Assembly (NCBI GenBank): GCA_038045945.1
Contig: JBBSXC010000003.1
Coordinates: 1 to 64,000, forward strand
DNA length: 64,000 bases
Source: Nanobdellota archaeon
GTDB taxonomy: Archaea > Nanobdellota > Nanobdellia > Pacearchaeales > GW2011-AR1
Reading direction: 5' to 3'
The translations under genes were made by a program, and so were the position numbers. Each line of letters opens with the position of its first letter. Within the stretch, counting starts at the first letter, position 1. The notes under the pieces were generated by a model. The model did not search any database. It saw only the letters and a program-made list of their open reading frames with translations, and was not told the DNA's origin. Shown in pieces: positions 1 through 64,000 of the stretch.

Positions 1-1
1 G

Positions 2-679
2 GGGGGAAGTGGAGGAGCAGAAGGAGAGGATGAAGGCGGACCAACAACTGGAGGACCAGACGCAGGACCAGGACCAACAACTGGAGGAGCAGGGCCAGCA
101 GAAGGAACACCAGGAGGAACATGCAAATTTGATGACAAAGACGCACTAGAACAAAGAAGAAGACAATCAACAGAAGGCGGAGTAGACGGAACAGGAGATG
201 GAGGAAAACTATTAGCAGAATACTGCGCAGTATGGGGATATTGTGACGACAGAAGTGCATGCATACCAGAAACATGCAAATGCCCAGAAAAAATAGTAGA
301 TAACACAATAATAGAAAACGAAGAAGACTCAGGAATAATAAACATATTCGAACCAAGAGATGAAATATTTGATAATCCAGTAGTACAAAACGAAGAAATT
401 AGTGAAGGGGGAGGAGTAGTAATAATAGAAGAACCAATACTTGGAGGATTATTCGAACCAAGAGTGAACAATGAAGAAACAATAATAGTAAACGAAGAAC
501 CAATAATCGTAGTGGATGAGGGATTAGGAGTGGGGTTAGGAGCACTACCCCAAGGAACAACAATAGAACAAGAAAACAGTTTGGAAGTAGTCGAACAACA
601 ACCAAACACTGACGTGTTAGGAATAATACTAGACGAAATGGACAACTTTTTCACAAAACTATTCAAACCAAGATTTTAA
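2..679 (+). CDS. 5'-truncated Gly/Pro/Thr-rich, Cys-containing acidic protein, probably surface-exposed
   Basis: Frame 2 is open from the window start and runs into the tracked 464..679 ORF; GPTTGG repeats, a Cys cluster (YCAVWGYCDDRSACIPETCKCP) and repeated F[EK]PR motifs. Confidence 0.75.
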   Translation, partial: GGSGGAEGEDEGGPTTGGPDAGPGPTTGGAGPAEGTPGGTCKFDDKDALEQRRRQSTEGGVDGTGDGGKLLAEYCAVWGYCDDRSACIPETCKCPEKIVDNTIIENEEDSGIINIFEPRDEIFDNPVVQNEEISEGGGVVIIEEPILGGLFEPRVNNEETIIVNEEPIIVVDEGLGVGLGALPQGTTIEQENSLEVVEQQPNTDVLGIILDEMDNFFTKLFKPRF

Positions 680-738
680 TAAAGAATATTTAAATAGTAA
701 TAAAGATTAACAAAAAAAAGAAAAAAAGGTTAAGTTTA

Positions 739-1020
739 ATGGCAAAAGAAGTAATAAAACAAAACTACGAAGAATTAAGAAGAATAACAATAGGGTTAGC
801 ACTAGTACTATTATTAGTACTAATAATGTCAGTAGTAGCATTCTACAAAGGATGGTTAGGAGCACCAGGAAAAATCTACTTAAGCCCAGAAGAAAACCAA
901 TACTACATAAGATGCTTAAGCAACCCAGAAATATGCGAAAATTACGCTATGACATGTGAAGAAGTAAAAATAGTAACATCAAAAGCAGAAATAACAGACC
1001 ATGTATGCGTAAAGAAATAA
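739..1020 (+). CDS. small membrane-anchored protein with 4 Cys
   Basis: N-terminal TM helix; A-ending codon usage like its neighbours. Confidence 0.7.
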   Translation: MAKEVIKQNYEELRRITIGLALVLLLVLIMSVVAFYKGWLGAPGKIYLSPEENQYYIRCLSNPEICENYAMTCEEVKIVTSKAEITDHVCVKK

Positions 1021-1074
1021 TTCTAAGACTGAATAACTAAAGACTTAAATATCAATTTTTTCCTCTAATTATTA

Positions 1075-2307
1075 ATGGTAAAAACAAAAACATCAGAAGT
1101 AACAAAAGAAGAAAACCGCACAGAAAAAGAAGAATTAGAAGTACTAAACGTAGGAATAGTAGGGCACATAGATCACGGAAAAACAACGCTATTATCAAGA
1201 CTAACAGGAAAATGGACAGACACACACTCAGAAGAACTAAAGAGAGGAATAACAATAAAACTAGGATACGCAGACGCAACAATACACGAAAACAACGGAT
1301 TGTACAACATAAAGAACGGAAAACCATTAAGGTACGTAACATTCGTTGATGCACCAGGACACGAAATGCTAATGGCAACAATGCTTAGTGGAGCAGCAAT
1401 AATGGATGCGGCAATATTGCTAGTAGCAGTAAACGAAGGAATAAAACCACAAACAAGAGAACACCTAATGGCACTAGCAGCAAGAGGAATAAAAAACATA
1501 ATAATAGTACAAAACAAAATAGACTTAGTAAACAAAGAAAAAATACTGGCAAACTACAAAGAAATAAAAGAGTTCATAAAAGGAACAGTAGCAGAATCAG
1601 CAACAATAATACCCGTAAGCGCACAACAAGACATAAACATAGACAAAGTGCTAAAGGCACTAACAGAAATAAAAATACCGCTACGTGACAAAGAATCACC
1701 ACCAATATTTGTAATAGCAAGAAGCTTCGACATTAACAGACCGGGAACGAAAGTAGCAGAACTTAAAGGAGGAGTATTAGGAGGAGCACTAAAAAAAGGA
1801 ACACTAAAAGTAGGTGACGAAATAGAAATAAAGCCGGGACTGTACACAAAAAAAGCAGGACAAGAATTCTACGAAACAATAAAAACAAAAATCGTAACAT
1901 TGCAAAGAGGAAACAAAACAATAAACCAAGCAGGACCAGGAGGAAGCCTAGCAATAGAGACAAGCCTAGACCCATCAATAACAAAAGCAGACAGCGTAAG
2001 CGGAAACGTAAGCGGAAAAGTTGACAGTCTACCAACAATAAAGTCATCAATAAAAATGAATTACGAGTTATTCAAAGAAATATACAGCGATAAAGAAAAA
2101 GTATTAGTAAATCCAATAAAAACACCAGAATTATTAATGTTAAGCATAAACACAAGCATAACAGTAGGAAACGTAATAAAAATAACACCTAAAGAAGTAG
2201 AAATGAACCTGAAAATACCAATATGCGACTTCAAAGGTGAAAACGTAGGAATAGCAAGAAACATAGGCGGACACTGGAGACTAATAGGATTCGGTGAGAC
2301 TATATAG
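1075..2307 (+). CDS. eif2g: translation initiation factor aIF2 subunit gamma
   Basis: GHIDHGKT, DTHSEELKRGITIKLGY, DAPGHE, NKID and C-terminal WRLIGFG motifs. Confidence 0.97.
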   Translation: MVKTKTSEVTKEENRTEKEELEVLNVGIVGHIDHGKTTLLSRLTGKWTDTHSEELKRGITIKLGYADATIHENNGLYNIKNGKPLRYVTFVDAPGHEMLMATMLSGAAIMDAAILLVAVNEGIKPQTREHLMALAARGIKNIIIVQNKIDLVNKEKILANYKEIKEFIKGTVAESATIIPVSAQQDINIDKVLKALTEIKIPLRDKESPPIFVIARSFDINRPGTKVAELKGGVLGGALKKGTLKVGDEIEIKPGLYTKKAGQEFYETIKTKIVTLQRGNKTINQAGPGGSLAIETSLDPSITKADSVSGNVSGKVDSLPTIKSSIKMNYELFKEIYSDKEKVLVNPIKTPELLMLSINTSITVGNVIKITPKEVEMNLKIPICDFKGENVGIARNIGGHWRLIGFGETI

Positions 2308-2310
2308 GCC

Positions 2311-2349
2311 TCTCCGAACTCGTAAACTAAAGTTTGCTCTGTTCGGAGA
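2311..2349 (+). terminator. stem-loop directly after eif2g
   Basis: TCTCCGAAC...GTTCGGAGA 9-bp inverted repeat with an inner GTAAACT/AGTTTGC stem. Confidence 0.45.
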
Positions 2350-2391
2350 AACAATATAATTTAAATACTTAATAGTTCTAAAAATATAGTT

Positions 2392-2757
2392 ATGAAAAAA
2401 GGTGTTATCTTAGCAATAATTGTTGGAATTGTAGCATTAGTTCTTTTATTATACTTTAACGTTTTTAACGGTTACGTTATTTCTTGGAGCGAAAAGGTTA
2501 GCGGTGATAAAATGTTAAGAACATGCTCTGACAGTGACTTAGGAAAAGACTACAAAACTGGCGGAATAGTAACATGGACTTTCAGAGGGAGACCATACAA
2601 GTACGAAGACAAATGTACTATAGGAATGGCTGGCTTTCTAACAGAATACTCATGCGATAATAACAAACAAGTAACAATAACATCATACAACTGCGCAAAA
2701 ACAGAAGGAACAAAAGGAGTATGCAAGAACGATAAGAACGGAGCATACTGCGAATAA
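2392..2757 (+). CDS. membrane-anchored Cys-rich surface protein
   Basis: N-terminal TM/signal; CSDSDLGKDY...EDKC...LTEYSC module also present at the C-terminus of the next gene. Confidence 0.8.
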   Translation: MKKGVILAIIVGIVALVLLLYFNVFNGYVISWSEKVSGDKMLRTCSDSDLGKDYKTGGIVTWTFRGRPYKYEDKCTIGMAGFLTEYSCDNNKQVTITSYNCAKTEGTKGVCKNDKNGAYCE

Positions 2758-2768
2758 GAAAATTAGCA

Positions 2769-5700
2769 ATGGTAAAAAGAAGTGTTAAAAAAGTTAAAGA
2801 AGAACACTTCTCAAAACTAGAAACATGCTTAATAATAATTTTGGTACTAATGCTTCTAACAATAATTTATTTTAAGATATATAATGATCCTTTACTTTTA
2901 AGTCCTAAAGGTGATTCTAAATCTGCCTTAACTAAATCTAAGATTATTGAACCTCAAGGGCCTATTAATAAATATTCTAATTCTGTAGAGCATGGAAAAC
3001 AACAAGAAAATTATAAAACCCCATTAGCAGTTATGCCTCAAGGTTCTCAAGGTGATTCTGGTACTCGAACGGATACTACTACTTGCAATGTTCAATCAAT
3101 GTCTAATTTGGATGAAAATAATTTTGTGAACTATTTGAAAAGTCATGATTATAATTGTTTATATTTTCTTTGGTTTTTAAACTCAGATAGTGACTTTCAG
3201 AAGATTTACTCATCAAATAATATTGTAGCTGTAGCTAAAGAAATAGGTAGTTTATCAAATTCTTATGACGGGACAAACAAAGGTAATATGTTAGAATTAA
3301 TTTTCTTTATAAGAACAGCATATTATTACAGGTTTTATCAGAAACCTGTGGGTATAACCGAGGATGTGCATAATGAGGTCATAGTCGGCTTGAAGGCAAT
3401 TAGTAAAAACCCTCATCTTTTCGATGTCAACGATTATTCAGAAAATACATTATGGGAGTTTATAATGACTGTAGATAATGCCTGGTTAGGGCATTTGTAT
3501 GTACCTCAAATAAAAAAAGCTTTGTTAGATTTTACTACGGACTCTTCAAGAGCAGAGCGATTTTATCAAAGGAATATAATCTATAGTATCTTTTATCTAA
3601 TCTCTAGGGAAATGAATGCACAAGCAGTTACAAATTCAGATTTAGTTAAAAATTTTGACAAGGACATTATCGGTTTGATTAACGATATTGCGACCAAAGA
3701 CTATCTTATTAAAAATCAAGCATGGTTAGCGGATAATGCTATCTGGGCCCTTGGAAACATTGCAAGTAACAAAGAATTTAACAAAGTTAGCATAGATTAC
3801 CTCTCAAAACTCCTCACTATCTATCCTAGGCTGGATGAACAATATCTTTGGACAGTAAAAGTATTAGATTATTTTAATGGTTGTAAGACCTCTAATCCTA
3901 AAATAAAGCTTTGCATGAAAGATGTAATGCCTGAAGTAGAATTAAAAATCTTTACCAATACTTATTCTCTTGAAGACAACTCATTAATAATTAAGACGCC
4001 TTTAGACTCAAAAACAATTCAAACTTTATATAATGCAATAAACCAGGTAAAATCCCAATTTAACAGAATAACAAACACAATAACACCAATAAAAGATGAT
4101 CCTAACAGTGTTTTAATGATGAAAGTTTACGGAACAAGAAGAGACTATGAGATCTATCAACCGTTATTATACGGTTTGCCAACAGCTAATGGCGGAATTT
4201 ATATAGAACAACAAGGAACATTTTATACTTATCAAAGAACAACCCAGGAAAGTATTTATTCTTTAGAAGAGCTATTGAGACATGAATATGCTCATTATTT
4301 AGTTAGTAGGTGGTTAATACCTGGGATGTGGGGAGAGAATGCGATATATAACAACAACAGGATGGTGTGGTTTGATGAAGGATTAGCAGAATTTTTAGCC
4401 TGGAGCACACAACTAGAGATAAAAACAAGAAAATTATTAGTCGAACAAATATACGGTGAAAGCGGAGTGGACAAACAAACTGGGGCAATTATATCATATT
4501 CTGATAGAATGACTATTAAAGATATATTATCTTCAAGCTATGGAGACTTTAAGTTTTATAGATACTCTGGAATGTTTTGGAATTATTTATACCTAAACAA
4601 ACCAGAAATATTAAAACAACTTTTAGATTATGCTCATAATTCTAATCTAAACAGCTTTGATTCCTTAATAAACCAACTTAAAGCTGATAGTAATTTAGAG
4701 TCCAATTACCAAAAATTCTTAGATGAACAAATAGCAAAATTAGAAACTTTAGATAATCCTCATACTGACAACTTAGAAGTTTCCACATTGAATGCCAATG
4801 ATCCTAAAACTATTGAACCATTATTCAGAAAAACTCGGGTTGGTCAATACGCGAAATGTTCTCTAGCATCACAGGGAGAAAACAGTAGATTTTCATGCAG
4901 AGGTGTTCTAACTACCACTCAGATGGCCCAGAAAGATTACTCTGTAGCCTGGAAAGAATTTAATAGCAATGCTAATGAGATGATAACAGACTTAATATCT
5001 AAAAAAGAATTAAACAATTTTAATTTTATGAATTGTAGGTTTGGACAAATAGTATTTAATGAATACGAAGGAAAATTTTATGCATTATCTAACTACTTTT
5101 GTGATGGTCCTCTTGCTAAAAACAATCTTAAACTAAATGATCAACAATCTCAAGTCTCTTTAGACTTTAAAGATACTCGTGTTGGAGCTTACTCTAACTG
5201 TGATTATGGCTCTACCGATACTAGCATAATCTGCACATTAACATTAACAACGCAACCATATGATATTGGATATGATGAGTCATTAATGGAAAAAAGAGTA
5301 AGTGATGATCTGATAGAACTACAGAATGAGGTTTATTCAATAAGACCAAGCTATTACAGAGATTTTTTCTGCGCCTTTAGTGGAAATAGTAAAATTCAAA
5401 CATTTAAACTGGATGGAAATGATAAAAAATATTTATTACGAAACGCAAATTGTAACGTCCAATTCAAAGGGTGGAGTGATCATCCATTAGGGGCAGTAAG
5501 AGCAGACAGCAGGACGCCTTCTGATCCAGTAGTTTCTGAAGTAAAATGTATACCCCCTACTGGAACAAACACTTGCGTAGACACGGATGATGGTGTAAAC
5601 TATATTATTCCTGGAACGGTCTGTGGTTACTCAAACAAAAAAGTCTATACTGCTAATGATTATTGTATCACTGGAGGAACAAGTGGGCAAAACTTAGTAG

Positions 5701-5816
5701 AATATTCCTGTTCTAATGGAAAACCTACTTACAAAATTTATGATTGTGCAACAGGAAACACAAAATACAGAAGATGTGGAGTAATCCAAGACAGAATTGG
5801 AGCAGTTTGCATATAA
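2769..5816 (+). CDS. M9-family (microbial collagenase-like) zinc metallopeptidase, membrane-anchored, with C-terminal Cys-rich module
   Basis: NGGIYIE, GTFYTYQRT, LEELLRHEYAHYL (HExxH), WFDEGLAEF; N-terminal TM. Confidence 0.9.
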   Translation: MVKRSVKKVKEEHFSKLETCLIIILVLMLLTIIYFKIYNDPLLLSPKGDSKSALTKSKIIEPQGPINKYSNSVEHGKQQENYKTPLAVMPQGSQGDSGTRTDTTTCNVQSMSNLDENNFVNYLKSHDYNCLYFLWFLNSDSDFQKIYSSNNIVAVAKEIGSLSNSYDGTNKGNMLELIFFIRTAYYYRFYQKPVGITEDVHNEVIVGLKAISKNPHLFDVNDYSENTLWEFIMTVDNAWLGHLYVPQIKKALLDFTTDSSRAERFYQRNIIYSIFYLISREMNAQAVTNSDLVKNFDKDIIGLINDIATKDYLIKNQAWLADNAIWALGNIASNKEFNKVSIDYLSKLLTIYPRLDEQYLWTVKVLDYFNGCKTSNPKIKLCMKDVMPEVELKIFTNTYSLEDNSLIIKTPLDSKTIQTLYNAINQVKSQFNRITNTITPIKDDPNSVLMMKVYGTRRDYEIYQPLLYGLPTANGGIYIEQQGTFYTYQRTTQESIYSLEELLRHEYAHYLVSRWLIPGMWGENAIYNNNRMVWFDEGLAEFLAWSTQLEIKTRKLLVEQIYGESGVDKQTGAIISYSDRMTIKDILSSSYGDFKFYRYSGMFWNYLYLNKPEILKQLLDYAHNSNLNSFDSLINQLKADSNLESNYQKFLDEQIAKLETLDNPHTDNLEVSTLNANDPKTIEPLFRKTRVGQYAKCSLASQGENSRFSCRGVLTTTQMAQKDYSVAWKEFNSNANEMITDLISKKELNNFNFMNCRFGQIVFNEYEGKFYALSNYFCDGPLAKNNLKLNDQQSQVSLDFKDTRVGAYSNCDYGSTDTSIICTLTLTTQPYDIGYDESLMEKRVSDDLIELQNEVYSIRPSYYRDFFCAFSGNSKIQTFKLDGNDKKYLLRNANCNVQFKGWSDHPLGAVRADSRTPSDPVVSEVKCIPPTGTNTCVDTDDGVNYIIPGTVCGYSNKKVYTANDYCITGGTSGQNLVEYSCSNGKPTYKIYDCATGNTKYRRCGVIQDRIGAVCI

Positions 5817-5823
5817 ACTATCT

Positions 5824-8361
5824 TTATTCTTTCTTTTCTGTTTCTTCTTCTATCTCATCTATTACCTTTATCAAATCACTTACTTTGTCTGCGTCTTGTA
5901 ACTTAACAATTCTAACACCTTGAGTAGCACGACTCATAATTCTAAGTTCGTGAACGTTAGACTTAATGACCATACCCTTCTCAGTAGTCACGATAAACTT
6001 ATCCTTTTCTGAAACACTAATGCTTGTAACAACGTTACCAGTTTTATCATGGGTTACTTTAAGATTAATAACTCCTTTACCTGCACGACCAGTAAGGCGA
6101 TAATCCTCAACTAAAGAACGCTTACCATAACCCCTCTCAGTAATAGTCATAATGGAAGTATCCTTATTATCTTGAGGAATTATTTCTAAACTCATAACCC
6201 TATCAGACTTGTCAAGCTTAATACCAGTAACACCATAAGCAGCACGACCCATAGAACGAACTTCAGAATTCTCAAACCTGATAGCCTGACCCTTCTTAGT
6301 AATAAGAAGAATTTGCTCCTTTTCCTTAATAGGTTTAACATCAATAAGTTCATCCTGAGTATCAGTAGGGAAGTTCATAACACGAACACCACTACTACGA
6401 GGCTTAGAAAACATTTTCAGAGGCATCTTCTTAATAATACCATTAGAAGTAACAAGGAGGATTTCACCATCAAACTCCTTAACTGCCATAACAGAAGCAA
6501 CCTTTTCTTCCTTAAGATTAAGAAGATTAATCAAAGCCTTACCCTTAGAGTAACGTTCGCTAGCAGGAATATCATGAGCCTTAAGCCAATAAACCCTACC
6601 CTTAGACGTGAAGAATAATAAGAAGTCATGAGTTGAACAAGTCATTAGTTGCTTAACAAAATCACCAGTTGACAAGTCAGAACCAATAATGCCCTTACCA
6701 CCACGCTTTTGTTCTTTGTAAGTTTGCATATCCATCCTCTTAGCATAACCCTTATCAGTAATAGTAACAACAACTTCCTTCTTCTGAATAAGGTCCTTTT
6801 CTTCTAATTCTTTAATAGCACCAACCATAACTCTAGTCTTTCTTTCATCACCATGACGCTTCTTAATATCTAATAATTCTTTCCTAATAACAGAAAGAAT
6901 TTCTTGCTTAGATGATAAAATCTTTTTAAGATCCTTAATCTTAATTTCTAACTCTTCACCTTCCTTCTTAAGTTTGTCTTGTTCTAAATGAGTTAAAGCA
7001 GCTAAACGTATTTCAAGAATTGCTTCAGCCTGCCTAATTGACAACTTATACTTATGAACTAATTTTTCTTTAGCGTCAGTTGAATTATCAGCCCTCTTAA
7101 TTAAAGTAATAACATCATCAATATCCTTAAGAGCTATAATTAAACCTTGAACTATTTCTAAACGATCCTCAGCCTTTTTCAAATCAAACTTAGTACGCCT
7201 TTCAACAACATCAGTTCTATGCCTAACATACTCTACTAAAGCACGTTTTAAGTCAAGAGTAACAGGCTTACCTTTAACAAGAGCTAAAAGATTAACATCA
7301 AAAGAATCCTGAAGTCTTGTAAACTTGTACAATTTATTAATAACGAATTTAGAATCAACACCACGCTTAAGATCAATAACAACACGTATCTTTCCCTTAG
7401 CTGACTCATCACGAATATCAGAAATTTCAGTAAGCTTTTTCTCTTGAGCAAGTAATGCTACTTGACTAACAAGATCAGCCTTATTAACCATATAAGGAAT
7501 CTCAGTAATAATTATTCTCTCCTTACCCTTCTTAGTTTCAGTACCTACTTTAGCTCTAAGAGTAACTCTACCACGACCAGTAGAATAAATCTCTTGCATA
7601 TTACCAGAAGCAGAACCACCAGTAGGGAAATCAGGTCCGGAAACAACCTCTAACAACTTCTCAATAGTCACATCAGGATTATCAATATACCTAATAGTAG
7701 CATCACAAATCTCAGTCAAGTTATGAGGAGGAATATTAGTAGCCATACCAACAGCAATACCTGAAGAACCATTAATCAAAAGGTTAGGAAGCTTACCAGG
7801 CAATAATTCAGGCTCATCTAAAGTACTATCAAAATTAGGAACCATCTTAACAGTATCCTTATCCAAATCCTCTAAAAGATCCATAGCAGGACTTGAAAGC
7901 TTAGCCTCAGTATATCTTGAAGCAGCTGGAGGATCATTATCAACACTACCAAAATTACCCTGACCTATAACTAAAGGATAACGCAAAGAAAAATCCTGCG
8001 CCATTCTAACTAAAGAATCATAAATTGCCATATCACCATGAGGGTGAAGCTTACCCATAACATCTCCAACAATTCTAGCAGACTTCTTAGTCTGAGAATT
8101 AGGTTTAAGCCCTAACAAATCCATAGCGTAAAGAATACGGCGGTGAACAGGCTTAAGGCCGTCTTCAACAGCTGGTAAAGCACGAGAAACAATAACACTC
8201 ATAGCGTAATTAATATACGCTTTTTGCATTTCCTCAGTTATTTCAGAATTAATAACTCCCTTCTCGTTCACAGCTGCAGCTGCGTGTTCCTTCTTAGATT
8301 CTTCAGACTCCTCATCCTCATCAAAATCTTCTTCCTCATCAACTTTATCTTCTTTTGCCAT
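5824..8361 (-). CDS. gyrA: DNA gyrase subunit A
   Basis: [25 protein letters not shown] catalytic Tyr, GyrA-box QKRGGKG, C-terminal pinwheel repeats. Confidence 0.98.
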
Positions 8362-8363
8362 GG

Positions 8364-8747
8364 TTATTTGAAAGCCTCCTTAACTTTTTTGCTAAATAGT
8401 AAGTAAAGACTTATTGATAAAAATATTAATGTTATAATAATGTTCTTAAGGTTAAATCCGTAACTTTGAGTAATCCAAAAATAAGCTTTCCATGTTATCC
8501 AAGAAGATAGGAGAATTATTATCATTATTCTAGACCATTTTTGTAATTTTAACATGTAAACAGAAGATATTATCAGACCTAATCCAAATATCAATAAGAA
8601 GGAAAATTCATCTTCAAGAGCTAATGCGGCTACCCAGGTAAAAATGGATATTATTATTCCTAAACCTATTAAAACATTAGCTATTATTTTTAGTCCTCTA
8701 GGGGCTTTCTTCTCTAAATTAACTTTATTCTTTATTTTCTTTACCAT
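8364..8747 (-). CDS. 4-TM membrane protein between gyrB and gyrA
   Basis: Four hydrophobic segments; tight spacing to both gyrase genes. Confidence 0.75.
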
Positions 8748-8752
8748 TGTTT

Positions 8753-10645
8753 TTATGTATCTATGAAAGCCTCGTGTGCTCTTTCAATTATGAATTGTTT
8801 TCTAGGCTCAACATCATCACCCATTAAAGTGGAGAAAACTCTATCAGCCTGAACGGCGTCCTCAACAGATATTCTTTTAAGTATTCTAGTAGCAGGGTTC
8901 ATAGTAGTATCCCAAAGTTGTTCAGAATTCATTTCTCCTAGTCCCTTGAAACGATTAACAATAGCGTTAGCACCAACCTTTTCTAAAACCTTCTTTAACT
9001 CATCATCAGAATAAACATAAATATCCTCTTTTTTACGAACCTTGTATAGTGGTGAAACAGCAACGTAAACATTACCATTCTCAATAAGGTGGGGCATAAA
9101 ACGGAAAAAGAAAGTAAGGAGCAAAGTTCTGATGTGTTCACCATCAACATCAGCATCAGTCATAATAATAACTTTATTATAACGAAGATTCTCAGCCTTA
9201 AACTCTTCACCAACAGACGTGCCAATAGCAGTAACAAGATTAGCAATCTCTTCAGATGATAAAGCCTTAACGGGACTTGCTTTCTCAACATTAAGAATTT
9301 TACCTTTAAGTGGCAAGATAGCTTGATATTCCTTATTCCTAGCTTCTTTAGCTGTACCGGCAGCAGAAGCACCCTCAACTAAGTAAAGTTCAGTCTTATC
9401 ATGCTTCTTAGAAGAACAATCAGCAAGCTTACCTGGAAGGCCACCAGAACCAAAAGCAGACTTCCTACGAACCATATCTCTAGCCTTAGCAGCAGCAAGC
9501 CTAGCCTTAGCAGAATCATAAGCCTTCTGAGCAATCTTCTTAGCAATTTGAGGATTCTCCTCAAAAAATTCAGCAAGAGCAGAAGTAGATATAGAATCAA
9601 CAATACCCTTAACTTCAGAATTACCAAGCTTAGTCTTAGTCTGACCTTCAAATTGAGGTTCAGGAAGCTTAATAGAAATAACAGCAGTTAAACCCTCACG
9701 AACATCATCACCACTAAGACTCTCCTTCTCCTTAAGAATATTCTGCTTGTGAGAATAATCATTAATAACCCTAGTAATAGCAGTCTTAAAACCAGTAACG
9801 TGAGTACCACCCTCAACAGTATTAATAGTATTAACAAAACCAAAAATGTTTTCCTGATAAGTATTATTATACTGAACAGAAACCTCAACAATCACACTAT
9901 CAGACTGCTTCTTAAAATAAATAGGTTTATGCAAAACTTCCTTAGAACGATTAAGCCACTTAACAAACTCCATAAGACCACCCTCATAAAAAAATTCTTC
10001 TTTCTTATCCTTACGCTCATCAGACAAAATAATCTTTAGACCAGCATTAAGAAAAGCGATCTCCCTAAACCTAGTAGCTAAAACATTATAATCAAACTCA
10101 ACAGTGGAAAAAATCTTATCATCAGGAAAAAAAGTAATGTTAGAACCAGTATCCTTCTTATCAACACTACCAACAACCTTAACACTATACAAAGGCTTAC
10201 CAATCTCATACTCCTGCTTATGAACCTTGCCCTCGCGCTTAACCTCAACAGCCATATGTTTAGACAAAGCAGCAACAACAGAAATACCAACACCATGAAG
10301 GCCGCCAGAAACAGCATAAGACTTCTTATCAAACTTTCCACCAGCATGAAGCTTAGTAACAACAATTTCTAAAGCAGACTTCTTATAAACAGGATGAATA
10401 TCAACAGGAATACCACGACCATTATCATCAACAGTAACAGAACCATCCTTATGAATACTAACAAGAATAGTATTACAAATACCAGCCATAGCCTCGTCAA
10501 CAGCATTATCAACAATTTCCCAAACTAAATGATGAAGACCTTCCTTACCAGTGGAGCCGATATACATAGCAGGCCTTTTCCTAACAGCCTCAAGTCCTTC
10601 AAGAACAGAAATACTGTCAGCACCGTACTCTTTTTTATCACTCAT
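8753..10645 (-). CDS. gyrB: DNA gyrase subunit B
   Basis: EAVRKRPAMYIG, EIVDNAVDE, GGLHGVG, VEGASA, PLKGKILN, MTDADVDG, RFKGLGEM. Confidence 0.98.
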   Translation of the reverse strand: MSDKKEYGADSISVLEGLEAVRKRPAMYIGSTGKEGLHHLVWEIVDNAVDEAMAGICNTILVSIHKDGSVTVDDNGRGIPVDIHPVYKKSALEIVVTKLHAGGKFDKKSYAVSGGLHGVGISVVAALSKHMAVEVKREGKVHKQEYEIGKPLYSVKVVGSVDKKDTGSNITFFPDDKIFSTVEFDYNVLATRFREIAFLNAGLKIILSDERKDKKEEFFYEGGLMEFVKWLNRSKEVLHKPIYFKKQSDSVIVEVSVQYNNTYQENIFGFVNTINTVEGGTHVTGFKTAITRVINDYSHKQNILKEKESLSGDDVREGLTAVISIKLPEPQFEGQTKTKLGNSEVKGIVDSISTSALAEFFEENPQIAKKIAQKAYDSAKARLAAAKARDMVRRKSAFGSGGLPGKLADCSSKKHDKTELYLVEGASAAGTAKEARNKEYQAILPLKGKILNVEKASPVKALSSEEIANLVTAIGTSVGEEFKAENLRYNKVIIMTDADVDGEHIRTLLLTFFFRFMPHLIENGNVYVAVSPLYKVRKKEDIYVYSDDELKKVLEKVGANAIVNRFKGLGEMNSEQLWDTTMNPATRILKRISVEDAVQADRVFSTLMGDDVEPRKQFIIERAHEAFIDT

Positions 10646-10760
10646 TATGAAAAAGAAAAAACGAATAGACTATATAAACCTTTCCAAGCAAAAAGGGTAT
10701 TTACCGACGGAAAAACACATATTAAAAAATAAATTAGGAAAAATTACTCATTAAGAAAAA

Positions 10761-10997
10761 TTACTTTTTTTTCACTGTTGGACCAGAATGATTATGCGGA
10801 TTTAGAGCTTGTTCTGCTAACATTCTCTTCTTCTCATGATAATTATCAGTCCACTTAACCCTATCACTTTCTCTACCCATCTTAAAATTCTTCCTACACT
10901 TTGAAGAACAATAATATCTTGTGTGACCAGTAACATCAAACTCAGTTAAACCAAAAGGAACTTCATACTCTTTACCACAAAAACTACACTTAACCAT
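10761..10997 (-). CDS. rpl24e: 50S ribosomal protein eL24
   Basis: KCSFCG...YCSSKC..N...VKWT zinc ribbon; conserved gene order. Confidence 0.95.
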   Translation of the reverse strand: MVKCSFCGKEYEVPFGLTEFDVTGHTRYYCSSKCRKNFKMGRESDRVKWTDNYHEKKRMLAEQALNPHNHSGPTVKKK

Positions 10998-11003
10998 TGT
11001 TAA

Positions 11004-11285
11004 TTAAGAAAACGCTCCCTTATTTATTGATGTTCTAATCCTTCTAGCCTCAATTTCTGTTTCTCTAAGCATCAAAATATCTTTAAGTCTAACAGGACCC
11101 TTAACATTCCTTCTCATAGAACGACCCTTATTACGACCTTGAAGAATTCTACACTTAATCTGAGTTATTTCACCTCTAACGCCTGTTCTACCAACAATTT
11201 GTTCAACTATTGCGGGAACCGCTTCCTCTGAAGAAAGAGTCATCTTTTCGGAACTCTTATTTTGCTTTTGTTCTATTTCTTTCAT
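11004..11285 (-). CDS. rps28e: 30S ribosomal protein eS28
   Basis: [17 protein letters not shown]...[17 protein letters not shown]. Confidence 0.96.
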
Positions 11286-11319
11286 TTGTTAATATAATAA
11301 CTAATTATTTTTTTAGAAC

Positions 11320-11634
11320 TTACTTAGCCTTCTTTTTGTCAGCTTTACCGGAATCAACCTTAGCATCGCCTAAGTCAGTAACAGCCACTGAAGTGCAAGC
11401 AACATTAATACCAACTGCTGCTCCTAGCTTAATCTTACTGTCCGCTTCGTAGCACTCAATACCTTTCTCCTTACAAAGTGCTGGAATATGAGCAACTATT
11501 TCTTTTGGCTCAACATCCTTAGCGTAAACAACAAGTTTAGCAACTCCTCTCTCAATAGCTTTTGTAACTTCGTTTATGCCTTTCTCTACTTTTCCGGTTT
11601 TTCTTGCTTGTTCTATTGTTGAATAAAAATCCAT
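11320..11634 (-). CDS. rpl7ae: 50S ribosomal protein L7Ae (eL8)
   Basis: KGINEVTKAIERG.AKLV..A.DVEP.EIV.HIP.LC.EK; GGAGG SD upstream. Confidence 0.96.
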   Translation of the reverse strand: MDFYSTIEQARKTGKVEKGINEVTKAIERGVAKLVVYAKDVEPKEIVAHIPALCKEKGIECYEADSKIKLGAAVGINVACTSVAVTDLGDAKVDSGKADKKKAK

Positions 11635-11756
11635 TTTTCCTCCTGTTTCTTTAAGTCATTGGAAAAATACTCGTCACAAGTATTTTATGAATGTAAAGCG
11701 AAAAATCACTTTATAAATCTATTGGTGATTTTTAGCTTTTGAAATAAAAAAGTTTT

Positions 11757-12770
11757 TCACTTCCAAAACACTTCCACTTGGTCTGTACGCTCTCTAGGAT
11801 TAATATCTAACTTGTCAACATCAACAAAAGACATCTTTTTCTTAACCATAGACTTATACATTATCTCGCCTAAGTACGCAATCATACCGCCATTATCCAC
11901 TAAGAATTGGTTTTGAGGAACATAAAACTTTGCACCTCGCTCATCACACATAATCTTACACATATCCTGAAGCCTCTTATTACAACCAACGCCGCCGCCA
12001 AGAAGTAATTCTTTTTTACCAATATGAGCCAAAGCTCTCTCGCTGGCTTCAACTAACATAGAAAAAACTGTTTCTTGCAAAGAATAAGCCAAAGTCCTAA
12101 TGTCATACTTTTTAGAATCAAACTTATTCTTAAGATTAGTTAAAAGACCAGAAAAAGAAACATCCATGCCCTTAATAGAATAAGGAAGATCAACATAAAC
12201 CTTATCAGACTCCTGCGCTAACTTATCAATAACCGGGCCGCCAGGAAAACCAATGCCTGCGTGCCGAGCAAAAGTATCAATAAAGTTACCGACACCGACG
12301 TCGAGAGTTTCACCAAAAACTCTGTATTTACCCTCAGAATAAGAAATAATTTGTGTGTTAGCGCCAGAAGCATAAAGAAGAACAGGATCGGCAGCGCCAG
12401 TTAATCTGCCAATCTCTAAATGAGCAACACAATGATTCACCGGAATAATTGGAACACCTAATCTTTTAGCAACGACTTTAGTAAACTTTAACCCTTCAAG
12501 AAGAGAAGGAGCTAAACCAGGAGCATTAGAAACAGCAATAGCAACAATATCCGATTCTTTAATGCCAGAAATCTTTATAGACTCATCATAAACACTTTGA
12601 GCAACTTGGCGATGATGAAGGGCAACCTTATTAGGAATCATACCCCCGCTTTGCGTAGTATAATTATCCTTAAAATTAGACAAAACTTTGCCATCACAAA
12701 CAACGCCAACACCAAAAGTATGAGCAGTAGTCTCAACACCCAAAACATAACCCTTAGATGACTTAACCAT
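11757..12770 (-). CDS. kae1: tRNA N6-threonylcarbamoyltransferase Kae1 (KEOPS)
   Basis: GVETTAHT, VNHCVAHLE, YASGANTQII, GETLD, DNGGMIA. Confidence 0.96.
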   Translation of the reverse strand: MVKSSKGYVLGVETTAHTFGVGVVCDGKVLSNFKDNYTTQSGGMIPNKVALHHRQVAQSVYDESIKISGIKESDIVAIAVSNAPGLAPSLLEGLKFTKVVAKRLGVPIIPVNHCVAHLEIGRLTGAADPVLLYASGANTQIISYSEGKYRVFGETLDVGVGNFIDTFARHAGIGFPGGPVIDKLAQESDKVYVDLPYSIKGMDVSFSGLLTNLKNKFDSKKYDIRTLAYSLQETVFSMLVEASERALAHIGKKELLLGGGVGCNKRLQDMCKIMCDERGAKFYVPQNQFLVDNGGMIAYLGEIMYKSMVKKKMSFVDVDKLDINPRERTDQVEVFWK

Positions 12771-13019
12771 TAAAAATAATTATTTTTATATTATAAAAAC
12801 CTTTTATTACCAAATTTTTGATAAATCATAAGGAATAGATAATCTCTCAACCTCACTTTCTAATAACTAAAAAAAATATGGTCTAATATAAAAGAATATA
12901 CAGAACAGAAAAAAACTAACGAGAAACAGGCAAAAAAAGCCTGAAATGATAAAAAAATAAAAAAAATAAAATCCCCCCTATCAAGGGTGATATCGCGAAT
13001 TATTTAATCAAAGAAGAAA

Positions 13020-13142
13020 TTATTTCTTCTTCTTTCTTCCGCCACGAGCCATCTTAGCCTCACAAACATTTCCTTTACCATCAATGTAGTATAGGTGTCC
13101 TGGCTTTCTCTTAACAGCTCCCTTAATTATGATTACTCCCAT
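13020..13142 (-). CDS. 40-aa basic protein MGVIIIKGAVKRKPGHLYYIDGKGNVCEAKMARGGRKKKK (below the ORF-track cutoff)
   Basis: GGAGGT SD 8 nt upstream of ATG; clean ORF; Lys/Arg-rich tail. Confidence 0.75.
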   Translation of the reverse strand: MGVIIIKGAVKRKPGHLYYIDGKGNVCEAKMARGGRKKKK

Positions 13143-13197
13143 CTTTTAATACCTCCTTTTTAAGAACATTATAAAATGATTATGCCGTCGGACGTAT

Positions 13198-13569
13198 TTA
13201 AACCTTTCCTCGCTCGAGGATAAAATCGACGATAGAAGAATATTTTTTGTTAATTGGAATCTCAATAAGTTTTCTAAAAGGTTTTTGTGGAGCGACGGAG
13301 AAACGGTTGGGTGATACCACTTTATAATCAACAATCTTGTTATTCTCGTCGAGCCAAATAGCTAAAAATTGCGGACAAAAAAAAGAATGGATTGGTGCAT
13401 CAGTATCGTTGCTAAATTCGAAAAGAAGAGCATGAGAATAATCAGAGCGAGAAAACATTAAACCTCTAACTTTCTCAAAACCTTTACAAACAACAATTTC
13501 TGGTATCTCGACAACTCTACCACCAATCTTTAACATAGCATTAATCTTTTTTTTAATTCTAGAAGCCAT
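13198..13569 (-). CDS. DUF192 family protein
   Basis: RGLMF...LLFEF...IHSFF...IWLD...IEIP pattern. Confidence 0.85.
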   Translation of the reverse strand: MASRIKKKINAMLKIGGRVVEIPEIVVCKGFEKVRGLMFSRSDYSHALLFEFSNDTDAPIHSFFCPQFLAIWLDENNKIVDYKVVSPNRFSVAPQKPFRKLIEIPINKKYSSIVDFILERGKV

Positions 13570-13984
13570 AATTATAAATACCTTGATTATCGAGATGTTT
13601 TTTAGCTTTTAATCTTTTATATTCTCTAAAGAATACCTCAATATTTTTATGATTTACCATGTTATGATGAATGAATCCTCCGCCGAATGATTTTGGTATG
13701 TGAAGCATTTCATGAATAACAACTTTTATTTTTTCATCATCTGATAACTTATCATACCTCTCTGATATGAACTCTAAAACATAAAAACCTCTACCTTTTC
13801 TTCCTAAAGCTTGCTGCATTATTTTGTTAAGTGCGTGACACCTGGCGATAGTTCCGCGTGAAGAAGAACCATGACTTCTCATAACCACTAAACTATCCAT
13901 TAAAACATGATTCATACTCATAGTTTCCCTTAAATCTTTAACCACTTCCAAAATATCAGGTGCATCAAAATATTTTATTCCCAT
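13559..13984 (-). CDS. putative zinc metallopeptidase
   Basis: VIHEMLHIP (HExxH); RS.GS.SR..IARC pattern. Confidence 0.8.
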   Translation of the reverse strand: MGIKYFDAPDILEVVKDLRETMSMNHVLMDSLVVMRSHGSSSRGTIARCHALNKIMQQALGRKGRGFYVLEFISERYDKLSDDEKIKVVIHEMLHIPKSFGGGFIHHNMVNHKNIEVFFREYKRLKAKKHLDNQGIYNYGF

Positions 13985-13987
13985 AAT

Positions 13988-14206
13988 TCATATATCTACG
14001 TGAACTATTTTATGATTAGATGTAGTTCCGGATTTAATTCTGACTAGTCTATGATCAACCCTATACTTTTTAGCTATTAAAGAAATAAGTTCTAAATTAG
14101 CCTTATTATTTTCTGGAACAGACTTCAATTCTGCTACATAATAATCACCCATCTCTTTTAATTCACTAACGCTTGAAGAAGTCTTCACCCTTATTTTTAA
14201 GATCAT
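13988..14206 (-). CDS. DUF167 (YggU-like) protein
   Basis: IRVK...PENNKANLELI..IAK...IKSG.TS..K; likely ATG at 14206. Confidence 0.85.
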   Translation of the reverse strand: MILKIRVKTSSSVSELKEMGDYYVAELKSVPENNKANLELISLIAKKYRVDHRLVRIKSGTTSNHKIVHVDI

Positions 14207-14273
14207 ATAAGATTTTTGCGAAATAACTTTAAATATATGATTGTTCACTAGAAAGTATCAAAAATGTGCAGAA

Positions 14274-14370
14274 GAGTTTTTGACTCATCACAACTCAATT
14301 GAATCATTTCATATTCATCACTTTGCTGTGATGAAGAGTCGGCTATCACGCGGCGATGGCCGACTCACCA
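14274..14370 (+). ncRNA. candidate structured RNA with a 12-bp GC-rich hairpin ending in ACCA
   Basis: GAGTCGGCTATC-ACGCGGC-GATGGCCGACTC-ACCA at 14336-14370, plus an upstream TCATCACA/TGTGATGA stem. Confidence 0.35.
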
Positions 14371-14427
14371 TAATCTAAATCATCAATCGCCATAATCTAT
14401 AAAAATAATTATTAACTAAAATCTTTC

Positions 14428-14967
14428 ATGATAATAAGAGTGGGTTCTACTAACCCAGCAAAAATTGAGGCAGTAAGAGAAATAGCCGAAGAGTACCATG
14501 TGTTCAAGGGAGCAATTGTTCAAGGATTAAAAGTTGACAGTGGTATATCTGAAGAACCTCTAAATTTTGGAGAGTTAAGGAGAGGAGCAGTTAACAGGTC
14601 ATGGGAAGCATTTCCACAAGCCAACTATGGTGTAGGGATTGAAAGCGGGATTGTTGAGATTCCTGGGACGAGAAGCGGACTTGTTAATTTTTGTGCAGCA
14701 AACGTTTATGATGGAAAAAATAATTATTTTGGTTTATCTGGAGGTTTTGAATTAAGCATACCGATGGCTGACTTAGTTCTAAATGAAGGCTTAAGCTTAT
14801 CCCAAGCATGCAAAAGGCTAGGATTATCTCCTGATGATGACTTGGGAAGTCGTGAAGGGCTCGTCGGATTACTAACCGGTAATAGGTTCACAAGAAAGGG
14901 TTATAGTAAAACAGCGCTAATAATGGCTTTAGGATACTTAGAAAAGCCTCACTTACTAAGAGGATAA
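14428..14967 (+). CDS. yjjX: inosine/xanthosine triphosphatase (YjjX family)
   Basis: VGSTNPAKIEAV, SGISEEP, GAVNR, GIESG, GLVGLLT...TR. Confidence 0.9.
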   Translation: MIIRVGSTNPAKIEAVREIAEEYHVFKGAIVQGLKVDSGISEEPLNFGELRRGAVNRSWEAFPQANYGVGIESGIVEIPGTRSGLVNFCAANVYDGKNNYFGLSGGFELSIPMADLVLNEGLSLSQACKRLGLSPDDDLGSREGLVGLLTGNRFTRKGYSKTALIMALGYLEKPHLLRG

Positions 14968-14968
14968 A

Positions 14969-15799
14969 CTAGTATCTCCTAAAATCAACTAATAATCCTT
15001 TTTCATCTCTCAAAAATATGCTGTCACCGTCATCATTCCATAAACTATAACAAGAACCTATTGGTTTATTATTAAAATAAAAAACTTTTTTCTCTAAATC
15101 ATTTTCGCCCTTACCATTAAATAAAGTAACAGTTTCTTTCTCCTCAACAACTACCTTAGGAAAAGCAAATTTGTGAGTTGCCGAATCCTTAACAAACCAA
15201 GAACTAATATCACAAGAAAAAGAACAATTATTATAAAACTTTAATAATTCCCCGCCAGCTTTACAATCCTCCTCGCCCTTACCGCCGATACCACTATTAA
15301 TTTCACCAATAATAAAACAAGAAGAACAAACATGACTGCTCCTAGACCAAATACCTAAACCTTTATTCTTAGCTAATAATTCTGAACGTAAAATTACATG
15401 TTTGTACTTATCGTCCTGATAATAATAAGAACTAGCAAGGCCGAGAAGAACCAATTCTTCATTAACCAAAACTTCACCAAAGTGTAAGTAACCAAGATTA
15501 CGTCCATACTTATCAACACCATAAAAATCAAAAATTGTATAATTACCATCATAAGACATCAAATAACTCTTAGCCTCATCATAAAAATTCTCGCCCTTCT
15601 CAGGAGTATTAATGCCTAAAAGGCGAAAACTAGAACCATTAGCCTGGAAAGTATCGCCATCAATAACCCTATCAATAAACACTGGCATACTAATAACCTG
15701 TTCTTTTTCTGACTTATCACTTAATGAGTAACCCAAAAGAACAAAACTAACAATTACTAACAAGAATAATTGCTTCTTAAATTTAGAATTAATCATCAA
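14969..15799 (-). CDS. secreted thermonuclease (SNase) with C-terminal lamin-tail-like domain
   Basis: RVIDGDT, RLLGINTPE, DKYGR.LGY, GLGIWS; WNDDGDSIFLRD. Confidence 0.9.
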   Translation of the reverse strand: MMINSKFKKQLFLLVIVSFVLLGYSLSDKSEKEQVISMPVFIDRVIDGDTFQANGSSFRLLGINTPEKGENFYDEAKSYLMSYDGNYTIFDFYGVDKYGRNLGYLHFGEVLVNEELVLLGLASSYYYQDDKYKHVILRSELLAKNKGLGIWSRSSHVCSSCFIIGEINSGIGGKGEEDCKAGGELLKFYNNCSFSCDISSWFVKDSATHKFAFPKVVVEEKETVTLFNGKGENDLEKKVFYFNNKPIGSCYSLWNDDGDSIFLRDEKGLLVDFRRY

Positions 15800-15844
15800 A
15801 AAACATAAGAAAGGTTTATAAATAAACTTTTTTATCTCATAATC

Positions 15845-16153
15845 ATGTCCAAAGTTAGAATCAAACTAAACAGCATTGATATTGACCAACTAAACATTAT
15901 TTGTAATTCTATAAAAGACATAGCATCACAAGCAGGCGTAACAATCGCTGGGCCTATACCATTACCAACTAAAAGACTTAAAGTAACAACAAGAAAGTCT
16001 CCATGTGGTAGCGGTACAGCAACTTTTGACAGGTTCGAAATGAGAATACACAAAAGAATAATAGATTTACCATCAAACGATCGTGTTCTTCACGCAATTA
16101 TGAGAACTAACATTCCACCAACAGTTCACATAAAGATTCAGATAATAAACTAA
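15845..16153 (+). CDS. rps10: 30S ribosomal protein uS10
   Basis: GPIPLPTKRL.VTTRKSPCG.GTATFDRFEMRIHKRIID (archaeal type). Confidence 0.97.
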   Translation: MSKVRIKLNSIDIDQLNIICNSIKDIASQAGVTIAGPIPLPTKRLKVTTRKSPCGSGTATFDRFEMRIHKRIIDLPSNDRVLHAIMRTNIPPTVHIKIQIIN

Positions 16154-16215
16154 TCATAAAAAAGATTCTTCTATAGAGTAATAATACTTAAAAACCATTA
16201 ATTTATGATTTTATC

Positions 16216-16842
16216 ATGGGACAAAAAGAATTAGATGAATTAAAGGGCTTCCTTACATGGGAATTAGCTACTAATGGCGGTTTAACAATAAAAAATTCTT
16301 CAGCAAGAGTAATTGATAAATCTGAACAATTCAGCGGATTAGTACTAGTGAGCTTAGGACTAGAAATGCCATCAAAAGGTAATGCTGGAAGTGAACCATG
16401 GTATGCTGACGTTGGAGTAGCTTATAGAGACCTAGTAAACTCTGTACTAAGGCTAGAAAGTAATGGAAAAGACAAAAATGGTAACGATAGAGAGGCATTA
16501 AGGATGCTAAGAACAGAATTCTATATAGAAATGATAAGCCAAAGACCAAAACCGATGCCTGTAGGCGGAAGAGAAGGGGCACCAGTACAATCACTAACTC
16601 CTGAAGAAGAAGCATCTCAGTGGTCAGTTTATGCTAGAAGGCACGGACTAGCACAATTAATGTCAAGCATGCCGGGAAATGAGGGGAAAATAGTTTATGA
16701 CAGAGAATCAAAAGAAGGTAAGAAAGACAGAGCAGTAATAGGTTATGAACTTGAAAGTAACTTCAGATTTAGTAAAGATCCAGAATTATACTTAAGAATA
16801 ATGTCTAAAACAGAAGAAGCAGAAAGTTTCAGAAGAAAATAA
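16216..16842 (+). CDS. hypothetical protein
   Basis: 208-aa ORF with an upstream TATA-like box. Confidence 0.7.
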   Translation: MGQKELDELKGFLTWELATNGGLTIKNSSARVIDKSEQFSGLVLVSLGLEMPSKGNAGSEPWYADVGVAYRDLVNSVLRLESNGKDKNGNDREALRMLRTEFYIEMISQRPKPMPVGGREGAPVQSLTPEEEASQWSVYARRHGLAQLMSSMPGNEGKIVYDRESKEGKKDRAVIGYELESNFRFSKDPELYLRIMSKTEEAESFRRK

Positions 16843-16940
16843 AATTTTTCTAATAGCAATAATTTAAAAATCAAAGATTTTGAGACATTTCATTAAAAAC
16901 TCAATGTTTAAAAATCATCATTCTTGTGTATCTCTATTAA

Positions 16941-17023
16941 GCCCACATCGCGTAGTGGTATCGCACAAGATTGGAAATCTTGGCCCTTTACTGGGCATCC
17001 AGGTTCAATTCCTGGTGTGGGCG
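16941..17023 (+). tRNA. tRNA-Ser(GGA)
   Basis: GCCCACA/TGTGGGC acceptor, CAAGA-TTGGAAA-TCTTG anticodon arm, long variable arm, GGTTCAATTCC T-arm; no encoded CCA. Confidence 0.95.
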
Positions 17024-17083
17024 TCATCTTCTTTAATAAATTGTTGCAATAATACTTAAAAAACTAAAATTATTAATAAAAAA

Positions 17084-18010
17084 ATGGATTTAACGATATT
17101 CGCAGGAAAAGGGGGAGTAGGAAAAAGTACGTCAGCAGTCGCTTACGCATTAGCAACAGCAGAAAAAGGAGATGACACACTAATAATTGATTTTGATGGA
17201 GGACACTCAGTAGCAAGAACACTAGACGTAATAACTGAAGAAAAAAATTCTAACAGCATGGTATGTTCCGGAATACAAAAAATAAGTTTGGGAGTAGTAG
17301 ACAGAATAAAGTACTCAAACATTGCAGAATATAAACTAAGAGGAGAAAAAACCGCTGATTACCTAGAACAATTTACTGGAGCACAAGGATTAGTACCTTA
17401 CCATGATATGGCAACAGAATTTTTCGGCTTATTAACAGATATAAACACAGTATCAAGCTTTGCTTCACTAATGGGGCTGTTAGAAGACGCAGAAAGAAAA
17501 AAAGTAAAAAAAGTAGTTATTGACGTAGAGCCAACAGCCGGACTAGAAAGATTACTAACATCAACAAAACAAATGACTAGAAGCCTAACAAACCTGCAAA
17601 ACAGAGGAATAGTAATACAAACAGTTATCAGAGTTTGGCCGGACATAAAAGCGTGCCTGGATGGAGAATACATAACCCACGCAGACAAATACCTAAAAAC
17701 ATTAGAAAAAACTGCTGAAAGACTAAAAAGAGCAGACTATAATTTAGTGTGCGTTCCAGAAGAAGGGCCAGTAGGGCAAATAGAACAAGTAGAAGAATTA
17801 ATTAAAAATTATGGCGGTGAAATTAAAGCATACGTGATTAATAATATAAGAGGAGAACCTGGAGAAGGAAAACAAATAAGAAGAGTTAAGATCATAGCAA
17901 AAGGAAGACCGATAATAAGAGTCGAACGTGACAGAAGAATACAAGATTGGCGTTTAGAAGAAAGAAGAGAATTACTAAAAAATATCGGAAGAAAAATAAT
18001 CGCGGCATAA
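17084..18010 (+). CDS. ArsA/Get3-family ATPase
   Basis: AGKGGVGKST deviant Walker A, IDFDGGHS, IDVEPTA switch II. Confidence 0.85.
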   Translation: MDLTIFAGKGGVGKSTSAVAYALATAEKGDDTLIIDFDGGHSVARTLDVITEEKNSNSMVCSGIQKISLGVVDRIKYSNIAEYKLRGEKTADYLEQFTGAQGLVPYHDMATEFFGLLTDINTVSSFASLMGLLEDAERKKVKKVVIDVEPTAGLERLLTSTKQMTRSLTNLQNRGIVIQTVIRVWPDIKACLDGEYITHADKYLKTLEKTAERLKRADYNLVCVPEEGPVGQIEQVEELIKNYGGEIKAYVINNIRGEPGEGKQIRRVKIIAKGRPIIRVERDRRIQDWRLEERRELLKNIGRKIIAA

Positions 18011-18018
18011 AAAAACTT

Positions 18019-18399
18019 TTAGTTCATCAATTGTTCATCAGGCAAATATTTTTCATTATAAAGTTCATAATTAAAAGTTTGTAAAAACTCCTGAATAACT
18101 TCCTCTGATAAGTCGAGCTTTCTAAGAACGGACTCTACCTTAAAGAAAAAACAGTAAGTACAAACAGAAACGATCTCTTGAGAACAAATAATACAAAAAA
18201 CATCGTTTTTAGGCTCAAAAGAAAAATTCTTCTTAACGTTACTAACAACATAACTAGAAACACTAGAGGGAATATTTTGGTCATTAGCCCAAAGAGCGAG
18301 CTGCTTAGTATGGCACTTTTCACAAATAGGGTTTGTAATGGCTTGGTTGCAAATAAATCATAATTCTCCGCTGCTACCTCTAATACTTCTCTTTTCCAT
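18019..18399 (-). pseudogene. Cys-rich (4x CxxC) protein gene with in-frame TGA at codon 14 (pseudogene, recoding or sequence error)
   Basis: Reads MEKRSIRGSSGEL*FICNQAITNPICEKC...CIIC...CTYCF...FN; TGA at 18358-18360 sits at the first Cys position of a CxxC. Confidence 0.7.
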
Positions 18400-18502
18400 A
18401 AATAACTGTAAGTAACAATTTTATTTAAAGAAGAGTTGTAGTTTAAACTACTATTATTCCAAGAAAAAACTAACAAAAAAATAAAAAAACTTCTTTATTT
18501 CA

Positions 18503-18709
18503 TTACTTGCAGTGTGAGCATCTTGGCATGAAAAGCTTGCTTAAACCAGCAATAATTAACAAGACCGCAACAAGCTTCCACCAGCCAATGAAAGGCCACC
18601 AAGCATTAATAGCGATAATAATACCAACTATTAATAACTTCCAAGAATGGCACTTAGAACAATGACCCATGTTACACATGTGACGGTCGTGCATATCTTC
18701 AGACTTCAT
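18503..18709 (-). CDS. small 2-TM protein with CxxC at both ends
   Basis: GGAGGTG SD before ATG at 18709; CSKC...TM-TM...CSHC. Confidence 0.75.
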   Translation of the reverse strand: MKSEDMHDRHMCNMGHCSKCHSWKLLIVGIIIAINAWWPFIGWWKLVAVLLIIAGLSKLFMPRCSHCK

Positions 18710-18784
18710 AAAGACACCTCCATTTGATAAGAATAACAAGACTGGTAAGTATTTATAATGAACGGTAAAGCAGAAAAATAATAA

Positions 18785-19840
18785 TTATTTTTTACCAACC
18801 ATTTTGTTAACTCTACTGATAAGTTTAGGCTCAACATAATAATGAATAGTAACAGAAGAACTGCTCACCCATTCCTTATCCTTCTTAGAAAACCTTTTAT
18901 GACCTAGCCTTTGAGCAATGCCGTTAAACAATTCCTTAACCTCGCTCTTACTAGTACTCTTATGAGTATTAAGAAAATCCTGGACTTTCTTAGTAGCAAA
19001 ATGAGAACGAACAATATGAGGATAAAACCTCTGACCACAATACCTCTGGAAAGCATCCATAAATTCAGTATCGCGAATAGTAGAATTATCAAGGTGAGAA
19101 AAAACAAAACTTTTAGAATTAGCACGACTCAAACTATCCTTTAGTCTCCTAACATAATCATCAGGAAATAACTCATTAATAATCATAGGAACACCATCCT
19201 TACCAAAATAATGAAAATTAACGTTATTCTTGCTAATTGAGACATCAGACTTCTTAAGAGTTGTAAGCCCCTTATGACCATGAGCCTTAAAATATGACTC
19301 ATTACCAACACGCATCAAAGTCTTAAGAAGAGTAAACATAGGCAAAGCAAAAAAATCTTTAGGGTCCTTCAAACCAGCAAGAACATTACGATAAAGCTTA
19401 CCATACAACTTATCAAACTCACCAACCTTCTTATACTTCCTAAGAGAAGAATTCCTTTTCTTACTAAGAGTATAAACATAAGCGTACTGACCATTAGGAT
19501 TCTTATAAAGAACATCCCAATGATCTGAAGAAGATTCATCATGAACTGTTAAATCAGGAGAAAACAAAGAATAAGCCTTATCCAAAACTTCCCCATTAGG
19601 CAAAACATTAATTCTAGAGCCCTGAACTTTCCCCTCATGAGAAAGCTGGCCCTTAAGAAATAAAGAATTCTTAGAATCAACTAAAATACCAAAATTGTTA
19701 TGAGCCTTAAATAATGCAATAACCGTTAAAGCATTAGGAAAAACCTTACTTGAAGAAACCCAAGACTTACCATTCCACTCTACAACCTTTAAACTCTTAC
19801 TAATAATCCTACAAGTACCCTTAATAATCACCTCTCTCAT
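18785..19840 (-). CDS. DNA topoisomerase IB-like protein (compact bacterial/viral type)
   Basis: MRVGNESY, GLTTL, F.YFGKDG, HIVRSHFAT, LGH, YYVEP catalytic Tyr region. Confidence 0.8.
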   Translation of the reverse strand: MREVIIKGTCRIISKSLKVVEWNGKSWVSSSKVFPNALTVIALFKAHNNFGILVDSKNSLFLKGQLSHEGKVQGSRINVLPNGEVLDKAYSLFSPDLTVHDESSSDHWDVLYKNPNGQYAYVYTLSKKRNSSLRKYKKVGEFDKLYGKLYRNVLAGLKDPKDFFALPMFTLLKTLMRVGNESYFKAHGHKGLTTLKKSDVSISKNNVNFHYFGKDGVPMIINELFPDDYVRRLKDSLSRANSKSFVFSHLDNSTIRDTEFMDAFQRYCGQRFYPHIVRSHFATKKVQDFLNTHKSTSKSEVKELFNGIAQRLGHKRFSKKDKEWVSSSSVTIHYYVEPKLISRVNKMVGKK

Positions 19841-19936
19841 AAAAGAAATAACAACTAAGCTTTTTTATAAAGCCTTCTAATTATTTTTAAAAAAAACAAC
19901 AAACGTTTAATAAGGATTAACGACAAATAATAATTA

Positions 19937-20209
19937 ATGAATAAGCATTGGGATTTGTGGACTTACTGGATAATTACAGGAATACTACTAATATACTCAG
20001 TATACATTAAAGGAACATGTGAAGAATTAGGCTGTTTAGCAATAATAATACCAATAATTGGAATAATGATAATATCAGGATTAGAACTAATAATTAGCAT
20101 AATAAAACTAAAAAAAGAAAAATCAACATTTAGAATAATAACAACAATAATCGTTGGAATAATAACAGTATTAACCTTATTATCCATGGTAATAACAAAA
20201 AATAATTAA
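19937..20209 (+). CDS. small 3-TM membrane protein
   Basis: Hydrophobic segments; A-ending codons. Confidence 0.65.
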   Translation: MNKHWDLWTYWIITGILLIYSVYIKGTCEELGCLAIIIPIIGIMIISGLELIISIIKLKKEKSTFRIITTIIVGIITVLTLLSMVITKNN

Positions 20210-20259
20210 TTATTCTAAATAATAATTATGCTTAAGAAGTCATAAAATAATCATTTTTT

Positions 20260-20910
20260 ATGAGAAATGACGGAATAAGGCCGGCGGTAAGACTTTTTAG
20301 AAGAAAAGTAATGAGGCCAATGAGAATATTTTCAACACCTGCGGCAGCAATTATCCATTTAAGAGACGCATCATTACACCCAAGAGTGATGCCAAGAAGA
20401 ATCAGCGAAGATTTTTATCGTTGCGGACAAATAGACTGTGACGAATTAGAAGAATTAGTAAAAACAAAAGGGATAAAAGCAGTAGTTAACCTAAGAGGAG
20501 AAAAAGAAGGAAGGCACTGGTACGATGAAGAAATAGAATTATGCAAAGATTTAGGCGTAAAACATTTCGATGTTAAGATGAGCTCAATGGAGCCATGGAG
20601 AGAAGCAATAATAAAATACTTAGAAATAATCAATGATAGACAAAACTACCCTCTTGATGTCCACTGCACAGGACATAAAGACAGGTCAGGACTAGCATCA
20701 GCAATTTACAGAGTAGAAATATTAGGCCACAAGACTCGTGATGCCATGAGAGAACTAAACCCTCAACCACACAAAGAATCAATGTTTTACAGATTCATGA
20801 GCGATTACGAACTATTCGGAGAAGGAAGAAACAAAAAGTTTAGTGAATGGACTGAAGAATGGGATGGTAAAGGATACGAACAAGAAAAAGCAAAATTACT
20901 TCTTGCTTAA
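20260..20910 (+). CDS. Cys-based protein tyrosine/dual-specificity phosphatase-like protein
   Basis: FYRCGQ, GIKAVVNLR, VHCTGHKDRSG (CX5R). Confidence 0.88.
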   Translation: MRNDGIRPAVRLFRRKVMRPMRIFSTPAAAIIHLRDASLHPRVMPRRISEDFYRCGQIDCDELEELVKTKGIKAVVNLRGEKEGRHWYDEEIELCKDLGVKHFDVKMSSMEPWREAIIKYLEIINDRQNYPLDVHCTGHKDRSGLASAIYRVEILGHKTRDAMRELNPQPHKESMFYRFMSDYELFGEGRNKKFSEWTEEWDGKGYEQEKAKLLLA

Positions 20911-21543
20911 CTTTTTTAGTTCTTCGCTAACATTCACATAATCTTCTATCATTGAATGCCATTGGTCCCCGCTCATCTTGTAACCAATAATTTCACTATG
21001 AGGATAAATATGATCTCCTGGAAGTGTTTGAGTTCTTAAGGCTTCACGATCCATTAGTGCAGAAGGCCAATTAAATCTTTTATTAGCAGCATCAAAAGCA
21101 CGCCACTCACTAGAAACTGATCCATCAGTTGAATCGTGATTATCAACTAATAATTCTAAAAACATGTGTTTACCATGACTAATAAATCCGTCAGCAGTTC
21201 TCATCTCACATCTAACCAAACGAATCTTATCATAAGGCACACCCCTATAAACTAACCAATCTCTCCACTCCTGAGACATGTCTTTACAAACATGTTTTCC
21301 CTTAACATAACTTTTACTTATAGCATCAAAAACCTGGCTGTACACCTCAGGAAATTCTTTCCTAGCCTTACCTGCACTAAAAGTTTTTTCAGCTAAAGAG
21401 ATCTTATCTAACTCTTCAGAACTCAAACGATACCTAAAGTAATCTTCTATCTTCAAATAACTAAAGAATCCTGTAGCAAAAACTGCTCCTAAAGCCGCCA
21501 ATCTAGACGGTTTAAACTTATCTTTATTTTTTTCTCCGGTCAT
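20896..21543 (-). CDS. membrane-anchored transglutaminase-like protein
   Basis: Putative Cys-His-Asp triad (VCKD, KHMFLE, FDAA); N-terminal TM. Confidence 0.55.
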   Translation of the reverse strand: MTGEKNKDKFKPSRLAALGAVFATGFFSYLKIEDYFRYRLSSEELDKISLAEKTFSAGKARKEFPEVYSQVFDAISKSYVKGKHVCKDMSQEWRDWLVYRGVPYDKIRLVRCEMRTADGFISHGKHMFLELLVDNHDSTDGSVSSEWRAFDAANKRFNWPSALMDREALRTQTLPGDHIYPHSEIIGYKMSGDQWHSMIEDYVNVSEELKKLSKK

Positions 21544-22835
21544 AGTTCATGATACCTCTCAATTCTGCTAGGGCGATAAAAGATCATGAATATTAACCAA
21601 GCAACAAAAGTAATAGCGAAAGACATAACAATAGGGAAATTAGGGTGGTAAGCAACGACAAACCCGCCAATAATTGGAGGAATAGCAGTACCTAAAGCCT
21701 GCATAGACTGACTAATACCCATAACTTCTCCCTGAGACTCATCATCAGAAAGATCAGAAATCAAAGAATTATAAGTGGGAAGAGTAAGACCAATAAACAA
21801 ACTAATAATAGGCATAACCCAATAAAGAAAATAAGGCTGAGAAGGAATAACAAAAAGAGCATAAGATAAAGAAAAACAAACAATTGAGAAAGAAAGAATT
21901 TTTCTAGAACTAAACTTTTTAGAAACCCACCTAAGAACAAAACCCTGACTAATAATCAACCAAAAACCAGCATAAGCAAAAAAAAGTCCAGACATCCTCT
22001 CAGAATAATGAAACTTCTCAATAAGAAATAACGGAAGAAAATGAACAAAGAAAGTAAAACCTAAAGTAATAAAGAAAACAACAATAAACATAGTACGAAG
22101 ATTCTTCAAAGAAAAGGCACGAATAATGTTCTTACAACCAGTAAGAAGGCTAATAGGAGAATCAATACGCTTCTTCAAAGTCTCAGGGAAAAACATAAGC
22201 ATCATTATCATATTAATAAAAGTAAGAACGGCACCAAAAAGGAAAGGGGTAGCATGAGTAAACCAAGGAAGAATGGTATTATCAGAAAGAACAAAACCTA
22301 AAATTGGGCCAACAACAAAACCTAAACCATAAGCAGCACCAACAAGACCAAAGTTTTTAGTCTTAGTCTTAGGAGTACTAAGATCAGCCATAGATGAAAG
22401 AGCAACAGAGATAGCACCAGCAGTAAAACCCTCAATAACCCTACTAATAAACAACAATTCCAAACTACCAAAAATAAGTCCGTAACTAAAAAGAACAAAA
22501 CCAATAAGGCATCCGCCTAAAGAAATAAATAAAACTCTCTTCCTACCATACCTATCAGAAAGAGCACCGAGTAAGGGACTCCCAAAAAACTGAGCTATAG
22601 GGTAAGCACTAAGAAGCAAACCAAGAAGTATAGTACGAGTAGCATAAGGAACGGAAGAAGCAAGAATAGTAGTAGACTTATCTAAAAAGATTGGAGCAAG
22701 GATGGGGGCAATTAGGGTAAGACCTAAAACATCTAAAAAAACTATAAATAAAATAGTAATTAAAGTAGATCTTGGAATCATACCACTAAGAGGTTTAGAG
22801 ATTTTATTATTACCAAAAACCATCAAAAATAACAC
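21540..22835 (-). CDS. MFS transporter, TetA/DHA1-like
   Basis: GALSDRYGRKRV motif A, GFVVGPILG motif C, about 12 TMs. Confidence 0.92.
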   Translation of the reverse strand: MLFLMVFGNNKISKPLSGMIPRSTLITILFIVFLDVLGLTLIAPILAPIFLDKSTTILASSVPYATRTILLGLLLSAYPIAQFFGSPLLGALSDRYGRKRVLFISLGGCLIGFVLFSYGLIFGSLELLFISRVIEGFTAGAISVALSSMADLSTPKTKTKNFGLVGAAYGLGFVVGPILGFVLSDNTILPWFTHATPFLFGAVLTFINMIMMLMFFPETLKKRIDSPISLLTGCKNIIRAFSLKNLRTMFIVVFFITLGFTFFVHFLPLFLIEKFHYSERMSGLFFAYAGFWLIISQGFVLRWVSKKFSSRKILSFSIVCFSLSYALFVIPSQPYFLYWVMPIISLFIGLTLPTYNSLISDLSDDESQGEVMGISQSMQALGTAIPPIIGGFVVAYHPNFPIVMSFAITFVAWLIFMIFYRPSRIERYHEL

Positions 22836-22928
22836 TCAAATCGGCTTTAAAAAGGCGAGGTTTTAAAGACAAAAGAGAAGAAAATACTGATTCATAAAAC
22901 TTAAAAAGAATGAAAAAAGATAAATAAA

Positions 22929-23408
22929 ATGGTGAACAGTAACCTAAAGGTCACAAGTAAAAAATTGTTAGCAACAATCATAATACTACTAGTGGGAATA
23001 TCAATAATCTTCATAACAATAAGCCTAAACAAAGAAGAAACAAGTAATAACGAACAAGAAATAGGAACAAACATAGCAGTTAACACAAACAACCAATTAA
23101 TAAGCCAAAAAACAAATACTAGCACAAACAATTCGACTAACCAAACAGCAAAAAAAATAACTGCAGAAGAATTAGCAAAACACGACAGTGAAGAAGACTG
23201 CTGGGTAGGATACGACGGAAAAGTTTACGACATAACAGAATTCTTACCAAACCACCCGGGAACAGCATCAAAAATAGCACCACATTGCGGAACAGAAAAA
23301 GAATTCACAAAACAATTCACAATACAACACGGAACATCACAAGTAAAAAGATTAATGAGAGTAGGACAACTAATGGGAGACTTTGAAATAAAAGGAACAA
23401 TAGCCTAA
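22929..23408 (+). CDS. membrane-anchored cytochrome b5-like heme-binding protein
   Basis: ELAKHDSEEDCW...VYDITEFL..HPG...QHG. Confidence 0.9.
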   Translation: MVNSNLKVTSKKLLATIIILLVGISIIFITISLNKEETSNNEQEIGTNIAVNTNNQLISQKTNTSTNNSTNQTAKKITAEELAKHDSEEDCWVGYDGKVYDITEFLPNHPGTASKIAPHCGTEKEFTKQFTIQHGTSQVKRLMRVGQLMGDFEIKGTIA

Positions 23409-23422
23409 AGGCCACAAACATC

Positions 23423-23845
23423 ATGAAATTAAACAACGAAAAAACACAAGAAATAGGAAAATTATTATTAAGAATAGGAATATCACTACTATTCATATGG
23501 TTTGGAATATCACAACTAGCAAACCCTAACCATTGGTTAGGGTTCCTACCAGCATGGACAAACAACCTACCAATAACGCAGGTCACATTCGTATACCTAA
23601 ACGGGTCAGCAGAAATAATATTAGCATTATTCTTAATAGCAGGATTATACACAAGAACAGCAGCAATAATACTAGCACTACACTTACTAGGAATAGCATT
23701 ATCAATGAGTTATTCACCAACAATGATAAGAGACCTGGGACTAGCAATAGCAACAGGAGCAATATTCCTAAACGGACCAGACAAATACACACTAGACAAA
23801 AAGCTAAGCGGCAGCCAAGAATTGTACCAAAATACAAGTTTTTGA
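23423..23845 (+). CDS. DoxX family membrane protein
   Basis: LLRIGI..LF.WFG, E...G.YTR, RDLGL, G...Y.LD. Confidence 0.85.
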   Translation: MKLNNEKTQEIGKLLLRIGISLLFIWFGISQLANPNHWLGFLPAWTNNLPITQVTFVYLNGSAEIILALFLIAGLYTRTAAIILALHLLGIALSMSYSPTMIRDLGLAIATGAIFLNGPDKYTLDKKLSGSQELYQNTSF

Positions 23846-23946
23846 TGATAAATAACCATTCAAGTACAAGAAGTTGTACTTCTAACAAATTTTACAGTTT
23901 TTTCTGGCAATAACTTTATATAGCATATTGACGATTATGAGTCATA

Positions 23947-24789
23947 ATGAACTTACACGAAAACATTGGTGATGCAGAACTAGTAACAAAAATTAAACTC
24001 AAAGGAACACTAAAAGCATTACCAGATTTCTACGTTAACAAAGAAGTTGCAGAATTCAAGAAGAAACACCCGAAAGCAGGACCTATGGAAGTATTCAAGG
24101 CAGTAAGAAAAAAACTACACGAATCATACGGAGCATACCAAAACAGAAAAAAAAGAAGAAGAACACTATACTTAGAAGAACTAAAATTAGCAAGAGAAGA
24201 AAACTGGGGAAAAGAAAAAAACAGTCCTGAAATGAAAGAAGTAAGAAGAAGAATGATAAGAACAAGCGTATCAGCAACAGAAAGACTAGAAGCAGACTAT
24301 AACTCAATTTATGAACCAATGCACAAAGAATTAGGAAAGTTCAAAACACTAATGGACTTAGGATGTGGAATAAACCCAGTATCATTCTGCCCATCTGATT
24401 ACAAAGAAGTAAAAATATACGCCTATGACATTGACAGTGGAGACATAGAATTCTTAAACAAATACTTCAAAATCATGGGGATGAACGGAGAAGCAAACGT
24501 ACTAGACCTGCACGACCTAGAAGCAGTAGACAAACTACCAAAAGTAGATGTTTGCTTATTATTCAAAATTATTGATCCACTAGAAAGAAGAGGACACGAA
24601 TTCTCAGAACAACTAATAAAAAGACTCAAAGCAAAACAAATAGTTGTAAGTTTCGCAACAAAAACCATTACAAGAAAAAGCATGAATCACCCTAACAGGG
24701 GATGGTTCGAACAAATGATAAAAAGGCTAGGAAAAACTTACAAAACAATTAAGACAAACAACGAAATATACTACGTCGTAAAGAACTAA
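23947..24789 (+). CDS. FmrO/ArmA/Rmt-like 16S rRNA methyltransferase homolog
   Basis: LHESYGAY, SATERL, DLGCGINP, AYDID, LLFK..D.LE, VVSF.TKT. Confidence 0.8.
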   Translation: MNLHENIGDAELVTKIKLKGTLKALPDFYVNKEVAEFKKKHPKAGPMEVFKAVRKKLHESYGAYQNRKKRRRTLYLEELKLAREENWGKEKNSPEMKEVRRRMIRTSVSATERLEADYNSIYEPMHKELGKFKTLMDLGCGINPVSFCPSDYKEVKIYAYDIDSGDIEFLNKYFKIMGMNGEANVLDLHDLEAVDKLPKVDVCLLFKIIDPLERRGHEFSEQLIKRLKAKQIVVSFATKTITRKSMNHPNRGWFEQMIKRLGKTYKTIKTNNEIYYVVKN

Positions 24790-24832
24790 GTTATGCAGAG
24801 GATTTTTAAACAAGATTAATCTTTAGACTACA

Positions 24833-25738
24833 ATGGCTTATTTTGATGGTGTTATCGAAGTGCTTAAAAAAGAGGGGCAAGTATTACAAGTACTAATAAT
24901 AGCATTAGCAATAATAATTGTTACTAACATCGTTCTTAAAAGAATTAAGACAAAAATGCTCAAAAGAGCTAACTCAAAAATACAGATTTCTAACATAAAA
25001 TTCTTCTTCAGAATAATACAAGTAGTAATAATATTCGTAATTGTAACGGTTGGAGTATTCTACTATTTTGGTTCATGGACGGGTCTAGGAGTATTCGCCG
25101 GACTAATAACTGCTGGTTTAGGATTCGCACTACAAAAACCCATAACTGGGATAGCAGCATGGCTAATAATAATCATAAAAAGACCATTCAACGTGGGCGA
25201 CAGAATAAGAATAGGAACAATGAGAGGGGAAGTTTATGACATAACACTAACACACTTGTACCTAGACGAAATTGGTGGTGACGTGGACACAGAAGACTAC
25301 TCAGGAAGAAACATAATAGTACCTAACCACTTACTCTTTGAAAATAACATCATAAACTACACACTAGTAGATGATTTCGTCCTAGGAGAAGTACCGGTGA
25401 GCGTAACTTACGAAAGCGATATTATAGAAGCAAAAAAAATTATTGAGGAAGCAACAAAAAAGTATGCTGATGAGTTCTCACTAAAGGGTAAAAGAGAAAT
25501 AAAACTAAGAGTATTCATGGAAGCCAGCAGCATAACAATAAGAGCAAGATTTTACGCTCACGTCAAAACAATATCTAAAGTTAAAAGCGACATAACAGAA
25601 GAAGTATACAACAAAATTAAAGAGAGTGGAAAAGTAGATATTGCTTACCCTCACACACACTTCATTATGAAAAATAGCCTAAAGGCCACAAGCGAAAAGG
25701 GGGATGAAAACCCTTTAGGAAATAATAAAAAACAATAA
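24833..25738 (+). CDS. mscS: small-conductance mechanosensitive channel
   Basis: GLGFALQ, RPFNVGDRI.I....GEV, VPN, IAYP. Confidence 0.9.
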   Translation: MAYFDGVIEVLKKEGQVLQVLIIALAIIIVTNIVLKRIKTKMLKRANSKIQISNIKFFFRIIQVVIIFVIVTVGVFYYFGSWTGLGVFAGLITAGLGFALQKPITGIAAWLIIIIKRPFNVGDRIRIGTMRGEVYDITLTHLYLDEIGGDVDTEDYSGRNIIVPNHLLFENNIINYTLVDDFVLGEVPVSVTYESDIIEAKKIIEEATKKYADEFSLKGKREIKLRVFMEASSITIRARFYAHVKTISKVKSDITEEVYNKIKESGKVDIAYPHTHFIMKNSLKATSEKGDENPLGNNKKQ

Positions 25739-26349
25739 TGGCAGAATACGAATTCATAACAGAAAACTCTCACTGGCACAAAATAATAACTTTAACAACA
25801 CTAATAGCACTATTCCTAATAATACTAATAATAAGCGTTTTTTTCGCAAACTTCTTCTACTCTCTAATTATAGGGATACCATTCACTTCGCAAATAATCA
25901 GCTCAATAAAAGATAACATCACCGGAGCAACACTAAAAGGATTATTCTACGCACACTTCATTGGAGGAATATTCGTAATACCATCACCTGACGAAGTAAT
26001 ATTCTACTACGCACTAATAAAAGGAAACCCGTACTTATTATCACTATTAGCAGCTGTTGCTGGTTACATGTTAGCACAAGTAATAAACTACTTTTTAGGG
26101 AAAAAACTAAGCAACATAATACTACAATTAGTATCCAAAAAGAAGGTTTATAGCTCAAGAAGATTAGCAAACAGGTACGGGGCATGGGGAGTATTCATAT
26201 TCAACCTATTACCGCTACCAGCACCCCTACTAACATTCGCCCTCGGAATAGCAAAATACAACTTCACAAGACTATTCCTACTAACACTAGCGGGAAAAGT
26301 AACAAAGTATTTAGTACTAATAGGCATCCACGCACTAACACAAAGATAA
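25738..26349 (+). CDS. DedA/VTT-domain membrane protein
   Basis: PSPDE, NYFLG, RYG.W......LP.P, G...KY. Confidence 0.8.
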   Translation: MAEYEFITENSHWHKIITLTTLIALFLIILIISVFFANFFYSLIIGIPFTSQIISSIKDNITGATLKGLFYAHFIGGIFVIPSPDEVIFYYALIKGNPYLLSLLAAVAGYMLAQVINYFLGKKLSNIILQLVSKKKVYSSRRLANRYGAWGVFIFNLLPLPAPLLTFALGIAKYNFTRLFLLTLAGKVTKYLVLIGIHALTQR

Positions 26350-26389
26350 ACAAGAAGGATTAATATACTGCAGAAACATAAAAAATACT

Positions 26390-26872
26390 ATGAATGAACT
26401 ACAAGTAATAAGAAAAGAAGAATCTTTAGAAGACACAATAAACATTAGCAGAGTGCTAGGTAAACACGCTGTTTCTAAAGGAGGAACAATAATAGGAAGA
26501 GTAAATCAGATAAGAATAAATAAAGAAACTTCCGAAATTGAGGGAGTTGTCATAAGCAGGGGATTATTCAAAAAACCCGTATATGTTGGAAGATCATACT
26601 TTGACACAATATCACACGAAGCAATAATACTTAACGTAGAATTATCATTATTATTAAGGGGGAAAAAAGTAATAACTCTGGATGGGAAAGTTATTGGAAG
26701 CGTAACAAAAATAAACCGTAAAGGAAACACTAACGACTTTGACAGCATAATAGTAAGGTCGCTATGGAAAAAGTTCTTAATACCTAAGGGCGAAATAAAA
26801 GAAATGAGCAGTTCAGTAATCCTAGAGTACAAATATGATGAATCAAAAAAGTATCTCTGGAAAGGCGATTGA
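26390..26872 (+). CDS. tandem PRC-barrel protein
   Basis: Two GK.V....G..IG.V repeats. Confidence 0.85.
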   Translation: MNELQVIRKEESLEDTINISRVLGKHAVSKGGTIIGRVNQIRINKETSEIEGVVISRGLFKKPVYVGRSYFDTISHEAIILNVELSLLLRGKKVITLDGKVIGSVTKINRKGNTNDFDSIIVRSLWKKFLIPKGEIKEMSSSVILEYKYDESKKYLWKGD

Positions 26873-27311
26873 GAAAACAATAACATCAGAAGAAATATTA
26901 GGTAAGGATGTCATAGACATTGACGGAAGCAATATCGGTGTTGTTGAAAAAGTACTAATTGACCCTAAAAGTCTGGATTTTGTAGGCATATCAATAGATA
27001 AAGGGTTTCTTAAAAGAGGATTAACGCTTGGGGAAAACTACATTGACCAAGTAACAGACCACGCAGTCCTACTAAAAATTCGTGTTGCTTACGAAGTAAA
27101 AGGAAAAAACGTTTTTGATAAAGATGGAAAAATAATAGGGATTGTTACATCAATTGATCTTGAAGGAGAAAAAAACATTATCTCAAGCATTAACGTAAAA
27201 TCAGGATTCTTAACAGTTGGAAAAGAATTAAGCATCCCTGCAGGATACATAAAAGCAATAGGAGAAGGAGTAATGCTAACAATAAAAAAAGAAGAAATAA
27301 AGAAAGAATAA
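26835..27311 (+). CDS. tandem PRC-barrel protein
   Basis: LGKDVID.DG..IG.V and GK.VFDKDGK.IG.V repeats. Confidence 0.85.
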   Translation: MMNQKSISGKAIEKTITSEEILGKDVIDIDGSNIGVVEKVLIDPKSLDFVGISIDKGFLKRGLTLGENYIDQVTDHAVLLKIRVAYEVKGKNVFDKDGKIIGIVTSIDLEGEKNIISSINVKSGFLTVGKELSIPAGYIKAIGEGVMLTIKKEEIKKE

Positions 27312-27313
27312 AA

Positions 27314-27562
27314 CTATTTGTAAGCGTTCTTTCTATGTTTAACACTTAAAATTAATACCACTAATTTGTCATGATAAAGGTCAAGCATCAATCTATAATT
27401 TCCAATTCTTAATTTATATCCTGATTCGCCCACTAGTTTTTCTAAGAAATGTTCTGGTCTTATTTTTATTCTTTCTAAACCTGAACTAATTTGCTCTTGG
27501 GCAGTTTTATCTAATTTGAAAAATTGTCTTTCTGCATTCTGGGAGAATTCTATCTTATACAT
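27314..27562 (-). CDS. relE: RelE/ParE family toxin
   Basis: YKIEFS..A, YKLRIGNYR, V.HRKNAY. Confidence 0.9.
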   Translation of the reverse strand: MYKIEFSQNAERQFFKLDKTAQEQISSGLERIKIRPEHFLEKLVGESGYKLRIGNYRLMLDLYHDKLVVLILSVKHRKNAYK

Positions 27563-27779
27563 TCAGCTTTAATTCCTTCTTAATATCTTCAAAATTACGG
27601 AATTTACCCTCTTTATACTGTTTCCTTGACAGTTCCATCTCTCTTTTTACTTCATCCGATAATTCCATTCTATCTTCTAACAAATCCCAAATTAGGTTTT
27701 CATAACTTTCTTTAGAATGTATTTTCATACTTTTGAGCTTAGCGAGCAGCTCATTACTTATCTGTATGGTTGTATCCAT
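27555..27779 (-). CDS. RHH-type antitoxin
   Basis: MDTTIQIS..L...L..MK....ESYE..I; overlaps the relE start. Confidence 0.85.
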   Translation of the reverse strand: MDTTIQISNELLAKLKSMKIHSKESYENLIWDLLEDRMELSDEVKREMELSRKQYKEGKFRNFEDIKKELKLNV

Positions 27780-27862
27780 ATTAAGTATATAACTAGCTAT
27801 AGTATATAAACTTTTCTTAATATTAAAGTTTTTTCGTTAAGCTTTTAAACCGCCTTTTTCTC

Positions 27863-28252
27863 ATGATTTTCCTTATGAATAATCATTATGATGCAGTTAG
27901 AGCAGGTGCACAAGCATTAGCTAATGCTCTTGAAGGCATTACTGATTTTAGAGGGGTTTCTGACAGATTCTTCTTAAAACGCATCAATGACCGTGAAATT
28001 AATGCTACTACTCTTTATGGCGGTCCCTCTACTGACGCACACCTTTCTCATTCTAGCGGCAAATTATCATTAACTATTCCTCAATTTAGGGATCCTATTA
28101 TTGATGTTCACTTACCTGCTGACCACTTTGAAGTACCTGAAGGTTACGAAGTTGTTGGAAGAAACGGAACATTACACCTAAGAACAACTGCTAAGTCTAT
28201 AGAAGCACTACAAGAAGAAATAAGAAAAATAACAAGAATAAGAAGAGATTAA
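27863..28252 (+). CDS. hypothetical protein
   Basis: 129-aa ORF convergent with the cargo operon. Confidence 0.6.
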   Translation: MIFLMNNHYDAVRAGAQALANALEGITDFRGVSDRFFLKRINDREINATTLYGGPSTDAHLSHSSGKLSLTIPQFRDPIIDVHLPADHFEVPEGYEVVGRNGTLHLRTTAKSIEALQEEIRKITRIRRD

Positions 28253-28830
28253 TCCCTCACCCTATCTTCTGTATTAATCTCATAACTAGCATGTGGTAAG
28301 TGATACACTGGACTACTTGTTGAAAGTCTTAATGCTAACTCAATATCGTATCCGCTTTTCTTCAAGTCTTCACGATTTGGGGGCATTTGCTCGACCAATT
28401 CTCTAATACTCCTAACTGTTCTAACCTTAACGATGTTACATAAAGAACTACTACAGTCTCCCCTATAAGAAAATAATGCAACTTCTCCACCATACCGATA
28501 AACCTCTACGTATCGATCATCAATTCCCTGCTGAAAAACAAAGTTATCCTTATCAGTCTGATTATAAACAATTATTTCTTTTGAGTGAGGACCCCTAAAA
28601 AGGATTAGCTCATTGTTATCTAAAAAAATACTCATCTTAGGATTACTTTCCTTAACTGCCTCAAATCTAGTCGGGCCTGTAAAAAACATCATACCTTGGC
28701 CTTCCAAAGTCTTATTCATCCTTATAGCAAAAATATCCAAGGGCCTTACTGAAGAACAATCCATCGCTTCACTAACATCATAACCTCGAGAACTAAGATC
28801 TTCTAGCGGTGAAGGGATTGAAGTAGTCAT
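28249..28830 (-). CDS. hypothetical protein (last gene of the coupled cargo array)
   Basis: GGAGG SD with ATGA overlap; starts MTTS. Confidence 0.75.
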   Translation of the reverse strand: MTTSIPSPLEDLSSRGYDVSEAMDCSSVRPLDIFAIRMNKTLEGQGMMFFTGPTRFEAVKESNPKMSIFLDNNELILFRGPHSKEIIVYNQTDKDNFVFQQGIDDRYVEVYRYGGEVALFSYRGDCSSSLCNIVKVRTVRSIRELVEQMPPNREDLKKSGYDIELALRLSTSSPVYHLPHASYEINTEDRVRD

Positions 28831-29327
28831 TCTATCCTCCTTGTCAACCTAACCAGTTGGGAATCAATTATCTCCATCGTTTTTATATTGCTCATTGGCA
28901 TAGTCCTCATTCTAGAATGCTGAAAATCCAATGACGGAGCAAAAGCCCCCTTGCCTAGAACTTGGGAATCACTAATTACTAAACTTTCATCATTATGACT
29001 TCTATAGAACCCTGCTGCTCTAACATCATTATATATGTGTTCAGCATCCCAAGAGAGTGTTCCATAATATTGTACTAACAATAAGTCTCCCTCATTAACC
29101 TTTGATAAAACTAATCTGGGCTTATACTTTTCTGATTCTAATTCGTCCTGAACTTTCCAATCATTCAGGCCGTAAGCATGCATCTTCTCCCACAAATTCT
29201 TCCTTGATAAGCCTAGAACCGCTGCTGCTTCAGCTTTACGACCTTTAGTAAAAACTAAAGTATCCTTAATTGCTCTCTTTTCAACTTCGCGAACATAATC
29301 AGAAAGAGAACGAGGAAGAAAAGTCAT
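28827..29327 (-). CDS. Fis-type HTH (NtrC/bEBP C-terminal-like) fused to a domain paralogous to 30132..30482
   Basis: SLSDYVREVEKRAIKDTLVFTKGRKAEAAAVLGLSRKNLWEKMHAYGL; C-terminal EGD...Y...GFYR. Confidence 0.8.
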   Translation of the reverse strand: MTFLPRSLSDYVREVEKRAIKDTLVFTKGRKAEAAAVLGLSRKNLWEKMHAYGLNDWKVQDELESEKYKPRLVLSKVNEGDLLLVQYYGTLSWDAEHIYNDVRAAGFYRSHNDESLVISDSQVLGKGAFAPSLDFQHSRMRTMPMSNIKTMEIIDSQLVRLTRRIE

Positions 29328-29734
29328 TTTGTCTCTCCAGATTTTGATCTATCAATAATTTTTCTCAGAATATCCCTTACGTTATATGTCTCTCTTGAAA
29401 TATGTGCATCATTCATTCTTTTCCCAATTCTACCAAAGAGAGAACTAATCTTCTTTCTGTCATCTTCACTTATATCTTTATGAAATTCCACTGAAGGGTC
29501 ATACTTCAAATCCTCATTTAATGGGATGGCATAATTATCAAAACCTAAGCCGTAACCTAATGGTGACTCGTTGTAGTATCTAGTAACATAAAAATTTAAA
29601 CCACTAACCCTTGAAAAAAGCCTATCTTTACCAAGGCTGAGAGTCTGTGGAGAAGTATGAAACTTTAACCAAAAATCAGTAGGAATCTTATCAACAAATT
29701 CAATAACGTCATCAAGGGAAATATTAGAAGTCAT
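29324..29734 (-). CDS. hypothetical protein (array family A)
   Basis: SD+ATGA junction; DKIP...W and LF.RI pattern shared with 29731 and 30479. Confidence 0.75.
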   Translation of the reverse strand: MTSNISLDDVIEFVDKIPTDFWLKFHTSPQTLSLGKDRLFSRVSGLNFYVTRYYNESPLGYGLGFDNYAIPLNEDLKYDPSVEFHKDISEDDRKKISSLFGRIGKRMNDAHISRETYNVRDILRKIIDRSKSGETK

Positions 29735-30135
29735 TTTGAGTCCTCCACGAATCTTTCTAAATCGGACATTATAGCTTCACGATCAGACCATTCTTCTGTT
29801 GTGATGCTCTTATCAGTTTCTAATTTTTTATAAAGTCTGTTTAATCTATCATTTATTCCTTGAACCTGTCCATCAGGGCTTCCACAATCTGCAGAATCTG
29901 CTTCAATGGTTTGTAATACATCCAAAAAATCCGTATGAACTATTTCGATTGTTTTTTCTTTTGCTAACAGGTCTTTCCCTTCCATTTCAACATACCTATG
30001 ATATATTTTAGCTCTAAATTTGTCATTAAGCTTAGCAACATAAACTCCCATCCCATAATTTACTCTTCTCCATTCCTGAACTGGAATAGAATCAAGCTTA
30101 TCTAACAACTTATACAAAAATTCGTAAGAAGTCAT
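29731..30135 (-). CDS. hypothetical protein (array family A)
   Basis: SD+ATGA junction; DSIP...W, LY.KL; ends EDSK. Confidence 0.75.
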   Translation of the reverse strand: MTSYEFLYKLLDKLDSIPVQEWRRVNYGMGVYVAKLNDKFRAKIYHRYVEMEGKDLLAKEKTIEIVHTDFLDVLQTIEADSADCGSPDGQVQGINDRLNRLYKKLETDKSITTEEWSDREAIMSDLERFVEDSK

Positions 30136-30482
30136 TTTCCACTCCTAAGATATCTTCTACCGCCTTCTTCACAAGCGTCACCTAACTCCTTCTCAATATC
30201 CTCTCTTCCTTTAATCTTTGTTATGTTAAGAACCCAATCAGTAAGAACTTGTTTAGAATTGCTACTATCTCTAAGTCCTGGATAAGATGTCCTTTTAACA
30301 GGGCTTTCATGAATATAGAATGAACTATTCCCTTCCCTATAAGGCCTATAAAAACCAACACTTATTTCAACACCAACTACTTTTCCTTCAATAATAGGAA
30401 AAGCATAAAGAGCCCTAACCTCGTCACCCTCAACCAAACCATCAAGAGTTTTCAAAACCTCATCCTTAGACTGAAAAGTCAT
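30132..30482 (-). CDS. hypothetical protein (array family B)
   Basis: EGD.V...Y...VGFYR; SD+ATGA junction. Confidence 0.75.
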   Translation of the reverse strand: MTFQSKDEVLKTLDGLVEGDEVRALYAFPIIEGKVVGVEISVGFYRPYREGNSSFYIHESPVKRTSYPGLRDSSNSKQVLTDWVLNITKIKGREDIEKELGDACEEGGRRYLRSGK

Positions 30483-30883
30483 TTTGAGTCCTCCAAGATA
30501 TCAAGTTTAGATAAGGATCTTTCTTTTTTTCTTAATGCTTGGATTTCACGTGTCTTTTCTTTGATTTTATCTTTAGACTCTTTTTTCCTTTCTAATTCTC
30601 GATATTTATGATTAATCTTTCTATAAAGATTTAAAAATTTATTATTGCTAAAACCAACAATATCCTCATTAATACTTTCATCGTCTAAAGTTGCTTCAAA
30701 TTTGTCACAATATAACCCATAAGACAACATTCTTACTTTTAAATTATTTATTTTAATTTCATACTCATAAGAATAAGGTCCTGCGGTTTCCTTAACCTGA
30801 TCAGTAAGCAATATCTTGCTTGCAGGTACTTCAAGCAACTTTCCCGCCAACTTATCAAAACTAACCTTTCTAAAAGAAGTCAT
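30479..30883 (-). CDS. hypothetical protein (array family A)
   Basis: EVP, LYRKI, coiled tail; ends EDSK. Confidence 0.75.
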   Translation of the reverse strand: MTSFRKVSFDKLAGKLLEVPASKILLTDQVKETAGPYSYEYEIKINNLKVRMLSYGLYCDKFEATLDDESINEDIVGFSNNKFLNLYRKINHKYRELERKKESKDKIKEKTREIQALRKKERSLSKLDILEDSK

Positions 30884-31293
30884 TTCTCTTCCTCCTTAAC
30901 ATATTTTCCTTTGGCAAAATCAACATACCTAAATTCTATTAATCCGCGATTAACTTTAGAATAAACCTCAACACCGGCAACTAATAATTCATCATTACAT
31001 GTAAGTTTTTCATAAAAATCTTTTATAGAATCTAAACCTTCCAGTTTAGGAATCTGAACACGAACATAAGAATGCACTGGGATGTATAAACCGGCATTAT
31101 TGATAACAAATGTAGGTCTTGAATTTTCATTAAGGCAAGCTTCAAGTTTAAAAGTTGTCCTATTATCAACAACCCATTCTCTACCAAAAGCAAAGTGGGG
31201 AGAAGACTGAACTTCGCAAGAATAAACCCCACCTTCAACAACAAAATATTCTAAATCCTTTTTGTTAGGAACAAAATTACTAGGAAACATCAT
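30880..31293 (-). CDS. hypothetical protein
   Basis: GAGG SD with ATGA overlap. Confidence 0.7.
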   Translation of the reverse strand: MMFPSNFVPNKKDLEYFVVEGGVYSCEVQSSPHFAFGREWVVDNRTTFKLEACLNENSRPTFVINNAGLYIPVHSYVRVQIPKLEGLDSIKDFYEKLTCNDELLVAGVEVYSKVNRGLIEFRYVDFAKGKYVKEEEK

Positions 31294-31793
31294 TTTCTTT
31301 CAACCTCATATTTTCTTCTAGCTTGGGAACCTTTAAACATACCATAAAGTCCACCCATAGCTGAACCCATCCCTAAAAGAACAGAACTTAATCTTATGGC
31401 TTCATAAGGTAATTTTTGTTCATCAAAAGCTTTCATTTCTCCTTGATAATTTTGGTAAGCATCAGTGCTTGATAATCTTTCAAGTTCGCTATCAGCATAA
31501 GATAATGATTCATCAATACCTCTAGAAACCCCCTCGTAAAAGACTGATTTTCTTTTAGTCCTAAAACCTCTAGTGTCTCTTTCTTCTAACTGATTCTTAA
31601 TCTCTAATATTTCATTCTTAGCTTCATTAGTAACATCATAAAGAAAAACTTCAGTAGGCTCAATAGGCTTTTCATCATCTAAATAACTCAAAGCAGGACT
31701 AGAAACGCCCAGACCAATGGCGCTCAAAACTATTCCTGCTAAAGAATTACGAGTAATAGTTTTAGGATGAAGATCCATATTATCTAAAATCAC
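31290..31793 (-). CDS. 2-TM protein with helical loop (similar to 37902..38432)
   Basis: TM-helical region-TM architecture. Confidence 0.7.
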   Translation of the reverse strand: MILDNMDLHPKTITRNSLAGIVLSAIGLGVSSPALSYLDDEKPIEPTEVFLYDVTNEAKNEILEIKNQLEERDTRGFRTKRKSVFYEGVSRGIDESLSYADSELERLSSTDAYQNYQGEMKAFDEQKLPYEAIRLSSVLLGMGSAMGGLYGMFKGSQARRKYEVERK

Positions 31794-32220
31794 CCCTTAA
31801 GAGCATCTCAAGCATTTGTATAGTTACTCTTTCATCATTCAAAGCACGACCGCCTAAAGAAACAACATGGTTCCTAGCTCCACTAACTCCTGAGTTTAGA
31901 ACAAATTTATCTTTGGGAACTCTTGACATTATATAATAATAACCATCGTTTAGTCCATCGCAAAAATAAATATCTGCCTGAAGAATTTCATGAGTTAAAA
32001 TGTCTCTGTCATCTATAGCATGGATCCTCTTTGGGTCGTACTTGCTATCTCTAACATCTTCATCAAATTCTGCCTTAAAATCATCCCAAGATTCTAAGCC
32101 ATCAAAAGAAGTCTTAACGATTATTGCTCTAGTCTCTGGAATAGTAATTAATTCGCCATACCTAGAAGAGAAATCACTAAAAGAATCCTCATAAATAACA
32201 ATTTTAGGAGAAGAAGTCAT
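31780..32220 (-). CDS. atypical receiver (REC)-like protein
   Basis: KIVIYED, ADIYFCDG, VLNSG. Confidence 0.6.
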   Translation of the reverse strand: MTSSPKIVIYEDSFSDFSSRYGELITIPETRAIIVKTSFDGLESWDDFKAEFDEDVRDSKYDPKRIHAIDDRDILTHEILQADIYFCDGLNDGYYYIMSRVPKDKFVLNSGVSGARNHVVSLGGRALNDERVTIQMLEMLLRGDFR

Positions 32221-32630
32221 ATTTTTTCTCCCCTAAGTAATTTTTCTAGAAATCCTTGTGTTATCTCGATTCCTGAGTATGCTCTAACATTCTTTTTTTC
32301 AGCTAAGTATCGTATATCGTTATCTCCGGTGTTAAGAACTAATTTTTTATTATCGATCCTATCCATTAATGTTAATGCTTTTCCAACAAGTCCATCAGAA
32401 AAATAAATATCCGCTTGTTGGATATCATGAGAGTTTACTTCCTCGCGGCTAAGGGGATTAAAAGTTGTTAGTGGATAATTTGCTTCAACAAATCTTCTAA
32501 CCTTTGCAGGATCATCTAAGAATTCAACAAAGAAAACATTTACAGGCATAACTTTAAGAATTTCACCATAACGATCTCTCAATGAAGGCCATTCGTCTTC
32601 ATAAATAACAATTTTTGGAGAAGAAGTCAT
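32217..32630 (-). CDS. atypical receiver (REC)-like protein, paralog of 31780..32220
   Basis: KIVIYED, ADIYFSDG, VLNTG. Confidence 0.6.
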   Translation of the reverse strand: MTSSPKIVIYEDEWPSLRDRYGEILKVMPVNVFFVEFLDDPAKVRRFVEANYPLTTFNPLSREEVNSHDIQQADIYFSDGLVGKALTLMDRIDNKKLVLNTGDNDIRYLAEKKNVRAYSGIEITQGFLEKLLRGEKI

Positions 32631-32632
32631 AA

Positions 32633-33133
32633 CTAATCTTTCCTCCTTTCGTAAGAAGACTCAATACCTAATTTGTGTCTGACCTGAGAAACAACACGCC
32701 TACCAACATCATAGCCAAGTGAAGCAAGATAAGAAGCAATATCCCTATCACTAAAAGGAGCATTACTATCCTCGCTATCAATGTAAGATTTAACTTCATC
32801 AAAGACGTATTGGGGAATCTTGTTTCTTTCTCTCTCACTACTAGCTAATATTTCAGCATTCTTAACAACATCCTCAATACTACAAGAAATAGGAGGAGAA
32901 AGACGAAGATTTTGAAGAAAACCTGTATAGGGTTTACCACCACTACCGCCCAATAAATCAAGTTGCAACTTAGAGCGATCATAAACATTAGATCTATCAT
33001 AAACTTTAGGAAGATCAGCACCACGAGAATAATTAGACTTAGCACTAGGAGGCGGAGATGGGCTCTTATAACCGGGTCTGCCAGGAATATTCAACCTTTT
33101 CTTACGACCGCGAAACTTACCAGGCTTAGCCAT
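32633..33133 (-). CDS. stand-alone sigma-54 C-terminal RpoN-box HTH protein
   Basis: VKSYIDSEDSNAPFSDRDIASYLASLGYDVGRRVVSQVRHKLGIESSYERR resembles the RpoN pattern ED...PLSD..I...L...G..IARRTVAKYR..L.I.SS..R. Confidence 0.8.
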   Translation of the reverse strand: MAKPGKFRGRKKRLNIPGRPGYKSPSPPPSAKSNYSRGADLPKVYDRSNVYDRSKLQLDLLGGSGGKPYTGFLQNLRLSPPISCSIEDVVKNAEILASSERERNKIPQYVFDEVKSYIDSEDSNAPFSDRDIASYLASLGYDVGRRVVSQVRHKLGIESSYERRKD

Positions 33134-33135
33134 GA

Positions 33136-34434
33136 CTAACTATACCCCCTAGAACTTTTCTCAAAAGATTTCTTAGCCCTCTGGTATAATACTGAATTGC
33201 CAAATTCTCCATCAAGAAATCTTTCCTCACGAGGATCATGCAAAGGAGTACCCTTACTCAACTCAACAAACGCAAGTCTTTGATAAGGAGTATCACAAGA
33301 TTCACGCATCTCAGAAAGATGTTTGTGTTTCCCAGAAAGCTTGAACATAGCTGAGTGATAATGAAAATCACTCCAATAAAATTCGCCATCAGAAACATCC
33401 GATTTACTAAAAGAAGAAAGAATCTTAAAAATTTTTCTTCTACCAAATACTTTAGCAAGAGGCTGAGCATGATCAATATAGAAAGCCGCAAGCTTCATAG
33501 CAGAAGAATCAGAAAACATGTGAGAAGCACTAACAAAGAGACATTCAGCTTTCAAAGGATCACTCTTAACAAGTAATTCGGCCTGATCAGCAACAGCTCT
33601 GGCTAGAGCGGGATAATGATAAAGAGCATCACCCAGATGAGACTGGACACCGGTTAAATGAAACATGGTGTGATGGAAAGAAGAATCGCCGCCACCAATC
33701 CTCTTGAAAGCCTCAATACTTTTAATATAAGAATCATCATCAAAAGAAGCTTCAGCAATAAAAGAACTAAGAAGGTGAAGAGACCTGTTATCAGGCCAAA
33801 GAGTAAGACCCTTATCAGTCAATTCTCTAGCCTTGCCAAGATGGCCATCATGAGTAGCATCAGAAGCAATACTCTGAATAACGCAACTAAGACCTTGAGA
33901 GTAAGAAATCCTAACTTCTCTTTCACATTTAGAAGGCTCCCAATCAGCAGCAGTACACTCGATTGGAAAACGATCAACATCAAGAATCATGTGTTCAAGA
34001 GAAGCATACTTACCTAGAGGAGACTTCTTTTGACTAGTAGCAAGCTCAAAATGACCCATTTCGCCTTCAACTTCAACATCAGAACAAGCATCCTTAACGC
34101 CAGTTTGACACCTAAAACCAGCGCTGTAACCCTTGAGATACATGATACTCGCAATTAAGAAAGGAAGACCAACACAGTTCCCACCCTTGCGAGAAAGAAC
34201 ATCTTGAGGCCTGAAAGTTTCAGGAACGTATACAAAACCACTTCTTCTAAGGTCTCTCTTAATATCAAGAGCAGCGACTTTAGGATCAGAATCAACACTA
34301 ATAGAATCAGCAAGAAATTTCATTTCTCTAAGAGTCCTATCATCCGCACCACAAACCTCTAAGTAAGAAGAAACTTCAGCACTAGTCCTATCTCCTTGAA
34401 GTGCAGTTAGTGGTAAATCTAAAACATCAGTCAT
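33136..34434 (-). CDS. transglutaminase-like (SirB1-type) protein with TPR-like helical region
   Basis: VLSRKGGNCVGLP.L, EHMIL, IECT, followed by helical repeats (GLTLWPDN). Confidence 0.7.
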   Translation of the reverse strand: MTDVLDLPLTALQGDRTSAEVSSYLEVCGADDRTLREMKFLADSISVDSDPKVAALDIKRDLRRSGFVYVPETFRPQDVLSRKGGNCVGLPFLIASIMYLKGYSAGFRCQTGVKDACSDVEVEGEMGHFELATSQKKSPLGKYASLEHMILDVDRFPIECTAADWEPSKCEREVRISYSQGLSCVIQSIASDATHDGHLGKARELTDKGLTLWPDNRSLHLLSSFIAEASFDDDSYIKSIEAFKRIGGGDSSFHHTMFHLTGVQSHLGDALYHYPALARAVADQAELLVKSDPLKAECLFVSASHMFSDSSAMKLAAFYIDHAQPLAKVFGRRKIFKILSSFSKSDVSDGEFYWSDFHYHSAMFKLSGKHKHLSEMRESCDTPYQRLAFVELSKGTPLHDPREERFLDGEFGNSVLYQRAKKSFEKSSRGYS

Positions 34435-34555
34435 ATTTCATACTCCATTATTAACTTAGGAGTAGTGAATACGCTTGTAATATCTAACTGATATTAATGA
34501 TATGACTGATATTAAAAAGCGAAAGAGTTAAAAATAGCAAAATCTAGTAGTTTTT
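34435..34555. promoter_or_regulatory. divergent promoter/operator between cargo operon 1 and the AbrB-PhoU regulator
   Basis: ACTGATATTA direct repeat x2; TACTCC/GGAGTA hairpin overlapping the SD; TATA-like TTAAAAA. Confidence 0.5.
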
Positions 34556-35473
34556 ATGGAAGAAAGGAAATTAATTAAGCAAGGTGGAGGTGGATTGACT
34601 ATTTACCTGCCTAAGAAGTGGGTTGACAGAAGGGGGCTGAAGAACGGGGACAATGTTAGAGTCCTAGAAACAGACACCTCCCTAATAATTGAGGGTGACA
34701 TTAATACCAAGAATGAAATAAAAATTGATATTAACGAATCAAACATTCACGACTTAAGACACCTGCTTACTCATGCTTACCGTAGGGGTTTTAGCAAAAT
34801 AATCATTAGTTATAACAAGCCGCAAGAAATAATTAAAGAAACAAAAAAAGTAACTAGTAACGTGCTTTTAGGATTCGAAGTAACAAGCATTGAACAAAAA
34901 AGCATCATTATAGAAAACATTTCTGAACCTAGTGAAGAAAAATTTGATGTAATGCTCCAAAAAGTATTCTTAGTAATATCAGAAACTAATGAAGTATTAT
35001 TAAAAGATTTTACTAACGGGAAGTTTTCCAGCATTGACGAAATTAAAGAATTAAGAGACCAAGGTGACAAATTCATAATATTCTGCAAAAGACTCATCAC
35101 TAAGAACAGAAATGATAAAAACAGCCTCCTTGAATGGGAATTCATGACATTCCTTATGGACATCCACCACAATTACTATTATTTGTACCACTACGCTCAT
35201 GATAACAAAATTAAGACTAACAAGAACTTCTCTCAATTAATAAAAGACTTAGGACTATACTTTAGTGATTTAAGAAGCGCTTACCTGAAGAGGGATGTAT
35301 CAATAGTTCACAGAATTAATGAACAAAAAAAGAAATATCACTTTGGTGAAATAATTAAGCTATTAGAAAAATCGCGAGGGGAAGAAAACATTATCTATTC
35401 ATACATTAGAGAAATATTTCGTTCAATCCAATTATCAACTAGTCCTATAATGTCAATGAGTTTGGGATACTAA
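34556..35473 (+). CDS. AbrB-PhoU family archaeal regulator
   Basis: RKLIKQGGGGLTIYLPKKWV...L..GD.V, AY..GF..I, LLGFEV, helical PhoU-like region. Confidence 0.88.
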   Translation: MEERKLIKQGGGGLTIYLPKKWVDRRGLKNGDNVRVLETDTSLIIEGDINTKNEIKIDINESNIHDLRHLLTHAYRRGFSKIIISYNKPQEIIKETKKVTSNVLLGFEVTSIEQKSIIIENISEPSEEKFDVMLQKVFLVISETNEVLLKDFTNGKFSSIDEIKELRDQGDKFIIFCKRLITKNRNDKNSLLEWEFMTFLMDIHHNYYYLYHYAHDNKIKTNKNFSQLIKDLGLYFSDLRSAYLKRDVSIVHRINEQKKKYHFGEIIKLLEKSRGEENIIYSYIREIFRSIQLSTSPIMSMSLGY

Positions 35474-35485
35474 ATTATTTGTTTC

Positions 35486-37045
35486 TTAATCTTTCTCTCT
35501 TCTTTCTTTTATCACTCTATCAGCAGTTCCTTCTCCCTGTTCCTTGTCAAGACTTTGTTTAGCGTCATAAAGATTTTTTGCTAATTCCCATCTGTCATGA
35601 ACTCTATCGCCGGAAGTATGAAATTGTGGTCTCATCCAGTTATCAACATAGTTATATGTTATTTGAAGAACTTTACTCTCGATATCATCTGGGTCCTTTC
35701 CTTCTGCTGACATTTCAAGTAGTTTGGTTTTTACGCTTTCATAATCTGTTCTTCCTCCAGCTCTAACTACTGCTTCATAAGTTACGTCTGGGTTTAGATA
35801 AGCTGCAATTGCCGTTTTTTCATCACCTAATTTTTCAACCCACGCTCTAAAATCATAAGCTTCAGTTATTTCTCCTGCACCTAAATTCAATGCTTCAGCA
35901 TCTAAGACTTTTTTGCCTTGAAGTGCAACACGAATGATTTTTTCTTTACGCTCATAACTCAAATCTTTTTTATTTGAGTCTACTTTTTGAGCAAGACTAT
36001 CCTTCTCTTGATTCAATGAAGTTACCTCGTTACGAATAGCAGCAAATCCTAAAGCTACAGCAGTCAAAGCACCATTTATCAAGAACCATCTCTTAGCCCG
36101 TGCACGAGGCTTTGATGATTCATACCTCTTCATTGCTTTACTAAATTCTTCTTCAAGTGATTCTCCATCCTTGTATCTATCTGATGGGTCATAAGCTAAA
36201 CACTTCCTCAAAAACGGTCTTAGAGGTTTAGGAATGTTTGATAATGAATCTTCAATCATACCTTTATATTCCTGAAGACCAATATTTCTCATTGATTCAA
36301 TTGGATCTTTAGAATTTTCTAACCTTTTTTCTGTAGGGTACTTACCACTAAGCAGCTTGACTGCTAGAGAACCAACTGACCAAACATCTGACTGAGTTGT
36401 TGGGTGAGAATTATCAGCAAATACTTCTGGAGCTCTGATAGCTACATGACCAATATTGTCTCTTGGGCTCTCACTCCAATCTTCTGGACTAACTGTTGTA
36501 GCAGTACCTGTATCGGCAATAACTAATCTTGTTCGACTACTGCCAGCCGGATCATAAGACATTATGTTATCAGAATTTAAGTCTCCATGAACTCTAGAGA
36601 AATCTGTGTGTAACTCCTTTACTCCATGAACTATGTCCTCTAGCCCTAAAAGGATGGTTTCTGTTCTCTTGCTTCCTTTAAGGTAATGGTTCCAGTATTC
36701 TTCCCAATTCCTTAGAGTACTATGACATTGAGGCATCCAAATAAATGGTTTACCATCAAGGTCTTTGAATGGAACTGATGGAAGAACGTTACGTGCTGGA
36801 GCAAATCTTGATTCTCTAATTAAGACATCAGTCTCATTAATGTTTCTATGAACTCTTTGCTTTTTAGCAATTTCTGATGGAGAAAAAACCTTTATTGCCC
36901 CGTGCTGACCACTAATAACATCAAAAGCAGCATAGACTGCTCCATTACTTCCTCTCCCCAACTCTTGATAATTAACAAATCTGTCAGAACGAATAACATC
37001 CTCATGACCATCACTCCTCTTAGGGATACTACTACTAGAACTCAT
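35486..37045 (-). CDS. membrane-spanning Hanks-type Ser/Thr protein kinase
   Basis: LGRGSNGAVY, AIKVF, HGDLNSDN, ADTG, RAPE, SDVWS, DP..RY, then a TM helix. Confidence 0.9.
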   Translation of the reverse strand: MSSSSSIPKRSDGHEDVIRSDRFVNYQELGRGSNGAVYAAFDVISGQHGAIKVFSPSEIAKKQRVHRNINETDVLIRESRFAPARNVLPSVPFKDLDGKPFIWMPQCHSTLRNWEEYWNHYLKGSKRTETILLGLEDIVHGVKELHTDFSRVHGDLNSDNIMSYDPAGSSRTRLVIADTGTATTVSPEDWSESPRDNIGHVAIRAPEVFADNSHPTTQSDVWSVGSLAVKLLSGKYPTEKRLENSKDPIESMRNIGLQEYKGMIEDSLSNIPKPLRPFLRKCLAYDPSDRYKDGESLEEEFSKAMKRYESSKPRARAKRWFLINGALTAVALGFAAIRNEVTSLNQEKDSLAQKVDSNKKDLSYERKEKIIRVALQGKKVLDAEALNLGAGEITEAYDFRAWVEKLGDEKTAIAAYLNPDVTYEAVVRAGGRTDYESVKTKLLEMSAEGKDPDDIESKVLQITYNYVDNWMRPQFHTSGDRVHDRWELAKNLYDAKQSLDKEQGEGTADRVIKERREKD

Positions 37046-37200
37046 TCTAAAACCTCCACTATTGGTTCATCAATAATATCAATAGAAAGCCTAACTATGG
37101 TGCCTGGTTTAAGTTTTCCCTCAATTGATCGAGGAATAACAATTATAGATTGAGAACCATGCTTAGCAATACGCTTAGTAAGAGAAAATTTCTTAGTCAT
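37042..37200 (-). CDS. small AbrB-like (swapped-hairpin) protein
   Basis: TKRIAKHGSQSIIVIPR....LKPG..V.LSID; ATG at 37200; ATGA overlap with the kinase. Confidence 0.8.
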   Translation of the reverse strand: MTKKFSLTKRIAKHGSQSIIVIPRSIEGKLKPGTIVRLSIDIIDEPIVEVLE

Positions 37201-37317
37201 TTTATGTATAAAATACATAAAGAAAAAGACTATATAAAGCTTACGAAGTAGTGTAACTAACAAGTGGTAATAATGTCTAGAAAAAGCCTTAAATATAAGT
37301 AATCCCTAAAGATTACT

Positions 37318-37554
37318 ATGAAGACTATTACTATAAAGCTTCCTGAGAGAGAAGCTGAAGAGCTTGAATTATTTGTTAAGTCTAGCGGTTATCCTTCGAA
37401 ATCGGAATTTATTAGACACTTAATAGTTGGTAAGATGGGTTTAGAAAGAAAAGAAAAGCTCGGATGGATGATGCTTGGCCAAAAAGCTTTAGCTAAAAGA
37501 TGGAATAATCCTAAAGATGATAAGGTATGGAGCAGTTATATAAAAAATGATTAA
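37318..37554 (+). CDS. CopG/RHH antitoxin
   Basis: ITIKLP...GYPSKSEFIR; W....DD.VW tail; GTAATC/GATTAC palindrome just upstream. Confidence 0.85.
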   Translation: MKTITIKLPEREAEELELFVKSSGYPSKSEFIRHLIVGKMGLERKEKLGWMMLGQKALAKRWNNPKDDKVWSSYIKND

Positions 37555-37888
37555 TCAAGGAGACTTATTATTGGCGCCTTTTCCCTTTTCAGATCAGTCT
37601 GGAAGAAAAGTAAGGCCTGTAATTGTTATTAGTAATGACAAATATAACTCTCATCATGATGATATAGTTGCAGTTGGTGTAACGTCTAACGTTTTCAAAA
37701 ATCCATACTACATTGATTTCACCAATGCTGACTTAGACTTTGGTAATCTAGTAACTGTTTGCTCAATAATGGCTGATAGTCTAACACTGCTTGATAAAGA
37801 ATTGATTACTAAAAGAATCGGTAAAGTTAACAAGAACAAAATGAAAACAGTTTTTGATAAAGTTGTTGAAATAATAAAAACTAAATAA
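37547..37888 (+). CDS. mazF: MazF/PemK family toxin
   Basis: GDL.L.PFPFSD....KVRP.IVISN, VTSN, IGK. Confidence 0.92.
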   Translation: MINQGDLLLAPFPFSDQSGRKVRPVIVISNDKYNSHHDDIVAVGVTSNVFKNPYYIDFTNADLDFGNLVTVCSIMADSLTLLDKELITKRIGKVNKNKMKTVFDKVVEIIKTK

Positions 37889-37901
37889 ATTTAGTCATCT
37901 T

Positions 37902-38432
37902 TTAATGATCCCACTCGCCTTTTGATTCCTGAGTGGGTTTTTCTTTTATTATTTCTCTGAATCTTATTGCTCCTTCATCATAAATTGCTGATTCTCTTCT
38001 TTCAGCAATCTTATAGCTTGCATAACCTAGTAAAGTTAAAGCACCAAATGTTCCCATTAACGCTTGATGTAGGGGATTATTATCATGTTCTCTTCTATCA
38101 TTTTTATAAGTAATTACTGATTCTTCTTTAGAAGAAAGATTTATCTCTTGGTCTAATTTCTTTATGGTTTCATCAAATTTGGCTGCTAATGGTTCTTGAT
38201 AAATCTTTAATTCTTCTCTAACATTATTCGTTCCTAAAGACCAAAGCTGACTTTGAAGACCATTTCTATAATTAACCAACAATCGATAATGATCATAACC
38301 CATGGTTTTAGGCCTGTCAGGGCCTCCAAATACCCAAAAACCAAGACTAGAAGCTAAACCTAATGATGAAAGAGCAAAAGTAAGACTAGAACAACGCTTA
38401 ATTCTCTTAACAGAATCTAACCGAGAAGTCAT
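37902..38432 (-). CDS. 2-TM protein with helical loop (similar to 31290..31793)
   Basis: MTS start with ATGA overlap; TM-helical region-TM. Confidence 0.7.
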   Translation of the reverse strand: MTSRLDSVKRIKRCSSLTFALSSLGLASSLGFWVFGGPDRPKTMGYDHYRLLVNYRNGLQSQLWSLGTNNVREELKIYQEPLAAKFDETIKKLDQEINLSSKEESVITYKNDRREHDNNPLHQALMGTFGALTLLGYASYKIAERRESAIYDEGAIRFREIIKEKPTQESKGEWDH

Positions 38433-38746
38433 TTCTTTTTCCTCTCACTCAAAAAAGAGTTAATTGCCTTAGACAAGTCTGGTTTGTGTGAATCTCTGCT
38501 TCTTAATGACTCATAATAATTATCATAAGAAGAAGTGTTACTTCTATAACTTCCACCCCACTCAAATAATCGCCAATTATCATTATCAACAACAACCAAG
38601 TCGGATCTGCCATCGCCATTAAAATCTAAAGAATAAACTTCGCGAGGATCATAATCAGAAGAATTATTGCCCAGAACGAAACCAGCAGATAAAACGCCTA
38701 AAGCACAAGCAGCAAATCCCATCTTTCTTAAATTTTCATCAGACAT
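38429..38746 (-). CDS. small anchored protein with FG-GAP-like Ca-binding motif
   Basis: N-terminal hydrophobic helix; DFNGDGRSDLVV. Confidence 0.7.
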   Translation of the reverse strand: MSDENLRKMGFAACALGVLSAGFVLGNNSSDYDPREVYSLDFNGDGRSDLVVVDNDNWRLFEWGGSYRSNTSSYDNYYESLRSRDSHKPDLSKAINSFLSERKKK

Positions 38747-38760
38747 TTTTCTTTTCTCCT

Positions 38761-40002
38761 TTACTTAAAATTATAAGTTAAGCCAAGCATACCTGAATAA
38801 GAATTTTTACCTTCTACAGGCATAGCAGCACGAAGGGCGAAGTCTAAACTAAGACTCTTATCAGCATTAGTGTAAATTTTAGCTCTTAAATCAGCATTAT
38901 TAACACTCAAACTCTTATCATTAAGATCAGAATGCCTACCAACTTGTAAAACAACATCCTTAATCCATGAATCACTAACGCTACCTAAACCAACAGCAAC
39001 ATCGGAGTTAAAGTATCTGCTTGAAGGTTCATCATGATACTTAACGTCAAAACTAATGCTGCCTAAATTACCACTATTGCTAGCTGAAGCACCAAAGAAA
39101 TCAATTCTAGAGTCGCCATCACCGATGCCGAAAGGGAAAGTAGCATCACCATCTCCACCAAGGAATGGAGTAATGGAGTTGAAAAGAGTGTCCTGAGTAC
39201 CAACAAGGAAAGCACCACCTGGAGCCTTCTTACCAAAACGAACCCTAGCCTCAAAACCCTTATTTTGGCCTTGAACAGTATCAAAAACTTTAGCTTGAGT
39301 GAGAACTTTGTAACCGTCTATAGCACTATTAGCATCAGACCACTTGTAAGAGAAAGCAGTGTTAAAAGTATCAGAATCATTAACTCTATGACCGCCAATA
39401 CCAAAATCAATCTTATTATCATTAAATACTAAAGCATAACCAAAATTACCATCGCTATCAGCAGTAACCTGAGGTTTAAACTTATCAACATTAAAACCGA
39501 TAGCACTAGCAAGTCGGTTCTCAAAAGGTTTAGCATTATCCTGGAATTCAAAATTAAGGAAGTCAAGAGTACTATCTTTGAATGATTTCTCAAGCATAAG
39601 GCGACCATTATCCAAAGATGAATCTAAGAAAGACTGATAACCCGCATTAAAGCGAACACCAGTATTAGACTCAGACTTACCAAAAGTTAAGTCAGCACCA
39701 TAAATATTAGATCCGTTCTCGCCACGATAAGCAACCTTACCTAAATCACTAGAAAGAATCTGGTGAGTTTGCAAACCACCATGACCATCAGCATAAGCTC
39801 TAGAAGTCAAAACTACAGAATCAACAGCCCTTTCTAAGTCAGACTTAGCTGGAGCATTATCTCCGGCTAGAGCACTAGCTCCAAGAGCATAAGGCATCAA
39901 GGCAGCAGTTAAAGCTGCAACATTAGCCATTTTCCTTATACTTTTTCTTATTGTTTGTTTCATTGTATTTTTATCCATCATCTTATGGTCTGTCGTAACC
40001 AC
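38761..40002 (-). CDS. signal-peptide protein with beta-barrel-like amphipathic strands
   Basis: Basic N-region, hydrophobic core and ALA cleavage site; alternating strands; C-terminal YSGMLGLTYNFK. Confidence 0.6.
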   Translation of the reverse strand: MVTTDHKMMDKNTMKQTIRKSIRKMANVAALTAALMPYALGASALAGDNAPAKSDLERAVDSVVLTSRAYADGHGGLQTHQILSSDLGKVAYRGENGSNIYGADLTFGKSESNTGVRFNAGYQSFLDSSLDNGRLMLEKSFKDSTLDFLNFEFQDNAKPFENRLASAIGFNVDKFKPQVTADSDGNFGYALVFNDNKIDFGIGGHRVNDSDTFNTAFSYKWSDANSAIDGYKVLTQAKVFDTVQGQNKGFEARVRFGKKAPGGAFLVGTQDTLFNSITPFLGGDGDATFPFGIGDGDSRIDFFGASASNSGNLGSISFDVKYHDEPSSRYFNSDVAVGLGSVSDSWIKDVVLQVGRHSDLNDKSLSVNNADLRAKIYTNADKSLSLDFALRAAMPVEGKNSYSGMLGLTYNFK

Positions 40003-40122
40003 TTAATGATAACATAATAGCAGAAATCTTGGGATATAAACATTTTTATTAAACTATATAAACTAGTATAAATCTATATATATTTAGGAAAAGCTTAAAT
40101 ATCGGTCTATATTAACAATCAA

Positions 40123-40998
40123 ATGAAACGTAAATTAGTACAACAAGGGGCTAGCACAATGATGATTAGTCTACCTAGCAAGTGGGTTAAGGCAAATAAC
40201 CTGATAAAGGGGAGCGAAGTGGACATGGATGAAAAGGGTAAAGAAATAGTTATTTCAACTTCAATCAAGAAAGATAATGAAAAAAAGGCCGTAGTGGACC
40301 TATCAGGATATGATTTGCTAATAAACAGAGTTATAGTTTCTCTATACCTTAAGGGATATGAGGAAGTAGAACTAATATTCAAAAACCGTGAAGAAATGAA
40401 GAAAGTGAAGAAGCATGTCCTTGAAGAATTGCTTGGTTTTGAAGTAATAAAACAGGAACAAAATAAGATGATCATAAGAGACCTTACAGGTTTTGAAAAA
40501 CAAAATATTGATGATGTGATAAAGAGGATATTCTTCGTTCTAGATGGGATGCTTGAAGACTTAATTAATGCTGTAAACAAAAAAGAAAGCCTTGATGGAA
40601 TAGTCGACCTTGATTCAAGCATTAATAAGCTGACACACTTTTCACTTAGAATACTTAACTCTAAAGGATATTCTCAAGCAGATAAGACCGAAGAATTCTA
40701 TGGTATGATCTCGATACTTGAACAAATTGGCGACTTAATAAAACAATTAGTGATGGACTTAACAAAAGACAAACTTTCAACAAACCAACTAGAAGTAATC
40801 AGAAAAATTAGATTACTGTTAGATATTTTTTGCAAAATATTGTTTAAGTTTAATAAAGAAGAAGCTGTTAAATTCGCAAAACTATACCAAGAAATAAAAG
40901 ATTCAATAAAGAATAAGAATAAGGTTGACTTAACGCTTAACCAGATTAACGAGGCGATAATAAGAATGAATAACCACTTGCTGGTAACCGTGTTATAA
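40123..40998 (+). CDS. AbrB-PhoU family archaeal regulator (paralog of 34556..35473)
   Basis: RKLVQQGASTMMISLPSKWV...L.KG, LLGFEV, LEQIGD. Confidence 0.88.
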   Translation: MKRKLVQQGASTMMISLPSKWVKANNLIKGSEVDMDEKGKEIVISTSIKKDNEKKAVVDLSGYDLLINRVIVSLYLKGYEEVELIFKNREEMKKVKKHVLEELLGFEVIKQEQNKMIIRDLTGFEKQNIDDVIKRIFFVLDGMLEDLINAVNKKESLDGIVDLDSSINKLTHFSLRILNSKGYSQADKTEEFYGMISILEQIGDLIKQLVMDLTKDKLSTNQLEVIRKIRLLLDIFCKILFKFNKEEAVKFAKLYQEIKDSIKNKNKVDLTLNQINEAIIRMNNHLLVTVL

Positions 40999-42588
40999 TT
41001 ATATGTCTTGATGGTAGTAAGCAAGCCAAGCATCAACAAACTTTCTCCCATCTTTATCTAAAAACTTTCTGTAAGACTTGTAATCATTACTATTAGATTT
41101 AGACTTTACTTCTCTTAATTTACCAATTCCGGATCTTGAGACTACCATCGTATCTTCAACGTCTACATTACCCTTACTATCTCGGCATTCTTCAATTGCC
41201 ACTTCTAGTGATGCAGCAATTGTTGGGAAAAAGGGGCCAAATGCTGGATCATTCTTATCAAAATCTTTATTGTTCAACTTGGCAAATAATCTTGATTGAT
41301 ACTCTGTTAATCTTTCGCCTCTAACATCTGAATTTGCTTGTGCGAAACTCTTAGCAAAATAAGCAACAATTTTATCCTTTGATGCTAACTTAGCGTACCT
41401 GTCAAAACCTTGTTGAATCATGCCATCAGCAGTTTCATAGTCTAAATATTCCTGGCTACTTTCTGAAACGAAAGATGTTTGTTTGCCTTCAAAAATCTCA
41501 TCTTTTGGTTGATAAAGCATTCCCCTAACTTCTTGATCTGATAATTGTCTTCTTTCTGGAATTAATGAAGAAGCATAAATGCCAAAACCTATTAGTCCGC
41601 CAAGCCCTAATGCTCCTAAACCAAACCTTCTAGTATACTTTTTGAATTCATTCATTACGTGAGACTTATCAAGTGTTCTTTCTAAGTTTTCTTTAAGGTC
41701 TGTACCGTTGCTAAACCTTTTATTTTCATCAATATTAAGTCCTTTTGAAAAGAACTTTCTTATCCTTCTGTCACTAATTTTCTCTTTAATTCTTCTATCT
41801 ATGAATTCTTGTATAGCCTCTTTACTTGAACTCTTTATCTCATCATAACTTAAACCCTCTAGGGGGTATTCCCCAGTTTTTAACTTAAACATTAATGCTG
41901 TAGCACTATAGGTGTCTGTTCTCTTTGTAGGGTGACTCCCTTCATTAAAAAGTTCTGGGGCTCTAGTTAAAAACCATCCGATATTATCTCTTGGGGACTG
42001 AGTCATTCCCATACCTTCAACCGTTGATGCACCAAAATCATTAAGTAACAATCGTCCCTCTAAATTAATGGCAAAATTTCCCGGATGACCATCACCATGG
42101 ACTCTGTTTAGTCCTGCCTTTGAGTGAACTTCGCTATATGCCGTTGCAATATCCCTCACATAATGATCAAAATGGGGTTCTACCTTCTCCTCCCATGATG
42201 AAGGATTATAAGGATTATCTTTTGCTATAACCTCTAACATTTTATCTAAAAACATGTCGTAAGGGGGCATTACAATGAATCTTCTACCATTCTTATCGAC
42301 TTCAAATCTTGTTGGAACAACTCTTGAACAAGCAGAAAGCTGAACAGCCTCATTATCCATTGCTTTATTCTCATCAAGATTTCTCTTAGGCATCTTACCT
42401 AAAGCTTCATCCGTTGGAGCAAAAACTTTTATTGCAACATCCTGGCCCGTTATTCTGTCTTTACCCTTATAAACAATACCCCAAGAGCCCATACCGTAAA
42501 TCTCTGCAGGATCAAAAGAATACCTATAAGAATCAATGATCCCAGGGTTCCCCCTTCTAGAGACAAAAGAATTATCCGTTTCAGTCAT
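40999..42588 (-). CDS. membrane-spanning Hanks-type Ser/Thr protein kinase (paralog of 35486..37045)
   Basis: GMGSWGIVY, VAIKVF, HGDGHPGN, NDFG, SPRDNIG, RAPE, then a TM helix. Confidence 0.9.
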   Translation of the reverse strand: MTETDNSFVSRRGNPGIIDSYRYSFDPAEIYGMGSWGIVYKGKDRITGQDVAIKVFAPTDEALGKMPKRNLDENKAMDNEAVQLSACSRVVPTRFEVDKNGRRFIVMPPYDMFLDKMLEVIAKDNPYNPSSWEEKVEPHFDHYVRDIATAYSEVHSKAGLNRVHGDGHPGNFAINLEGRLLLNDFGASTVEGMGMTQSPRDNIGWFLTRAPELFNEGSHPTKRTDTYSATALMFKLKTGEYPLEGLSYDEIKSSSKEAIQEFIDRRIKEKISDRRIRKFFSKGLNIDENKRFSNGTDLKENLERTLDKSHVMNEFKKYTRRFGLGALGLGGLIGFGIYASSLIPERRQLSDQEVRGMLYQPKDEIFEGKQTSFVSESSQEYLDYETADGMIQQGFDRYAKLASKDKIVAYFAKSFAQANSDVRGERLTEYQSRLFAKLNNKDFDKNDPAFGPFFPTIAASLEVAIEECRDSKGNVDVEDTMVVSRSGIGKLREVKSKSNSNDYKSYRKFLDKDGRKFVDAWLAYYHQDI

Positions 42589-42761
42589 TTCTTTACCTCC
42601 TTTTCTTCAACCTTTATTTTGTCTTCTAAAACATCAATAGACAACTTAACAATCATACCAGGCTTAAGGTGCTGCTCAAGAATTCTCGGAACAACAATGA
42701 TTGCCTGGCTACCATGCTTAGCAATACGCTTAGTGATAATAAAGTTTTGTTTAGAAGTCAT
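42585..42761 (-). CDS. small AbrB-like protein (58 aa, not in the ORF track; paralog of 37042..37200)
   Basis: MTSKQNFIITKRIAKHGSQAIIVVPRILEQHLKPGMIVKLSIDVLEDK...; ATGA overlap with the kinase. Confidence 0.85.
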   Translation of the reverse strand: MTSKQNFIITKRIAKHGSQAIIVVPRILEQHLKPGMIVKLSIDVLEDKIKVEEKEVKK

Positions 42762-43072
42762 TACTCATGCCACCCTTCCATTGATGAATCAAGAGATTTA
42801 GGAGAATACCTAAGAGAAAGAAGTCTAACAAGCGGCTCTAAAACTCTTTTTTCTTCAGGTTTAAAACCCTTAATAGAATGACTACCAGAAAAATGATCTG
42901 GGCGTACTAATGAATCCTCAAGGACACTTCTTAACAAATCGTTAAAAGAGGTATAATTTCTAACTTTCATATCGAAAACAGTTTCACCGCTCTGATTACC
43001 AAAAAGACTAATAAAAGTATAACTACAAATACCCTCTTCATCAGTTCTTTTAAGTGAAACTTGGTAAGCCAT
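42761..43072 (-). CDS. hypothetical protein
   Basis: Likely ATG at 43072; TAATG overlap with the small AbrB-like gene. Confidence 0.65.
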   Translation of the reverse strand: MAYQVSLKRTDEEGICSYTFISLFGNQSGETVFDMKVRNYTSFNDLLRSVLEDSLVRPDHFSGSHSIKGFKPEEKRVLEPLVRLLSLRYSPKSLDSSMEGWHE

Positions 43073-43176
43073 ATTTTTATTATAAATTATACATCCTTTA
43101 TGTATAGAAAATGGAAGCAAAAAGGGTATAAAAACCTTACTAAATGTAATCACTAAAGAGTTACACTAAAATGAGT

Positions 43177-43557
43177 TTAATTGTTTTCGTTAGGTGTTTC
43201 TTCGGCTAAGTATCCTTTTATCTCATCAATTATCGTCTTTAGTTCTTCTGTTTGTGGAATTTTTCCTTCTTCAACTAAAACATTTCTCGCTTTCCTGATA
43301 ATTTTACTATAAGGGGTTTTTGATAGTGAAGATTGTTCTGCTCCCATGCATAAAGTTGACTTAAATAATAAATCTGGCGAATAAATACCTTTTTCTAGAT
43401 TAAGTAATTGTCCTCTAGGGGAAACTGTTTCTTCTTTCATAACTTTGTAAACTGGGTCTAAAGCTTTACAAAAACCGCTATGAACATTATCAACCATTAA
43501 TTCTGATACTTCTTCCCTAGCATTATGAGACTCGACACTTCCTTGATTTTCAACCAT
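43177..43557 (-). CDS. hypothetical protein, possibly a degenerate Fe-S subunit
   Basis: GFCKALDPV......E..SPRG and TLCM.A resemble a ferredoxin-type subunit missing several Cys; in an operon with GlcD/GlcF-like genes. Confidence 0.55.
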   Translation of the reverse strand: MVENQGSVESHNAREEVSELMVDNVHSGFCKALDPVYKVMKEETVSPRGQLLNLEKGIYSPDLLFKSTLCMGAEQSSLSKTPYSKIIRKARNVLVEEGKIPQTEELKTIIDEIKGYLAEETPNENN

Positions 43558-44827
43558 TTTTTATTTCCTCTCCACTTATAACTTTGTTAATAATTTCCTC
43601 TTCCTTCTTTTCCTCTTCTTCATCAATCTTCTTAATTATTTCAGCGATTGATTCCTTAGTTGGCAGTCCTAACTTTTCATCAAGGTCGACAATAACCCCT
43701 CTATTAAGTTTGTTGTTAGGATCGTAACGTTTCTTTATTCTTTGAGCTAATTTTTTGTCATTAATATCCATAAAATTCTTTTTTGTTTTACCAAAGCCGA
43801 AAGTTCCAGCAATGTTCCCTCTAATTTTTTTGACAAATAATCGCAAATCATTAATAGCTGAAAAGTCATTAGCTGAGAAAAGAGGGTTAACCAAACCGAT
43901 GCCTAAATTAGCATGATAAGGAATTTTTTGTGAATCTAAATAATTAGCAACTTCTATTAGTCTGTCTAAGAAAACTCTAGGGTCTTCAACACGAACATAG
44001 CCAGAAAGAGAAGCATTCTTGTAAAGATCATCAATAATCCTTATCTTATTATTATAAATATCTCCCTTAATGTCACCTCTATCCGACTCAAACTCTATAA
44101 ACAAATGGTTAATTCTGCTTAAACCTAGTATTTCTGAAAGCATAGGTGAAATAAGATGAATCATGCTTACTTGGTTATCCATCTTAAGAGTTCTTGATAA
44201 ATCAATGATTTTTAGTAAATCGGCAGAACGATAAACTGTTAATGACCTTTTAGGCTTATCAATAACTTTTAACTTAGCAGAGTATATTATGCCTGTTATT
44301 CCTTCCATTCCTACAACGTTTGATGCGTCTATACGTCCAAGTTTTACAACTTTGCTATGACCATCAATTATTTCTATTTCTAAAACATGATCAGCTACTC
44401 GCTTATACTTTGCACTTCTTGGGCCTGTCGCATTTGTTGCTATCATTCCGCCAATAGTACAAATTGATCCTGACTGAGGATTAATAGGGAACTCCAAATT
44501 ATACTTTGATAATTCTTGGTTTAAGTCATTAAGAATTATTCCAGCTTGAACATAAACAACCTTTTTGTTAATATCAACATCTAAAATCTTGTCCATTTTT
44601 GACAAATCAACAACGACTGATCCCTCAGAAGGAACACATCCTCCAACAACTCCGCTCCCACCACCTCTAATGGTTATGTTATGATTCTCATGAACTATCT
44701 TGCGTAATTCTTCATCCGTTGTTGGAGTAAAAACGCTTATTGGATTATTACTTATTCCACTTGCATCAGTTGAGTAAGCATTAATCGCGAGTTCCCTATC
44801 AATAACCTCTGACTTCTTATCTGTCAT
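43550..44827 (-). CDS. FAD-binding oxidoreductase (GlcD/D-lactate dehydrogenase-like)
   Basis: RGGGSG..GG, TIGGMIATNA.G, GMEG.TGII, DPNN.LN.G. Confidence 0.88.
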   Translation of the reverse strand: MTDKKSEVIDRELAINAYSTDASGISNNPISVFTPTTDEELRKIVHENHNITIRGGGSGVVGGCVPSEGSVVVDLSKMDKILDVDINKKVVYVQAGIILNDLNQELSKYNLEFPINPQSGSICTIGGMIATNATGPRSAKYKRVADHVLEIEIIDGHSKVVKLGRIDASNVVGMEGITGIIYSAKLKVIDKPKRSLTVYRSADLLKIIDLSRTLKMDNQVSMIHLISPMLSEILGLSRINHLFIEFESDRGDIKGDIYNNKIRIIDDLYKNASLSGYVRVEDPRVFLDRLIEVANYLDSQKIPYHANLGIGLVNPLFSANDFSAINDLRLFVKKIRGNIAGTFGFGKTKKNFMDINDKKLAQRIKKRYDPNNKLNRGVIVDLDEKLGLPTKESIAEIIKKIDEEEEKKEEEIINKVISGEEIKNG

Positions 44828-45606
44828 ATCTTAACCTCAATTTTACTAATGCCCAAAGCATGAGTTAACAACTGCGACATCTCTAAAACTTCTAAGCCAG
44901 AATTATTCTTATCATTATTCCTCTTCAAATGCTCATAATCCATAATGCCAATAGTTACTAAACTATTAAAACCAGAATTTTTCACTTGGTTAAGACGTAA
45001 AATTGATGCCTCATCAGCTATTTGAGGATTAGTATAAGGCAAACCACCCGAACTTCCAGAATCAATAGTATTAACCTTAGAATTATGCAACTCCTTAACA
45101 GTATGGCCTAAAATACTCAAAAGTTTCCTTGGCTGCTCAATAATACTACTATACCTGCTCAAGTATGGAGAATCATGAAGTACTAAATCAAAACCAACAT
45201 CCCGAAAAACCCTTCTTCCAAGCATTTTTTGAGTTATTGGAATGATTGCGTTAACAACTTCCAAATCCCAATCCATCAAGAAATCCTTATAATCAATAAG
45301 TAAAGCCTTGTAACAAGAGGGACATGTAGTTATAATCTTGGTAACGCCTAAAGCTCGTAAGAGCTTTAAGTTTTTACGAGCTATCTTAATGAATTCTTTC
45401 TCAAAACCTAGTTCTATTGCTAATGAACCACAAATAAACGGTTTAGAAAGGCCCAAATCCTTATCAGTAAGGAATGGTATCCCCAACTTCTTCATTATTA
45501 ACTCATAATTATTCCTTATAGCCAAATTTTCATACTTTCCTAAAAGACAACCTGTATGAAGAAGAGTCTTACCTTTACCAATACCAAAAAACTCTTTTAT
45601 ACCCAT
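44824..45606 (-). CDS. CCG-domain Fe-S protein (GlcF/HdrB-like, degenerate)
   Basis: HTGC, ICGS, ITTCPSC, LHDSPYLSR. Confidence 0.8.
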   Translation of the reverse strand: MGIKEFFGIGKGKTLLHTGCLLGKYENLAIRNNYELIMKKLGIPFLTDKDLGLSKPFICGSLAIELGFEKEFIKIARKNLKLLRALGVTKIITTCPSCYKALLIDYKDFLMDWDLEVVNAIIPITQKMLGRRVFRDVGFDLVLHDSPYLSRYSSIIEQPRKLLSILGHTVKELHNSKVNTIDSGSSGGLPYTNPQIADEASILRLNQVKNSGFNSLVTIGIMDYEHLKRNNDKNNSGLEVLEMSQLLTHALGISKIEVKI

Positions 45607-45729
45607 AAAAAGAGAAGAAAAGCAACCATTTTAAGCTTTAAGATTGTTCAATATATGTTTTATAATCTTAATGGCCAAAAGTGTAAACATTTTCTTGCTT
45701 TAAAGCGCTCTAACACCCTTTTAGAATAA

Positions 45730-46257
45730 TTAATCACTAGAAGTCAAATTCTGAACATACAAACCAATTTCTGAACCTATAACGCTAGTAAAACCCGAAA
45801 AGTATTTTTCCCTAATAAAAGTCATAGGCAAAACAACCTCTCCATTAGCGCCATAATCCTTAGAGAAAACTTTCAATAATTCTCTATTGTCATCATCATA
45901 AGACATCTCATAAAGATTAAGCTTAACCAAACGATTATTATCCTTCAATCCCTGAACGAAAGACTTACCTTCTAAACAAGAAGTACAATTAACAGCCTCA
46001 TAAAAATAGTTTATTTCAACAAGCTTACTAATATTCTTAGAAAGAGAAGCTGTATCATCAAGAGACTTAACAACATTAGAATTAATAGTCTGAGAAGAAG
46101 GAAGAGTGAAAAAGTAAACAAGGACAAGAATGACCGAAATGGCAAAAATTGCATTAGGCAAAGTCACAAACTTCTTCCAATAAGGCATAGAAGCCTCTTT
46201 TTTGTAAGGCTCAAATGAACCAGCCTTGCCCAAGTCAACAATAGCATCATCAACCAT
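45730..46257 (-). CDS. membrane-anchored thioredoxin/glutaredoxin-fold protein
   Basis: TM helix, YFY...CTSC, LP.TFI...YFSGF. Confidence 0.75.
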   Translation of the reverse strand: MVDDAIVDLGKAGSFEPYKKEASMPYWKKFVTLPNAIFAISVILVLVYFFTLPSSQTINSNVVKSLDDTASLSKNISKLVEINYFYEAVNCTSCLEGKSFVQGLKDNNRLVKLNLYEMSYDDDNRELLKVFSKDYGANGEVVLPMTFIREKYFSGFTSVIGSEIGLYVQNLTSSD

Positions 46258-46318
46258 GAAGAAAATTATGATGAATGTTATTTATAAGGGTTATGATGTA
46301 GCAAAAAAGAATAAAAAA

Positions 46319-46903
46319 TCACAAAAAATAAACGATCATAGTAGTAATTATTGAACCCAAAGCCGCAACTGCCATATCCTTCTGAGCATCCCAAACGTCT
46401 CCTTGCGCACCCAAAAAAGATATTCCAGCCTTATTATCAGCTGTTTTAGCAACAAACCACTCAATAATCTCAAAAAGACCAGAAGTAGCAACGATAAACT
46501 CCAAAGGAAAATAATAAGCCCAAAAACCATTAACTAACCCAAAATTAACCATTAATTCCATTATTGGATAAGTTAATAACAAACCATAAGAAAAATGAAC
46601 AAGACGATCATACATATTCCTCTTAGTGCCAAATAACCCCCCAACTATTCTGCCTATTGGTGTCTTAGCATAAGTATAGTGTGAACCAACAACATGAAGA
46701 ATCAAAAAAAGAGTGATTAAAGAATAAGAAACTAAAGACAAAGGAAAAAACTTAACAGAAAGGAACAATAAAGGCAAAAGAACAACAACCAATATGTTCT
46801 CTAAAAACCAAGCATCACGATGAAGAGGCTTAACACCAGACCAAAACCAAAAAAGGAAGAAAACGCATAATAGAGATAAAAGGTAAAAGTCAAGCATGAA
46901 CAA
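46319..46903 (-). CDS. DUF2238 (YjdF-like) membrane protein
   Basis: W.LEN, G.HYTYA, RN.YDRLVHF.YG, FLGAQGD.WDAQKDM. Confidence 0.9.
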   Translation of the reverse strand: MFMLDFYLLSLLCVFFLFWFWSGVKPLHRDAWFLENILVVVLLPLLFLSVKFFPLSLVSYSLITLFLILHVVGSHYTYAKTPIGRIVGGLFGTKRNMYDRLVHFSYGLLLTYPIMELMVNFGLVNGFWAYYFPLEFIVATSGLFEIIEWFVAKTADNKAGISFLGAQGDVWDAQKDMAVAALGSIITTMIVYFL

Positions 46904-47079
46904 TAAAATACTCAGACTTATTTATAAATATTCACTAAAAACACTTAAAAAACTTTTAGTTTTTTAGGCCTCGAGATTTAAAAATCTCAAAGCTGAGAAG
47001 TTTTTCAAACTTCAATACTTAAGATTCTGCGTATCAAAGAATCTTAAAGCTTAAAAACATGTGTGTATAATAATTTTTT

Positions 47080-47841
47080 ATGAAGATTGTATCATGGAAC
47101 ATTAACGGAATAAACTCATCAATAAGAGACGGAATTCTTGACTTTATCAAAAAAGACGATGCTGACATATACTGCTTTCAAGAAGTTAAAAGCGACCCTA
47201 AAGCAGCAATAGAATCAGAAGTGGTGAAAGGAAAATACCATGCTTTTTGGCACGCAGCAAAAAAGAAAGGTTACAGCGGACTATTAGTATTAACTAAACA
47301 AAAACCTTTAGCAATAATAGAAGGAATAGGAAACTGGGAATTTGATGATGAAGGAAGATTCCAAGCATTAGAATACGATGACTTCGTACTAGTAAACACT
47401 TACTTCCCAAACTCAAGAGAAGGACTAAGCAGACTAGAATTCAAAATGAAGTTTAACGAAGAATACTTAGAATTCATGAAAAAGTTAGAAAAAGAAACAA
47501 AAAAGCCATTAATAATGACTGGTGACTTCAACGTAGCACACAAAGAAATAGATTTAGCAAACCCTAAAGCAAACGAGAAAAATGCTGGTTTCTCAATACA
47601 AGAAAGAGAATGGTTCACAAAACTATTAGAATCAGGATTCGTTGACACATTCAGAGAATTTGACAAAAGCGCAGGAAAATACACTTGGTGGACTTATCGT
47701 TTCGGTGCTCGCGCTAGAAACATTGGTTGGCGTATAGACTACTTTGTGGTAAGCAAAAAATTTATGAGCAAAATAAAGAAAAGTTATATTATGCCAGAAA
47801 TAAAAGGAAGCGACCACGCAGTAATAGTTCTAGAAATATAA
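47080..47841 (+). CDS. xth: exodeoxyribonuclease III / AP endonuclease
   Basis: SWNING, QEVK, GYSG, YFPN, GDFNVAH, GWRIDY, GSDH. Confidence 0.96.
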   Translation: MKIVSWNINGINSSIRDGILDFIKKDDADIYCFQEVKSDPKAAIESEVVKGKYHAFWHAAKKKGYSGLLVLTKQKPLAIIEGIGNWEFDDEGRFQALEYDDFVLVNTYFPNSREGLSRLEFKMKFNEEYLEFMKKLEKETKKPLIMTGDFNVAHKEIDLANPKANEKNAGFSIQEREWFTKLLESGFVDTFREFDKSAGKYTWWTYRFGARARNIGWRIDYFVVSKKFMSKIKKSYIMPEIKGSDHAVIVLEI

Positions 47842-47876
47842 TAATACTTAAATAATAAGAAATAATAATCATTATC

Positions 47877-48215
47877 ATGTCTGATTCTGAAGATATTGCT
47901 GCAATAATAATCAACCCAGTTTTTGAAAGGTACGGAGAAATGGGAAGAGTAAACTTCAAAACAAATAGGAATGGGTACTTTGATGTTATCTTTAGTGACG
48001 GAGAAATTGTTAGCTTACCAACAGGTTATGATGGCATAGAATTATACTACCTTAATGGAGATGACAGAGAAACAGGTTTTGACGCGCTTGAAAGAAAATA
48101 CTCTGATATAAACGAAAGAAAGGGAAGGTCGGAGGGACTTGACATAACAGAGATTTTTGATTTAGAATTCTGCGAATTATTTGACAAAGAAAAACTAAGA
48201 AGAATCTTAGAATAA
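47877..48215 (+). CDS. hypothetical protein (tandem paralog 1)
   Basis: F.DG, YY, G...L, E..ELF pattern shared with the next two genes. Confidence 0.7.
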   Translation: MSDSEDIAAIIINPVFERYGEMGRVNFKTNRNGYFDVIFSDGEIVSLPTGYDGIELYYLNGDDRETGFDALERKYSDINERKGRSEGLDITEIFDLEFCELFDKEKLRRILE

Positions 48216-48241
48216 CATTAATAAATAATAAATAACCTTTT

Positions 48242-48589
48242 TTGTCCATGCCCCACACACCTTTACCATATGATGTATTCACTGATGATATGGTAATACT
48301 AGTTTTAGACAGAACTCATCCTAGATTTGGTCAATTAGCAAAAGTTGAAGCAAAAAGAGCACAAAACTACCTTGTAGGATTTGCTGATGGAGAATTAGAA
48401 TCAATACCTAGATTATCATCAGTAATGGAAGACTATTATAGGCAAAAAGACATGAGGAGCCAAAGACTTGACATAACTCATAATGCTGGTATTGAAAGCC
48501 TCAAAAAAAGGTTTTGGGAAGTAGCTAGAAAAGATGTAGGGAGACTAGAAGAAGAATACCATGAATTATTCAGAGAACACTTAGAATAA
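48242..48589 (+). CDS. hypothetical protein (tandem paralog 2)
   Basis: FADGE, YY, G...L, EY.ELF.E. Confidence 0.7.
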   Translation: MSMPHTPLPYDVFTDDMVILVLDRTHPRFGQLAKVEAKRAQNYLVGFADGELESIPRLSSVMEDYYRQKDMRSQRLDITHNAGIESLKKRFWEVARKDVGRLEEEYHELFREHLE

Positions 48590-48640
48590 AAAATAATGAT
48601 TATATTAAAGAGTAATAATGTTTAAATTATCATTATTTTA

Positions 48641-48988
48641 TTGTTTACTAAGAAAAAAATGGTTGGTGCTGTAAGTCTTAATGAACTTGTAGCTTTGATT
48701 ACTACTAATTTTAACCAAAGCACTGGTAGAGCAGAATTTGTTGCCATGGCTAAAGTTACTGGTAAATGCGATGAAGGAATAGAACTCTTATTAGCTGATG
48801 GAACACCAGCAATTGCTGATTATGATGATCCAGAAGTAAAATTGTTCTATAGAAGTGTATCCACTGAAAAAAACGGTTATAACGGTGTTTTTCAACTTTT
48901 ACAAAAATATCGTGACGCAGCAAGAGTGCCAACAGAATACATTTGCAGAGAATACGAAATTCTTTTCGGTGAAGAATTCCCAATATAA
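48641..48988 (+). CDS. hypothetical protein (tandem paralog 3)
   Basis: LADG, FY, G...L, EY..LF.E. Confidence 0.7.
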   Translation: MFTKKKMVGAVSLNELVALITTNFNQSTGRAEFVAMAKVTGKCDEGIELLLADGTPAIADYDDPEVKLFYRSVSTEKNGYNGVFQLLQKYRDAARVPTEYICREYEILFGEEFPI

Positions 48989-49056
48989 AAAAAGGATTTG
49001 TTAACACTATTATTTTTACACAAACCTTTAAATACGTTTTTTTCTTCACAAAAACA

Positions 49057-50298
49057 ATGAATAAGAGGGATAATACTTTAACAATTTTAGGACTATCAAT
49101 AATAATGATAATGCTAATAAGTCTTACCCTAGTTAGTGCTAAATCAGAAAACTCTGGAGGAGAATCAGGAAATTCTCCTAACTCTGGAAGTTCATCAAAC
49201 TCCGCAAATTCTGGAAGTTCAGCAAATTCAGGTAAATCGGAATCAAGTAACTCAAACAACAATAAAGGAAAATCATTATCTATTAGTTCGAATGAAGAAG
49301 TATCAATTAACAAAGATAAAGATGATGATAGTGATGACGTTGATGACGATAACGATAGTGATGATGCTGGCGACGATAACGATAGTGATGATGATGGCGA
49401 TGATAGTGATGTTAAGAAAGAATCAAAAAAGTCGTTTGAGTTCGAATCAGAATTAGAAATTGAGGAAGAATCGGGTAAATTCAAAATCAAACTATCCAGC
49501 GGTAAACAAAAAGATTTGGATGTCGAACCAGAATTAGCAAAATCAATAGCTTTTGACAAATTCAAAGGTGACAGATTTAACATCACAATAAACGAATCAA
49601 ACGGATCAGTAACTTATGAAGCTGTAGCTTTCAAAAACGGAAAATTTTTGTGGTTATTCAACAAAGAGGTCGTAATTAAAGCATCTATTGATTCTGTAAG
49701 CGGAAACGTAACAATCAAGAAACCCTGGTGGGCATTATTTGTATCAGGGGAAGACGATGACCAATCAAACTCCTCAAAAATAGTTATTTGCCACGTTCCT
49801 GGAGGAAACCCTAACAACGGACAAACAATAACTATTGGTAGCCCAGCACTTAAAGCCCACTTAAAACACGGAGACGTGTTAGGAGAATGCAACAATAACG
49901 CCACAAACCAAACCAACCAAACAAACAGCACACAACCAGTTAACCAAACCAATAACACGCAACCTGGTAACATTACTAACCAGACTAACCAATCTAACCA
50001 ATCATCACTAGCTATAGCCCTTATCTCTCCTCAAAACTTAAGCGTTCACAACTCATCAATAATACCTCTTGAATTCTCAATAACTAACACAAGCCTTGCT
50101 GAATGCTTCTTCAACTTAGACCTTAACAACCAAACAACAATCATTAATTGCGAGAACACTTCAATAAACTCCGCTATTGGTAACCACTCTATTTACCTAA
50201 CTATAAAAGAGGGAAACAACTCAGCTATTTCCAACACTCACCAATTCTCAATAATAACAAACACTAGCAGCGAGAATAATTCTTCACAACAAAATTAG
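49057..50298 (+). CDS. secreted/surface protein with Ser-Gly and Asp-rich low-complexity tracts, a CH..H..HGD..G.C motif and NQT glycosylation repeats
   Basis: Signal peptide; KIVICHVPGGNP...AHLKHGDVLGEC; many N-x-S/T sequons. Confidence 0.8.
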   Translation: MNKRDNTLTILGLSIIMIMLISLTLVSAKSENSGGESGNSPNSGSSSNSANSGSSANSGKSESSNSNNNKGKSLSISSNEEVSINKDKDDDSDDVDDDNDSDDAGDDNDSDDDGDDSDVKKESKKSFEFESELEIEEESGKFKIKLSSGKQKDLDVEPELAKSIAFDKFKGDRFNITINESNGSVTYEAVAFKNGKFLWLFNKEVVIKASIDSVSGNVTIKKPWWALFVSGEDDDQSNSSKIVICHVPGGNPNNGQTITIGSPALKAHLKHGDVLGECNNNATNQTNQTNSTQPVNQTNNTQPGNITNQTNQSNQSSLAIALISPQNLSVHNSSIIPLEFSITNTSLAECFFNLDLNNQTTIINCENTSINSAIGNHSIYLTIKEGNNSAISNTHQFSIITNTSSENNSSQQN

Positions 50299-50342
50299 TA
50301 TCAGAAAGCTTTTTAATACCTTAAAATTAACTAGTAACATCT

Positions 50343-50414
50343 GCCTCAATAGTATATCGGTTAGTACACTTGCCTGTCGCGCAGGAGAGCCGGGTTCGAT
50401 TCCCGGTTGGGGCG
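50343..50414 (+). tRNA. tRNA-Asp(GTC)
   Basis: GCCTCAA/TTGGGGC acceptor, CTTGC-CTGTCGC-GCAGG anticodon arm, CCGGGTTCGATTCCCGG T-arm. Confidence 0.95.
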
Positions 50415-50476
50415 TGATATATTTTTGTGCTTTTACGGAGCCTCCTAAAAAAAGGTTAAGTAAATGCACAAAATAA

Positions 50477-50727
50477 TTCTTGTTATTTTTTAGGGGTCGT
50501 ATACAAAAAGTAGCAGTCGCTTAAATTAAGCGAATGTTTTAATAAAATATGAAAATCAACATTTACAAAGATCAAGAGAGCTAAGAGAGATAAACATACC
50601 TAAGCTTTTTATTTTTTAGACCTATACACTCTAGTCCGACAAGATTTATAAATCAATAGAAGCACAGACTGTCAACGATAAAAAACGCTTTCATAAAAAA
50701 AAGCGTGACCCTAAAAAATAACAAGAA
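50477..50727. repeat. 251-bp non-coding element with 19-bp terminal inverted repeats
   Basis: TTCTTGTTATTTTTTAGGG (50477-50495) and CCCTAAAAAATAACAAGAA (50709-50727). Confidence 0.8.
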
Positions 50728-50867
50728 CGTATCATCGCCGGTTGGGGCGTAATACCTTCTAGGCATATTTGGTGGGCATTGTACCTGTTTTAACATTGTC
50801 TCGAGCAGAGCGTTGATGATTTAAATAGACCTCTATAAAAAAGAATAGAGGTTAGTCATTGTAAATT

Positions 50868-51842
50868 TTATTCTTTGAAAGGATACTGATTATACTTAAC
50901 ATAATGGTCGAATAATACAATACTTTCAACATCTAAAATAATGTCAGAAAATGATGTTCTCATTTCAGTTATCATGCTTTGCAATTCTTTTTGGTTTTTC
51001 ACCTCGTATATAATCTCGAAGTTCCAACTACCTACACTCTCTATATAGAATATAACATTTTTATGATTAATACAATAATCAAATAAAGCTTGTTTTCTTT
51101 CTTGTGTTAAATTTTGGGTTTTTAGAAAAAGTTGGTAGCTCTGGTAACCAAACTCTTGACAATGTATTTGGGCACTGTACCCTTGTATTATCTCACGTTT
51201 TTCTAATTGCTTAAGCCTCAAACGTACAGTGGATACAGGCTCATTAATTGCTTCAGATATTTTAAGAGAAGATATTCTTGAATCTTTTGTAAGTAAACGA
51301 ATAATGTCTTTATCCAATTCATCAATCTTAGCATCATCAAAATGTTTGCCAAATCTTGGGGCTATAGTCTTTAAACTTTTTGTATTAAGTAGATACTCTC
51401 TTGGAAACTGGACAAGCTCTACTCTTATGGCTACATTTAAATCTTTTAGATATTTATTATATTTTGTTGATATTTTGGTTAATACTTCGTTAAACTCTAC
51501 TATATTTTTAGACATTATTGCAAAAGCTAAGTCGAATCTACCACCAAAGCTAGCAATCCAATAAATGTGATTATCCTTTTTTAGACCTTCAATAATTATC
51601 TTTTTTCTTTTATCATTAACATTTTGAAATCTAGCATAAACTGCATAGCCCGTATAACCCATTTTACTAAAATCTAATAATGCGTTAAAACCTGTTATAA
51701 TTTTTCTTTCTTCAAGACGTTTTAACCTATAATGAGTTCTTTCTTGACTTACACCTATTCTTTTTCCTAATTCTGAAGTTCCTAACCTAGCATTAAGGTC
51801 TATTTCATATAAAAGCTTTTTATCTTTGGCATCAAGTTCCAT
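50868..51842 (-). CDS. tandem Lrp/AsnC family transcriptional regulator
   Basis: Two LD..D..(L/I)..L..(N/D).R HTH plus RAM-like units. Confidence 0.9.
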   Translation of the reverse strand: MELDAKDKKLLYEIDLNARLGTSELGKRIGVSQERTHYRLKRLEERKIITGFNALLDFSKMGYTGYAVYARFQNVNDKRKKIIIEGLKKDNHIYWIASFGGRFDLAFAIMSKNIVEFNEVLTKISTKYNKYLKDLNVAIRVELVQFPREYLLNTKSLKTIAPRFGKHFDDAKIDELDKDIIRLLTKDSRISSLKISEAINEPVSTVRLRLKQLEKREIIQGYSAQIHCQEFGYQSYQLFLKTQNLTQERKQALFDYCINHKNVIFYIESVGSWNFEIIYEVKNQKELQSMITEMRTSFSDIILDVESIVLFDHYVKYNQYPFKE

Positions 51843-51959
51843 ATTTTATATATTGTTATATTACTATTTAAATATTGGGTTTTTATAAAAATATTGCTAA
51901 GATATTTTATATATTATTAATTCGTTATCACTGCATAGTAAATAACATGGATAATAAAA

Positions 51960-52349
51960 ATGGAAACCAAAGAAAGAACTCTTAGACTTGGAAACAGATT
52001 AAACGACAAACTTAATGGTAATTGGGTTAGACCAAAAAAAGTGTATTATGGTAATGCCTTGACTCAATTAGGAAAATTTTTAATTAGTGAATCTGATGCT
52101 TTTAAATTCCCTGATTCTAGACCCTATTTGGAGAGGTTAGGAATTAAAGTTCTTGGAGAAATAAGAAACGAGCCAGAATATGAATGCGAAATACCTTCAA
52201 ATCTTAGGTTAGACCAACAAAATAATGAAAGTTGTTCTGACATGACTACTTTTAATATTTATGATGCTTCTGGCAGGAAAGTAGTAAGCTATTGGGTTAA
52301 AATTGGGAGAGAATACGATCTTTCTGTAGATCTTAGAGGATTACAATGA
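51960..52349 (+). CDS. hypothetical protein
   Basis: ATGA overlap with the next gene. Confidence 0.65.
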   Translation: METKERTLRLGNRLNDKLNGNWVRPKKVYYGNALTQLGKFLISESDAFKFPDSRPYLERLGIKVLGEIRNEPEYECEIPSNLRLDQQNNESCSDMTTFNIYDASGRKVVSYWVKIGREYDLSVDLRGLQ

Positions 52350-53458
52350 AACCCAAAAGAGAAATAGTTGAGGAAAATCTCTTAGAGCAGTTTAGAGAAA
52401 TAAGACCTCATATACCCTCTAGAGACCATCAGGCTATTAGCCACTATAAAGATGGTACTTTTGGGTTGAGTAGTTTAGGCTTCGCATTATATTCCAATGG
52501 TCACAGTTTGAGGGGTCAAAGTAAAACTCGCCCTTATGGGCTAATTTTTGAAAGCGAAGACACTATGTTCTCTATAGGTTATTATAGAAAGGAACAAGAC
52601 TCAGCGGAATCAGATGGGCATGTGTTTATTGTAGCCCCAAGAGGTGATAAAGTAATAGAAGAAGTCAAAAGGTTGACAAAAAGCGTTTTAAATTCTAGTC
52701 TTCCTTGTAGGGGAGTTTATGCTAGGTTCTTAACAGTAGATCAGTATAAACAATTATTATCTGACGGGTTTTTACCTGCAAAAGAAGCTCCTTGGCATGA
52801 AGATTCCCCCGAGGAAGACGAAACTTTAACAAGTTCTCTTGTTAGATTAGAAGATATAGTTGACTCGCAGAGTCAAATTAGAGTATTACCTTATGGAAGT
52901 AGAAACTCTAGAAAAAAGTCTAGGATGACTTATCAGAGGTTTAGAAATTTCCTAGATAAAAACTGTTTAGAATATGACCTCAGAGACTTTTCTGCAGAAA
53001 ATTCAGAAGTGGCAAAAAGAATAATTCAAGATCATTTTGACACTTTAAGAGAAGAAGGAAACCAAATAGGATCAATTCCAGAAGATCATTTTAACTCATG
53101 CGACTCAGAAATAATCAAACTGCCATCAGTCATAACACAAATAGGTTATTTAGGAAACTTACCTGTGTCTTATTTTTCAGGAGAGATTGTATCAGATTCT
53201 AGGTTAGCACTTTATACTCCTTTCACATTACGTTCACCCGAATTAGTTTTACCTAAAATCGGGAAAGATGTAAAAGCTAAAGAGGGTTTTAGCGCAATAT
53301 CTATGTTTGCTTACTTAGAACTTTTAAGAAAATTGAAAGATAAGGGAATAAAGGAAGTATTATTTGGAGGCTCGGAACATAGGGATTTGAACAGAATAAA
53401 AAGGCAATTTGGGTGCAGAAATGATCCTTCTTACTGGGCAGTTAAGTTGAAGACTTAA
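52346..53458 (+). CDS. DUF2156/Fem-like tandem GNAT protein (putative)
   Basis: C-terminal L...G...V.FGGSE...L.R.K..F; G..R.K.R..Y.RF motif. Confidence 0.5.
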   Translation: MKPKREIVEENLLEQFREIRPHIPSRDHQAISHYKDGTFGLSSLGFALYSNGHSLRGQSKTRPYGLIFESEDTMFSIGYYRKEQDSAESDGHVFIVAPRGDKVIEEVKRLTKSVLNSSLPCRGVYARFLTVDQYKQLLSDGFLPAKEAPWHEDSPEEDETLTSSLVRLEDIVDSQSQIRVLPYGSRNSRKKSRMTYQRFRNFLDKNCLEYDLRDFSAENSEVAKRIIQDHFDTLREEGNQIGSIPEDHFNSCDSEIIKLPSVITQIGYLGNLPVSYFSGEIVSDSRLALYTPFTLRSPELVLPKIGKDVKAKEGFSAISMFAYLELLRKLKDKGIKEVLFGGSEHRDLNRIKRQFGCRNDPSYWAVKLKT

Positions 53459-53507
53459 ATATTTTGGTCCTAAAAGTCTCGGTATCGACCGAAGTAAAAA
53501 ATAGTTT

Positions 53508-53834
53508 TTAGTATCCAAATCTTCTTTCGTAGTTTTTGTGGTCCATCCATTCTAGGAGTACTGATAATACGCTGACTTTATTGTTTTTTACTGTGTAGAT
53601 GAGCCTCCATGCGTCTGGAAGGTTATACTTCCATAGGTTTGTTATGTTTCCGTACCTTTTTGTGTATTCTTTAGGAATAAGATTTTTGGGTATTTGTATT
53701 CCACAAAAAGCGTCATCTTGAAGATTCTTAAAAGCCTTAGTTAGTTGTTCTTGAAGATTATTCTCTTTAATTCCTTCCAGTTTATCAAATTGTTCCTTAA
53801 GTTTCTCATCACCAAAGATTACTTCTGATTTCAT
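53508..53834 (-). CDS. RelE-like toxin
   Basis: G.QIPK.LIPK.Y...NLWKY.LP.AWRLIYT...WM.HK.YE. Confidence 0.75.
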   Translation of the reverse strand: MKSEVIFGDEKLKEQFDKLEGIKENNLQEQLTKAFKNLQDDAFCGIQIPKNLIPKEYTKRYGNITNLWKYNLPDAWRLIYTVKNNKVSVLSVLLEWMDHKNYERRFGY

Positions 53835-53838
53835 TGTT

Positions 53839-54111
53839 TTATCCTTTCCAAATTAAGTGTTTCTTCTTTAAGTAAGTCTTAACAGATTCAGGATCCCAAA
53901 TCCAAGCTATTTTTCCTTCCTTATCAACAGCGATTCTACCAGCATAAAGTAAGTAGTCAATGATTACAGAAAATGTTTGATACATCATCTTCTTAGGTAA
54001 CTTCTCCCATAATTGTTTCTTAGTATAAGTTCCACTAGTATCATAAATAATCTTTTCCACCATTAATACACTATCTAGTCTTGGATAATGGATTATTTCC
54101 TTAATTTCCAT
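53839..54111 (-). CDS. putative wHTH antitoxin
   Basis: HYPRLDSVLMVE...LW..LPKKMMYQTF; directly upstream of the toxin. Confidence 0.65.
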   Translation of the reverse strand: MEIKEIIHYPRLDSVLMVEKIIYDTSGTYTKKQLWEKLPKKMMYQTFSVIIDYLLYAGRIAVDKEGKIAWIWDPESVKTYLKKKHLIWKG

Positions 54112-54154
54112 AGTTGTATAGACTTATATAACTATATAAATCTTACGATTTGGC

Positions 54155-55099
54155 TTATAATGTCCCTTTTAAAATGCTACAAATATGACCTGCTTGCTTA
54201 CCACTCTTCTGCCATCTTTTGAAAGCTTCACTCGCGCTGATTCTAAATTGTTTTAATGCTTCTTTTAATTCTGGAGTTGCAAGTCTTTTACCTCTAAGAT
54301 TTTTTTGCCAATAAAGCCATGCTTTCTCATGATCATAAAAATCAAACTCTACGCCTGCTTCTTTCTCATGTTTAGCATAACCCTCTAATGTGTCTTCAGG
54401 CTCACTTTGAATCTTATAAATGCTTACTAGTTCCTCAACATTATAACCATTATCAGTAAAGAGTTCTAACACGTGATTGTAAGGGACACGAATACCTATA
54501 GCGTCAACAACGACACCCTTTTCAGTTACAACATTTTTAGCTTGTTTTAGAAACAAGTATTGATGAGTCAAATACCATCTTTGAAAAACTGTAGGTACAT
54601 CAAGATATTCTCGAGCAAGAAATTGTGAAGCACTAACCTTCTTATCTAAGGGTTTTTGAGATGTTGGGATATTAGGAATGTTAGCATATACCAAATCAAC
54701 CTTTATTTTCTTCTTTATTAGAGGTTCACATAAATCGCCAAGAAATGTTTCAACTATTGCCTTAGAACCAACCCATTGCTGGGCATTTTCCTGAGCAATT
54801 TTAGGCACATTAGGATGAATATCTATTTGGTAAATTCTCTTAGGATGAAATATTTCAAAAACTCCAATAGAATCAACACCTGCACCTGTACCAATAGTAG
54901 CAAAGCTCTCTGGTTTAAAATTAGATTTTTTTAATTCATTAAAACCTAGAAAAGCTGGGTACAACCAACTATCCTCTGGGTTTTTTGGATCAAAATCATA
55001 AGCGTTTTCATTCATAACAACTAATCCTTTCTTCTCAATTCCCACAGAATCAAAAAGCGGTTTTATATCCAAAGTCCACGTTTTCATAATAAAGGTCAA
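54155..55099 (-). CDS. class I SAM methyltransferase, MmtN/methionine S-methyltransferase-like
   Basis: IGTGAG, IDIHP, YANIPNI, G.R....ELF..NGY..E.L, RISA.EA, H.C.I. Confidence 0.75.
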   Translation of the reverse strand: MTFIMKTWTLDIKPLFDSVGIEKKGLVVMNENAYDFDPKNPEDSWLYPAFLGFNELKKSNFKPESFATIGTGAGVDSIGVFEIFHPKRIYQIDIHPNVPKIAQENAQQWVGSKAIVETFLGDLCEPLIKKKIKVDLVYANIPNIPTSQKPLDKKVSASQFLAREYLDVPTVFQRWYLTHQYLFLKQAKNVVTEKGVVVDAIGIRVPYNHVLELFTDNGYNVEELVSIYKIQSEPEDTLEGYAKHEKEAGVEFDFYDHEKAWLYWQKNLRGKRLATPELKEALKQFRISASEAFKRWQKSGKQAGHICSILKGTL

Positions 55100-55172
55100 T
55101 TAATTAAGTTTAAATTTCTTTTCCTGTGCCCCTAAAATATGCCATAAAGGTCTTGATGTCGGTTGGGGCGTT

Positions 55173-56324
55173 TTATTTGTAGTATCTTCTAGAGCTGGCA
55201 GGCATAGTGGCCGGGCAAGAGCCATTAGCACTGTAATAAACATCAATAGTCATGTTATCAATGACTTTGAAAAATATGAAACCATTAGCACTGTTAGAAT
55301 TAAAATTATCAAGAATTTGGAAACAATGCTGAACAGTAACTTCATCAGGAAGTTTATAAGAAGGATTATTAGAAGAAAAATAATTAACAGGGCTCTTAGA
55401 ACCAAGATTACCAATAGCAACACGTTCTTCATCACCAACAATAGAAATAGGGCTACCATAATCACCATCAGAATAATAATCATAAATAGAGCCCTTAACT
55501 TCTTTATCCAAGAACCACATGCCAGAAATAGAGCCGGGCACGTCCCTAGAAGCAAAACCACAACTCTTAACCTTGAACAAAGTACCGCCACCGCCACCAA
55601 ACAATTCATAATAAGCAACCTTTTTTTCACCAGAATAAAAATCGTAAGGGCAAACACCAGAACGAAGATTATAAGAAAAGCCAGCATCATACCTAGCCTG
55701 GTTTAAAAACTTGTTAGAAATCTTCCTATCTCTAACAATGAAATCAAAACCAGCAACACCACCATCCTGCGGGATATAATAAGCGATAAGGTCACCAGCC
55801 TTAAATTTAACAGGCCTAATATTAATCTCCCTACTATCATCCCTCAATTCGTATATCTGCTCAGAAATTTGCGGAACAACATCCTTAAGGTGGCCGAAAA
55901 CCAGTTCAACATCACAACCAAGCTCAAACTTAAGAACATAATCAGGAATGTAACCCTCAGAAGCACCAGGCATTTTGTAACGAGAACCACTAACAAGAAT
56001 CATATCAGTAGGGGCGTAAATAGGAATCTTCTGGTTTTTGAATTCTTCCTTAATACTAACATAAGAACGCTCAACAATAGATTTACCAAAACCATGAACA
56101 ACACCAATCTGACCAACCTTTTGAACATAAACAGGATCAATAAAGTATTCTGAAAACATAATATCACAATCATCAGCCAGGGATTGACCAAAAAAACTAT
56201 CATTTACTGACCTGTTACCATAACCTTCAGGATTAGTATCTGAAGGAGGATTATGATTAAGAATAAAAATGATTACTACAAAAACAAAAATAATTATTGG
56301 AACAAAAATCAAACCCTTTTTCAC
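55173..56324 (-). CDS. membrane-anchored secreted protein with an M23-like barrel-sandwich region
   Basis: N-terminal TM; IPIYAP.D, FGHL, V.FKAGDLI; canonical M23 zinc ligands not evident. Confidence 0.6.
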   Translation of the reverse strand: MKKGLIFVPIIIFVFVVIIFILNHNPPSDTNPEGYGNRSVNDSFFGQSLADDCDIMFSEYFIDPVYVQKVGQIGVVHGFGKSIVERSYVSIKEEFKNQKIPIYAPTDMILVSGSRYKMPGASEGYIPDYVLKFELGCDVELVFGHLKDVVPQISEQIYELRDDSREINIRPVKFKAGDLIAYYIPQDGGVAGFDFIVRDRKISNKFLNQARYDAGFSYNLRSGVCPYDFYSGEKKVAYYELFGGGGGTLFKVKSCGFASRDVPGSISGMWFLDKEVKGSIYDYYSDGDYGSPISIVGDEERVAIGNLGSKSPVNYFSSNNPSYKLPDEVTVQHCFQILDNFNSNSANGFIFFKVIDNMTIDVYYSANGSCPATMPASSRRYYK

Positions 56325-56428
56325 AAAATAATCAATGATTCAATAATATAAAAAGTCTTCTGGTAGGTGTTTTAATCATGAAAAGAATGCTCTGTTCATA
56401 ATAAAAGACACTGAAGGTTGTGGCGTTC

Positions 56429-56839
56429 TTACTCTTCATCATATATCAGTTCTTCTTTGAACACTTTGCTTTCAGGATCATCAGCTTCTAATAAGAACTC
56501 ATCATCTTCAGGATTATCGTTATTAGCGCTTGATTCATCAAAATCATAATTTTCCTCTTTAGGAATAATCCACCTCATACTCAAATCCTCATTCTTACCA
56601 GTAATTCTATCAACAAAAGAATTATCATAAGAATAAAATGATTCGCCACTGTCAGACTTATCTTCAAAAAGAACACTATCAGAAACAAGCTTAGACAAAA
56701 AAGAAGAAAAATCATCACCAAAAAAATCAAAAACGTTATTAGTTTCAAAAAACCTCTTAATATCACCAAAAGAAAAAGATTCTTTATCAGAATTAGAAAA
56801 ATAAAAAGCTAAAGCGTCACAAAAATCATCATAATCCAT
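56429..56839 (-). CDS. acidic hypothetical protein
   Basis: 136-aa D/E-rich ORF. Confidence 0.65.
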   Translation of the reverse strand: MDYDDFCDALAFYFSNSDKESFSFGDIKRFFETNNVFDFFGDDFSSFLSKLVSDSVLFEDKSDSGESFYSYDNSFVDRITGKNEDLSMRWIIPKEENYDFDESSANNDNPEDDEFLLEADDPESKVFKEELIYDEE

Positions 56840-56944
56840 AAAAATAACAAAAAAACAGTAAATAAAAACTTAACTGTTAACAAAATAATGAAGAAAAATA
56901 TGGTCCCTAAATAATTTTAAACTAACAATAACGAATCAAGAATC

Positions 56945-58522
56945 ATGACAGAAACAAAAAAAGAGGGAGGAGAAGAGAAAGTAGCGGGTAAAGACTTAGA
57001 ATTATTAAAAAGGCATTTTGGGTACGACAATTTCAGACCAATGCAAAAAGAAGTAATTGATGAAATAATAAAAGGAAATGATACACTAGTAATAATGCCC
57101 ACAGGAGGAGGAAAATCAATATGTTACCAGTTGCCATCACTAACTTTCGAAGGAATAACACTAGTAATATCACCACTAATATCACTCATGAAAGACCAAG
57201 TAGACAGCCTAAACGCGAACGGAATAAGCGCAGAATACATAAACTCATCACAAACACAAGGAGAAATAGAAGAAATAAAGGCAAGAATACAAATGGGAGA
57301 AATAAAACTATTATACATAGCACCAGAAAGACTATCACAAGAAGAATTTAAAGAATTCTTAAAAACACAAAAAATAAGCTTAATAGCAATTGATGAAGCA
57401 CACTGCATATCAGAATGGGGACACGACTTCAGACCAGAATACAGAAACCTAAAAAAATTAAGAGAAGAATACCCAAAAATACCAATAAGCGCATTAACAG
57501 CAACAGCAACAGAAAAAGTAAGATTGGACATAATAAAACAACTATCACTAAAAGAAGAGAAAGTATTCATATCAAGTTTTAACAGAAAAAACCTCATACT
57601 AAAAGTAGTAGAAAAAAACAGGGATGTAGACAGAATAATAGAACTATTACCAAAATACAAAGATGAATCAGTAATAATATATTGTTTTTCAAGAAAAGAC
57701 ACAGAAAGCATAGCAAAAAACTTGACAAATTACGGATTTAGCGCACTACCATACCACGCAGGACTAAGCCCAGAAACAAGGAGGAATAACCAAGAATTAT
57801 TCATAAAAGACAAAATAAACATAATAGTAGCAACAATAGCCTTCGGAATGGGAATAGACAAACCAGACGTAAGACTAGTAATACACCACACATTCCCAAA
57901 AACACTAGAAGGATACTACCAAGAAATAGGAAGAGCAGGAAGAGACGGCCTAGAAAGCGACTGCATAATGTTCTACTCAAACTCAGACAAAAGAAAACAC
58001 GAATACTTCATAGACATGATGACAGATAGAGAAAAAGCAGCACACGCAACAACAAAAATGGAAGAAGTAATGAGTTATTGCGAAGAAGAAGGATGCAGAA
58101 GAAAACACATACTAAAATACTTCGGAGAAAACTACAAAGAAGAAAACTGCCAAGCATGCGACAAGTGCATAGAATCAGAAAAACCACAAAAATCGATCAA
58201 AGAAACAAAAAAAGAGAAAGTGTACAAAGGAAGATTCTCACCATTTGAAGAAATAACAATAAAGAAAGAAACAAACATCTTCGAAGAAAAATTCGACAAA
58301 GAATTATTCGAAAAATTAAGACTTTTAAGAAAACAATTAGCAAACCAAAGAAACGTACCACCATTCGTAATCTTTAGCGACGTAACACTAAGAGAAATGT
58401 CAACGAGTATGCCAAAAAATGAAGAAGAATTATTAGAAATAAACGGAGTAGGACAACAAAAACTAAAAGACTTCGGAGACTTCTTCATAGAAGAAATAAG
58501 AAGACATAGAGAAAAAAGTTAA
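56945..58522 (+). CDS. recQ: ATP-dependent DNA helicase RecQ
   Basis: MPTGGGKS, DEAHCISEWGHDFRP, ATIAFGMGIDK, QEIGRAGRDG, Zn-binding Cys, HRDC. Confidence 0.96.
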   Translation: MTETKKEGGEEKVAGKDLELLKRHFGYDNFRPMQKEVIDEIIKGNDTLVIMPTGGGKSICYQLPSLTFEGITLVISPLISLMKDQVDSLNANGISAEYINSSQTQGEIEEIKARIQMGEIKLLYIAPERLSQEEFKEFLKTQKISLIAIDEAHCISEWGHDFRPEYRNLKKLREEYPKIPISALTATATEKVRLDIIKQLSLKEEKVFISSFNRKNLILKVVEKNRDVDRIIELLPKYKDESVIIYCFSRKDTESIAKNLTNYGFSALPYHAGLSPETRRNNQELFIKDKINIIVATIAFGMGIDKPDVRLVIHHTFPKTLEGYYQEIGRAGRDGLESDCIMFYSNSDKRKHEYFIDMMTDREKAAHATTKMEEVMSYCEEEGCRRKHILKYFGENYKEENCQACDKCIESEKPQKSIKETKKEKVYKGRFSPFEEITIKKETNIFEEKFDKELFEKLRLLRKQLANQRNVPPFVIFSDVTLREMSTSMPKNEEELLEINGVGQQKLKDFGDFFIEEIRRHREKS

Positions 58523-58648
58523 TCAGGCAACTATAAAAAAGTTTATCTGCGATAAACACAATTAGACAAAAAATTATATGAATAAAATTAAGATTTTTGA
58601 CGATTTCATCTTCATAATGTTAATAAACGATTTATAGTTCATGTTTTT

Positions 58649-58972
58649 ATGTCAAAATCAGAAATAGCAAAATACGCAATAATAAACGCATTATCAACAG
58701 CACTATACGTTATTATCCTGGTATCACTTATATTCTACTTTGGAAAAACCCTACAAGGCAGTGAAGAAACAATACTAATACCAATAGGGATGATAATGCT
58801 ATTCTTATTCTCAGCAAGCCTAACAGGAACACTAGTGCTAGGAAGACCAATAATGTGGTATTTAGACAACAAAAAGAAAGAAGCATTACAACTACTGCTC
58901 TCTACACTTATAATAATACTAATGATAACACTAATAGTATTCATAATGATGATAACAGTAGCATTATACTAA
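58649..58972 (+). CDS. 3-TM membrane protein
   Basis: Three hydrophobic helices. Confidence 0.75.
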   Translation: MSKSEIAKYAIINALSTALYVIILVSLIFYFGKTLQGSEETILIPIGMIMLFLFSASLTGTLVLGRPIMWYLDNKKKEALQLLLSTLIIILMITLIVFIMMITVALY

Positions 58973-58974
58973 TT

Positions 58975-59238
58975 ATGGACTACAAATTATCAGAAATAGC
59001 AGAGATGATGAAGATTTACGTAAGAGCAGAAGCAGAAACAAAAGATTACTTGTTCTTGTCAGCATCATCTATGAAAAATAAAGAACCAAAAATAAAAAGT
59101 GCTCAAAGAACAATAAAAGCAATAGAGGAGTACAAAAAGTTGCCATTAGAGTTAAGAAAAGAAATAGAAAAAGACACTAATATGAGCAGGATAGAAATGA
59201 TAGAAAAATTATGTCAAGAGACGATAAAAACAATCTAA
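58975..59238 (+). CDS. hypothetical protein
   Basis: ATG at 58975 directly after the upstream stop. Confidence 0.6.
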   Translation: MDYKLSEIAEMMKIYVRAEAETKDYLFLSASSMKNKEPKIKSAQRTIKAIEEYKKLPLELRKEIEKDTNMSRIEMIEKLCQETIKTI

Positions 59239-59242
59239 TCAT

Positions 59243-59776
59243 TCACATTAATTCTTTTCTAATAAGTTTGTGAGCAGCATTAATCTTTTGGAATAATTCA
59301 TGATTACCCTCAGGCATGTCGGGGTGGTGAATCCTAGCTAAATCCTTATACTTCTTAGTAATAAGATCATAATCATTTTCATTATCACTAACACCTAAAG
59401 TTTTACGAGCCTCTATAAGCTGCTCTGAGTGATCATCATCCTCAGAAAACTCTCGAGAAAACTCATCAGCAGAGATTTCTTTAGATAAAAGACGCTTAAC
59501 CTCAATCTTAAGAACCTGATCAATAATATAAAGATTCTCAACATATCTAGGCATTAAAGAATAAGAATACTTCAAGTTCCTACCATTAAAATACCAAGAA
59601 GCAGTAGCAGGAGATTTCTTACGAGCATTACTCTCAAGAGTGATGTGAACGTTATGACTATCAGTACCAAGACCTTTAAGAGTGAAAATAATATTATTCT
59701 TAAACTGTATTGCTTTACGATCGCAAGAGCTAATAATACTAGGAGTCTCTATCTCATTACCTTTAATCTTAACCAT
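59243..59776 (-). CDS. C-terminal J-domain protein
   Basis: ARKTLGV...YK.LA..HHPD...G..E.FQKINAA. Confidence 0.88.
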   Translation of the reverse strand: MVKIKGNEIETPSIISSCDRKAIQFKNNIIFTLKGLGTDSHNVHITLESNARKKSPATASWYFNGRNLKYSYSLMPRYVENLYIIDQVLKIEVKRLLSKEISADEFSREFSEDDDHSEQLIEARKTLGVSDNENDYDLITKKYKDLARIHHPDMPEGNHELFQKINAAHKLIRKELM

Positions 59777-59879
59777 TAAAACATAAGAGAAAAAAGCGTT
59801 TATAAAGGTGACCTAAAAAGAAAAAAAGCAAAAAAGTACTAACAGAATCCTTTATAAGCAAAGAAAAAAAGTAATAATC

Positions 59880-60419
59880 ATGGAAGAAAAAGAAAAAACA
59901 GAAGAAAAAAGTGCTTCAGAAACATTAGAAGAATCAGAAGGGAACGCAATGCTAGAAAAAATAATAAGTGTACTAAACGGAGAAAAATCGCAGATAGCAG
60001 AAGAAAAAATTAGCAAGGAATCAGAATACCTAGAAAAACTACAAAGATTACAAGCAGAATTCGAAAACTTCCGAAAAAGAGTAGAAAAAGAAAAACAAGA
60101 ACAACAAAGTAACGCAAACACAAACCTAATAGGAGAACTATTAAACGTAATGGACAATTTTGAACTATCACTAAAACACAACAAAGACAAAGGAGTAGAA
60201 ATGATATATCAAGAACTGAAAAAAACATTAGAAAAACAAGGACTAAAAGTCATAGAAACAAAAGGAAAATTCGACCCAAAAATACACGAAGCAGTAATAA
60301 AAATCGCAGGAAAAGAAGATGACGCTATATTAGAAGAGATACAAAAGGGTTATGTGCTAAACAATAAGCTTTTAAGGGCAGCAAAAGTAAAAATTAGTAA
60401 ACTGGAAGAAAAAAAATGA
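59880..60419 (+). CDS. grpE: nucleotide exchange factor GrpE
   Basis: [25 protein letters not shown]...LLRAA.V. Confidence 0.95.
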
Positions 60420-62260
60420 ACAAAATAAACAAAACAATAGGAATAGACCTAGGAACAACATTCTCAGCGGTAAGCGTAATGGAAGGAGGAAGGCCAAAAA
60501 TAATACCAAACACAGAAGGAAATAACACAACACCAAGCGTAGTATCAATAAACGGAAACGAAGTACTAGTAGGAGACGCAGCAAAAAGAGGAGCAGTAGC
60601 AAACCCAAAAAGCACAATAAGAAGCATAAAGAGACTTATGGGAACGAAAAAACTATCAATAATAGGAGACAAAGAATACACACCAGAACAAGTATCAGCA
60701 ATGATCCTACAAAAACTAAAAAGAGACGCAGAGGCATACCTAGGAGGAGAAGTAACAGACGCAGTAATAACAGTACCAGCATACTTTGGAGACGCACAAA
60801 GAAACGCAACAAAAGACGCAGGAATAATAGCAGGACTAAACGTTAAAAGAATAATAAACGAACCAACAGCAGCAGCATTAGCATATGGCCTAGAAAAATC
60901 ACACGAACACACAATACTAGTATTCGATTTCGGAGGAGGAACATTCGACGTATCAATACTAGAACTAGGAGGAGGAATATTCGAAGTAAAATCAACAAGC
61001 GGAGACAACTTCTTAGGAGGAGACGACATAGACAACCTAATAATAGAATTCTTAATAGCAGAATTCAAAAAAGAAAGTGGAATAGACCTAAAAAACGATC
61101 TTGTAGCATTACAAAGACTAAGAGACGCAAGCGAAAAAGCAAAAATAGAATTATCATCAGCACAACAAACAAAAATAACAATACCATACATAGCAGCAGG
61201 AGCAGACGGACCAAAACACTTAGACGTTAACTTGAGCAGAGCACACTTCGAAAAAATATGTGAACCAATATTTGAAAGACTAAAAAATCCGACAAAACAA
61301 GCAATAAAAGACGCTAAGATGCCAAAAATTGACAAAGTAATACTAGTTGGAGGAAGCACAAGAATACCAAAAGTACAAAAAATAGTAGAAGAACTAACGG
61401 GCCTAGTACCTGACAAATCAGTTAACCCAGACGAAGCAGTATCACTAGGAGCAGCAATACAAGGAGGAATAATAAGCGGAGACGTAAAAGACATACTACT
61501 ATTAGACGTAACACCACTAACACTAGGAATAGAAACGATGGGAGGACTAAAAATGTCCCTAATAGAAAGAAACACAACAATACCAACAAAAAAAAGCGAA
61601 GTATTCACAACAGCAGCAGACAACCAATACGCAGTAACAATAAACGTGCTACAAGGAGAAAGAGAAATGGCAGAAGACAATAAGTCCTTAGGAAAATTCG
61701 ACCTAGTAGGAATACCACCAGCACCAAGAGGAATACCACAAATAGAAGTAACATTTGACATTGACACAAACGGAATAGTAAAAGTATCAGCAAAAGACTT
61801 AGGAACAGGAAGAGAACAAAAAATAACAGTTACTGGAGGAGCACTAACAGAAAAAGAGATAGAAAGCATGATAAAAGACTCAGAAAAATTCAAAGAAGAA
61901 GACAAGAAAAAAAGAGAAAGAATAGTAACAAAGAACGAAGCAGAATCACTAGTATACTCAACAGAAAAAATGTTAGAAGAATACAAAGACAAGGTAGACA
62001 AAGAAACAATAAACAAAATACAAAAAGAAGTAACAACACTAAAAGAAGTATTAGCTACTGATAACCACGAAGAAATAAAAACAAGACTAGAAGAACTAAA
62101 AAAAGTATCACAAGAATTAGGAGTAAAAATTTATGAACAATCAGCAAAAGAAGCACAAGCAGGAAATGCGGCTAACAAAGAGGGAAAAGTAGTAGACGCA
62201 GAAGTAGTAGACGAACACAAAGGCCACGATCACGAAGGCGAACACAACCATTCTCACTAA
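60416..62260 (+). CDS. dnaK: chaperone DnaK (Hsp70)
   Basis: [40 protein letters not shown]. Confidence 0.98.
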
Positions 62261-62354
62261 AAAATAATTTACTAATAACAACATCCTAATTAGTGAATCC
62301 AAAATAATCATTATCTTTCATTTAATTTAAAAAGTTAAATACTACATCATAATC

Positions 62355-63434
62355 ATGGCAAAAAAAGACTATTACGAAATATTAGGAGTAAAAAGTACAG
62401 ATTCTAATGAAACAATAAAGAAAAATTATAAGTTATTAGCACTAAAATACCACCCTGATAAAGCAGCGCCAGAAAAAAAGAAAGAGTACGAAGAAAAATT
62501 CAAAGAAATAAACGAAGCATACAGCACAATAGGAGACGAAGGAAAAAGAAGAAAATACGACTCTGGAGAAACAGCACAAAACTTTGGTGGAGGAGGATTT
62601 AGTCAATCACAAGGTTTTGGAGGAGAAGACTTATCGGACATACTATCAAACCTTTTCGGGGGAGGATCATTTAGAAACGCTTCAAAAAACCAGGGCGGCA
62701 GAAGAAGGGGAGAGGACTTAAGTTATGAAATAACAATAGAATTTACAGAGGCAGCATACGGGTGCGAAAAAGAAATAATAATAAAAAAAGATTATGTTTG
62801 TGAAAATTGTGAAGGATCAGGATCAGAAGACAAAGAATATGATAAGTGTGAAACATGTAACGGTCACGGAAGACTAAGAATAAGCCAAAAAACACCATTT
62901 GGAATAATGAACCAAACAATAATCTGCGAAAAATGCGAAGGAGCAGGAAAAATACCAAAAAACAAATGCACAAACTGTGAAGGTGAAGGAATAATAAACA
63001 AAAAAGAAAAAATAAAAATCAAGATACCAGCAGGAATAGACAATGGACAAACACTAAGAGTAGTAGGCGGAGGCCAAGCAATAAAAAACGGGGAAGAAGG
63101 AGACTTATTCTTAACAGTCAATGTTAAAGAGCACAAAGTATTCAATAGAACCGAATTCGACATTCATATGGACTTAGAAATAAGCTTCTCAAAAGCAGCC
63201 CTAGGAGGAGAAGTAGCAGTTACAACACTAAAAGGAGAATTATTAAGAATAAAAATATCAAAAGGAACACAAACAGGAAGCGTGTTAAGACTGGCTGGAA
63301 GAGGAATACCCATACTAAACAATAATAGTAAGTTTGGAGACCAATTCATAAAAATAATAGTAAAAACACCAAAAAAGTTAACAAAAAAACAAACAAAAAT
63401 ATTTGAAGAATTAGCAAAACTAGAAGAAGAATAA
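62355..63434 (+). CDS. dnaJ: chaperone DnaJ
   Basis: J-domain HPD, G/F region, four CxxCxGxG repeats. Confidence 0.97.
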   Translation: MAKKDYYEILGVKSTDSNETIKKNYKLLALKYHPDKAAPEKKKEYEEKFKEINEAYSTIGDEGKRRKYDSGETAQNFGGGGFSQSQGFGGEDLSDILSNLFGGGSFRNASKNQGGRRRGEDLSYEITIEFTEAAYGCEKEIIIKKDYVCENCEGSGSEDKEYDKCETCNGHGRLRISQKTPFGIMNQTIICEKCEGAGKIPKNKCTNCEGEGIINKKEKIKIKIPAGIDNGQTLRVVGGGQAIKNGEEGDLFLTVNVKEHKVFNRTEFDIHMDLEISFSKAALGGEVAVTTLKGELLRIKISKGTQTGSVLRLAGRGIPILNNNSKFGDQFIKIIVKTPKKLTKKQTKIFEELAKLEEE

Positions 63435-63479
63435 AAATATACTATAAACAAATATAAAGGGAAAAAATAGTAATAAACA

Positions 63480-63671
63480 ATGGAAAAATACAAAATAAAA
63501 GCAATAATCACAGAAGAGTTACCAGAAAGAGAAATAGAAGCAGAAAGCAAAGAAGAAGCAGAAGAAAAATACATGCAAATGTTTGAGAACGGAGAGATAA
63601 ACGGAGAAGAATACGAAGTAGACTTCGGAGACGGAGATGAGGATGAAGAAGACGATTCTAAAGTTGAATAA
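63480..63671 (+). CDS. small acidic protein
   Basis: 63-aa ORF, IEAESKEEA motif. Confidence 0.6.
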   Translation: MEKYKIKAIITEELPEREIEAESKEEAEEKYMQMFENGEINGEEYEVDFGDGDEDEEDDSKVE

Positions 63672-63809
63672 TCAACAAATCACTATTTCTTCATTATGAC
63701 TCTTTTAATAGCACCATAAGCGCCAAGAATAAAAACTAATGATGGTAGCAAGATGGAAAAAGATAAGAAAATCAAAAGGATTTAAATAGGAAGAGAAATA
63801 TAAAGAACA

Positions 63810-63971
63810 ATGGCATCATACCCCCCAGGAGCAAAGAAACAAAAATTAGATTATACAGTAGACAAGGCAGTATATGACTCGTTCATGAAAAAAAGTAGCA
63901 ATATGGGATTCGCACCACAAGTAATAATAGAAAAATTTATGAAAAAATTCTCAGAAACAGGACAAATATAA
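63810..63971 (+). CDS. small RHH-like protein (53 aa)
   Basis: MASYPPGAKKQKLDYTVDKAVYDSFMKK...IIEKFM; TATA-like TTTAAATA about 25 nt upstream. Confidence 0.6.
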   Translation: MASYPPGAKKQKLDYTVDKAVYDSFMKKSSNMGFAPQVIIEKFMKKFSETGQI

Positions 63972-64000
63972 AAAAATATTACTAAAAAGTCTAACTTACA

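Follow-up and report, generated by a model that had tools for sequence, protein, structure and literature searches.

Why does one stretch of 64,000 nucleotides from a very small, symbiotic-type Nanobdellota archaeon (GenBank assembly GCA_038045945.1, contig JBBSXC010000003.1; hereafter the window) carry the same gene order twice, and does this arrangement hold beyond one genome? In each copy a small gene leads into a kinase gene, the kinase gene converges on that of a transcription regulator, and a cargo operon diverges from the regulator. The two copies are probably Ser/Thr-kinase signalling cassettes complete in themselves, of a kind that is conserved across Nanoarchaeota-type DPANN archaea, and each would act on its cargo through an operator.

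Two paralogous gene sets and their conservation

37042-37200, minus strand: Abr1, 52-aa small protein; 4-nt overlap between its stop and the Kin1 start
35486-37045, minus strand: Kin1, Hanks-type Ser/Thr kinase, 519 aa (Pkinase E 1.7e-24)
34556-35473, plus strand: Reg1, 305-aa transcription regulator of hairpin class I, with an AbrB domain and a PhoU-like part (MazE_antitoxin E 0.006, under the Pfam cut-off)
42761-43072, minus strand: upstream ORF (103 aa when read from the ATG at 43072) without a Pfam match; its stop and the Abr2 start overlap in TAATG
42585-42761, minus strand: Abr2, 58-aa small protein; 4-nt overlap with the Kin2 start
40999-42588, minus strand: Kin2, Hanks-type Ser/Thr kinase, 529 aa (Pkinase E 1e-14)
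40123-40998, plus strand: Reg2, 291-aa regulator of hairpin class II, with AbrB, an alpha/beta middle domain and a PhoU-like bundle of six helices

Every ORF lies where the sequence-only reading had placed it, and the twice-repeated module that it described is confirmed. Kin1 and Kin2 align over 301 aa with 32% identity (E 4e-34), Reg1 and Reg2 over 183 aa with 30% (E 4e-17), and Abr1 and Abr2 over 49 aa with 63% (E 2e-20); judged by these alignments, the three pairs are true paralogs. The signatures picked out earlier in these diverged proteins (TKRIAKHGSQ; SPRDNIG...RAPE..SHPT; LLGFEV) can be seen in the alignments. The genome (847 kb in 7 contigs, 93% complete) contains exactly two copies each of the kinase, the regulator and the small protein.

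Absence of the three-gene linkage from other genomes had been named beforehand as the outcome that would refute a conserved module. We find 38 modules of kinase plus convergent regulator in 36 loci, both in the order and in other families of the class. Within the order the module is present at 13 of the best 20 kinase matches, and contig ends truncate 3 others; outside the order it is present at 16 of the best 20, with 2 truncated. The linkage is old and conserved. In the regulator tree, Reg1 and Reg2 fall into different deep clades (support 100 and 98-99), and the same-genus genome G001 carries both copies at relative positions different from those in the window. The copies are adjacent in the window genome, as a one-off local duplication without conserved meaning would leave them, but this explanation is almost certainly wrong and we reject it, given the 36 further modules in other genomes, the separate deep clades and the different placement in G001.

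The kinase and regulator genes overlap or abut at their 3' ends in 26 of the 38 modules; 9 modules leave 1-100 nt between the two ends, and in 3 the gap exceeds 100 nt. In copy 2 the stops of Kin2 and Reg2 adjoin directly. Ends that overlap or abut leave no room for terminators, and convergent transcription could by itself exert antisense or interference control, without protein-level signalling. We regard this as very improbable, as the three widely spaced modules tolerate inserted genes, with 0.9-1.4 kb between kinase and regulator. The pairwise identities of regulators and kinases also co-vary (Mantel r 0.56, a value that none of 2000 permutations reached); part of this co-variation reflects shared species history, yet interaction explains it more easily.

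Kinase, small protein and toxin-antitoxin neighbours

Both kinases score above the Pfam cut-off for Pkinase, and the genome has no other long Pkinase gene. All 21 kinases aligned keep the catalytic H, D and N and the Asp of the DFG motif unchanged. In all 21 the strongest hydrophobic 17-mer directly follows the kinase domain and is itself followed by a tail of 56-534 aa; K/R residues precede the 17-mer in most, Kin1 and Kin2 among them. From the hydrophobic segments we place a single membrane helix at about 321-337 in Kin1, with a C-terminal tail of 182 aa, and one at about 327-343 in Kin2, with a tail of 186 aa. Each protein would be a single-pass membrane Hanks kinase having its catalytic domain in the cytoplasm and its variable C-terminal tail outside. 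Searches of the genome for a PP2C_2 phosphatase and for an FHA domain gave no match.

The gene preceding the kinase belongs to the Abr family in 22 of the 38 modules and encodes a ribbon-helix-helix (RHH)-like protein in 8. These small genes (proteins of 41-78 aa) mostly overlap the kinase start, and their products are probably co-translated with the kinase. The earlier label "AbrB-like" for the small protein is unproven: Abr1 and Abr2 have no Pfam, NCBIfam or PDB sequence match, and the Abr1 family, with 3353 members, is without a Pfam domain. The RHH-like proteins give weak RHH_1 matches under the Pfam cut-off. The Abr-type gene is not kinase-specific, since it also heads kinase-free operons, including some in which AAA_5 and GHKL ATPase genes follow it.

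A module of toxin-antitoxin (TA) or defence type would account for several of these traits. The small protein would then be an antitoxin or repressor and the kinase a growth-arresting toxin or infection sensor, with regulator and cargo as bystanders. As in type II TA operons, the larger gene is overlapped at its start by a small one of DNA-binding type; one slot accepts two unrelated antitoxin-type folds; the small family also precedes the ATPase genes just mentioned; and the best PADLOC and NCBIfam matches of the kinase are the defence kinases mad6 and PD-T4-6. Bona fide TA pairs are also found in the region:

27314-27562, minus strand: ParE/RelE-type toxin gene, 82 aa, outside the conserved module (ParE_toxin E 6e-07, 30.4 bits, cut-off 23)
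27555-27779, minus strand: putative antitoxin gene (74 aa) that runs into the toxin gene (DUF7557 24.6 bits, just below the cut-off of 25)
37318-37554, plus strand: RHH antitoxin, outside the conserved module (RHH_1 E 4.4e-05)
37547-37888, plus strand: PemK/MazF toxin, outside the conserved module (PemK_toxin E 1.1e-14)

These pairs are real, yet they lie outside the module. Orthologs of the RHH and PemK pair adjoin module 1 in G001, but the type and position of TA pairs differ between the window genome (G000) and G001, and, judged by the gene maps, most other modules apparently have none beside them. On these points the proposal that TA pairs stabilise the module is not supported. The TA or defence reading is itself quite unlikely. 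The kinase matches are generic (57 bits for MAD6 against a cut-off of 460), the membrane helix with an outside tail in 21/21 kinases is typical of receptors, and a PADLOC scan of the small protein, the regulator and four cargo proteins gives no match. Nor does it explain why, across the class, the kinase is tied so tightly to exported cargo and to a transcription factor that has its own private operator.

Regulators, operator candidates and cargo

Reg2 matches Pfam MazE_antitoxin (the MazE/AbrB domain) with 25.3 bits against a cut-off of 24.7, and all 64 members of the regulator family alignment A4 carry this domain, 8 of the 64 also matching PhoU. Pfam PhoU has no significant match on Reg1 or Reg2; the AF2 model of Reg2 (pLDDT 91.7) has the PhoU structures 1t72, 2i0m and 4q25 as its best Foldseek matches (probability 1.0, E ~0.04). 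In the order, 99 out of 301 genomes carry AbrB-PhoU family regulators, most family members being without kinase linkage. Source annotations name homologs of the regulator "phosphate uptake regulator".

Each regulator is preceded by a DNA element of about 45-65 nt, of one of two classes, and in the window these are:

34475-34517, no strand: class I operator candidate, with tandem repeats of TGATAT type, closely followed by a TATA-like box and the start of Reg1
40034-40098, no strand: class II operator/promoter candidate, TTATTAAAC...TAGTATAAA...TATATA block with a TATA-like box at its end

The class I candidate holds a direct repeat (34482-34497 and 34500-34515), and the class II candidate contains palindromic parts. 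Each block occurs once in the genome, and neither class is found upstream of the kinase operon. Between copy 1 and G001 a 57-nt footprint block differs at 2 positions, whereas its flanks diverge. Upstream of 13 other regulators, 28-40 of 43 positions match the class I block (control mean 21); upstream of 18 others, 39-59 of 65 match the class II block (control mean 29.4, maximum 37). In total 33 of the 38 regulators have a block of either class, well above 760 control pieces, and five are unassigned. In all 33 assignable modules the operator class equals the sequence class of the AbrB hairpin, with no discordant case. This match lends strong comparative support to the earlier proposal that the regulators bind the divergent regions, and the AbrB hairpin would be the part that contacts the operator. 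On a tree built without the AbrB domain, well-supported branches carry at least 5 changes of hairpin class; the independent pairs on such branches number only 2, too few for a test of coupling between operator and hairpin. Operator and hairpin codons lie within about 150 nt, so that one recombination block could switch both without functional coupling.

The divergent operons contain the following:

28249-34434, minus strand: cargo 1, a tight 12-gene operon (gaps or overlaps of at most 14 nt)
33136-34434, minus strand: first gene of cargo 1, W1_432, 432 aa, transglutaminase-core and TPR-like (Atlas look-alikes in Transglut_core2/TPR clusters, 0.94)
32633-33133, minus strand: cargo 1, sigma-54 DNA-binding-domain-like (Sigma54_DBD E 1.8e-10)
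32217-32630 and 31780-32220, minus strand: cargo 1, tandem paralogs
28827-29327, minus strand: cargo 1, Fis-type HTH_8 (E 4.5e-11)
38761-39963, minus strand: first gene of cargo 2, predicted transmembrane beta-barrel, porin-like, exported, 400 aa
37902-38746, minus strand: cargo 2, small genes for a 176-aa and a 105-aa protein

Ten of the 12 cargo 1 genes were scanned against PHROG and gave no match, and by BLAST W1_432 is without similarity to any of the three cargo 2 genes. The copy 1 chassis is kept in G001 at 51-80% identity, whereas the 12 cargo 1 genes have no homolog on two contigs (C18 and C7) of that genome; the cargo turnover suspected earlier is real. In cargo 2 the porin-like gene most likely has its start at 39963, as its homologs indicate, and we set aside the GTG at 40002. 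The AF2 model of its product (pLDDT 82.4, pTM 0.79) has an N-terminal helix and about 20 strands. Foldseek gives 164 PDB matches at E <= 1e-3, of which the 49 listed down to rank 50 are all outer-membrane barrels, with TM-scores of only about 0.45. The protein has Phe as its second-to-last residue, and 5/5 homologs end in Phe. From the AF2 model we predict an outer-membrane-type beta-barrel; there is no match to a Pfam porin family, and a search of the genome for Omp85 gave none. The family has 16 members among 1.84 billion representatives. Of the small cargo 2 genes, only the 105-aa one (38429-38746), which has a weak FG-GAP match, reaches the hydrophobicity threshold near its N-terminus. Cargo is often an exported protein with a terminal aromatic residue, exceptions to export being W1_432 and a 267-aa protein of G001. 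The description of the cargo as swappable is right in that its content turns over, but the choice is restricted, with several exported-protein families recurring across modules.

The PhoU-like fold of the regulator, the annotation name of its homologs, and cargo with porin-like barrels and Peripla_BP_6 substrate-binding proteins (both copies of G036, and G260) would suit a nutrient (Pho-like) regulon, in which the PhoU-like domain senses phosphate, a metal or a metabolite and sets uptake pores and binding proteins, the kinase being a modulator or separate. We hold this to be unlikely. According to PMC6316755 and PMC7325993, the AbrB-PhoU proteins of archaea act as general transcription factors, and a genome carries several paralogs; the near-obligate adjacency of the kinase is left unexplained; and phosphate transporter genes are not seen in the gene maps of the modules.

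The signalling cassette that we favour joins these elements. The operator (class I for Reg1, class II for Reg2) would lie directly upstream of the regulator's own TATA box, inside the region common to the regulator and the divergent cargo operon, and would be bound by the factor encoded tail-to-tail with the kinase. The cargo would be mostly envelope proteins for export: porin-like barrels, lipoproteins and substrate-binding proteins. As to the signal, the transfer of phosphate, the way in which regulation runs and what the small protein does, we infer that an outside signal, for which the sequence-only reading suggested host contact as a possible trigger, may alter kinase activity, that the kinase may phosphorylate the regulator and possibly the small protein, and that phosphorylation may alter operator occupancy and with it expression of regulator and cargo. 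The sequence-only interpretation is thus supported in part, for the old chassis, the turnover of cargo and, on comparative grounds, regulator binding, and not for TA stabilisation or the AbrB-like label.

Comparison with known systems

We found no description of the cassette in the literature, in line with the earlier remark that it was not a described system, although its parts, Hanks kinases and AbrB-PhoU regulators, are known families. In PknH-EmbR of Mycobacterium tuberculosis, the gene of a membrane Hanks kinase adjoins that of its cognate transcription factor. The cassette likewise sets a single-pass receptor Ser/Thr kinase gene beside its presumed target transcription factor, as a functional alternative to two-component systems. 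It differs in a regulator that is AbrB plus PhoU-like without an FHA domain, in convergent genes with overlapping ends, in a small co-translated AbrB-like or RHH-like protein, and in its DPANN host. Bacterial two-component systems resemble it in their membrane sensor kinase, DNA-binding partner, autoregulation and divergent neighbouring target operon; here, kinase and regulator are without HisKA/HATPase or receiver domains, and the chemistry would be Ser/Thr phosphorylation.

The predicted barrel resembles OccK/OprD porins and other 16-20-strand barrels in its signal-peptide-like N-terminus, strand number and near-terminal Phe, and departs from them in its lack of a Pfam porin match, its low TM-scores, its small family and an archaeal host without an Omp85 match. 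Like type II antitoxins (AbrB/MazE, RHH/CopG), the small proteins are short, their genes overlap the next start and alternative folds share one slot, but neither type passes a Pfam cut-off and the following gene encodes a membrane receptor-type kinase rather than a small toxin. The domain pair of the regulator is that of TK2245 and the Pyrococcus furiosus PhoU family (SpoVT/AbrB plus PhoU), as described in PMC7325993 and PMC6316755; window-type regulators differ in an extra alpha/beta middle domain and an insignificant Pfam PhoU match, and, unlike most AbrB-PhoU relatives in the order, they are kinase-linked. A precedent for a Hanks kinase acting on an AbrB-fold DNA-binding regulator comes from Bacillus subtilis, where PrkC, PrkD and YabT phosphorylate AbrB and alter its DNA binding, as summarised in PMC6213207, which cites Kobir et al. 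2014. In that species the kinase and AbrB genes are unlinked and AbrB is a global regulator, whereas here the two partners form a dedicated cassette with a single-copy private operator.

The kinase–regulator cassette and its conservation

A cassette built of a kinase gene and a convergent, tail-to-tail gene for an AbrB-PhoU regulator, with a small gene ahead of the kinase and a cargo operon divergent from the regulator, is present twice in the window:

34556-35473, forward strand: Reg1, regulator of copy 1
35486-37045, reverse strand: Kin1, kinase of copy 1
37042-37200, reverse strand: Abr1, small protein of copy 1
40123-40998, forward strand: Reg2, regulator of copy 2
40999-42588, reverse strand: Kin2, kinase of copy 2
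42585-42761, reverse strand: Abr2, small protein of copy 2

The open reading frames lie where the sequence-only reading had placed them, and the paralogy that it proposed holds for all three protein pairs: Kin1 and Kin2 (E 4e-34, 32% identity across 301 aa), Reg1 and Reg2 (E 4e-17, 30% across 183 aa), and Abr1 and Abr2 (E 2e-20, 63% across 49 aa). Each of the three proteins has exactly two copies in the whole genome (G000; 847 kb, 7 contigs, 93% complete), and the source names of the homologs (Candidatus Pacearchaeota, Nanoarchaeota, Woesearchaeota) indicate a DPANN archaeon. Since the two regulators fall in different deep clades of the regulator tree (support 100 and 99), each of which mixes families of the class, the duplication is old. 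Two ORFs of 103 and 126 aa with no recognized identity (within 42761-43557) apparently share a transcript with Abr2 and Kin2; the first of them runs into the Abr2 start, and a FAD-oxidase-like gene pair lies upstream of them. Two neighbouring genes at 26390-27311, which overlap slightly, encode two PRC-barrel domains each.

That reading had also treated the three genes as a linked unit, and the linkage proved to be conserved when approached from the small protein as well as from the kinase, with 38 modules overall, inside and outside the order. The small protein gave 22 matches in 14 of 61 related genomes; 6 of the 20 matches outside G000 are followed by the kinase, the convergent regulator and a divergent gene (loci L014, L015, L018, L020 and two in L023). 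Within the order, kinase matches came from 73 of 301 genomes; of the 20 best loci there, 13 have a convergent adjacent regulator, 3 end at a contig edge and 4 are without a regulator. Outside the order, in a sample of the phylum, they were found in 121 of 301 high-quality genomes (16 of the 20 best loci with the convergent regulator, 2 at a contig edge, 2 without). The AbrB-PhoU family itself, which 99 of the order's 301 genomes have, is commoner than its kinase-linked form, and most members are not kinase-linked. The 3' ends of regulator and kinase overlap or abut in 26 of the 38 modules; a gap of 1-100 nt separates them in 9, and one of more than 100 nt in 3. The same-genus genome G001 has two modules that are one-to-one orthologous to those of the window; its module 2 occupies a different place relative to the flanking oxidase genes, and in both modules a nucleotidyltransferase and HEPN-type pair lies between regulator and kinase (L014 5093-6135; L053 6352-7349), genes that stand 1.4 kb apart. 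Two further arrangements were seen. Genome G369 (L064 6674-9948) has a tandem pair of module-type kinases ahead of a single convergent regulator, and genome G124 (L036) has an ACT-domain gene between cargo and regulator and a second Abr-family gene within the cargo operon (2539-2712 and 4697-5101).

The toxin–antitoxin pairs had been read as a stabilizing part of the design. The pairs themselves are real by Pfam: the toxin at 27314-27562 matches ParE_toxin (30.4 bits, cut-off 23) and lies beside a putative antitoxin that scores just below the cut-off for DUF7557 (24.6 bits, cut-off 25), while the pair at 37318-37888 matches PemK_toxin (54.9 bits, cut-off 23.1) and RHH_1 (23.7 bits, cut-off 20.5). 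In both the ParE/RelE and the MazF/PemK pair, a toxin scoring above its cut-off has an overlapping small gene upstream. Their place in the module did not stand, since the pairs vary between the two genomes: ParE/RelE-type and MazEF pairs flank the modules in G000, and G001 keeps MazEF and has two MNT-HEPN pairs inside the modules. A small AbrB-type pair lies near the module of L065; elsewhere, as read from gene maps, the immediate neighbours looked like housekeeping genes.

Kinase, regulator and small protein

The Pfam Pkinase model matches Kin1 at 87.1 bits and Kin2 at 55.0 bits (cut-off 31.7). The residues H164, D166 and N171 of the H-x-D-x4-N motif and D184 of the DFG motif are invariant in all 21 module kinases, and near-invariance extends to the Gly loop and the alphaC Glu. 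By domain score and catalytic residues Kin1 and Kin2 are Hanks-type (eukaryote-like) Ser/Thr kinases, for which protein phosphotransfer is predicted. In each of the 21 the strongest hydrophobic 17-mer comes directly after the kinase domain and is followed by a tail of 56-534 aa; K/R residues precede the 17-mer in most of them, both window kinases included. The predicted topology is that of a receptor, with the kinase domain inside and the variable tail outside. G000 has four Pkinase matches, those besides Kin1 and Kin2 being short frames of 264 and 213 aa, and its genome gave no match to PP2C_2 or FHA domains.

The cassette lacks the marks of a two-component system, with no Pfam HisKA/HATPase_c or receiver domain in Kin1, Kin2, Reg1 or Reg2. 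Nor does it fit the known kinase-based anti-phage systems (MADS MAD6, PD-T4-6, BREX PglW): MAD6 scores 57.2 bits (cut-off 460) and PglW 16.7 bits (cut-off 990), and PADLOC returned no match for any other module protein scanned.

Reg2 has a MazE_antitoxin domain (SpoVT/AbrB, PF04014) at its N-terminus (25.3 bits, cut-off 24.7). Its homolog Reg1 scores 16.9 bits, below the cut-off, and family-wide the domain is found in 64 of 64 regulators at E <= 0.01. The Pfam PhoU model (PF01895) matches 8 of these 64 and neither Reg1 nor Reg2 at that threshold. The AF2 model of Reg2 (pLDDT 91.7) consists of an AbrB-like N-terminus, an alpha/beta middle domain and a bundle of six long C-terminal helices, the best PDB matches of which are the PhoU structures 1t72, 2i0m, 4q25 and 3l39 (probability 1.0, TM 0.51-0.57 on the target, E about 0.04). 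The regulator C-terminus is thus modelled as a PhoU-type helical-bundle fold; a profile search of PDB sequences with the regulator gave nothing significant. AbrB-PhoU regulators are described as an archaeal family (PMC7325993, PMC6316755).

The small protein of 52 or 58 aa has no match in Pfam, NCBIfam or PDB sequences, profile search included. Aligned by hhalign with the AbrB domain of the regulators it matches weakly in the expected register (E 0.012, probability 3.5%), and "AbrB-like" is used for it here as a plausible label only. Prediction of a complex between Abr2 and residues 1-320 of Kin2, both supplied as alignments, gave no verdict either way (score 0.00). The slot ahead of the kinase is occupied by the Abr family in 22 of the 38 modules and by another protein type of 41-63 aa in 8; in 2 it is cut by the contig end, and in 6 there is something else or nothing. 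The second type, unrelated to the Abr family (L032, L038, L046, L055, L062, L063, L072, L074), shares a K-I-S-I-S-V...F-R-N-R-S-H-A-F-E type pattern; one of the eight was flagged by script, and the other seven were assigned by eye from its "other" rows. Two of them have sub-threshold matches to RHH_1 (E 0.004 and 0.011). Because the slot is filled by two kinds of small protein, one with a weak RHH resemblance and one bearing the AbrB-like label, the arrangement suggests that a small partner, possibly DNA-binding and produced along with the kinase, has a conserved function. At E <= 1e-3 the Abr family comprises 3353 proteins, roughly 100-aa double forms included, none with a Pfam domain. Its genes, among them L027 8005-8151, L028 7955-8110 and L016 4864-5034, are also seen directly ahead of genes for AAA_5 ATPases, GHKL ATPases and ABC binding proteins.

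Candidate operators and regulator hairpins

Comparison of the regulator upstream regions between genomes yielded two conserved blocks:

34475-34517: class I candidate operator, upstream of Reg1, with tandem TGATAT-type repeats
40034-40098: class II candidate operator, upstream of Reg2, from the between-genome comparison

The class I block has counterparts ahead of 13 other regulators, with 28-40 of 43 positions matching, against a mean of 21.0 and a maximum of 27 among 760 control pieces drawn from the same loci, except for one piece that hits the second module of L023. Counterparts of the class II block lie ahead of 18 other regulators, with 39-59 of 65 positions matching (controls: mean 29.4, maximum 37). 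Both blocks are single-copy in the G000 genome. Compared with its G001 counterpart, the class I block shows 2 differences in 57 positions, and the flanks are barely alignable. Conservation of the DNA blocks this deep argues for selection; the regulators themselves are no more than 25-45% identical. At the end of both blocks stands a box of TTAAATA/TTAAAAA type, about 22-25 nt ahead of the regulator ATG, which we take, from the archaeal consensus, to be a TATA box. Internal direct or inverted repeats in 35 intergenic regions were barely above shuffles (10.4 versus 9.9 of 12 matches).

The AbrB hairpins of the regulators also form two sequence classes, one G-G-G-[FYL]-T-I-Y-L-P-K-K-W-like and the other [AS]-T-[LM]-M-I-S-L-P-S-K-W-like, with 17 of 38 in class I. 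An operator class could be given to 33 of the 38 modules (L036, L042, L047, L072 and L074 were left out), and it equals the hairpin class in 33 of 33; a stricter regular-expression pass gave 0 discordant cases. On a tree made without the AbrB domain, the hairpin class switches 9 times, at least 5 of these being forced by well-supported branches, and the DNA class switches 7 times. Only 2 independent switch pairs lie on well-supported branches, both concordant. The operator lies next to the hairpin codons on the DNA, and a single recombination tract could therefore change both classes together.

Cargo operons and the proposed circuit

Cargo turnover on a stable chassis, as first suspected from the two copies in the window, is borne out by the comparison genomes. 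The first genes divergent from the regulator belong to several BLAST families, and the examined G001 contigs carry no homolog of any of the 12 cargo 1 genes. Cargo and kinases are within the 5-95% range of the genome in both base and amino-acid composition, with no sign of recent foreign origin. Judged from their sequences, the cargo proteins appear to be mostly exported envelope proteins. A hydrophobic N-terminus together with an aromatic end is found in 14 of 37 first divergent genes versus 47 of 351 other ORFs of the same loci (6.3% of the 851 G000 ORFs end in Phe), and a crude signal-peptide rule, a weak discriminator, picks 22 of 37 first cargo genes versus 126 of 351 background ORFs. Other cargo includes Peripla_BP_6 binding proteins in genomes G036 (both copies) and G260, lipoprotein-like proteins and some apparently cytoplasmic ones. 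A single cargo superfamily is not supported: hhalign of the alpha, beta and epsilon families against the barrel family of the window made no convincing connection, the best probability being 68%, in the signal-peptide region only.

The cargo genes discussed below are:

28249-34434, divergent from Reg1: cargo 1, a tight 12-gene operon
33136-34434: first gene of cargo 1, resembling a transglutaminase core and TPR protein
32633-33133: second gene of cargo 1, with a sigma-54 DNA-binding-domain-like HTH (Sigma54_DBD, E 1.8e-10)
28827-29327: eleventh gene of cargo 1, with a Fis-type HTH_8 (E 4.5e-11)
38761-39963: cargo 2 gene for a predicted beta-barrel protein

Two small proteins of this archaeal operon thus have bacterial-type DNA-binding domains; sigma-54 is not known to be used by archaea. 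Ten cargo 1 proteins gave no match in PHROGs. Of 300 other genomes of the order, only 3 have a homolog of the first gene. Where the contig of the kinase module is known, in G134, the homolog lies on another one; there (L080 8019-9397) transglutaminase/TPR-like and sigma-54-DBD-like genes are again adjacent, among housekeeping genes. Cargo genes very often begin M-T-S or M-T-F, their ATG overlapping the preceding TGA (ATGAC...), in the window (28249-34434, 37902-38746) as in L013, L031 and L052; this overlap points to tightly coupled translation along the cargo operons.

The AF2 model of the cargo 2 protein (pLDDT 82.4) shows an N-terminal helix followed by about 20 strands. It has 164 PDB structure matches at E <= 1e-3 (TM about 0.45), and the best of them (49 listed, ranks to 50) are outer-membrane barrels throughout, among them OccK/OprD, MOMP, OprB, the BamA barrel, AlgE and FadL; an Atlas search agrees. 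The protein is accordingly predicted, from its model, to be a closed transmembrane beta-barrel. A hydrophobic segment at 15-33 has the character of a signal peptide, and the C-terminus is Phe in 5 of 5 homologs and Phe followed by one Lys in the window protein, which is beta-signal-like. No Pfam or NCBIfam porin/OMP family matches it, its family has 16 matches among 1.84 billion representatives, and there is no second member in G000. Omp85/BamA (PF01103) had no match in the 93%-complete G000; among 14 reference genomes searched as a control, 7 have one. A possible distant porin-like relative is mentioned in Altiarchaeales (PMC12228718). A bolder proposal, which we consider doubtful, is that Pacearchaeota-type DPANN archaea export outer-membrane-style transmembrane barrel pores, bearing a signal peptide and a beta-signal with terminal Phe, without having Omp85/BamA; the pores would be sited in an unrecognised outer layer of the symbiont or in the host membrane, each under its own receptor Ser/Thr kinase, an AbrB-PhoU regulator and a private operator, with the cassette as deployment switch. 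If this were true, the cassette would be an archaeal counterpart of two-component porin control and a molecular handle on DPANN–host exchange. If the cargo barrels are real pores, they would be rare archaeal outer-membrane-type barrels, with a bearing on material exchange with partners.

DPANN archaea have very small genomes with few regulators, and little is known of how they sense their hosts or surroundings and respond to them. The two kinases of the cassette are the only ones of receptor type in an 847-kb genome, and the cassette is found across the class. It offers a concrete signalling unit, in which operator and hairpin classes pair one-to-one, the kinase has a candidate substrate, and the output would be exported envelope proteins. 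The cassette is best read as a receptor Ser/Thr kinase with an AbrB-PhoU regulator as its partner; the regulator would control its own gene and a divergent envelope operon through its private operator. Searches of the literature, supplementary files aside, returned no account of the cassette, nor any of porin-like proteins in these archaea (Pacearchaeota). Adjacent kinase/regulator pairs of the PknH-EmbR type are known. By analogy with such pairs and with the Hanks kinase–AbrB precedent of B. subtilis, the kinase would phosphorylate the regulator. In B. subtilis, Hanks kinases are described as acting on AbrB (PMC6213207). We rate the cassette as known in kind, a kinase/regulator signalling pair, and as a variant that is new to the literature searched.

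Follow-up and report, generated by a model that had tools for sequence, protein, structure and literature searches.

What can a DNA-reading piece of bacterial sigma-54 be doing in an archaeon? Archaea are regarded as having no sigma factors, yet pieces of sigma-54 persist under selection in archaeal genomes. The window, by which we mean the whole stretch of 64,000 nt that was analyzed, carries on its minus strand a mini sigma-54 gene (32633..33133; whole ORF including the stop codon, 166 aa), which was identified from the ORF list and a match to Sigma54_DBD.

A stand-alone RpoN-domain protein in an archaeal genome

The first-pass annotation had likened the C-terminal ~55 aa of this protein to the RpoN helix-turn-helix (HTH), an assignment that hinged on a Sigma54_DBD match. 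Such a match is present: aa 104 to 165 (32639..32824, minus strand) align to Pfam Sigma54_DBD (PF04552) with an E value of 1.8e-10 and 41.2 bits, the curated cut-off being 22.8 bits, and a profile of the family as well as AF2 and Foldseek bear out the assignment. The match is confined to profile positions 99 to 160 of 160, i.e., to the RpoN domain alone (the C-terminal third of the profile). The domain is laid out as four short helices, with GRRVVSQVR as the recognition helix followed by LGIESSYERR. The profile of the 26-member family matched the Aquifex RpoN structures 2ahq_A (E 7.6e-17) and 2o8k_A (E 8.2e-17), and the AF2 model of the 166-aa protein has a pLDDT of >90 over residues ~110 to 166. 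Using this model in a Foldseek search of the PDB, we found that the top 25 rows were sigma-54 chains; the top structural match, 2o8k, superposes with an rmsd of 1.7 Å over 51 columns at 45% identity, and 9msf_M with an rmsd of 0.8 Å over 54 columns. The title of the 2o8k entry describes it as an isolated RpoN domain in complex with the −24 element.

The core-binding region had been described as missing, and our searches agree: Sigma54_CBD (PF04963) was detected neither in the 166-aa protein at a Pfam E of ≤1 nor across the whole genome, in a search that was positive in control genomes. The Pfam match begins only at profile position 99 of 160, so the ELH-HTH, which binds the −12 element, is missing as well, and in the AF2 model a single additional helix (residues 86 to 103) precedes the RpoN domain. 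The NCBIfam rpoN model gave 37 bits against a cut-off of 277. Without a core-binding domain and a −12 HTH, the protein cannot act as a sigma factor. Genome-wide, the search for a sigma-54 activator returned just two weak Sigma54_activat matches, both within long AAA+ ORFs (E 1e-3 and 8e-3); this search also matched in all 14 control genomes, archaea included. The genome has in addition two sigma-70-family ORFs, one r2+r4 and one r2+r3.

Given that sigma-54 is otherwise bacterial, and that PMC12316311 describes sigma factors as absent in archaea, the gene could be an artefact, i.e., a bacterial fragment misassembled or misbinned into an archaeal genome or the decaying pseudogene of a transferred rpoN. 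However, the window encodes the archaeal markers aIF2-gamma (1075 to 2307) and Kae1 (11757 to 12770), and the small gene lies 32 kb inside a 506-kb contig that also encodes TBP, in line with the archaeal setting assumed at the outset. A bacterial chimera in the assembly, named by the first-pass annotation as fatal to its reading, was not seen: Logan assemblies of two runs, which may be source samples so that their support is not fully independent, cover 27000 to 39000 in single 44-kb contigs with 0 differences and thus span the locus. Orthologous pairs of this gene and its neighbor are found in five other archaeal genomes from four other genera, flanked by archaeal genes. Moreover, the reading frame is uninterrupted and its motifs are conserved; a comparison of the copies in the genomes G476 and G762 gave a dN/dS of 0.28 (small gene) and 0.13 (its neighbor), with dS near saturation. 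The small gene is real and, as judged from this one pair of sequences, under purifying selection. The artefact explanation is already contradicted by these observations, and we regard it as barely credible. We conclude that this 166-aa protein, in which the sigma-54 RpoN domain stands alone, is encoded by a truly archaeal genome.

A rare family with a proline motif and an altered recognition helix

The window protein is a member of a rare family (~100 to 170 aa), which includes ~25 metagenomic clusters and of which 26 sequences were aligned (alignment A1). Its closest relative, P0002, shares 51% identity over residues 3 to 165, and Pfam Sigma54_DBD matched all 26 aligned members. Searches for homologous proteins with the small protein, and likewise with the product of the neighboring gene, returned the query alone; with alignment A1, the search gave 9 clusters, each with 1 or 2 members. 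Among the loci inspected from a related-locus search with alignment A3, most were full-length bacterial sigma-54 genes (L005 and L008 to L011) and one was a true family locus, on the metagenome contig L012.

The first 54 aa of the protein (32972..33133, minus strand; based on the ORF, alignment A1, and AF2) make up a basic, Pro-rich tail that is predicted to be disordered and is common only to the closest relatives (P0002 and, in part, P0004, P0019, and P0029). The N terminus had been called basic and Pro-rich from the start, and AF2 predicts disorder over aa 1 to 80. Next to the tail, aa 55 to 93 (32855..32971, minus strand), KLQLDLLGGSGGKPYTGFLQNLRLSPPISCSIEDVVKNA, contain the conserved N-terminal motif of the family as defined by column counts in alignment A1. 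This proline motif, QRLvMTPPIAxSxEE (written LxLSPPIAxSxEE in the mechanism proposed below), spans residues ~73 to 93, and its end begins the helix that AF2 places at 86 to 103. The PP pair is kept in 25 of the 26 members and Q74 in 17, and the copy on L012 has TPRV where others have TPPI.

Bacterial sigma-54 proteins carry (L/M)QQRL(V/I)MTP at their N termini, and some family members carry the same. Using hhalign, we found a weak likeness between the family N termini and 17 bacterial Region I sequences (P 0.018; 15 columns; expected register). A Region I HMM scored the family at a mean of 1.83 bits, and at most 7 bits, versus −1.90 bits for shuffled sequences, with 13 of 26 members above the 95th percentile, a statistic that is overstated because the 26 members are related. 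Pfam Sigma54_AID (PF00309) matched none of the 26 members, nor the small gene in the genome scan. The earlier statement that the protein has no activator-interacting region needs to be qualified, as the conserved motif at ~73 to 93 has a weak sequence similarity to the first part of Region I of sigma-54.

The recognition helix, GRRVVSQVR in the window and xRRDVAxAR as the family consensus, differs from the canonical RpoN box ARRTVAKYR that is present in the bacterial sigma-54 sequences compared, and does so at three positions in most family members. Within the box, D occurs in 20/26 members, A replaces Y in 18/26, the second R is found in just 13/26, and the last R alone never varies. All 26 members have R152 and R163, and LGI is also conserved. 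The protein has probably come to prefer DNA other than the bacterial −24 element. Three (G476, G762, and G543) of six archaeal copies have lost the last helix, with which the RpoN domain ends, and retain the proline motif. The missing helix implies that DNA binding may not be the core function of the family, and by the measure of conservation (PP in 25/26; a motif that outlasts truncated RpoN ends) the N-terminal motif matters more than the HTH.

A transglutaminase-like/TPR gene as constant neighbor

Upstream of the mini sigma-54 gene lies a gene (33136..34434, minus strand) whose stop codon sits 2 nt ahead of the small-gene start. Adjacency, alignment A4, ESM Atlas, AF2, and a structure match define its product as a 432-aa partner with a predicted transglutaminase-like part (Cys87, His148, and Glu159) and a TPR part. 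In the order sample (n = 401), the small protein and the partner have strong matches in the same six genomes (G000, G476, G490, G543, G673, and G762), a count that covers strong matches and leaves out weaker profile matches in G726 and G408 (small protein) and in G686 and G724 (partner). In all six archaeal genomes, the two genes are adjacent and co-oriented with gaps of 1 to 175 nt, the small gene following directly after the partner gene, and the contig L012 contains the same gene pair. The family was not found among 24 same-family genomes of the high-quality phylum sample. Weak profile matches in G101 and G117 are located in unrelated ORFs and were rejected as relatives. ORF lists inspected by eye place the orthologous modules among archaeal housekeeping genes, such as those for ribosomal proteins, PGK, GAPDH, and proteins like aIF2-gamma and IleRS, and the flanking genes are unrelated in each genome.

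The Cys, His, and Glu residues of the partner are invariant in the four sequences of alignment A4, and the GNC, LEH, and ET residues also occur in G543 and L012. In the AF2 model (pLDDT 77), the Cys is at the N terminus of a helix (H89-100) and the His and Glu are on neighboring strands (E148-153 and E156-158). As modeled, the partner has the Cys-helix and His/Glu-strand pattern of the transglutaminase-like (papain-fold) cysteine peptidase superfamily and is a putative enzyme. At E ≤1, Pfam assigned the partner to neither a transglutaminase nor a TPR family, and NCBIfam gave no match; the only link to these curated families is that its ESM Atlas neighbors carry Transglut_core2/Transglut_core and TPR. 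Residues ~177 to 430 matched the consensus TPR 8chy using Foldseek (E 6e-4), and VIA returned many TPR chains with Z scores of 11 to 13, some with rmsd values of 1.1 to 3 Å over 67 to 98 residues. In the model, this part consists of stacked helix-turn-helix repeats that superpose on solved TPRs. A complex prediction for the pair (alignments A4 and A1) scored 0.56, compared to 0.42 for a control in which chain 1 was replaced, and these scores argue neither for nor against contact.

Downstream of the small gene, ten more co-oriented, tightly packed small ORFs (28249..32630, minus strand; ORF list and neighbor comparison) include a paralogous pair (32217 to 32630 and 31780 to 32220) and an HTH_8 protein (28827 to 29327), which gave the only match when the ten were searched against Pfam, PHROGs, and PADLOC. 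None of the ten was found next to the module in other genomes, and the arrangement is limited to this genome. Of the operon named in the first-pass annotation, the partner gene adjoins the small gene in 6/6 genomes, and the remaining genes are not conserved with the module elsewhere. Upstream of the first gene, a repeat search identified two 16-nt direct repeats with 18-bp spacing (34482..34515, no strand assigned) as a candidate operator; an inverted copy overlaps the start codon of the first gene (34423 to 34436), and elsewhere in the window the repeat motif does not occur beyond chance. We note that the N-terminal motif, the transglutaminase-like/TPR neighbor, and the non-conservation of the remaining "operon" had been missed in the first-pass annotation.

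In the window, the module is part of an accessory island that also encodes toxins (ParE-like and MazF) and defense-type kinases. Type II antitoxins join a DNA-binding domain to a disordered toxin-binding peptide, and the small protein, with its disordered conserved peptide and HTH, has a comparable build. The pair might accordingly be a toxin-antitoxin-like or conflict module in which the transglutaminase-like cysteine peptidase, its catalytic triad conserved, is a harmful protein or effector that the small HTH protein neutralizes, with autorepression as in type II systems. The tight two-gene cassette is also patchily distributed (6/401 order genomes; 0/24 same-family genomes of the high-quality phylum sample) and has unrelated flanking genes in each genome. 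However, a large enzyme gene in first position and the sizes of the two proteins are unusual for type II systems, neither protein matched any PADLOC or PHROGs family, and neither has a relative in viral contigs in three scans. On balance, we find this explanation rather unlikely.

If instead the partner is an enzyme acting on the small protein, DNA binding might have no part in the module: the small protein would be mainly a substrate or cofactor and its RpoN fold a decaying structural carrier. This alternative gains from the better preservation of the motif than of the RpoN box (PP, 25/26; Q74, 17/26; second box Arg, 13/26) and from the three truncated copies, which have lost the domain end and kept both the motif and the partner. 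But all 26 members still score as Sigma54_DBD with R152, R163, and LGI conserved, and the window copy is complete and modeled at a pLDDT of >90. We judge it unlikely that the small protein has only this role, and similarly unlikely that the point of the module is cleavage near PP or deamidation or cross-linking at the conserved Gln.

The first-pass annotation had also raised the idea of a decoy, and no evidence for it was found. Here, the protein would be exported to, or act in, a bacterial partner cell, where it would occupy −24 elements, or its Region I-like motif would occupy activators, such that sigma-54 transcription is blocked. In favor, the ends of sigma-54 that touch the promoter and the activator may both be retained, and the RpoN-domain profile of the family scores bacterial sigma-54 domains at a median of 47 bits (n = 17, a biased set chosen as matches to this protein) versus a median of 2 bits for longer archaeal sigma-54 forms (the 11 of 14 that scored). 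Against this, box residues differ from the canonical ones, truncated copies persist, no signal peptide or secretion gene is evident beside the module in the six genomes, and the partner gene is left unexplained. In the window, i.e., the archaeon's own DNA, sites resembling the sigma-54 promoter TGGCAC-N5-TTGC with ≤2 mismatches occur at chance (29 versus 22.6 ± 4.9 expected). We therefore consider a decoy very improbable.

A possible regulator module and its relation to known systems

We tentatively favor, at a probability of roughly 45%, a selected regulator module in which mini sigma-54 binds DNA and is paired with a partner that acts through the N-terminal motif. Given that an RpoN domain on its own suffices as a DNA-binding HTH, the protein is most likely an ordinary sequence-specific DNA-binding regulator; in vivo, it would bind target sites of its own in an archaeon transcribing with TBP/TFB. 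The suggestion that a captured HTH is reused as an archaeal regulator thus survives as a general idea, helped by conservation with the partner in six archaeal genomes and by the dN/dS of 0.28. The small protein may be seen as a bacterial sigma-54 without everything between the first Region I residues and the RpoN domain. It and the upstream 432-aa protein would work as a two-gene module, the partner, whose TPR and transglutaminase-like scaffold is laid out overall like that of menin, contacting the disordered proline motif (LxLSPPIAxSxEE) and then holding, cleaving, or modifying the small protein, the latter two by virtue of its presumed catalysis. Such an action on the motif would control how much free regulator is available.

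A broader history can be imagined, which we consider doubtful. Small-genome archaea may have domesticated DNA-reading parts of sigma factors as regulators in a TBP/TFB system, with this locus as the most reduced case: an internally deleted sigma-54 of which two contact ends are left, the Region I peptide that AAA+ activators grip in bacteria and the −24-reading RpoN domain. A menin-like transglutaminase/TPR protein would have taken over the activator's grip on, or processing of, the Region I peptide, and CBD-less long forms and sigma-70-like genes would be stages of the same process. If true, a menin-like protein replacing an activator would be a new kind of transcription switch.

With two soluble proteins and a candidate operator, the regulator module that we favor is small and open to testing. 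Such a system could show how a bacterial promoter-reading domain gets rewired into a different transcription apparatus and could assign a first function to a widespread, uncharacterized transglutaminase-like and TPR architecture. If the N-terminal motif derives from Region I, it would in addition offer a naturally minimal construct with which to study the binding partners of the Region I peptide.

New in this analysis are the proline motif of the family, the constant transglutaminase-like/TPR neighbor, and CBD-less sigma-54 proteins of 260 to 330 aa in 15 other related archaeal genomes (9/401 in the order sample and 6/381 in the phylum sample). In archaeal genomes, pieces of sigma-54 come in two forms, this CBD-less long form and a minimal form locked to a transglutaminase-like/TPR partner. 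Like the short family, the long forms are derived from sigma-54, lack the CBD, and belong to the same archaeal family and class; unlike it, they keep the whole DBD (ELH-HTH and RpoN) with the canonical box ARRTV(S/T)KYR. Using hhalign, we found that their N termini are similar to Region I over 40 columns (P 1e-4; probability 57%). No conserved neighbor was found within ~1.5 kb, and the long forms were not found in the six genomes bearing the short module. As the domain profile of the short family scores them poorly, the short form is unlikely to have arisen recently from the long forms.

A search of the available literature, supplementary tables aside, found no paper describing sigma-54-derived proteins in archaea; table S9 of PMC12316311 lists AID-DBD architectures. 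Genes for sigma-70-type factors have been reported from DPANN archaea, lacking a known mechanism of control and with their role left open (PMC8204110), which sets a precedent for bacterial sigma-factor genes in small-genome archaea. These genes differ in being of the sigma-70 family and near full length, and sigma-54-derived genes are not mentioned in the accessible portion of that paper.

Compared with bacterial sigma-54 (RpoN; 2AHQ and 2O8K), the small protein has the same fold and homologous sequence over ~60 residues and retains RR...R in the recognition helix as well as the tail LGIxSSxxR. It differs in having no core-binding domain, no ELH-HTH, and at most a short Region I remnant; in its box, GRRVVSQVR (family, xRRDVAxAR) rather than ARRTVAKYR; and in its setting, an archaeal genome without Sigma54_CBD or a convincing activator, where it is paired with a transglutaminase-like/TPR gene.

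For the partner, the nearest ESM Atlas clusters (features 0.93 to 0.94; TM 0.46 to 0.66) are bacterial Transglut_core2 and TPR proteins (PF13369), from which it differs in that Pfam itself misses the archaeal protein at E ≤1. We take these architectures to be of the SirB1/YchA type; to our knowledge, their functions are largely uncharacterized, and we know of none that is linked with a sigma-54 fragment. Menin (PDB 3RE2) is the only top-rank match that covers both the transglutaminase-like and the TPR parts. It is the top VIA match (3re2_A; 299 residues aligned; model residues 8 to 352), with an rmsd of 5.5 Å and a Z score of 13.4 that is within the range helical repeat proteins reach by chance, and also appears in Foldseek; sequence identity is ~9%, and we claim no homology. 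The menin scaffold binds short peptides of MLL and JunD, consistent with PDB titles among the Foldseek matches. As a working analogy, menin may illustrate how a cavity takes hold of a proline-containing peptide from a DNA-binding protein. In the transglutaminase-like (TGL) domain of menin, Ser replaces the catalytic Cys (PMC3495828), whereas the archaeal partner keeps Cys, His, and Glu.

An isolated RpoN domain in an archaeal genome

The first-pass annotation had described the 166-aa product of the ORF at 32633..33133 (minus strand) as a stand-alone sigma-54 RpoN-box domain, and both the position of the ORF and the assignment of its C-terminal HTH to RpoN were borne out. Residues 104-165 match Pfam Sigma54_DBD (PF04552; E 1.8e-10, 41.2 bits, cut-off 22.8), and the match is confined to profile positions 99-160 of 160, which constitute the RpoN domain. 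When 26 family members were combined into a profile, it matched two solved RpoN domains from Aquifex, 2ahq_A and 2o8k_A, at E ~8e-17. The AlphaFold model is without secondary structure over residues 1-80 and continues with a helix at 86-103; the four short helices after it are modelled at pLDDT >90. Sigma-54 chains make up all 25 best Foldseek rows for this model, which superimposes on 2o8k with an rmsd of 1.7 A (51 columns) and on 9msf_M with an rmsd of 0.8 A (54 columns). The NCBIfam rpoN equivalog gives the protein 37 bits, far short of its cut-off of 277, so that it is a domain rather than a sigma-54.

According to the available text of PMC7057263, contact with the -24 element is made by the RpoN domain, and sigma-54 binds polymerase mainly through its core-binding domain (CBD). 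Since the small protein is without a CBD, it would not function as a sigma factor. The isolated RpoN domain has been solved bound to DNA (title of PDB 2o8k), and the small protein is most likely a plain DNA-binding regulator with altered specificity. A very unlikely rival reading is that it serves as a decoy against bacteria. The recognition helix reads GRRVVSQVR in the window protein and xRRDVAxAR in the consensus of the 26-sequence family alignment, in which the last Arg is invariant, the first and second Arg are kept in 20/26 and 13/26, respectively, and the canonical Thr and Tyr are replaced by Asp (20/26) and Ala (18/26).

The gene belongs to an archaeal host, and the sequence around it is not chimeric. 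The window encodes both aIF2-gamma (GTP_EFTU + eIF2_C) and Kae1, its GC content is 31-37% throughout, and the TBP gene lies on the same contig as the small gene. The genome (847 kb, 7 contigs, 93% complete) has no match to Sigma54_CBD anywhere and, for Sigma54_activat, nothing beyond weak generic AAA+ matches in a search that was also positive in all 14 control genomes. With respect to an artefact, and specifically the bacterial chimera in the assembly that the first-pass annotation had raised, the stretch is present in four groundwater-metagenome runs from one study, and the Logan contigs of two runs cover 27000-39000 in single 44-kb pieces with zero differences; as these runs may be the source samples, they are only partly independent support. 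Orthologous copies in other archaeal genomes are the stronger evidence.

The protein family and its N-terminal motif

HMMER, run exhaustively against 1.84 billion representatives (E <= 1e-3), returned 79 proteins in three groups, i.e., bacterial sigma-54, full-length or fragmentary; proteins with 2-7 tandem RpoN domains; and ~25 short proteins (98-176 aa), most of whose length can be aligned to the window protein. The nearest of them (P0002) is 51% identical to it over residues 3-165. The tandem-RpoN proteins (P0003, P0006, P0007, P0008, P0011, P0017, P0021, P0024, P0028, and P0032), several of which have hydrophobic, signal-peptide-like N-termini and some of which have extra C-terminal repeats, may represent an unexplained multivalent DNA-binding family.

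Sigma54_DBD is matched by all 26 aligned short proteins, which besides the RpoN domain have in common an N-terminal block with the consensus eQRLvMTPPIAxSvEEvvxNA, the two prolines of which are kept in 25/26. A degenerate pattern built from five members, [MLI][EQ]QRL[VI]MTP, brought up full-length bacterial sigma-54 genes (checked at loci L005 and L008-L011) with the N-termini ...LQQRLVMTPALQMAIKLLQL, ...LQQRLVMTPKLQQAIKLLQM, and ...MQQRLIMTPQMQQSIQLLQL. In hhalign, the family N-termini and 17 sequences of bacterial Region I, the activator-interacting domain (AID), align with the QxLxL(S/T)P block in register, a weak match (P 0.018, 15 columns). A Region I HMM gave the 26 real N-termini a mean of 1.83 bits versus -1.90 for shuffles, the highest set mean among 100 shuffled sets being -0.76, and placed 13/26 above the 95th percentile, a significance that is overstated because the family members are related. 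Pfam Sigma54_AID matched none of the 26 family members, nor the small gene in the genome scan. We put the probability that the motif derives from Region I at about 60-65%; if so, the protein would be an internally deleted sigma-54.

A two-gene module with a transglutaminase-like partner

Directly upstream of the small gene lies the gene for a 432-aa transglutaminase-like + TPR protein (33136..34434, minus strand). When 401 genomes of the window's order were scanned with profiles for both proteins, the small-protein profile clearly matched G000 (the window's own genome), G490, G673, G476, and G762 and more weakly G543, and the partner profile gave strong matches in exactly these six genomes. 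In 6/6, the partner gene directly precedes the small gene on the same strand. The gap between them is shortest in G490 (1 nt) and the window (2 nt) and longer in G476 and G762 (20 nt each) and G543 (175 nt), and in G673 the partner gene is split across two contigs and abuts the small gene. The same pair is found on a 1.7-kb metagenome contig (L012). The flanks vary between genomes and, by eye from ORF lists, hold archaeal housekeeping genes: G490 has PGK- and GAPDH-like ORFs there, G476 has ORFs resembling IleRS and aIF2-gamma, and G762 has ribosomal protein genes. Because the pair is kept while its flanks differ, the conserved unit consists of two genes, and the other ten ORFs of the window's minus-strand run lie outside it. 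A second sample, 401 high-quality genomes from across the phylum, held the family in G000 only; two weak matches were rejected as lying in unrelated ORFs. Comparing G476 with G762 gave a dN/dS of 0.28 (small gene) and 0.13 (partner), at a dS close to saturation. The small proteins of G476, G762, and G543 keep the PPIA/PPIS motif and have lost the LGIxSSxxR domain end.

Pfam, NCBIfam, PADLOC, and PHROGs gave zero matches to the partner. In an alignment of four partner sequences, GNC (Cys87), LEH (His148), and ExT (Glu159) are invariant. In the partner's AF2 model (pLDDT 77), helix 89-100 has the Cys at its start, and strands 148-153 and 156-158 carry the His and Glu, a predicted placement that is the papain/transglutaminase arrangement; helical repeats follow from residue 177 onward. 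In the ESM Atlas, the partner lies nearest to bacterial proteins with Transglut_core2/Transglut_core + TPR, and Foldseek returned TPR proteins and menin. A Foldseek-independent structure search ranked menin 3re2_A first (rmsd 5.5 A, 299 residues over model residues 8-352), the sole top row spanning both the transglutaminase-like and TPR parts; menin, whose transglutaminase-like domain is described in the available text of PMC3495828, is used as an architectural analogy only because its Z of 13.4 is within the chance range for helical repeat proteins.

We propose that the partner takes hold of the small protein by its disordered, conserved proline motif, whether to bind, cleave, or modify it. 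Two less likely readings of the pairing are an enzyme and its substrate with no DNA binding and a toxin-antitoxin-like module. A candidate operator at 34423-34515 precedes the 12-gene run. It consists of two 16-nt direct repeats that are 88% alike and spaced by 18 bp, together with an inverted copy that extends over the start codon of the first gene.

An accessory-looking island of slightly higher GC content than the window mean surrounds the run (27314-27779, 34556-35473, 35486-37045, 37547-37888, and 40999-42588). It encodes a ParE-like toxin with a small ORF upstream, a MazF/PemK toxin, a 305-aa protein with an AbrB/MazE-like N-terminus, and two Ser/Thr kinases, one of which matches the defence-system kinases mad6, PD-T4-6, and MkoA (PADLOC). 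The adjacent paralogous ORFs at 32217-32630 and 31780-32220 (minus strand; 137 and 146 aa) both start MTSSPKIVIYED, have a C-terminal LLRG motif in common, and have zero family matches in Pfam, PADLOC, PHROGs, and NCBIfam. Elsewhere, the window encodes a 1015-aa M9 collagenase-like protein (2769-5816, plus strand; Peptidase_M9_N + Peptidase_M9) and a eukaryote-type topoisomerase IB (18785-19840, minus strand).

Long archaeal forms and comparison with known sigma systems

Scanning the order sample with PF04552 identified nine further genomes, all in the same family, with one long protein each (270-330 aa) that carries nearly the whole DBD (ELH-HTH + RpoN) and a canonical ARRTV(S/T)KYR box; the short module is absent from all nine. 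Six more long-form genomes, from other families of the same class, came from a 381-genome phylum sample. Pfam found neither CBD nor AID in the nine long forms of the order sample. Loci L039-L047 and L049-L053 (genomes G481, G548, G731, G672, G599, G631, G751, G499, G656, G224, G139, G180, G208, and G221) encode proteins of 260-330 aa with a Region I-like N-terminus, full Sigma54_DBD, and canonical RpoN box, without CBD. Compared with bacterial Region I by hhalign, the long-form N-termini gave P 1e-4 over 40 columns (probability 57%). The 14 long forms group together (BLAST) and have no conserved neighbour genes within ~1.5 kb; the one in G481 lies among genes for a proteasome alpha subunit, Mre11/Rad50-type proteins, and pyruvate:ferredoxin oxidoreductase. 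A profile of the short-family domain scored a median of 47 bits on bacterial sigma-54 domains, a set biased by being chosen as matches to the small protein, and a median of 2 bits on the long archaeal forms (the 11/14 that scored at all). Even with this bias, a recent derivation of the short form from the long one is unlikely.

The run that holds the RpoN-domain gene also encodes, at 28827-29327 (minus strand), a 166-aa protein with an N-terminal Fis/NtrC-type HTH_8 (aa 12-52, E 4.5e-11), the sole HTH_8 in the genome; in NCBIfam, this protein best resembles the C-terminal HTHs of the sigma-54-dependent activators DhaR, AtoC, PrdR, FlbD, and NtrC. With stand-alone HTH_8 and RpoN genes in one run, the DNA-binding ends of both halves of the bacterial sigma-54 system are thus present as separate pieces. 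A literature search that covered article text turned up no account of sigma-54-derived archaeal proteins, and sigma factors are stated to be absent in archaea in the available text of PMC12316311. Two sigma-70-family ORFs are present in the window's genome (G000:C5, L056 1354-2220, 288 aa, regions 2 + 4; G000:C1, L057 1390-2193, 267 aa, regions 2 + 3), and together with the genome size and the groundwater source they suggest a DPANN-like host. Their presence agrees with the sigma-70 genes reported in DPANN archaea in the available text of PMC8204110.
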